From positions 1 through 24,132 of the IMG/VR virus record IMGVR_UViG_3300049925_000122: a DNA stretch of 24,132 nucleotides; one strand, given 5' to 3'. This DNA comes from a virus. Taxonomy: Duplodnaviria > Caudoviricetes. Position numbers and translations under genes: made by a program. The notes beneath the pieces were generated by a model that was given only the letters and a program-made list of their open reading frames with translations, made no database searches and had not been told where the DNA came from. Below, one piece after another: positions 1-24,132 of the stretch (within the stretch, counting starts at the first letter, position 1; each line of letters starts with the position of its first letter).

Positions 1-1
1 G

Positions 2-310
2 CACAGGGCTGCCTCGCGTGTGGAGAACCCCGACCTGTCGGCGGCCAAGTACCTGCTCGAGCGCCGGTTCAAGGACTCCTGGGCCCCGGACAAGAAGGTC
101 GTGCACACGGGCAACGGACCCGGCGGTACCGTGGTCAACCAGACCAACAACATCCTCAACGCGCCCAAGACCATCGTCAGCCTGTCCGACGATCAGCTGG
201 CCCAGATCGAGGCGATGTACCGCGAGAGCGCCAAGGGCGACGGTGACCAGCCCAAGAAGGCCGGCAATATCCCGGGCATGCTCAAGGGACCCGGACAGGG
301 GGACAAGTGA
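2..310 (+). CDS. Terminase small subunit, C-terminal part (5'-truncated)
   Basis: Frame is open from base 2. Contains AAKYLLERRFKDSW (A-x-x-LLERR-x-x-x-x-W, common in TerS C-termini) and SLSDDQL. Its stop overlaps the TerL start (GTGA). Confidence 0.7.
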   Translation, partial: HRAASRVENPDLSAAKYLLERRFKDSWAPDKKVVHTGNGPGGTVVNQTNNILNAPKTIVSLSDDQLAQIEAMYRESAKGDGDQPKKAGNIPGMLKGPGQGDK

Positions 311-2064
311 ACGGCCTGCCGTCCTTTGAGCAGATCCGCGCCGAGCGGTGCCGCCGCGACCTCAAGGAGTTCGTCAAGGACTTCTGGGAGACGGTGGACC
401 CGCGCCCGCTGGTCTGGAACTGGCACATGTCGGTCATCTGCGACGCCCTGATGGACGTCTCCAACGGCCGCACCCAGAACCTGGTCGTCTCGGTACCGCC
501 CGGTTCCAGCAAGTCCCTGCTGGTCTCGGTGCTCTGGCCGGCGTGGGAATGGCTGCCCGGCAACTGGACGGCGGGCTCCAACCTGTTCGCCTCGCGCAGC
601 CGCAACGTCTCCATCCGTGACTCCATCCGCTGCCGCGACTGCCTCAAGTCCGACAAGTACGAGCTGTACAAGTCGCTGCTGGCGCAGATGCACAATGAGG
701 CGGTCTGGAACTTCGCGGGCGACCAGGACCAGAAGGCCAACTACAAGATCTCCTCGGGCGGCCATCGGCTGTCCACGACCGTCGGCGCGAAGGCCACCGG
801 TCTGCGTGCCAACCGCCTGGTCATCGACGACCCGTACGACGTCGACGAGGTCATCAAGGGCAGCAGCGACCGCATCTCCGAGCGTATGCGCGAGGTCATG
901 GACTGGTGGGACCTCAAGATGAGCTCGCGTCTCAACGACCAGTCCCGCGGCTCGCGCGTGATCATCATGCAGCGCCTGCACCCCGAGGACCTGGTCGGTG
1001 TCATCCACAAGCGTGAACCCGAGCTGTGGCGGTCCATCGTGCTGCCCATGGAGTGGGATCCCGAGCTTGCGTGCCCTGAGGACCCGCGGTCGGTACCAGG
1101 CGAACTGCTCTTTCCCTACCTGTTCCCCCGCGAGTTCGTCGAGCGCAAGAAGGGCTCCGAGGACGGCCGGGGCCAGTACTCCGCGCAGTACCAGCAGCGT
1201 CCGGTCCCGCCCGAGGGCCTGATGTTCAAGGCCTCGTGGTTCCAGAACGTCTACGCCTGGCAGGCGGGCGACTGGCGTGAGAACCGCCAGCTGCCGCCGA
1301 TGCGCCGGACCATCCTGACGATCGACACCGCGATGAAGGCCGGCGAGCTGAGCGACTACTCGGTCGCCGTCCTGCTGGGCGAGACGGCCCACGGCGACAT
1401 CTACGTGCTCGACGTCTGGCGCGACCGCGTGGGCGACGAGGACCTGCGTCCGATGGTCCTGGGCCTGGTCAGGCGCTACAAGCCCAAGGTCACCCTGATC
1501 GAGGACAAGGGAACAGGTACCGGCCTCATCCCGTTCATCCGCAAGGGCGCGCAGGGCTGCACCAGCGTCATCGGCATCACGCCCAACGTGGCCAAGGACA
1601 TCCGCGCCTCGATGACCACGCACTTCTGGAAGGCCGGGCGCATCTTCCTGCCCTTTGGCGCCGCATGGGCGCAGGCCTTCATCAACGAGCACCAGGCGTT
1701 CAATCCCCCGCACTCGGCCAAGGACGACCAGGTCGACGCCATGAGCCAGGCCCTGCTGTACCTGGACGAGAACCATTCGGACTTCGTGCACCGGTTCGCC
1801 GGGGCGGGCACCGTCATCGAGATGGGGCCGACCGGCCACGTCGACGTGTACGACCCGCGGGTCGACGCGCACCTGGCCAGAAAGGAGCTCTCGACCGCAC
1901 GCGGCGGTACCTTGGGAGCCGCTACCACGCAGGGCGTGCAGGTCGACCAGGGCGCGGTGCTGTGGGCGGAACTGATGGGCATGCACAACGGATTTGAGAC
2001 GTTCGACCCGGGCGACATGCGGCCGGTGTCCGACCTGGAAAGGGGTATGGACAACGACGAGTAG
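307..2064 (+). CDS. terL: Terminase large subunit
   Basis: Walker A variant VSVPPGSSKS, Walker B LVIDDP, coupling region IIMQRLHPEDL, SAQYQQRP hinge, RNase H-like nuclease motifs TIDTA...DYS, LIEDKGTG and DDQVDAMSQAL. Confidence 0.96.
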   Translation: MNGLPSFEQIRAERCRRDLKEFVKDFWETVDPRPLVWNWHMSVICDALMDVSNGRTQNLVVSVPPGSSKSLLVSVLWPAWEWLPGNWTAGSNLFASRSRNVSIRDSIRCRDCLKSDKYELYKSLLAQMHNEAVWNFAGDQDQKANYKISSGGHRLSTTVGAKATGLRANRLVIDDPYDVDEVIKGSSDRISERMREVMDWWDLKMSSRLNDQSRGSRVIIMQRLHPEDLVGVIHKREPELWRSIVLPMEWDPELACPEDPRSVPGELLFPYLFPREFVERKKGSEDGRGQYSAQYQQRPVPPEGLMFKASWFQNVYAWQAGDWRENRQLPPMRRTILTIDTAMKAGELSDYSVAVLLGETAHGDIYVLDVWRDRVGDEDLRPMVLGLVRRYKPKVTLIEDKGTGTGLIPFIRKGAQGCTSVIGITPNVAKDIRASMTTHFWKAGRIFLPFGAAWAQAFINEHQAFNPPHSAKDDQVDAMSQALLYLDENHSDFVHRFAGAGTVIEMGPTGHVDVYDPRVDAHLARKELSTARGGTLGAATTQGVQVDQGAVLWAELMGMHNGFETFDPGDMRPVSDLERGMDNDE

Positions 2065-2076
2065 GGTTGGTATTAT
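2048..2076 (+). promoter_or_regulatory. Putative sigma70-type promoter
   Basis: TGGACA(2048-2053)-17 bp-TATTAT(2071-2076) with extended -10 TG at 2068-2069; GAGGA RBS before ATG 2110. Confidence 0.6.
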
Positions 2077-2109
2077 GCAGAGAACGCCGCAACGGCACTG
2101 CGAGGAACC

Positions 2110-2796
2110 ATGAGCATGTTCAGCTACTTAGACCTTCTTGTCCGCCGAGCAACAGTGCGGTTAATCGTCGGCCTCGCGTACCGTGCGGTGGACCTGTCCT
2201 CGTGGCTGTGCTCCAAGGTGTTCGGCATCCCGACCTCGCACATCCTGATGGTCATGTCGGACATCGAGAGCAAGAAGGTCATGGCGCTGCAGAACGTCAA
2301 CGTCATGACCACGCACTCGGGCGACGCGCTGTCGCTGCTGCGCGACCACCACAAGATGCTCGCCGACACCGTGACCGAGAAGGACGCCGAGCGGCTCAAG
2401 CTGGCGGATGCCAAGCCGTCCAAGGTCGAGCCGGACCCGGCCGCGCTCGACGACCTGACGCAGGTCCTGCAGGCGGCGGCGGTCCACGAGATCGGCGAGC
2501 GCACGCTGGTCGTGCTGGACTGCGCCGAGTCGGCCATGGACCGGCCGGCGTTCCGTCAGGCCCTGTCCCTTATCGCCCAGAAGACCAAGGCCCACATGGT
2601 CGTCACGGGCGCGGACATCCGCGCCGTGCAGGCCATGGACGTGCCCACTGACGGACTGGTCGTCGTGCACACGGACAAGGAACTGGAGAACCCGCGCTTT
2701 GCCCGCACGCTGCAGGAGCAGCTTCGCAAGGAGCGCGGGGACAAGGTGCGCGTCTCCGTCATGGTCGCACGGCAGCCGGACAAAGAAGCCAAGTAG
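2110..2796 (+). CDS. Hypothetical protein between TerL and portal
   Basis: 228 aa, GC3-rich codon usage after the first ~25 codons, RBS GAGGA upstream; no recognisable motif. Confidence 0.8.
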   Translation: MSMFSYLDLLVRRATVRLIVGLAYRAVDLSSWLCSKVFGIPTSHILMVMSDIESKKVMALQNVNVMTTHSGDALSLLRDHHKMLADTVTEKDAERLKLADAKPSKVEPDPAALDDLTQVLQAAAVHEIGERTLVVLDCAESAMDRPAFRQALSLIAQKTKAHMVVTGADIRAVQAMDVPTDGLVVVHTDKELENPRFARTLQEQLRKERGDKVRVSVMVARQPDKEAK

Positions 2797-2822
2797 CCAA
2801 GCCGCGATCATGGCGCTAGACT
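2794..2822 (+). promoter_or_regulatory. Putative promoter for the portal gene
   Basis: TAGCCA(2794-2799)-17 bp-TAGACT(2817-2822). Confidence 0.4.
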
Positions 2823-2861
2823 ATCCGGGGTACGTCTGTCAACCCCATCCCTGAGGCAGCC

Positions 2862-4658
2862 ATGGCGATCTTTGATATCTGGCCCAAGCGGATCCGTGAC
2901 ATCGACATTCAGCAGGCGCAGGCCGAGCTGGACGCGATGGAGCAGGATCGTATCCGCAAGGCCGACAGCCTGCTGACCGAACAGGTGATCAGGGAGTCCG
3001 TCGAACGGCAGGTCCGCGAGGAGCTGGCGACGACCAAGCACAGCAATCCCGTCGCCGCCAACCTCGACTGGCTCGACCCGGTCCTGATGGTCGACCCGGC
3101 CGTGCAGGGCACCCAGCACCCGGGTACCCGCGGCGCAGCGATGTCCTTTGAGATCCTGCGCGGCATGGCGGCGGTCCCGGTCATCGACGGTATCATCACC
3201 ACCCGCCTGTCGCAGCTGGCGCCCTTCACGCGGCGCATGCGCAACCACAACGAGCCCAGCTTCTACGTCCGCATGCGCGACCGCGGCAAGCCGCCGAGCA
3301 CCGCGGCCCGCAAGAAGATCGCGGCGCTGGAGGCGTGGATCGAGACCTGCGGCGACCCGATGGCGCAGGAGGACCCGACCTTTGAGACCTTCGTCGCCAA
3401 GATCATGCGCGACTCGCTCACGCTCGATCAGGCCTGCGCCGAGATCCTGCTGGACAAGAAGGGCAACCCGGCGGCGATGATCCCGGTGGACGCCGCGACG
3501 ATCCGCTACGCCCTGCCCTCGGAGAAGGAGATGCTCGCGGGCCGGCGCTCGACGCTGGAACGCAAGTACATCCAGGTCCTCAACACCAAGAAGGTCGCCG
3601 AGTGGGAACCCGAGCGCTTCATGTTCGGCATCCGCCGTCCGCGCACGGACCTCAACTCCAACTTCTACGGCTGGCCCGAACTCGAGGTCATCGCCCGCAA
3701 CGTCAACTACCTGCTGCAGGCCGAGTTCTACAACGCGGCCAACTTCACCAACGGCATGCACGCCTCGGGCATCATCGCCATCATGAGCGCGATGGACAAG
3801 CACGCGTTCTACCAGCTGGACATGAAGATGCGCCAGGCGCTGTCGGGCGCGCACAACGCCCACCGCACGATGTTCCTTCAGCTCAATCCCAACGAGAAAG
3901 AGGACATCAAGCCCATCCAGTTCAGCCAGACCAACAAGGACATGGAGTTCAGCAACTGGGTCAGCTGGCTGCTCAAGATTGTCGCGGGCGCCTACCAGAT
4001 GGACCCGGCCGAGATCAACTTCATCTACGGCAACGAGAACCAGCGCAGCACCCTGGGCAACGTCGACGCCCAGGACCGCATCTCCGCCTCCAAAGAGCGC
4101 GGCCTGCCTATCCTGCTCTCCAAGCTGGCCTCGTGGCTCAACCGCAAGGTCATCTACCGCCTGGACCCGGACTTCGAGCTGGCGTTCAACGGCTTTGACG
4201 AGAAGAACCCGCTGACGCAGGCGGATCTCGACGAGCGCATGCTGCGCACCAGCATCTCGCTCAACGAGCTCCGCGCCCAGCAGGACCGCCCGACACTGGG
4301 CGACCACTGGATCTTCAACACCCCGCTCAACCCGGTGGCAGTCAACGTGCTGTCGCAGGAGCAGGCCCGCAAGGAGCAGCAGGAGCAGGAGGAGAAGCAG
4401 GCCGCCATGCAGCAACAGCAGCAGGGCCAGGGCCAGCCCGGCGATGAGGGCGAGCCGCCCAATCCGCCCGAGGAGCTGCCCGACCAGTACAAGCCGACCG
4501 GCGAGCGCGACGCGCTGCCCGAGGGCGTCTCACTCGATGACGCCTTGGGTGGAAAGCCCGAAGGCGGCGAGGAGCCCTCCGAGGACGAGGAGCCGGAGGA
4601 AGGCGAGCAGGTCAGCAAGTCCATCAAGGACGGCGTCATGATCGTGGTCGAGGTCTAG
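2862..4658 (+). CDS. Portal protein (SPO1/Twort-like) with acidic Q/E/P-rich tail
   Basis: Motifs FETFVAKIMRDSLTLDQ, PVDAATIR, RRPRTD...YGWPELE, NFTNG, KDMEFSNW, AYQMDPAEINF, SKERGL.P and SLNELR resemble Herelleviridae-type portals; located after the terminase. Confidence 0.93.
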   Translation: MAIFDIWPKRIRDIDIQQAQAELDAMEQDRIRKADSLLTEQVIRESVERQVREELATTKHSNPVAANLDWLDPVLMVDPAVQGTQHPGTRGAAMSFEILRGMAAVPVIDGIITTRLSQLAPFTRRMRNHNEPSFYVRMRDRGKPPSTAARKKIAALEAWIETCGDPMAQEDPTFETFVAKIMRDSLTLDQACAEILLDKKGNPAAMIPVDAATIRYALPSEKEMLAGRRSTLERKYIQVLNTKKVAEWEPERFMFGIRRPRTDLNSNFYGWPELEVIARNVNYLLQAEFYNAANFTNGMHASGIIAIMSAMDKHAFYQLDMKMRQALSGAHNAHRTMFLQLNPNEKEDIKPIQFSQTNKDMEFSNWVSWLLKIVAGAYQMDPAEINFIYGNENQRSTLGNVDAQDRISASKERGLPILLSKLASWLNRKVIYRLDPDFELAFNGFDEKNPLTQADLDERMLRTSISLNELRAQQDRPTLGDHWIFNTPLNPVAVNVLSQEQARKEQQEQEEKQAAMQQQQQGQGQPGDEGEPPNPPEELPDQYKPTGERDALPEGVSLDDALGGKPEGGEEPSEDEEPEEGEQVSKSIKDGVMIVVEV

Positions 4659-4692
4659 TCTAGCGTAGTTTTTGCAACCTGTGAGGATCACA

Positions 4693-5985
4693 ATGGATTA
4701 CCGTAAAGCTGCGCAGGATTTGGCTACCTACATCGAGGCCGCGGACAGCTGGGAGCGCAAGGCCGACAAGCTGCAGGGCGCCCAGCGGGCCGAGGCCCTG
4801 CGCAAGGCGATGGTCTACCGCGGCAACGCCCGGGCCATCCACACGGCAGCCGGCGAGCTGCTCAAGGCCTTTCCCATCAGCAAGCGCGTAGACTGGAAAG
4901 GCATGAAGGTCTCCATCGAGAACCCGGCCGGCAGCTTCCGCAAGTGGAAGGACGCGGGCACGGGCGCCGAGGGCCAGACCCACATGCTCAACGACTACGG
5001 CTACCTGCGCCAGACCGGCGCGGCGGACGGCGACGCGGTGGACGTGTTCATGGGACCTGACCCGGACGGCGCCCAGCACGTCTACGTGGTCCGCCAGCTG
5101 CGTGCGCCGGACTTCAGGTACTACGACGAGGACAAGTGCATGATCGGCTTTCACAACGCCGACCACGCCCGCGCCGTCTACCACCAGCACTACAACAGCC
5201 CGCGGTTCTTCGGCGGCATGGACACCTACCCGGTGGACACCTTCCTGCAGGCCGTCAAGGGCACGCACAAGGCGCCGGCTCCCGTGGGCGGCTGGAACGC
5301 GCTGATGGTCCCGCAGCGCATGTCGGACCACCCGCTGCTCAACGACGAGGCATCGGTCTTTATCGCCGAGGCGGAGAAGCCCCTGGACAACGAGGAAGCC
5401 GCCATGCCGGCGTTCGTGCGTCCGGCGGCCATCCTGCCGGACAACGCCGAGGTGATCCACAAGGCCATCCTCGGTGCGCTCGACATCATCAAGGGCGAGC
5501 CGGTCCGCAAGAAGGTCAAGTGGCAGGGGGTCAAGATCTCCATCGAGGCGCCAGCCGGAACCGTGCGGATGCACGAGGACGAGCACGGGGTCGAGAAGGA
5601 GACCTACATGTACAACGACTACGGGTACTTCAACAAGACCAAGGGAGCGGACGGCGACTGCGTCGACGTGTTCTTAGGGCCTGACCTCGAGCACGCCCAT
5701 GAGGTCTACGTGGTCCGTCAGCTTGTGGCCCCGGAGTGTAAGTACTACGACGAGGACAAGTGCATGGTGGGCTTTGACAGTGAGGACAAGGCCAAGGAAG
5801 CCTACCTCAAACATCACCATCACAAACCCAAGCACATCGGACAGATTGACACATACCCAGTTGATACGTTCGTGGACGACCTCAAGAAGACCCGCGAGAC
5901 AATGCAGCCTGTGGGCGGATGGGATGCCATCTCCAAGCTCAAACTGGACGACAAGCATCGCGGTGCGGCATCCGACGAGGACTGA
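4693..5985 (+). CDS. Protein with two tandem phage inorganic pyrophosphatase-like (InPase) domains
   Basis: Two ~138-aa copies (4882-5295, 5509-5922), each with SIE.PAG..R, NDYGY, ADGDxVDVF.GPD, VYVVRQ, YYDEDKCM.GF and DTYPVDTF...PVGGW. DxDxxD is the family I PPase metal motif. ATG 4693 follows GAGGA and is preferred over TTG 4672. Confidence 0.85.
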   Translation: MDYRKAAQDLATYIEAADSWERKADKLQGAQRAEALRKAMVYRGNARAIHTAAGELLKAFPISKRVDWKGMKVSIENPAGSFRKWKDAGTGAEGQTHMLNDYGYLRQTGAADGDAVDVFMGPDPDGAQHVYVVRQLRAPDFRYYDEDKCMIGFHNADHARAVYHQHYNSPRFFGGMDTYPVDTFLQAVKGTHKAPAPVGGWNALMVPQRMSDHPLLNDEASVFIAEAEKPLDNEEAAMPAFVRPAAILPDNAEVIHKAILGALDIIKGEPVRKKVKWQGVKISIEAPAGTVRMHEDEHGVEKETYMYNDYGYFNKTKGADGDCVDVFLGPDLEHAHEVYVVRQLVAPECKYYDEDKCMVGFDSEDKAKEAYLKHHHHKPKHIGQIDTYPVDTFVDDLKKTRETMQPVGGWDAISKLKLDDKHRGAASDED

Positions 5986-5989
5986 GTTC

Positions 5990-6018
5990 TTGTCGCCGGA
6001 GTATGATGCTGATAGCAT
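5990..6018 (+). promoter_or_regulatory. Putative sigma70-type promoter for the small membrane-gene cluster
   Basis: TTGTCG(5990-5995)-17 bp-TAGCAT(6013-6018) with extended TG at 6010-6011; followed by a TGTGAC...GTCACA inverted repeat and GGGAGG RBS. Confidence 0.55.
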
Positions 6019-6066
6019 TGACCGTGTGACTGCAGTCTCCTCGGGCCTGTCACAAGGGAGGTCAAC

Positions 6067-6303
6067 ATGCTCCAGACCGTCCAGGACTGGCTGTCGTTCA
6101 TTCTTGTGCTGATCCCTGTGCTGTCGGGCGTCTGCTCGTTCCTCGCCGCCGTGCTGCCGCAATCGGACAGCCTCTGGCGCAAGGTGCTGGACAAGCTTGG
6201 CAACAACTGGGGCAACGCGACCAATAGTGTCAAGGAGCTTCAGAAGGTCGTCGACCAGGTGGAGCAGGCCAAGGAAAACTGGCAGAGCAAGATTCGTCGT
6301 TAG
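6067..6303 (+). CDS. Small membrane protein, putative holin
   Basis: 78 aa; N-terminal hydrophobic helix WLSFILVLIPVLSGVCSFLAAVLP, amphipathic WRKVLDKLGNNWGNA, charged C-terminus; strong RBS GGGAGG. The holin function is inference. Confidence 0.6.
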   Translation: MLQTVQDWLSFILVLIPVLSGVCSFLAAVLPQSDSLWRKVLDKLGNNWGNATNSVKELQKVVDQVEQAKENWQSKIRR

Positions 6304-6311
6304 GGGGAGCC

Positions 6312-6590
6312 ATGCGGACATTCGCGGCCCTTTGCGCCGTAGCCATGCTCGGGTGCAGCAGCGCGTGGGAATGCACCACCGCCGAAGTGCATCTCAAGAC
6401 CCACCCGTGGAAGCCCAAGCCGGCCAAGCTGGTGACGCTGCGCTGTGACGCGGACAAGTCCGACGCGTGGCTGTGTGACGATGTCACGCTGACCACCAGC
6501 AAGGACAGCCGGGTCCATCTGTTGTGCAACCAGAAGGAGAAGGCCGTCTTTGACGTGACCGGCCCCGGAGGTTCCGATGGCGACAAGTGA
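6312..6590 (+). CDS. Predicted lipoprotein, Cys-rich
   Basis: Signal MRTFAALCAVAMLG|C (lipobox-like MLGC); four further Cys in the mature part; RBS GGGGGAG. Confidence 0.75.
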   Translation: MRTFAALCAVAMLGCSSAWECTTAEVHLKTHPWKPKPAKLVTLRCDADKSDAWLCDDVTLTTSKDSRVHLLCNQKEKAVFDVTGPGGSDGDK

Positions 6591-6840
6591 CCTCGAGCAG
6601 CTCAAGGCCCTGGGCAGCGCGAGCCTGAACAAGACCGAGGACTTCGCCACCGACGTGGCAGCGTATGTGGTCGAGGGCGCCACGTCCTTTGCCACAGGCT
6701 CGCTGGGCCTTCCGCCCGTAGTTGCTGACGCGCTATCCCGCCGCCTGCATATCCTCGTGCAGGAGGGCATCGCCCGCAGTCGGCTTCGCCACATCCGCAC
6801 CACGAAGCTGGTTGTGATTGACGAGACGGAGGACAAATGA
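6577..6840 (+). CDS. Hypothetical protein
   Basis: 87 aa, GGAGG RBS, overlaps both neighbours (ATGA coupling downstream). Confidence 0.75.
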   Translation: MATSDLEQLKALGSASLNKTEDFATDVAAYVVEGATSFATGSLGLPPVVADALSRRLHILVQEGIARSRLRHIRTTKLVVIDETEDK

Positions 6841-7193
6841 CGATCGACCAACCACTGGTTGTCATCAGCATGATCGGCGGCCTGCTTGTGTTCGTGGGCA
6901 CGACCGTATGGGGCATCGGGACCCTGCTGCGCGGCATGGACGCCAAGCTCGCGGCCCTCAGTTTGGACCTCAAGACACAGGTCTCCAAGATGGAGACCGA
7001 CTTGAGATCATTGATCTCTGACATGCGCAACGGGCAGACCGAGCTGTCGGGCAAAGTGGAGCACTTGACCGCCCTGCTCAACAACCTGCAAAATGAGAGC
7101 AACCGGTTGCGCAACCGCGTTGACAGCCTCAACACCCAGGTGGCGATTATCGCCTCCGTCACGGACGCGCCGGTGCACAAGGAATCCAAATGA
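6837..7193 (+). CDS. Single-TM coiled-coil membrane protein (i-spanin-like or XhlA-like topology)
   Basis: N-terminal TM PLVVISMIGGLLVFVGTTVWGIG, then Leu heptads; GGAGG RBS; ATGA overlaps at both ends. Confidence 0.75.
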   Translation: MTIDQPLVVISMIGGLLVFVGTTVWGIGTLLRGMDAKLAALSLDLKTQVSKMETDLRSLISDMRNGQTELSGKVEHLTALLNNLQNESNRLRNRVDSLNTQVAIIASVTDAPVHKESK

Positions 7194-7402
7194 AGTACCT
7201 TGCTTTCGCCGCACTCGTCCTGCTCCTGCCCTGCTGCAAGGAGCCCGAACCGACCCCGGCAGTTGTGACGGATGCGATCGCAGATGTGGACGCGGTCGAC
7301 GCAGCTGCTGACGCTACTGCCGTCGATGCGTCAGCGGACGTCAGCGAAGTGGACGCGGCAGCGGTCGTCACGCCCGTCGATGCCACCAGCACCGAGCAGT
7401 AG
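7190..7402 (+). CDS. Small secreted or lipoprotein with acidic Ala/Asp/Val-rich tail
   Basis: MKYLAFAALVLLLPCC signal with Cys, then EPEPTP and repeated (V/A)DA units; AAGGA RBS. Confidence 0.7.
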   Translation: MKYLAFAALVLLLPCCKEPEPTPAVVTDAIADVDAVDAAADATAVDASADVSEVDAAAVVTPVDATSTEQ

Positions 7403-7428
7403 ACTACCCGGACGCGGCGCGATACACT
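7400..7428 (+). promoter_or_regulatory. Putative promoter upstream of ORF 7465 and the giant gene
   Basis: TAGACT(7400-7405)-17 bp-TACACT(7423-7428). Confidence 0.45.
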
Positions 7429-7464
7429 GGATCGGCGGCGTGTTCCGCTGATTCGGGGTAAGCC

Positions 7465-7803
7465 ATGAATGGTTGTCATGTACGCGTAGTCTCGCTCGCC
7501 AAGGGCGCTGGATCCTCTGTGCAGTTCGACTTCGATACGGTCGGCCACAAGATTGACGGCGACTATGGCAACTATCAGATCGTCTGCAAGGGCCTGGACG
7601 GCGGCAACTACGACGTCGCCCTGCTCGGACCTGACGAGACCTACCGCAACTTCGTGACCGGCAAGGTGCTGGCGGATACCGTCATCATCCCGGACGGCTA
7701 CCACTTCCAGGCCATCCGGGTGACGTTCAATGCCCTTGGCGCTGGTGCGGCCGCCGTGGCGACCTTGTCGGCCATGGGCCGGCTCGTGCGCTACTCGAGC
7801 TAA
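7465..7803 (+). CDS. Hypothetical beta-rich protein
   Basis: 112 aa with phage-like codon usage and alternating hydrophobic strands; no motif recognised. Confidence 0.75.
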   Translation: MNGCHVRVVSLAKGAGSSVQFDFDTVGHKIDGDYGNYQIVCKGLDGGNYDVALLGPDETYRNFVTGKVLADTVIIPDGYHFQAIRVTFNALGAGAAAVATLSAMGRLVRYSS

Positions 7804-7845
7804 CCGTCATAAGTACCTGAAAATACATAGCCAGAGAGGCCGTAC

Positions 7846-10800
7846 ATGAACCGCTGCCTGGTCCCTGATTCTGTCCTGTTCGAGCTGTGGTCCTCCATCC
7901 CTGCGGAGGCCGGCCCGGCGATGACACCGTTCGCCGTCACGGACATCATCAAGGCCCGTGGAGCGGGCACGGGCACCAAGGGCAGCTCTACGGGCAGCAT
8001 GAGCGGTGGTGGCGGCGCAGGCGGCGGCGCGCCCAAGGCGCCGTCGACCCCCGAGACCAGCAGCCCCGGCAGCGGTGGTGGCGTCAAGGCGCCGTCGACC
8101 CCGGAGTCCAAGGTCAGCTCAGGCGGTGGCGGTGGCGGACAGAGCGCCCTGACCGGCATCGAGATGCCCGGACACCGCTGGTTGTCCCGTGAGATGATCG
8201 GCAGCAAGAACTCCGGCGCGCCGAAGTACCGGTACAAGTACTCAATGTCGCAAGGCCTTGGTCGCGGCGTCAAGGCAGGCACCGAGATCAATGTCGGCTA
8301 CGGCAAGGAGCAGGCTGGGCAGCAGGAAGGCGGAAACGTCGTTCGCGTCAAAGGCGTGTCCGACAAGGGCGTCACGTTCGAGCACGGAGGCGCGGAGCAG
8401 ACCGTCTCGCACGAGGACTGGCACAACAAGATGGTCGAGCACTTCGGTGACGACTACACATCGGGCGTGGATCGCAACGTGCGCCGCTGGGGCAACGCCG
8501 TCTACAAGCATGTGCCCCGCGAGGCCTTCGACGAGATCGAGTCCAAGTTCGGCAAGAATGCCACCTCGGCCCAGATCGTCCAGCACATCAAGGACACGGT
8601 CGACTCGGTCCACAAGACCAAGGTCGGCGACAAGCTGCAGAAGACCTTCGACAAGATCGGCATCCACGACGAGCACGCGGTCAAGCACATGATCGGTCAC
8701 GTGCTCTCCCGCCGCGGCTGGGACAACGAGGCCCGTGCCACCCTGCTCGGCGCGGCGACCGGCGGTATGCAGTCGGCTCGTGTGGCGCGCCACTACAAGT
8801 CCATGGTCTTGCGTGCGGAGAAGGCGGCTGGCAGCAAGAAGGTCTCTACCTCGCACATCACGGACGCGATCAACCACGCCAGCTACCGCGGGTTCAAGGA
8901 CTATCACGAGCACAAGGACGCCCAGCTCCTCAAGCGCATGCACGAGCACAACGACGCGGCGCTCAAGATGGGCCACCCCGTCTACGAGGCTACGCCCGAG
9001 GGCATCAAGGAGTTCGCCAAGCACGAGGCCGTCAAGCGGTCCGAGCGCAGCCAGAAGGCCCAAGCGACCCGTATGGCCGAGGGTGAGCTGGCCACGGAGA
9101 AGCAGAACTTCCTGTCGCTCAAGAAGCTGTCCGAAACCAACCCGGACGAGTTCGAGCGCGTGCTCAAGGAGCGCGACCAGGAGTTCCGCATCGGCGGCAA
9201 GAAGGCCGAGGGCAAGGGCGGCACGGCGGGATTCAAGGAGAAGTTCCTTGCGGCCCCGTCGGTACCTGAGAAGTCCGCCACCAAGAAGGTCCGGGCGGAG
9301 AGCGGCAAGGCCAAGGGGGAGCATCCCCTGGAGACGACGCTGCGTCTGGACCCGGAGTACGCCAACGCCGACGAGGCGACCAAGCAGGCGTTCCGGGACA
9401 AGTACGCGCAGTTCTCCGACGTATCCGACGCCATGAACAAGGAGCGGATGGCCAAGAAGGGCAAGGTCGCCGAAGGCCAGCCGCCCCTCAAGGAAGGCGA
9501 CCCGCGCAAGAGCTATCCCAAGAACGACAAGGAGCTTGAGGACCAGATCTCCAGGATCAATCCCAAGTACGCCCAGGCCCTGGCGCAGGACTTCCAGAGC
9601 CACGCCGGCAACGGCATGAACCAGTCGTCGCTGCTCGACACCGAAAGCCTGCGTACCGGCCATCCCAAGATGGCGCTGCTGCACGCTGTGATGCGGCAGA
9701 TCAAGGGCGGCAAGGTGCCGCAGACCCAGCCGCAGCCTGGTCCGCAGCCTGGTCCTCAGACCCAGCCGCAGACGCAACCTGGTCCGCAACCTGGTCCGCA
9801 GACTCAACCCGGTCCGCAGCCTGGTCCGCAGACCCAGCCGCAGCCTGGTCCGCAGACCCAGCCGCAGCCTGGTCCGCAGACCCAGCCGCAGACCCAGCCG
9901 CAGACCCAGCCGCAGACCCAGCCGCAGCCTCTACCTCTGCCGCCTACGACACCGCCTCCGTCGCGCAAGCTGGCGGATGTACAACGTGACGTGCTGGCAT
10001 CACATGACCAGCTCAACAAGATGGGCGGAGAGGCGCCCGCTGCGCGCCGGCAGCATGTGCTCAATATGTATATGGATGTTCTTGCGCATCCTGAGTTGCA
10101 GCCTGAGAGCAAGCAGGCATGGCAGAAGGCCGCCACAAACTTTTTCTCCAAGCACGGAAAAGATCTCAAGGTCTCCCCCGGCACACCCACCCCAGACTGG
10201 GCCAAGGAGGCCACGCCTCCCACTCGCGAGGAGATGTTTCCTGGACTGCCTAAGAGCAAGCCTGCAGAGGGCGAAGGGGCTACGCCGACCACAGAGCGTT
10301 TTGAGGAAGCTGCGCCCCCTACTCGCGAGGAGATGTTCCCGGGCCTGCCCAAGAGCTCACAATCTGAAGCACCGAAACCATCTTCGACACAGACTCCACC
10401 TGAGCACCTGAAGTCGTATAAGTCCTTGGAAGAGGCCAAGAAGGCGGTACCGGAACTCGAACCTGTTGGAAGCAGCGAGGATATGTGGGCGACTCCTGTC
10501 CCAGGGAGCAATGAGACCTTATGGGACATACACCATCGCACGAGTCGACTCGGTACCTATTTAGCGCAGCAGATGTTTACGGACGCTCAGACAGGACAAC
10601 CGCCTAGCGGTGGATGGGTAACAGGTGTAGCACAACCTGCGCGCTTGAGTGGTACTCGTAAGGATATTAAACAGTTTTTGAATCTTGACCATATGCAGCT
10701 TGCAGATGTGGGGCTTATCCCTGGCAAGCTACACATGGACATGAAGGGGGACAAGAACGCTCCCGTACCTCCTCCAGCTGTGGCGTTGCCTGCAAGTGCG

Positions 10801-13800
10801 ATCCCCACTAAGACAGGAAAAGGGGGGGAGTTCGACCACGCCAAACATCACAAACTGAACGCGCCGACGGAGGCACAAACGCCACAAGAAGGCGCCGCGT
10901 CGATGTCCCGCGAGGACGCCTATACTCCGGGCGCCGATGTTCCGCCGGAGACACCGGAGGAGTCCCAGCCCGCGGAAGCGGACGAGCCTCTGGACGAGGA
11001 CGCCGTTCTTCCTCCTCATATTGAGGAAGCGGAGAGCGCGGCAAGTGCGGCTATTCAATCCGGTGACGTCAAGGCCGCTGTTGCCCATGCTACCGACCTG
11101 TACGTCGAGGCAGCAGACAGCAAGGACCCCAACGTCATTGCCTCGGCCATGAGCGCCATCAACGACGTCATCCGGCAGATGCCCGAAGGCAAGGACCGTC
11201 AGGATCTCCAGGAGTCCGTCGACCACCTGGAGGAACTGTATTCTTCGCATCAGCAGAAGGAGCCGACGGACCATATCGCCGAGGCCCACGACGCGCTGCA
11301 GCAGGCTGCCGAGACCGGCGACCCCGCGCAGATTGAAGCGGCCAACGAGGCGTTCAAGACTGTTCTGCACGAGCAGGTTTCCGAGCATCCCGAGTTGGCC
11401 CAAACCCCTGAGGTCCAGGCTGCTCACCAGTTGATTGACGTCGCGGACAAGCACGTCAAGAGCGTCAAGGGTCCGGAGCCTGAGGCGGCGCCGGCACCTG
11501 CGCCTGAGCCTGCAGCCGCGTCAGAGCCGGCTCCCGAACCTACGGCTCCCGAACCTACGGCTCCCGAACCTACGGCACCTGCCCAGGAGCCCGCGACAGA
11601 GCCGGAGGCTGCCGCACCTGTCACCGGTCTTGGTGCTGCGCCTGAGAGCGTGGCCAAGCAGAAGGGTTTGGCCCCCAAGCTGTGGGAAGCCGCGGCCAAG
11701 AAGCTGGACGAGGGCAAGAACTTCGGGCAGGTCGTCAAGGACATCAAGGACGCTGTCGCCCGCGGTTCCGTGCCCAAGAAGGTCGGCGACGACATGGTGA
11801 GCGCCGTCAAGGCCCGCATGGACGCCATCGCTGCCGCGGCGCCCAAGCCGGAGAAGCCTGCCAAGCCCGCCACCTCGATTGAGGGTCTGGGCGCATACCC
11901 CCCTGTAGTGGCCGAACGGCCACTATATCGAGCACTGTGGGATCGGGCTACTGCCGATGTGCGAGCAGGGAAGTCACATGCTGTAGCGAGCAAGGAAATC
12001 AAGGCAGCTATTGCGAATAAGACGATCCCGGCGGATACCGGCAACGAGATATTGGCGGCGCTTCAAGGCGGCATTAGTACGCAAACCGTAGATGCCCGTT
12101 CACCAGGTAAAGTACTTGATACCGAAAAGCAGCCTTCTGACACATCAAAGATACCTGTGCAGAAGGAGGCCGAGCCTAGAGTAGGCGCTGAGGCCATGCC
12201 TGCTGGAAGAGGTGGGTTGACCGACCCGGTTCAGGCGCGCAAGGACGCCTTGAATCAGTTGTCGAAGTTTAACACCGCAGACGAAATGCATGCAGCGCTG
12301 CCAGATAGTCATAAAGTTGAACAAGGTCGAACGAGCGCCGTAGATGTGCCGTATTCCGGGGGCTTTCAAGAGGGGGCACTTTCGACGGAAAGCTACGGGG
12401 AAGACCCGTATGTCTATCAAAATCGCTACATGGATCCTCAGCAGTTTAAGGGTGTGCTGAAGCTGGAGGGTATGACCTACGAGCAAGTAGTTAGAATGCC
12501 CACTACCCAGAAGTATATCGAGTGGTACAAGCAAGGACATGAACCCCCTCCGATTGACGTAGTCATTCGAGATGATGGGACACCCTATGCAACTAATCGT
12601 CGGCGAGTGGTTGCGGCGTTGGAGGCAGGCGTTGCACGTATTCCGGCTCGCGTTGAGATTGGGCGAAAAGCAGAATTATTCCAAGAGGCTAAAAATCAAT
12701 CGGCTGCCCCTACGTCTTCTAATATCAAAGCACCTGCGCAGGCTGTAACGCCCTCAAAAGGTGCTGAGCCGGAACCCGCCGCACCAGAACCCGCTGCGCC
12801 TTCCAGCACGTTGAGCCAGGAGCATCAGCGCATCATTGGGCATCTCAAGGTGCCGGAGAAAGAGCACAACCAGGTCCGCTCCGCAAAGGAGTTGTCGGAC
12901 GCCCTGGAATCCAAACTCGAGGCCAAGGACGAATCAGGAAATCCGGTATTCGACGAGGACCACCCAGTACGACTTGTTCTGGAAAGTCTTTCGTGGCCGG
13001 AGGACGGCGACTCCTGGTATCAGGGCAACCAGAAGGACTTAGAAGACCTAGTCCAGGACGCACATGATTATGATGATATCGAGGACTACCTGGCCAACCA
13101 GGGCGATGGCTTGAGCAAGGACAACAAGCCCGAGGACAAGGAAGATGTGCCAGAGTGGACGGCGGAACGCAAGAACGCCATCAAGGCCCGCGAGGCGCAA
13201 TGGAAGTCCGCCGAGGATGACGTAGCTGCCTTCCTCAAGGAGCTCGTGCCATCCGAGACGCAGCGCGAGGCTATATTGGGTCGCGGTTGGGATGTTGGGG
13301 ATCCCGAACCTGAGGATACAGACGATGACATGGACGAGGCGGCACCTCCGGCCGTTGTCCAGGAAGCCGCGCCCGAACCGACCGCACCACAGGAAACTGC
13401 GCAACAAGAAGCTGCGCCACAGGAGCCAGCTGCCCCACAGGAGCCGGCTGCGCCACAGGAGCCAGCTGCGCCACAGGAGCCAGCTGCCCCGCAGGAGCAG
13501 AAGCGCGGACGCGGTCGTCCCGCGGGCGCCAAGAACAAGAAGACCCTGCAGCGCGAGGCGGAGGAAGCCGCCAAGCCGCAGGAGCCTGAGACTGCTGCGC
13601 CTGATGAGCCTACACCAGAAGCACCTGCCGTACCTGCTGAGCCTACGCCAGAAGCACCTGCCGTACCTGGGACAGAGGAGGCTGCTCCGCCGTCGGAGGC
13701 GAGCAGCAGCGTGACCCGCGTTGCCGGCGGTCGCAAGCCTGTGGCTGAATCACAGATGGCCACCCTGGTTAGCGACCTCGCAAAGAAGTCCCCGGCGGAG

Positions 13801-16800
13801 GTGCGTGACAGCCTGCGCGGTTTCCGTGCGGAAATGGAGAAGAAGTACGGCAGCTCGGATGTGACCTCCGAGAACTACACGCCGGCAGAACGGGAACGGG
13901 CTGCTGTCCATCACGACGCGATTGCGCAAAATCCGGATGCCCCTGAGAAGGACCGGGACCGGGCCCGCAAGAGCGCGGAAAGTCTGCGCGCCATGAAGGG
14001 GCAGGCCCCTATGTCGACTACAGAGCAGGGGGCGGACGACAAGCCGCCGCACCATGTGACGTGGGAGAAGGCCAAGGACGCGATGGATAAAGCCCGCAAG
14101 TCCGGGGACATCGCAAGCATCCGTCGCACGACGCAGCTCTACAACGAGGTCGAGGACCAGTTCCGGGCCAACAAGGAGGCGTTGCCGAACGGGGAGCAGC
14201 CTCGTTCGGAGGACGCAGCCCGTGCGGACAACGCGCTGATTAACCTGGCGGATCCGCAAATCCCAGAGAGCCGTAAGGCACAGATCCGCGAGAGTCTGAG
14301 CAGCCGCGGATTCACCACGACACCGACATGGTTGGTCCCGGACAGCAGCTCTTTGAATGTTGCCGGAGACGATGAGGAGCCCCCGGCCCCCAAGCAGGTC
14401 GAGGCGCCAGCTCCGGATGTACAGCAGGTAGAAGAGGAGGCCTCTGCGCAGGAGGCAGCGAAGCAGGCGCAGGCTGCCAAGGAAGCCAAGGACCAGGCGC
14501 GTGCAGCCCTGCGCCAGAAGACAGCCGCGGTCGAGCAAGGCTTGAGCCTCATCGGTGACACGGTCGAGAAGATCAAGTCGGGGCAGGCTCAGTCCCTGGA
14601 GAGGACCACGGACAAGGAAATGCTGCAGCGGCTTGTCGATACCCTGACGTCCTCGGTGGAAGGGTACGACGAGAAGCGCCGCGGCGTGGCGGACAAGGTC
14701 AAGCTGACAGGCTGGCTCAAGGCGGCCAAGGACCGCCTGGGCGAACTGAACGCGGCCCCCAAGGAGGAGCCGAAGACGGAGAAGCCTGCACCCGCGGCGC
14801 CCGCTGCCGAGAAGCCCAAGAAGAACAAGAAGGCGAGCACGCAGGCGTCGACCGAGGAGGCCGCGCCGCCGGCTGCTACATCGAGCGAGCCTCAAGCGGC
14901 AACGGAAGAATCCGCCCCTGCTGCCGAGACAGCTGCGCCCGCTGCTTCCGATAAACCAGGAGCAGCAGAGGATCAGAAGCCGGAGAGCCCTTCAGACCCG
15001 TATGAGCGGGACGAGAAGGGGCGTCCGATGCTGGACCCCACAAAGGCTCAGTTGTTTGAGCGCGGTTGGAAGTCCAATCGCAAGTCCAACAATGACATTC
15101 GGTTGATCACCGAGAAAGGTCACCGCTTTCATGTACGGGACAGTTTGAGGGGCACCTCCCACTCTGTTGAACTGGCACCCCCTAAGGATGAGGACCAGTA
15201 CTCAGACAGTCCTCGTAGGTATCTGGAGCCGGATCCTAAAAATCCTATGGGTCCGCCGATCGTGGTGGAGCGTCCGCGTAGCGAGCAGTACAGTCACCCG
15301 GAATGGAAATCCTGGCAGCATGCGGTAGCAGCGATGCACGCGTATGATGCGGCCAATGAGCCGGACCCGAACGCAGGCTTTCGAGGGGACGCCAAGAAGC
15401 GCGCTGCGGAAGTCTCGAAGCGCTTTAAGGCTTTAGACTCCGAGATGATGAATCGGTTCCTTTCCGGCGCTGTCAATGAGGCGGGACATCGGGAGATGTG
15501 GCAGACCACTTCGGATATCCCGTTGTTGAACAAGTTGATTTCCACTGCGTCAGCTATCCCGGAAAAACTTCGGACGCATAGTCAAGACCAGACGCTTCGG
15601 TACGCGACCAAGCGATTGGAAGAGCTGGTAGGTCCGAAGGCCGAGAACACACCTGCCGCTTCGACATCGACCGAGGAGGCCACGCCGCCGGCCGCCGCAG
15701 AGGCGCCCCAGGCCAAGCAGGAGGAGAAGCCCAAGGCCTCCAAGTTCGACGCGGTCGACAAGCTCGTCGACGAGATCCAGTCGCGTGCGACCGGCAAGGA
15801 TGCGGAGCGCATCTCCACGACCACGGACAAGGACTACCTGCACCGCATCATCTCCACGCTCGGCGACATGGACGACGAGGCGTACGCGGAGATTGAGGAT
15901 CCGCAGGAGCGCGAAGGGCACAAGGACGACCACAAGCACATCATCTCCGTCGCCCTCAAGCGCCTGGGCGAGCTGGAAGGCGCCAAGACTTCGGACGTCT
16001 CTGAGAAGACCTATTCGGATTCAAAGCACGGCTATTCCAAGGAGTTGACTCAGGAGCTGACCAAGGCGCATCAGGATGAAGAATCTCGTCCTGTGGCGCA
16101 GGCAGTTCACCACGCCATTCAGAACCCGTTGACTTCAGACTCAGATGGCGTCAAGGCCGCACAGCAGGTTCTTGCAGCACAACCGCAAGTGCTTGATGCG
16201 TTCAACACTGCCGTGTCGGGAAAACACGATCAGGTCCCAGAGCAGTACCGGAAAGATGAGTACCTGGAGGGTTTCAAACCAAAGGCCGAACCACTGGTTC
16301 GCGCTCGCACGCTCACCAAGTGGTTCGAGGCCGCAAAGGGGAAGGCGGCCAAGGCCGCGATTAGTATCGGTAAGACGCTGGTTACAGGTGCCGTTGCGCT
16401 GGCCGCCATGGTAGGCGGGGCGCCGTCGTTGTCCGCCCCTTCTGCGGAAGCGGCCATGACGCACGAGATGCCGACAACGGCAGGCGGTGTGCGAGCCAGC
16501 GCGGACTTTGGTCGCCCTAATCCAGCCATGTTGTCGGCAGCCCGCGAGATGAAAGAGGAAGGCGGCCCAGCAGCTGCAGTCCGTACGGATGCGAAGGAAG
16601 ACAAATCAGGCAGTTATCTGGACCAGGTGTGGAAGCAGTCCTACGGTCCGATGCCTGCAACGGCGGTCCTTGCGGCGGACGCACTGGCATCCAAAGCACG
16701 TGGACATACCAGCTTTCTGCTGCCCCCACCTCCAGAGAACTTTGAATCCACAGGCAACCCAGGCGCAGACAACGCAATGCGTTTGGTGCAGAAGTATGAC

Positions 16801-17742
16801 GATAAGTCCTACTTTGGGTTAGGTCTAAGTGGTAAAGCCCGAAAGGATGGAAAGGTGGGCTTTCAATGTTCGAGTTTTGCGGCTCGAGCTCTTGGTATGC
16901 CGTTTATGGATACAACCTCTGTGTACACAGATGCCAAGGGCGCACAGAGTCATTACAAGCAGGTTCCGTTCGGAAAGCAGCAAGCAGGAGATGTTATCGT
17001 ATATCCGGACTATGAGATTAACGGAGAGCACCACAATGGCCATATCGCTGTTGTGATTGATCCAAGCGCAGAGAACTTTACGATTGCAGATGCGTCCAGC
17101 TCAGATGACGGTGTGCACCTGCGTAAGCTGCACCCCAGCTTTGTGTTCATGGACAAAACTATCTTTGCGCGCCCGCTACACTCCAACCTGCAGAAGGCCC
17201 TCGATTGGGAGTACGACATGGATGAGTTGGACGACATGGAATGGGACGACGGAGAGGACCTGCTGATCAAGGCGGAGGACGACACGTTCACGCCGCCCGA
17301 GTCCGTGGCCTCCGCGGCCCGCCGTGGCCTGGACCTGCGTGACAAGCAGCCCGAGAGCAACAAGGGCGGGACCGCCGTGGGCATCGCCCGGGCCAAGCAG
17401 CTCGCCAACCGCCAGCCGGTCTCGTACTCGACTATCAAGCGCATGGCGAGCTTCTTCGCCCGCCATGCCGTGGACAAGCAGGGCGAGGGCTGGGGCAAGG
17501 ACTCCAAGGGGTTCCAGGCCTGGTTGTTGTGGGGCGGCGATGCCGGCCATTCATGGGCGGACTCGATTGTCCGTCGCATGGACGGCAAGATGGACAAGCA
17601 CATTGACTCCGACGAGCAGCAGGAAGAGGCGCCCCCGATGCTGGCCGCGTACCAGCAGCAGAAGCAGGGCCAGCAGTTGCGCAAGTCAATCCCGGAGCCT
17701 ACAGTCCACGACGACGAAGCCCCGCCGGCATTCTGGCGGTAG
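7846..17742 (+). CDS. Giant (3,298 aa) multidomain polyvalent-like protein, probable internal head/ejected cargo
   Basis: Uninterrupted 9.9-kb ORF with GAGAGG RBS. Contains a ParB-like segment, AT-hook, NlpC/P60-like domain, a C-terminal WGGDAG domain, internal repeats and P/A/E linkers; lies between portal and MuF/protease. Confidence 0.9.
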   Translation: MNRCLVPDSVLFELWSSIPAEAGPAMTPFAVTDIIKARGAGTGTKGSSTGSMSGGGGAGGGAPKAPSTPETSSPGSGGGVKAPSTPESKVSSGGGGGGQSALTGIEMPGHRWLSREMIGSKNSGAPKYRYKYSMSQGLGRGVKAGTEINVGYGKEQAGQQEGGNVVRVKGVSDKGVTFEHGGAEQTVSHEDWHNKMVEHFGDDYTSGVDRNVRRWGNAVYKHVPREAFDEIESKFGKNATSAQIVQHIKDTVDSVHKTKVGDKLQKTFDKIGIHDEHAVKHMIGHVLSRRGWDNEARATLLGAATGGMQSARVARHYKSMVLRAEKAAGSKKVSTSHITDAINHASYRGFKDYHEHKDAQLLKRMHEHNDAALKMGHPVYEATPEGIKEFAKHEAVKRSERSQKAQATRMAEGELATEKQNFLSLKKLSETNPDEFERVLKERDQEFRIGGKKAEGKGGTAGFKEKFLAAPSVPEKSATKKVRAESGKAKGEHPLETTLRLDPEYANADEATKQAFRDKYAQFSDVSDAMNKERMAKKGKVAEGQPPLKEGDPRKSYPKNDKELEDQISRINPKYAQALAQDFQSHAGNGMNQSSLLDTESLRTGHPKMALLHAVMRQIKGGKVPQTQPQPGPQPGPQTQPQTQPGPQPGPQTQPGPQPGPQTQPQPGPQTQPQPGPQTQPQTQPQTQPQTQPQPLPLPPTTPPPSRKLADVQRDVLASHDQLNKMGGEAPAARRQHVLNMYMDVLAHPELQPESKQAWQKAATNFFSKHGKDLKVSPGTPTPDWAKEATPPTREEMFPGLPKSKPAEGEGATPTTERFEEAAPPTREEMFPGLPKSSQSEAPKPSSTQTPPEHLKSYKSLEEAKKAVPELEPVGSSEDMWATPVPGSNETLWDIHHRTSRLGTYLAQQMFTDAQTGQPPSGGWVTGVAQPARLSGTRKDIKQFLNLDHMQLADVGLIPGKLHMDMKGDKNAPVPPPAVALPASAIPTKTGKGGEFDHAKHHKLNAPTEAQTPQEGAASMSREDAYTPGADVPPETPEESQPAEADEPLDEDAVLPPHIEEAESAASAAIQSGDVKAAVAHATDLYVEAADSKDPNVIASAMSAINDVIRQMPEGKDRQDLQESVDHLEELYSSHQQKEPTDHIAEAHDALQQAAETGDPAQIEAANEAFKTVLHEQVSEHPELAQTPEVQAAHQLIDVADKHVKSVKGPEPEAAPAPAPEPAAASEPAPEPTAPEPTAPEPTAPAQEPATEPEAAAPVTGLGAAPESVAKQKGLAPKLWEAAAKKLDEGKNFGQVVKDIKDAVARGSVPKKVGDDMVSAVKARMDAIAAAAPKPEKPAKPATSIEGLGAYPPVVAERPLYRALWDRATADVRAGKSHAVASKEIKAAIANKTIPADTGNEILAALQGGISTQTVDARSPGKVLDTEKQPSDTSKIPVQKEAEPRVGAEAMPAGRGGLTDPVQARKDALNQLSKFNTADEMHAALPDSHKVEQGRTSAVDVPYSGGFQEGALSTESYGEDPYVYQNRYMDPQQFKGVLKLEGMTYEQVVRMPTTQKYIEWYKQGHEPPPIDVVIRDDGTPYATNRRRVVAALEAGVARIPARVEIGRKAELFQEAKNQSAAPTSSNIKAPAQAVTPSKGAEPEPAAPEPAAPSSTLSQEHQRIIGHLKVPEKEHNQVRSAKELSDALESKLEAKDESGNPVFDEDHPVRLVLESLSWPEDGDSWYQGNQKDLEDLVQDAHDYDDIEDYLANQGDGLSKDNKPEDKEDVPEWTAERKNAIKAREAQWKSAEDDVAAFLKELVPSETQREAILGRGWDVGDPEPEDTDDDMDEAAPPAVVQEAAPEPTAPQETAQQEAAPQEPAAPQEPAAPQEPAAPQEPAAPQEQKRGRGRPAGAKNKKTLQREAEEAAKPQEPETAAPDEPTPEAPAVPAEPTPEAPAVPGTEEAAPPSEASSSVTRVAGGRKPVAESQMATLVSDLAKKSPAEVRDSLRGFRAEMEKKYGSSDVTSENYTPAERERAAVHHDAIAQNPDAPEKDRDRARKSAESLRAMKGQAPMSTTEQGADDKPPHHVTWEKAKDAMDKARKSGDIASIRRTTQLYNEVEDQFRANKEALPNGEQPRSEDAARADNALINLADPQIPESRKAQIRESLSSRGFTTTPTWLVPDSSSLNVAGDDEEPPAPKQVEAPAPDVQQVEEEASAQEAAKQAQAAKEAKDQARAALRQKTAAVEQGLSLIGDTVEKIKSGQAQSLERTTDKEMLQRLVDTLTSSVEGYDEKRRGVADKVKLTGWLKAAKDRLGELNAAPKEEPKTEKPAPAAPAAEKPKKNKKASTQASTEEAAPPAATSSEPQAATEESAPAAETAAPAASDKPGAAEDQKPESPSDPYERDEKGRPMLDPTKAQLFERGWKSNRKSNNDIRLITEKGHRFHVRDSLRGTSHSVELAPPKDEDQYSDSPRRYLEPDPKNPMGPPIVVERPRSEQYSHPEWKSWQHAVAAMHAYDAANEPDPNAGFRGDAKKRAAEVSKRFKALDSEMMNRFLSGAVNEAGHREMWQTTSDIPLLNKLISTASAIPEKLRTHSQDQTLRYATKRLEELVGPKAENTPAASTSTEEATPPAAAEAPQAKQEEKPKASKFDAVDKLVDEIQSRATGKDAERISTTTDKDYLHRIISTLGDMDDEAYAEIEDPQEREGHKDDHKHIISVALKRLGELEGAKTSDVSEKTYSDSKHGYSKELTQELTKAHQDEESRPVAQAVHHAIQNPLTSDSDGVKAAQQVLAAQPQVLDAFNTAVSGKHDQVPEQYRKDEYLEGFKPKAEPLVRARTLTKWFEAAKGKAAKAAISIGKTLVTGAVALAAMVGGAPSLSAPSAEAAMTHEMPTTAGGVRASADFGRPNPAMLSAAREMKEEGGPAAAVRTDAKEDKSGSYLDQVWKQSYGPMPATAVLAADALASKARGHTSFLLPPPPENFESTGNPGADNAMRLVQKYDDKSYFGLGLSGKARKDGKVGFQCSSFAARALGMPFMDTTSVYTDAKGAQSHYKQVPFGKQQAGDVIVYPDYEINGEHHNGHIAVVIDPSAENFTIADASSSDDGVHLRKLHPSFVFMDKTIFARPLHSNLQKALDWEYDMDELDDMEWDDGEDLLIKAEDDTFTPPESVASAARRGLDLRDKQPESNKGGTAVGIARAKQLANRQPVSYSTIKRMASFFARHAVDKQGEGWGKDSKGFQAWLLWGGDAGHSWADSIVRRMDGKMDKHIDSDEQQEEAPPMLAAYQQQKQGQQLRKSIPEPTVHDDEAPPAFWR
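9721..9930 (+). repeat. Coding minisatellite (QTQP/QPGP linker)
   Basis: Interleaved units such as cagacccagccg and cagcctggtccg over ~210 bp. Confidence 0.95.
10207..10356 (+). repeat. 51-bp dispersed duplication, EA(T/A)PPTREEMFPGLPKS x2
   Basis: Copies at 10207-10257 and 10306-10356, differing mostly at synonymous positions. Confidence 0.9.
11530..11574 (+). repeat. 15-bp tandem repeat x3 (APEPT)
   Basis: gctcccgaacctacg, three perfect copies. Confidence 0.95.
12427..12663 (+). other. ParB/Srx-like domain within the giant protein
   Basis: YIEWYKQGHEPPPIDVVIRDDGTPYATNRRRVVAALEAGVARIPARV follows the ParB-N pattern PPI.V...G.....(G)..R..AA...G...IP..V. Confidence 0.65.
13411..13500 (+). 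repeat. 18-bp tandem repeat x5 (AAPQEP)
   Basis: gctgcgccacaggagcca and variants, immediately before the AT-hook. Confidence 0.95.
13501..13545 (+). other. AT-hook motif within the giant protein
   Basis: KRGRGRPAGAKNKKT contains the RGRP core with basic flanks. Confidence 0.7.
13606..13668 (+). repeat. 33-bp-period tandem duplication (EPTPEAPAVP x2)
   Basis: gagcctac(a/g)ccagaagcacctgccgtacct occurs twice. Confidence 0.9.
14848..15692 (+). repeat. 26-bp direct repeats (1 mismatch) bracketing a lower-GC in-frame module
   Basis: tcgaccgaggaggcc(g/a)cgccgccggc at 14848-14873 and 15667-15692, 819 bp apart. Confidence 0.9.
16768..17175 (+). other. NlpC/P60 (CHAP-like) cysteine peptidase domain within the giant protein
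   Basis: GFQCSSFA (Cys codon 16867), QAGDVIVY, GHIAVV (His codon 17041), IADASS, terminal FARP. Confidence 0.8.
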
Positions 17743-17756
17743 CCCAGGAGGTCCCC

Positions 17757-17972
17757 ATGCCGTTCGAGTCCGAGAAGCAGCGCCGTTACATGTTCATGCA
17801 CCACCCCGACATCGCCGAGGACTGGGTGCAGGAAGCCAAGGAGCACCACCAGCCCGTGGTCCGCAAGTGCGACGACGGCGATGGCTGGCAGGGGGACGAC
17901 GGCTTTGACGCCCGGCTGCAGGACATCCGCACCCAGCACGTGCCGTTCATCGAGATCGACAAGGGGGAGTGA
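17757..17972 (+). CDS. Small phage protein with MPF.S..QRR.M motif
   Basis: AGGAGG RBS. MPFESEKQRRYMFMHHPDIAEDW resembles a short motif I recall from uncharacterised phage proteins. Confidence 0.8.
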   Translation: MPFESEKQRRYMFMHHPDIAEDWVQEAKEHHQPVVRKCDDGDGWQGDDGFDARLQDIRTQHVPFIEIDKGE

Positions 17973-18253
17973 TGAAGGTCTCCATCGAGATCGCGCAGCA
18001 CGAGCAGGGACTTGCGGACGAGGAGCTGCTCATCAAGGCGATCCGCGGCGCGACCCTTGCCGTCAAGCAGGCGCGGCCCAAGGTCGCGGCCCAGGTGACC
18101 GCCGCCAACCACGAGGTGGGCGGGGACATCCAGGCGCTGGACGACCTGTCGGTCCGTATGGCGGCAGCCTACGAGGCTCGCGTGCAGAGAATGCTGATTG
18201 ATATCGCCGACGTGCTTTCCGAGCCCCCTGCGAAGGGCTCAGGACGATCATGA
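17972..18253 (+). CDS. Hypothetical helical protein upstream of MuF
   Basis: TGATG coupling with the upstream stop (alternative GTG start at 17969) and ATGA coupling to MuF; contains LIKA. Confidence 0.75.
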   Translation: MKVSIEIAQHEQGLADEELLIKAIRGATLAVKQARPKVAAQVTAANHEVGGDIQALDDLSVRMAAAYEARVQRMLIDIADVLSEPPAKGSGRS

Positions 18254-19356
18254 CGAGAAAGGACCAGATCGCCAGAATCGTGCAGGACCACCACGACGCG
18301 TTCCTCGTCGAGGTGCTCGGGCCGCTTGGTTGCGGTCTTGCGCCAGAAAGGATCGCCGAGCTCAGGCAAAAAGGGCTCGTCACCAAGCAGGGGCTTGACA
18401 CCCATGGCGGCGCCGTGCCTACCGGCGGGACGGTCGACCCCTTCATGTTCCTGCGCGGCATCGGCAAGTACCTGGCCGAGCATCCCGAGAAGTACGACGA
18501 GCTCAAGAAGGACCCCGACAGCAAGTGGGTGGACAAGGTCTCGGAAGTACTGGCGGACCTCAAGCAGGAGGACCTGCGGGTGCCCGGCATGCACCACGTC
18601 GAGGAAGCCGTGCACATGGACGACGAGGGGCACGTCGAGATCTCCCCGGAGATCCCCGTGCCCAGGAACAAGCCTGTGCCCGCCGACTACGGCGAGAAGG
18701 TGCCGCAGGAGAAGGGCCTGGTCCCGGTCCGTGCCGAGTGGAAGGGCGCCAGTCCGATGGACGTCGCGGCGTACCGGCAGGCCCTGACCCGGGCAGGCGA
18801 GTTCTGCCGTGGCCTGGGCAACATCTGGTCCGAGGAGCTTGGCCATGTGGCCATGGAGAAATGGGACGGCGAGAGGATTGTCTCGACGCCGGACCCTGCA
18901 CTGCGCGAGGAGTCCCTGCGCAGGATCCGCCGGACCGTCGCCGAGGCGTGGAAGGATAAGAAGCCAGCGAAGACACTGGCTTCTGACCTGGCCCGGGAGA
19001 CGGGTGACTACACCCGCAACTGGGACCGTATCGCACGCACCGAGCTGCAGGCGGCGTACAACGACGGCGTGGCCATCGACGCCGTGCAGGCCTTTGGCAA
19101 GAAGGCGCAGGTCGCCCGGATACCGGAGCGTCGTGCGTGCTCGGCATGCAAGCGCCTGTTCCTGGACGCCACGGGCAACCCGGTTGTCTGGGACGTGGCC
19201 GAGATCGCCAAGAACGGCACCAACGTCGGACGCAAGCGCTCGGAGTGGCAGGCCACGCTGTTTCCCGTGCATCCCAAGTGCATGTGCGGGACGATGATCG
19301 TTCCTCCCGGAATGTACGTGTTGCCTACCGGAAGGCTCGTGCGCCGCAAAGCGTAG
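18250..19356 (+). CDS. MuF/SPP1 gp7-like head morphogenesis (minor capsid) protein
   Basis: RNWDRIARTELQAAYNDG, ACSAC (CxxC) and PVHPKCMC (HPxCxC) are MuF hallmarks. Confidence 0.88.
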   Translation: MTRKDQIARIVQDHHDAFLVEVLGPLGCGLAPERIAELRQKGLVTKQGLDTHGGAVPTGGTVDPFMFLRGIGKYLAEHPEKYDELKKDPDSKWVDKVSEVLADLKQEDLRVPGMHHVEEAVHMDDEGHVEISPEIPVPRNKPVPADYGEKVPQEKGLVPVRAEWKGASPMDVAAYRQALTRAGEFCRGLGNIWSEELGHVAMEKWDGERIVSTPDPALREESLRRIRRTVAEAWKDKKPAKTLASDLARETGDYTRNWDRIARTELQAAYNDGVAIDAVQAFGKKAQVARIPERRACSACKRLFLDATGNPVVWDVAEIAKNGTNVGRKRSEWQATLFPVHPKCMCGTMIVPPGMYVLPTGRLVRRKA

Positions 19357-19358
19357 TC

Positions 19359-19367
19359 TGTTACGAT
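19359..19367 (+). promoter_or_regulatory. Putative extended -10 promoter for the protease gene
   Basis: TGtTACGAT in the MuF-protease gap; no convincing -35; GGAGG RBS at 19376-19380. Confidence 0.45.
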
Positions 19368-19388
19368 AGGTGCTTGGAGGGCAGGCAG

Positions 19389-20231
19389 ATGATCGACATC
19401 AACGACTTCTTTGGGTGGACCAGCACGATCGAGGAGATCGGCGATCCCGTCCTCAAGGCGGACCCGGAACGGCCAAAGACCGTTCGCAAGGAGTTCGACG
19501 ACGTCCCCGTCGCCAAGGTGGTCGGCCTGCTGACCGCGGGCGGCAAGGACTTCCAGGGCGAGGACATCGACCAGACCGGTATCGACTGGGAGTACTTCCG
19601 CAAGTCGGGTTGGGTGAACTACGAGCACCAGCAGGGTATGGAAAACGTCATCGGCTACCCTGACCCTGACGGCATCGAGGAGGCGCTGGACAGCGAGGGC
19701 AATCCCGCGACCCGCGTCACCGTGTGGATCCTGCTCGACAAGCGCGGCCAGGAAATCTACAACAAGATGAAGATGCTGCAGAAGGCCGGCGGCCGTCGCC
19801 AGTTCGGGTTCTCGATCGAGGGCCAGGCCCTGGAACGCGACCACACCAACCCCAAGCGCATCACCAAGTGCCGGGTCAAGAACGTGGCCCTGACCGGACA
19901 TCCCGTCCGGGACACTGCCCGCGTCGAGATCGTCAAGGGCCTGGCGGCCTCCCTGGTCGGCCTCGATCTGGCCTCTGTGAATAAACCTGAGGTCGGTGTG
20001 GATGATGTGGACTCGGGAAAGCCCGTGCTGCAGTACAAAACAGTCGACAAGGATCTGCGTAAGATCCTGTCCGATTCACCCGCCAACCCAGGGCAGAAGA
20101 AGACCATCTCATACAACGATTTGTGTGATCTTGTCCGCAAGTCGTTTCCGCATATCGGAGAGACTGATATTCGCAAAGTCGTCGATCGTATCGTGCAAGT
20201 AGCCAAGGAGCGTGAGAAATCACACCCTTGA
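19389..20231 (+). CDS. Prohead (capsid maturation) protease, HK97-fold serine type
   Basis: DFQGEDIDQTGIDWEYF, WVNYEH (His), FGFSIEG (Ser), KNVALTGHPV. ATG 19389 has GGAGG 8 nt upstream; the 19137 start overlaps MuF and is rejected. Confidence 0.9.
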   Translation: MIDINDFFGWTSTIEEIGDPVLKADPERPKTVRKEFDDVPVAKVVGLLTAGGKDFQGEDIDQTGIDWEYFRKSGWVNYEHQQGMENVIGYPDPDGIEEALDSEGNPATRVTVWILLDKRGQEIYNKMKMLQKAGGRRQFGFSIEGQALERDHTNPKRITKCRVKNVALTGHPVRDTARVEIVKGLAASLVGLDLASVNKPEVGVDDVDSGKPVLQYKTVDKDLRKILSDSPANPGQKKTISYNDLCDLVRKSFPHIGETDIRKVVDRIVQVAKEREKSHP

Positions 20232-20257
20232 CATCACGTAACTGCTGGCCGTACCCT
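20228..20257 (+). promoter_or_regulatory. Putative sigma70-type promoter for scaffold/capsid
   Basis: Perfect TTGACA(20228-20233)-18 bp-TACCCT(20252-20257). Confidence 0.6.
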
Positions 20258-20312
20258 TGATGCGTACGCCAGCCCTCTTGGGGCGCGAACCCCTCTGGAA
20301 CAGGAGTCCATC

Positions 20313-21302
20313 ATGAGCGCACCGTTGAACCCGGCCGATGCCGATGCCAAGGCCGCCGCGAAAAAGGCCAAGAAAGAGCTCGAGCGATCGGAGCTCAAGA
20401 AGGGCTGCGACGATTACATGAAGAAAGGCTTCTCGGAAAAAGAAGCTCTGAAGAAAGCCAAGCGCGACCACAAGCACGGCAAGTTCCTCAAGGCCGGCGT
20501 CAGCTCGTACTTGGCCAAGGGTTTCTCACAAGAGGAAGCCGAGCAGCAGGCCCATCAGGACCTCAAGAAGGCCCACAAGGTCGTCAAGAAGGCCATGCAC
20601 GGGCACCTGGCTGCGCACCTCAAGAAGAACCTGGCTGCGGGCATGGAGCCTGAGAAGGCTTTGAAGAAGGCCCTGAAGAAGGGCGGCTTCGACCCCAAGG
20701 AACTCAAAGGCGGCAAGTCGGATGCCCCCATCGACGGCGTCAAGAAGGCGCTTGAGGATGTGGCCGGTATCCTCGGTCAGCCCCAGATGAACCAGGCCAT
20801 CGTGTCCAAGGACAAGATGGACGAGCTCGTCAAGAGCCTCGATGGTTCGGCCAAGGGTCAGTTCGAGGCCGTGCAGGGCGAGATGTACCACACCCGCAAG
20901 GTGCTTCGTGAGTACGTCGACAGCACCCGCGCACTGGGCAAGGCTGTCCAGGCGATGGGCGAGGAGCTGGTCAAGGCGCTGAGCGACATGCAGTTTGCGC
21001 AGGCCGACAGCGTCCAGAAGTCGTTGTCGACCGAGACGGTGCCCGCGCACTTGTCGACGCCCAAGGCAACGGACGCGCCTCGCGCCGTCGAGACCAAGGC
21101 GGTCCCGACGCCCGCGGAGAACGTGGATGTGGCGAAGGTCTCTGTGGGAGACTTCATCGAGAAGGCCAACAGCTGGATCGAGAACAACCCGCGTGACCCC
21201 ATCGTCAAGTCGCTGGCGGTGGCCATCGGCGAGCTCTGCTCGCCCGGTGGTGACCTCAAGGCTCAGATGGATCAGTTTGGCAAGACAATCGGTCTGGTGT
21301 AA
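20313..21302 (+). CDS. Putative capsid scaffolding protein
   Basis: Lies between protease and capsid; helical and Lys/Ala-rich; many [ILV]xK[AS] motifs; AGGAG RBS. Confidence 0.75.
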   Translation: MSAPLNPADADAKAAAKKAKKELERSELKKGCDDYMKKGFSEKEALKKAKRDHKHGKFLKAGVSSYLAKGFSQEEAEQQAHQDLKKAHKVVKKAMHGHLAAHLKKNLAAGMEPEKALKKALKKGGFDPKELKGGKSDAPIDGVKKALEDVAGILGQPQMNQAIVSKDKMDELVKSLDGSAKGQFEAVQGEMYHTRKVLREYVDSTRALGKAVQAMGEELVKALSDMQFAQADSVQKSLSTETVPAHLSTPKATDAPRAVETKAVPTPAENVDVAKVSVGDFIEKANSWIENNPRDPIVKSLAVAIGELCSPGGDLKAQMDQFGKTIGLV

Positions 21303-21362
21303 GGACCGCAAGGTAGACTCTCCTCCGCTTGGAGGTTGCCGTAAGGCAGAAGGACTGGGATC

Positions 21363-22892
21363 ATGGATGCCTCTTTGTTCAACTCTCTCGCAGGCGGCGC
21401 AGTCTCGTTGAACGAGGCGCAGGTCAAGTACCTGGTCGCTGCCCTCAACGACAACCTCAAGAAAGCGCAGGATGCGTCGACGGTCGGCTATCAGGTCGCC
21501 CCGACCATCGGTGGTCCGCTGTCGCCGCTGCTCCCGCAGTCGATCGACCCCGTCCTCACCTCGCTCGCGATCTCGCAAGACGAGCTGATGATGTGGAAGA
21601 TGCTGCCCAAGGACACGGCGACGCAGACCCTGCATGAGTACCGTCGGCGCGTCAGCCACGGTTCGCTGGTGCAGGATCACAACGTCGGCGAAGGTTCGGC
21701 GGGTAACAACAGCACGTCGACCTACGACATGCAGAGCGTCCAGATCAAGTTCTGGTCGGTCCGTCGTGAGATCACCGACGTCGCTGCGGGCCTGACGGGC
21801 ATCGCCCCGGCCAGCAACCTGCTGACCGAGCACACCAACGAGGCCGCCTTCGACCTGCTCCGCAGCGTCGAAATGGACACCCTGTTCGGTGACACCGACC
21901 TGATCTCAACCAAGGTCAACGGCGTCATCAAGCAGATTGTCGCCAAGGGCAAGACCGAGGACCTGGCCGGCGCGCAGATCACCCTGGACCGCATCAGCCT
22001 GACCCTGCGCAAGCTGGCTCAGCCGACGTCGGCCCGCGGCGGTATCCACCCGACGCACATCCTGACCACGCACGCGATCTGGAATGATCTCGAGCGCCAG
22101 GAGCGCAAGTCGGGCGCCCGCTTCGACAAGACCACTTCGGAGCCCAAGTTCTACTTCGGCGCCGAGGCGATCAACGTCCTGGGCCCCAAGGGCAACATCC
22201 CGATCATCGCGGTGCCGTTCCTCGACGATCAGGCCATCATCGGTCTGCCGTCGGACAGCGCTCTGTCGCCGAATGGTAGCGGCGTCTCGGGCTCGGTTCC
22301 CGCCGGCCCCGTTGCCCCGGACATCACCGTGAATGGCACGGGTTGGGCTTCGGGCGCGAATGCCAGCTCGAAGTTCCTTGCGGCTGACGCGGGCGCGTAC
22401 TGGTACAAAGTCGTTGCCCACAATGCGGACGGCTTCTCGGCCCCGACCATCTCGGCCCCGTTCGTGGGCGCTGGTAACCCGGCTGGCGCTTCGGCGGCCG
22501 TCACTGTGGCGGCTGGCGATGTGGTCACGATGAAGTTCAAGGAAGAGACCACGTCCTACAAGCCGACGTACTACCGCGTCTATCGCTCGCCCAAGAACGG
22601 CGCGGTGGCGGACTGCGCGTACCTGTACTCGGTCAAGGTTCCGGCCGGCGCCGGTAACATCGTGACCATCTCGGACACGAACTCGGTTCGCGCCAACACC
22701 GGCCGTGTCCTGTTCTGGACCAACGACAAGGACCACGTGTGCTTCTACCGGCTGCTGCCGATGGCGCGCATCCCCTTGGCGAAGATCCAGCTGACCACGC
22801 CGTTCTCGATCTTCATGTCGGGCGCCCCGGTCATCAAGCTGCCGGAGAAGTTCTACATGATGACCAACGTCGGCTTCGCCGCGGCGCTGTAA
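21363..22892 (+). CDS. Major capsid protein, SPO1/Twort/A511 (Herelleviridae-like) type
   Basis: NLKKAQDASTVGY; QSIDPVLTSL; TLHEY...HG; VEMDTLFGD...NGVIKQI; Ig-like insertion YWYKVVAHN...SAP...RVYR; C-terminus RLLPMARIPLA...GAPVIKLPEKF...NV parallels phage K Cps (ELLPMMKLPLA...GALALRAPKKW...NV, recalled). Confidence 0.93.
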   Translation: MDASLFNSLAGGAVSLNEAQVKYLVAALNDNLKKAQDASTVGYQVAPTIGGPLSPLLPQSIDPVLTSLAISQDELMMWKMLPKDTATQTLHEYRRRVSHGSLVQDHNVGEGSAGNNSTSTYDMQSVQIKFWSVRREITDVAAGLTGIAPASNLLTEHTNEAAFDLLRSVEMDTLFGDTDLISTKVNGVIKQIVAKGKTEDLAGAQITLDRISLTLRKLAQPTSARGGIHPTHILTTHAIWNDLERQERKSGARFDKTTSEPKFYFGAEAINVLGPKGNIPIIAVPFLDDQAIIGLPSDSALSPNGSGVSGSVPAGPVAPDITVNGTGWASGANASSKFLAADAGAYWYKVVAHNADGFSAPTISAPFVGAGNPAGASAAVTVAAGDVVTMKFKEETTSYKPTYYRVYRSPKNGAVADCAYLYSVKVPAGAGNIVTISDTNSVRANTGRVLFWTNDKDHVCFYRLLPMARIPLAKIQLTTPFSIFMSGAPVIKLPEKFYMMTNVGFAAAL

Positions 22893-22929
22893 CAAGCCCG
22901 CTCAGCCCACCTGAGTGAAGGAGATCCCG

Positions 22930-23268
22930 ATGGCCTGGTACGCTAAGCTGCCTCATATGTTCGGTGGAAATGTTGTGCTGCACAACGCTTTCTACATCAA
23001 GGACAATGGCAAGCTTGAGCCCCAGCCGGAACCCGGCAGCCAGGACTTTGTCCGCTGCCAGATGTTCCCGGACCTCTTCACTCAGGTGGATGCTGCCGAC
23101 GAACCAGCCGAGGGGGCCTCGGTCGCGTCGGAGCCGGCAGTGCCTGCTCCCGACGTGGCCGAGGTCGCCGTCGCCGAACCCGTTACTACGCCGTCGGTCC
23201 TCAGCTCGACCGGGTTGATCGAGTCCCCGACGGTGACCAAGCGCGTCAAGTCCAAGCTCGGAGGCTAA
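22930..23268 (+). CDS. Hypothetical protein downstream of the capsid gene
   Basis: ATG 22930 follows AAGGAG; short folded N-terminal part with P/A/E/V-rich tail and basic end. Confidence 0.75.
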   Translation: MAWYAKLPHMFGGNVVLHNAFYIKDNGKLEPQPEPGSQDFVRCQMFPDLFTQVDAADEPAEGASVASEPAVPAPDVAEVAVAEPVTTPSVLSSTGLIESPTVTKRVKSKLGG

Positions 23269-23272
23269 GGCC

Positions 23273-24076
23273 ATGAATCTCAATCAGTTTACCACTGACG
23301 AACTCGCCACCCTCGCCGCCTGGACGGACCAGCTCGCCCTGGCCGCCGATCTCGAAGGTGGCTACAATCCGCTGAACGCCCCGCGCCTCGGCGGCCTCGC
23401 CAAGTTCTTCTGCGACTTCCTGCTCAAGAGCGGCGCGGTTGGCTTGCCTGTTATCAACAAGACGGGCGGCAGCTTGGCGGTCAACAAGGCCGTCTACATC
23501 TCCGGCTACGACACGGTCTCGGGCTGCTTCAAGGTGGCGCTCGCCGCCCCGACGACGACCAAGGCTGTCGGCGTTCTGGAAGCGGCGCTCGCGGACGGCG
23601 CCACCGGCACGCTGCGTAGCAACTTCCTGCTCGCGAACTCGGGTCTGGATACGTCGGGCGCTACGCTCGGCGACCCCGTGTACCTCGCGGCATCCGGCGC
23701 CTTGTCGCTGACGGCCTCGTCGGCCGACGGCGCCTTTACGCAGGTTGTCGGCTATGTGCAGACGTTGGTCAACACGGTCGCTCCGAATGCCGGTGGCACG
23801 ATCCGCATCGCCCCACAGCCCACGGCGCCCACGGCGACCCGCGTGGAAGTGACGGTGTCGGCCGCAACGGGCATCTACTCGGCAGCGGCCCCGGCCGGCT
23901 GGTCGAACGGCGACGCGCTGGTCGGCACCTACGGTGGCGACGCAACGAACAACGTGTACCTGCTGTTCTGCAAGGTCAGCGCCGGCAACCTGGTCGTCAA
24001 GATCTCAGGCGACCCGGGCGCCACCCCGGCCACGGTGCACGTCGTCCGCGTGCAAGCCCTGCCGTTGGCGGCGTAA
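23273..24076 (+). CDS. Putative capsid decoration/cement or head-fibre protein (DUF2190-like core)
   Basis: NKTGGSLAVNKAVYISG...AVGVL...ADGATG...LDTSG.TLGDPVYL...GAL...QVVGYV pattern; Gly/Ala/Thr-rich; located after the capsid gene. Confidence 0.65.
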   Translation: MNLNQFTTDELATLAAWTDQLALAADLEGGYNPLNAPRLGGLAKFFCDFLLKSGAVGLPVINKTGGSLAVNKAVYISGYDTVSGCFKVALAAPTTTKAVGVLEAALADGATGTLRSNFLLANSGLDTSGATLGDPVYLAASGALSLTASSADGAFTQVVGYVQTLVNTVAPNAGGTIRIAPQPTAPTATRVEVTVSAATGIYSAAAPAGWSNGDALVGTYGGDATNNVYLLFCKVSAGNLVVKISGDPGATPATVHVVRVQALPLAA

Positions 24077-24132
24077 GCTCTCCCCTGCCTTGCGGCCGCC
24101 CGGGATTGCTGGCAGGCTGACAGTGTAGGAGA

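Follow-up and report, generated by a model that had tools for sequence, protein, structure and literature searches.

In the phage DNA analysed here, a hydrophobic residue, any residue and lysine, followed by alanine or serine and sometimes by glycine, probably mark the sites at which the phage's own head protease cuts, cargo proteins included. The window is a 24,132-nt fragment from an uncultured phage with 63% G+C, and all features described below are on the plus strand. Enrichment of the motif in the scaffold, together with its conservation at protein ends and module borders, makes it a likely cutting site of the head protease. A preliminary description had read it as the maturation site and also as an address that brings capsid, scaffold and enzymatic cargo to the protease. 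Enrichment, controls and conservation lend good support to a predicted maturation site on the capsid, scaffold, protease and portal. The word address is too strong, since in T4 targeting and processing depend on separable determinants of the leader, according to PMC9026906, and since the MuF-like protein, a likely head protein, has no motif site. More likely, the motif is a release signal, and the address resides in whichever leader or tail the site cuts off. For the cargo, we infer both cleavage and packaging from motif and gene position.

The strict motif was defined as [ILV]xK[AS], with G and M also allowed in the loose form, and chance expectation was taken from residue shuffling (2000 shuffles). 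Every site of the preliminary description was found where it had been placed; IVKG and IIKG had been listed under the motif, and neither fits the [AS] given for it. Strict matches exceeded chance in the scaffold (11 vs 1.68, p=0.0005), the protease (3 vs 0.50, p=0.014) and the InPase-domain protein (3 vs 0.86, p=0.05), but not in the portal (2 vs 0.77), the capsid (1 vs 1.1) or the giant protein overall (7 vs 6.7); the sites in these three rest on position and conservation and not on count. The scaffold excess persisted under a dipeptide-preserving shuffle (11 vs 3.5, p=0.001), and among 7,260 patterns tested on the scaffold the Lys motif ranked first (p=1.7e-6). T4 gp22, used as a control, gave its own [IL]xE (16 vs 5.9) and not the Lys motif (1 vs 1.2), indicating that a known specificity is recovered by this approach; the T4-type motif with Glu at P1 is not enriched in the present scaffold ([IL]xE, 2 vs 2.5). 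LYKS in TerL, noted earlier as a single background hit, is its one strict match, but TerL has four loose matches against 1.2 expected (p=0.03), and the loose motif is therefore unspecific. An origin of the motif in a DNA-level repeat was ruled out, as codons vary and Ser is encoded by both AGC and TCN.

The same pattern was seen in relatives, for which 33 of 54 loci were kept for motif counts. Scaffolds held 215 matches vs 25.7 expected (8-fold), proteases 98 vs 18.1 (5-fold) and portals 15 vs 5.8, counts that are not independent because homologs are related, and N-terminal L-x-K-A was present in 31/31 relative capsids. The 232 ORFs downstream of the capsid in these loci showed no excess (75 vs 83.6, 0.9-fold), and no enrichment was obtained across the 33 loci when Arg or Glu was swapped for Lys. 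In three complete relatives the head cluster, with borders drawn post hoc, held 86 vs 35.7 and the remainder 96 vs 92.2 (1.04-fold). The motif accompanies the head module in loci whose G+C ranges from about 34 to 70%. Large head-region proteins of relatives were barely enriched (92 vs 74, 1.24-fold; interiors 65 vs 64). A portal search of viral contigs and a MuF alignment search of metagenome contigs found none.

The prohead serine protease (ORF 19389, 19389..20231; PHROG 1028) lies between the portal and the scaffold/capsid genes, with His80 (19626-19628) and Ser142 in GFSIEG (19812-19814) as putative catalytic residues. It is 31% identical to A511 ORF1 (E=3e-16), which matches Peptidase_S78 above cut-off and has this His and Ser in common with it; H80, S142 and K183 are invariant (24/24). 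The best match of its AF2 model is T4 gp21 (5JBL; Z 13.2, rmsd 3.4, 146 aligned), followed by the proteases of VZV (Z 7.1) and CMV (Z 6.6), and a PDB sequence search with the protease profile gave chance matches only. By its model, ORF 19389 has the beta-barrel protease fold of T4 gp21 and herpesvirus assemblin; cutting at the short motif is predicted from the statistics. Its sites are VLKA (19449), LQKA (19776, inside the catalytic domain), IVKG (19929) and VRKS (20133). Some conserved matches may be structural, because VLKA and LQKA fall within the gp21-aligned range 3-171 and LRKA of the InPase protein is helical. The A511 and K proteases repeat the capsid K-S-[FW]-x-T-G-[YH]-G junction just past the catalytic domain, at the place of the invariant K183.

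The major capsid protein (21363..22892; PHROG 752) is of the SPO1/812 type, with profile matches to SPO1 Gp6.1 (9VEL, E=7e-54), 5LII (E=1e-46) and also 9ROW. LKKA at residues 32-35 (21456-21467) closes the predicted propeptide; K34 is retained in 13/14 aligned rows, and the site aligns with LNKA in SPO1, so that this is an SPO1-type capsid with an N-terminal Lys site. The 812-type capsid chain has 463 aa in 5LII, and 439 aa, starting just past K24, in 9ROW. Two precedents given in the preliminary description proved correct: the A511 Cps cut between K23 and S24 agrees with a mat_peptide beginning at residue 24, and phage K has VVKS at capsid residues 22-25. The A511 cut follows A-L-K and not [ILV]-x-K, so P3 is not fixed; Leu, Ile or Val takes this place here, whereas A511 Cps has Ala and the A511 scaffold often has Thr. 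The present scaffold (20313..21302), assigned by its position between protease and capsid, has 11 strict and 16 loose sites. The phage K scaffold is likewise enriched (7 vs 1.0), and the A511 scaffold is not (strict motif, 2 vs 1.0). In the portal protein (2862..4658, 598 aa; Pfam PF04860, PHROG 12), IRKA (2952-2963) and VSKS (4611-4622) lie in the N- and C-terminal extensions, outside the conserved core, and recur in most relatives. A small ORF (17969..18253, previously given as 17972) carries LIKA at residue 21 (18029-18040), with a site at positions 20-21 also in comparable small ORFs of L003, L015, L017/18, L019/20 and L022/23; it precedes the MuF-like head morphogenesis protein (18250..19356; weak PHROG 4728 match, 0 motif sites). 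The gene order is that of the Herelleviridae head module (A511 ORF1/ORF2/Cps; K gp175/gp174/gp173; 812; SPO1 gp6.1), with capsids 22-24% and proteases 31% identical and a Lys-Ser cut in A511 Cps. In contrast to phage K, where they are absent, MuF, InPase and giant genes lie here between portal and protease. Membership of the Herelleviridae, judged from the 24-kb fragment, is unlikely, because G+C is 63% here.

The tandem InPase-domain protein (4693..5985, 430 aa from ATG; PF18823 twice) is numbered from a longer TTG start at 4672. Its AF2 model consists of a helical-hairpin leader, InPase 1, a disordered linker and InPase 2. In an alignment with 22 homologs, K65 of LLKA (4858..4869) is invariant (23/23 rows); it is a loop residue in the model, 10 residues ahead of the first conserved Trp, and is the candidate cut freeing InPase 1. 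The Lys of LRKA (4798..4809) is also invariant, but LRKA is doubtful as a cut site because it occupies the middle of a predicted helix that is confident in the model. IHKA and IIKG (5455..5496) lie in the linker ahead of InPase 2 at pLDDT <50, and P0020, the only other two-domain homolog aligned, has IYKS and LVKG. Loose sites occur upstream of 42/96 non-orthologous InPase domains (7.9 expected) and downstream of 79/96 (9.0 expected). The earlier proposal of a processed head cargo is thus supported at LLKA, IHKA and IIKG, by the loop and the disordered linker, and is doubtful at LRKA. InPase domains had already been predicted to be virion-packaged (PMC5512222, available part).

In the giant protein (7846..17742, 3,298 aa), a leader is followed by a core of ~3,080 aa; beyond the core, an acidic spacer leads to a PHROG 2859 module, after which comes a short tail. 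IIKA (7945..7956) ends a predicted 36-aa leader, and P0139 has LVKA at the same position (34). The core terminates in a CHAP-like cysteine amidase domain (aa 3002-3080, 16849..17085; PF05257 E=3.8e-5) whose match of 24.5 bits is just short of the cut-off of 26, with weak endolysin PHROG matches too. LQKA (17188..17199) marks the point from which P0139/L003 are again homologous and beyond which P0147 no longer is. LIKA (17263..17274), identical in P0139, immediately precedes the PHROG 2859 module (17287..17586), a mobile unit of ~100 aa common in phage proteins, ahead of which P0034, P0038 and P0141 have LRKG, LIKG and VHKA. Instead of the single LRKS (17677..17688), P0139 has IHKA-[DUF5824]-IKKS, with DUF5824 (1982-2108) between IHKA 1972 and IKKS 2113, and P0141, a protein that stands alone, shares these cassettes along with their borders. 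Conserved sites are at the ends only, where homology blocks and the exchangeable DUF5824 cassette begin or end. Four of the seven matches lie within the terminal 260 aa (binomial p=0.001), and the ~3,080-aa interior holds three non-conserved ones (6.4 expected). Only two homologs of the giant turned up, one of them partial; the interior of the full-length one has 0 matches vs 4.5 expected (p=0.01).

LPKS (twice) and LTKA, the interior matches reported earlier, are present. Both LPKS belong to a single repeat, with Pro at P2. P0139 retains none of the three matches, and P0147, over the part that aligns, does not retain LTKA. Interior homology blocks are linked by Pro/Ala repeats without sites. 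Lys-rich is an overstatement, as the giant has 7.7% Lys and most of its interior is acidic. Trimming of the giant is thus supported, but splitting into separate effectors is not, the interior being depleted of sites; dicing into many effectors was ruled out, since interior matches fall below chance expectation. Pfam, NCBIfam and PHROG scans of the interior gave no assignment, and the Atlas gave no match for aa 1-620, while the PHROG 2859 module matched nothing there but viral clusters without a name. Residues ~1540-1615 may be ParB-like, though no library match supports this.

In the proposed mechanism, the gp21-fold protease would cut after Lys during head maturation. The scaffold would be diced into peptides of <50 aa, which would leave the head; the capsid would lose residues 1-34, the portal would shed both tails, and the protease would clip itself behind Lys183, losing its C-terminal part. 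Carried by their leaders, the InPase protein and the giant would become part of the prohead core and then be cut, the former releasing two InPase domains, one of about 199 aa and one of about 163 aa. The giant would be trimmed at both ends, as is T4 Alt, remaining one chain of ~3,080 aa with a CHAP-like amidase end and releasing small C-terminal cassettes.

The motif might instead be a protease site in the capsid, scaffold, protease and portal only, with the InPase and giant proteins unpackaged or uncut and their matches due to inheritance of borders, to structural helix ends or to chance. The giant's overall count, the 1.24-fold figure for large proteins and the mid-helix LRKA fit this reading, and the downstream InPase site could belong to the fold. 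The PHROG 2859 module also lacks flanking motifs in unrelated phages: among the best 150 database matches, sites lay upstream in 10/95 (6.6 expected) and downstream in 23/105 (16.6 expected), so the module is a motif border in this lineage only, and the idea of a universally motif-bounded cassette found no support beyond it. We nevertheless consider the restriction to this assembly core rather unlikely, since sites cluster terminally and are depleted internally in both giants, cassettes are gained and lost exactly between sites, the second InPase domain has a duplicate of the site at an identical offset, and the InPase and giant genes lie between portal and capsid.

Two further readings leave the phage protease out. 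The motif could be a by-product of Lys/Ala-rich amphipathic helices, with no recognition involved; Lys makes up 15% of the scaffold, which is likely helical, several matches fall in predicted helices, and spacerless [ILV]K[AS] is enriched in scaffolds too (75 vs 25.9). This we find hardly credible, given the excess that survives the dipeptide-preserving shuffle, a T4 gp22 free of a Lys signal, the unenriched Arg and Glu versions, the 1.04-fold value of non-head ORFs and the agreement with the mapped A511 cut. Alternatively, the sites could be real without being read by ORF 19389; they might serve a host protease, as used by staphylococcal phage 80alpha, or scaffold/portal docking without cargo cleavage. 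In its favour, no Lys S1 specificity residue was identified in ORF 19389. It is nonetheless very unlikely, as an intact gp21-fold protease with invariant His80/Ser142 is encoded, an invariant site follows its own catalytic domain, and the motif moves with the head module whatever the G+C of the locus.

Cutting of cargo and head proteins by the phage's own protease has precedents, and the scheme of a single head protease that trims cargo at a single short motif is textbook knowledge for T4 and phiKZ; SPN3US is a further known case. As described in the available part of PMC9026906, T4 gp21 cuts L/I-x-E on gp22/gp67/gp68, gp23, gp24, IPI-III and Alt, the last at both ends. Likeness to T4 extends to the protease fold (Z 13.2), a three-residue motif with hydrophobic P3 and, as predicted here, a diced scaffold, a lost capsid propeptide, a C-terminal self-cut of the protease and cargo trimmed at one end or at both. 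In contrast to T4, the predicted P1 is Lys and not Glu, capsid and portal are of SPO1 type, and the predicted cargo consists of a tandem InPase and a 3,298-aa protein whose cassettes can be exchanged. From its sequence, the system appears to work like the T4 L/I-x-E system but is not a member of it. The available parts of PMC10052503 and PMC9026906 describe processing of head ejection proteins by phiKZ gp175 (S/A-x-E) and SPN3US gp245 (A-x-E), again with one protease and one short motif taking propeptides off later-ejected cargo, and with many head proteins uncut; these jumbo phages differ in having Glu at P1 and proof by mass spectrometry, whereas cleavage here is predicted. Polyvalent proteins (Iyer et al. 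2017, PMC5512222) likewise include PF18823 InPase near portal/terminase genes, predicted to be packaged and injected; the available text proposes processing by built-in MPTase domains and not by a head protease at a Lys motif. With its two InPase domains, the InPase protein may narrowly fit the polyvalent pattern of at least two effector domains per chain near portal and terminase genes; the giant has a sub-threshold CHAP and PHROG 2859, with one recognisable enzyme domain and the remainder unassigned.

No description of a Lys-specific version acting on cargo was found in the literature, and no Lys consensus is stated in the available parts of PMC12749128, PMC5646251, PMC3201976, PMC12886913, PMC12977511, PMC10713586 and PMC7824862; portal and scaffold Lys cuts may nevertheless be in print (A511 1995, T5 2016, HK97). 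For the SPO1/Herelleviridae-type head protease, only the capsid cut was found documented. The gain is thus one of scope and prediction, not a new type of mechanism: a testable specificity for this type of protease, exact mature termini predicted for eight proteins, and a sequence rule by which domain borders and candidates for internal cargo can be located in uncultured phages, which reaches even a 3,298-aa protein with almost no family matches. Tentatively, a broad, mostly uncultured SPO1-head lineage might share one Lys code, with InPase, PHROG 2859 and DUF5824 as plug-ins exchanged between cut sites, loaded into the prohead in polyprotein form and set free individually for early takeover of the host. 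If so, the mature internal proteome would be legible from sequence, and site plus leader would form a portable loading tag; such a system could have escaped notice, as proteomics with trypsin does not distinguish a Lys cut from a digestion site. Sites additional to those of the preliminary description were the protease LQKA at 19776 and, in ORF 23273, LLKS and VNKA.

The window is a complete virus record of 24,132 bases (G+C about 63%), spanned by a single head operon on the + strand. The operon opens with the small and large terminase genes, followed by the portal (2862), a tandem InPase-domain protein (alternative starts 4672/4693), six small ORFs (6067-7803), a giant protein of 3,298 aa (7846), two further small ORFs, a MuF-like protein (18250), the head protease (19389), a positionally assigned scaffold (20313) and the capsid protein (21363). 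The capsid protein is 22-24% identical along most of its sequence to those of Lactobacillus, Staphylococcus, Listeria and Bacillus phages and has profile matches to SPO1 Gp6.1 (9VEL, E=7e-54) and 5LII/9ROW; on this sequence evidence it is of the SPO1/Herelleviridae type.

All sites of the motif [ILV]xK[AS] and its variants listed in the preliminary description were found in the window, together with a further LQKA within the protease domain and two in ORF 23273. Measured against 2000 shuffles, the scaffold (11 vs 1.68, p=0.0005) and the protease (3 vs 0.50, p=0.014) contained more copies of the strict motif than expected, and the InPase protein was a borderline case (3 vs 0.86, p=0.05); by count there was no enrichment in the portal (2 vs 0.77), the capsid (1 vs 1.1) or the giant (7 vs 6.7), and all 20 window ORFs together gave 31 vs 16.2. 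The scaffold remained enriched when shuffling preserved its dipeptides (11 vs 3.5, p=0.001). Of 7,260 class-gap-residue-class patterns compared in this protein, the Lys motif ranked first (p=1.7e-6; Bonferroni-adjusted, about 0.013). An identical test on T4 gp22 recovered the known T4 motif [IL]xE (16 vs 5.9) and showed no Lys motif beyond chance (1 vs 1.2); phage K gp174 yielded the Lys motif (7 vs 1.0), and A511 ORF2, in which P3 is frequently Thr, was unenriched for the strict form (2 vs 1.0). The loose motif, which also allows Gly at P1' and Met at P3, is weak evidence by itself, since TerL has 4 matches vs 1.2 expected. The Lys motif in the window is real and well supported.

Relatives were taken from capsid-profile scans (24 viral and 29 metagenome loci) using motif-free search patterns, and their ORFs were called by a simple script. 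Of 54 sequences, made up of 52 new loci plus L001 and the window itself, 33 were kept; the other 21 were duplicates, short loci or devoid of a usable head region. Across these 33 loci, where counts overstate independence because the sequences are related, the strict motif exceeded its shuffled expectation in 28 scaffolds (215 vs 25.7), 27 proteases (98 vs 18.1), 7 portals (15 vs 5.8), 31 capsids (51 vs 26) and 15 MuF proteins (14 vs 10.2). It also did so in the remaining upstream ORFs, with 92 vs 74 in 19 large proteins and 78 vs 41 in 117 others; the 232 ORFs beyond the capsid were unenriched (75 vs 83.6). The head cluster of three complete relatives, its borders set post hoc after the earlier results, gave 86 vs 35.7 (36 ORFs) and the remainder 96 vs 92.2 (246 ORFs). 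L-x-K-A lies near the N-terminus of all 31 capsids, at residues 23-47, or near 100 in the two cases where the ORF call is over-long. Scaffolds of the relatives prefer Leu>Ile>Val, Met, Phe at P3 and Ser>Ala>Gly at P1', and are unenriched for Arg or Glu at P1; the spacer-less [ILV]K[AS] is also in excess there (75 vs 25.9), probably in part via sites such as LLKA.

Lys-specific cuts are known from HK97 and T5. The window protease is related to A511 ORF1 (31% over 130 aa, E=3e-16), which matches Peptidase_S78. In 24 of the 27 proteases (two partial and one fused were excluded), His80, Ser142 and Lys183 are invariant, and Ile, Leu, Val, Met or Phe stands two positions ahead of Lys183 in 23. An AF2 model (mean pLDDT 69) best matched T4 gp21 (Foldseek E=1e-3; VIA Z 13.2, rmsd 3.4, 146 aligned), followed by herpesvirus proteases. 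Lys183 falls just past the gp21-aligned domain (3-171), and VLKA and LQKA fall within it, so that these two would be sites of self-destruction or else matches of structural origin. Beyond the protease's site, A511 and phage K repeat the N-terminal sequence of mature capsid protein, which points to a single enzyme reading both. Mature A511 Cps is annotated from residue 24, preceded by A-L-K23 (GenBank X91069), phage K has VVKS at capsid residues 22-25, and a related capsid chain is deposited twice, as 463 aa and as 439 aa beginning directly behind that Lys.

Very probably the motif is a protease site on the assembly core, and its function likely extends, with somewhat less assurance, to the InPase protein and the ends of the giant. 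For the InPase protein, 219 homologs were found and 120 listed. In an alignment of the window protein with 22 of them, K45 (LRKA) and K65 (LLKA) are invariant across all 23 rows, inside a variable leader. A separate site accompanies domain 2 at an offset equal to that for domain 1, and the sole other two-domain homolog aligned has IYKS for IHKA and LVKG for IIKG. The structural model places LRKA mid-way in a confident helix (36-59) and LLKA in a loop ahead of domain 1; the linker that carries IHKA and IIKG is disordered. Among 96 InPase domains of non-orthologous proteins, 42 have a loose site no more than 30 residues upstream (7.9 expected), 79 have one no more than 25 residues downstream (9.0 expected) and 10 have neither; the downstream site, missing from the window's own clade, could belong to the fold. 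Iyer et al. 2017 (PMC5512222) predict packaging of such InPase domains, with clearance of pyrophosphate or an effect on defence nucleotides as possible functions that those authors infer.

One full-length homolog of the giant was found, P0139 (2,138 aa), whose C-terminal part matches the protein of locus L003, and the two were therefore counted once. P0139 keeps the leader site (LVKA, residue 34, for IIKA); C-terminal similarity resumes at LQKA/IKKA and runs through LIKA and the PHROG 2859 module, and the single LRKS of the window corresponds to IHKA, a DUF5824 domain (1982-2108) and IKKS. Homology to P0147, which shares the CHAP-like region, stops just beyond LQKA, and P0141, a stand-alone protein of 383 aa, consists of the PHROG 2859 and DUF5824 cassettes bordered by VHKA, VDKA and IKKA. 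With segment borders picked after the matches were known, the terminal segments were enriched (giant, last 198 aa, 3 vs 0.28; P0139, last 323 aa, 4 vs 0.88) and the interiors poor in the motif (3 vs 6.4, p=0.12; 0 vs 4.5, p=0.01). The 19 large proteins gave 8 vs 1.7 in the first 60 aa, 20 vs 9.3 in the last 200 aa and 65 vs 64 in the interior. That the giant's interior is diced is improbable. Two InPase orthologs (P0034, P0038) carry a C-terminal PHROG 2859 module behind LRKG or LYKG-LIKG, indicating that the same cassette moves between the InPase and giant genes. Among the best 150 of 4,284 database matches to this module, only 10 of the 95 copies with an internal position have a loose site upstream (6.6 expected), and 23 of 105 have one downstream (16.6 expected). 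This speaks against a general rule and makes the motif border specific to the window's lineage, which fits a lineage-specific protease and adds no independent support. In other phage lineages (P0158-P0277) the module is often preceded by [RK]-N-P or [AD]-[AE]-[DE], which may be cut sites of other proteases or lineage-specific linkers.

Most likely, maturation proceeds by a protease incorporated into the prohead that would cleave behind Lys in hydrophobic-x-K|[A/S/G]. The scaffold would be diced, into predicted pieces of at most 48 aa under the loose motif. The capsid would lose its propeptide, the portal both tails and the protease its own tail, and cargo would be freed from leader sequences. 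Of the giant, a single chain of ~3,080 aa that ends in a CHAP-like amidase would remain, along with small cassettes. T4 Alt is trimmed at both ends (PMC9026906), as predicted here for the giant. The preliminary description suggested that the motif addresses proteins to the protease; release is favoured over address, since targeting and processing positions are separable in the T4 leader (PMC9026906) and 42 head proteins of SPN3US are uncut (PMC10052503), which also leaves the window's MuF-like protein, although it lacks the motif, compatible with packaging. Head-protease systems reading a short motif are already known as a kind; a literature search, with supplements and subscription papers outside its scope, found no such system with Lys specificity that acts on scaffold, portal and cargo cassettes.

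Of 10 portal-like proteins collected by phmmer, 8 have a loose site 11-25 residues ahead of the C-terminus (G002 has AEKA at this place, L028 nothing), and 4 of the 5 portals whose start is intact carry a site at residues 26-49. Past the last Lys site (4623-4655 in the window) the portal tails are short and alternate hydrophobic residues (MIVVEV, IKIDIEV, FFEIDLN, LTVEVYKIED), and several leaders open with a similar strand (MKVSIEIA, MRLIVFTKA); these tails and strands could be the actual head-targeting signal. The small ORF before the MuF gene (17969) keeps its site at residue 20-21 in L003, L015, L017/18, L019/20 and L022/23, and other loci have unrelated genes at this position. Between it and the giant, a 71-aa ORF (17757-17972) carries VVRKC and a terminal IDKG, with no family match or strict site.

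Within the giant, tandem Pro/Gln/Ala-rich repeats (QPQPGP, PEPTA, QEPAAP) lie between homology blocks at 9720-9940, 11490-11600 and 13400-13520, and lower G+C patches at 10-11, 12-13 and 15-17 kb, which suggests recent module exchange. Its residues 1540-1615 or so (12400-12700), with no Pfam or PHROG match, look like a ParB/Srx-type domain. The six small ORFs at 6067-7803 contain no strict motif; one resembles a two-helix membrane protein, two resemble lipoproteins or signal-peptide proteins, and one has a coiled coil and a weak PHROG 8369 match, and they are possibly lysis functions inserted into the head operon. Past the capsid, the 267-aa product of ORF 23273-24076, with no family match, has LLKS and VNKA close to its N-terminus; both are missing in L001, the L003 counterpart has LAKA, LTKS and VNKA, and the product is possibly a processed head decoration protein.
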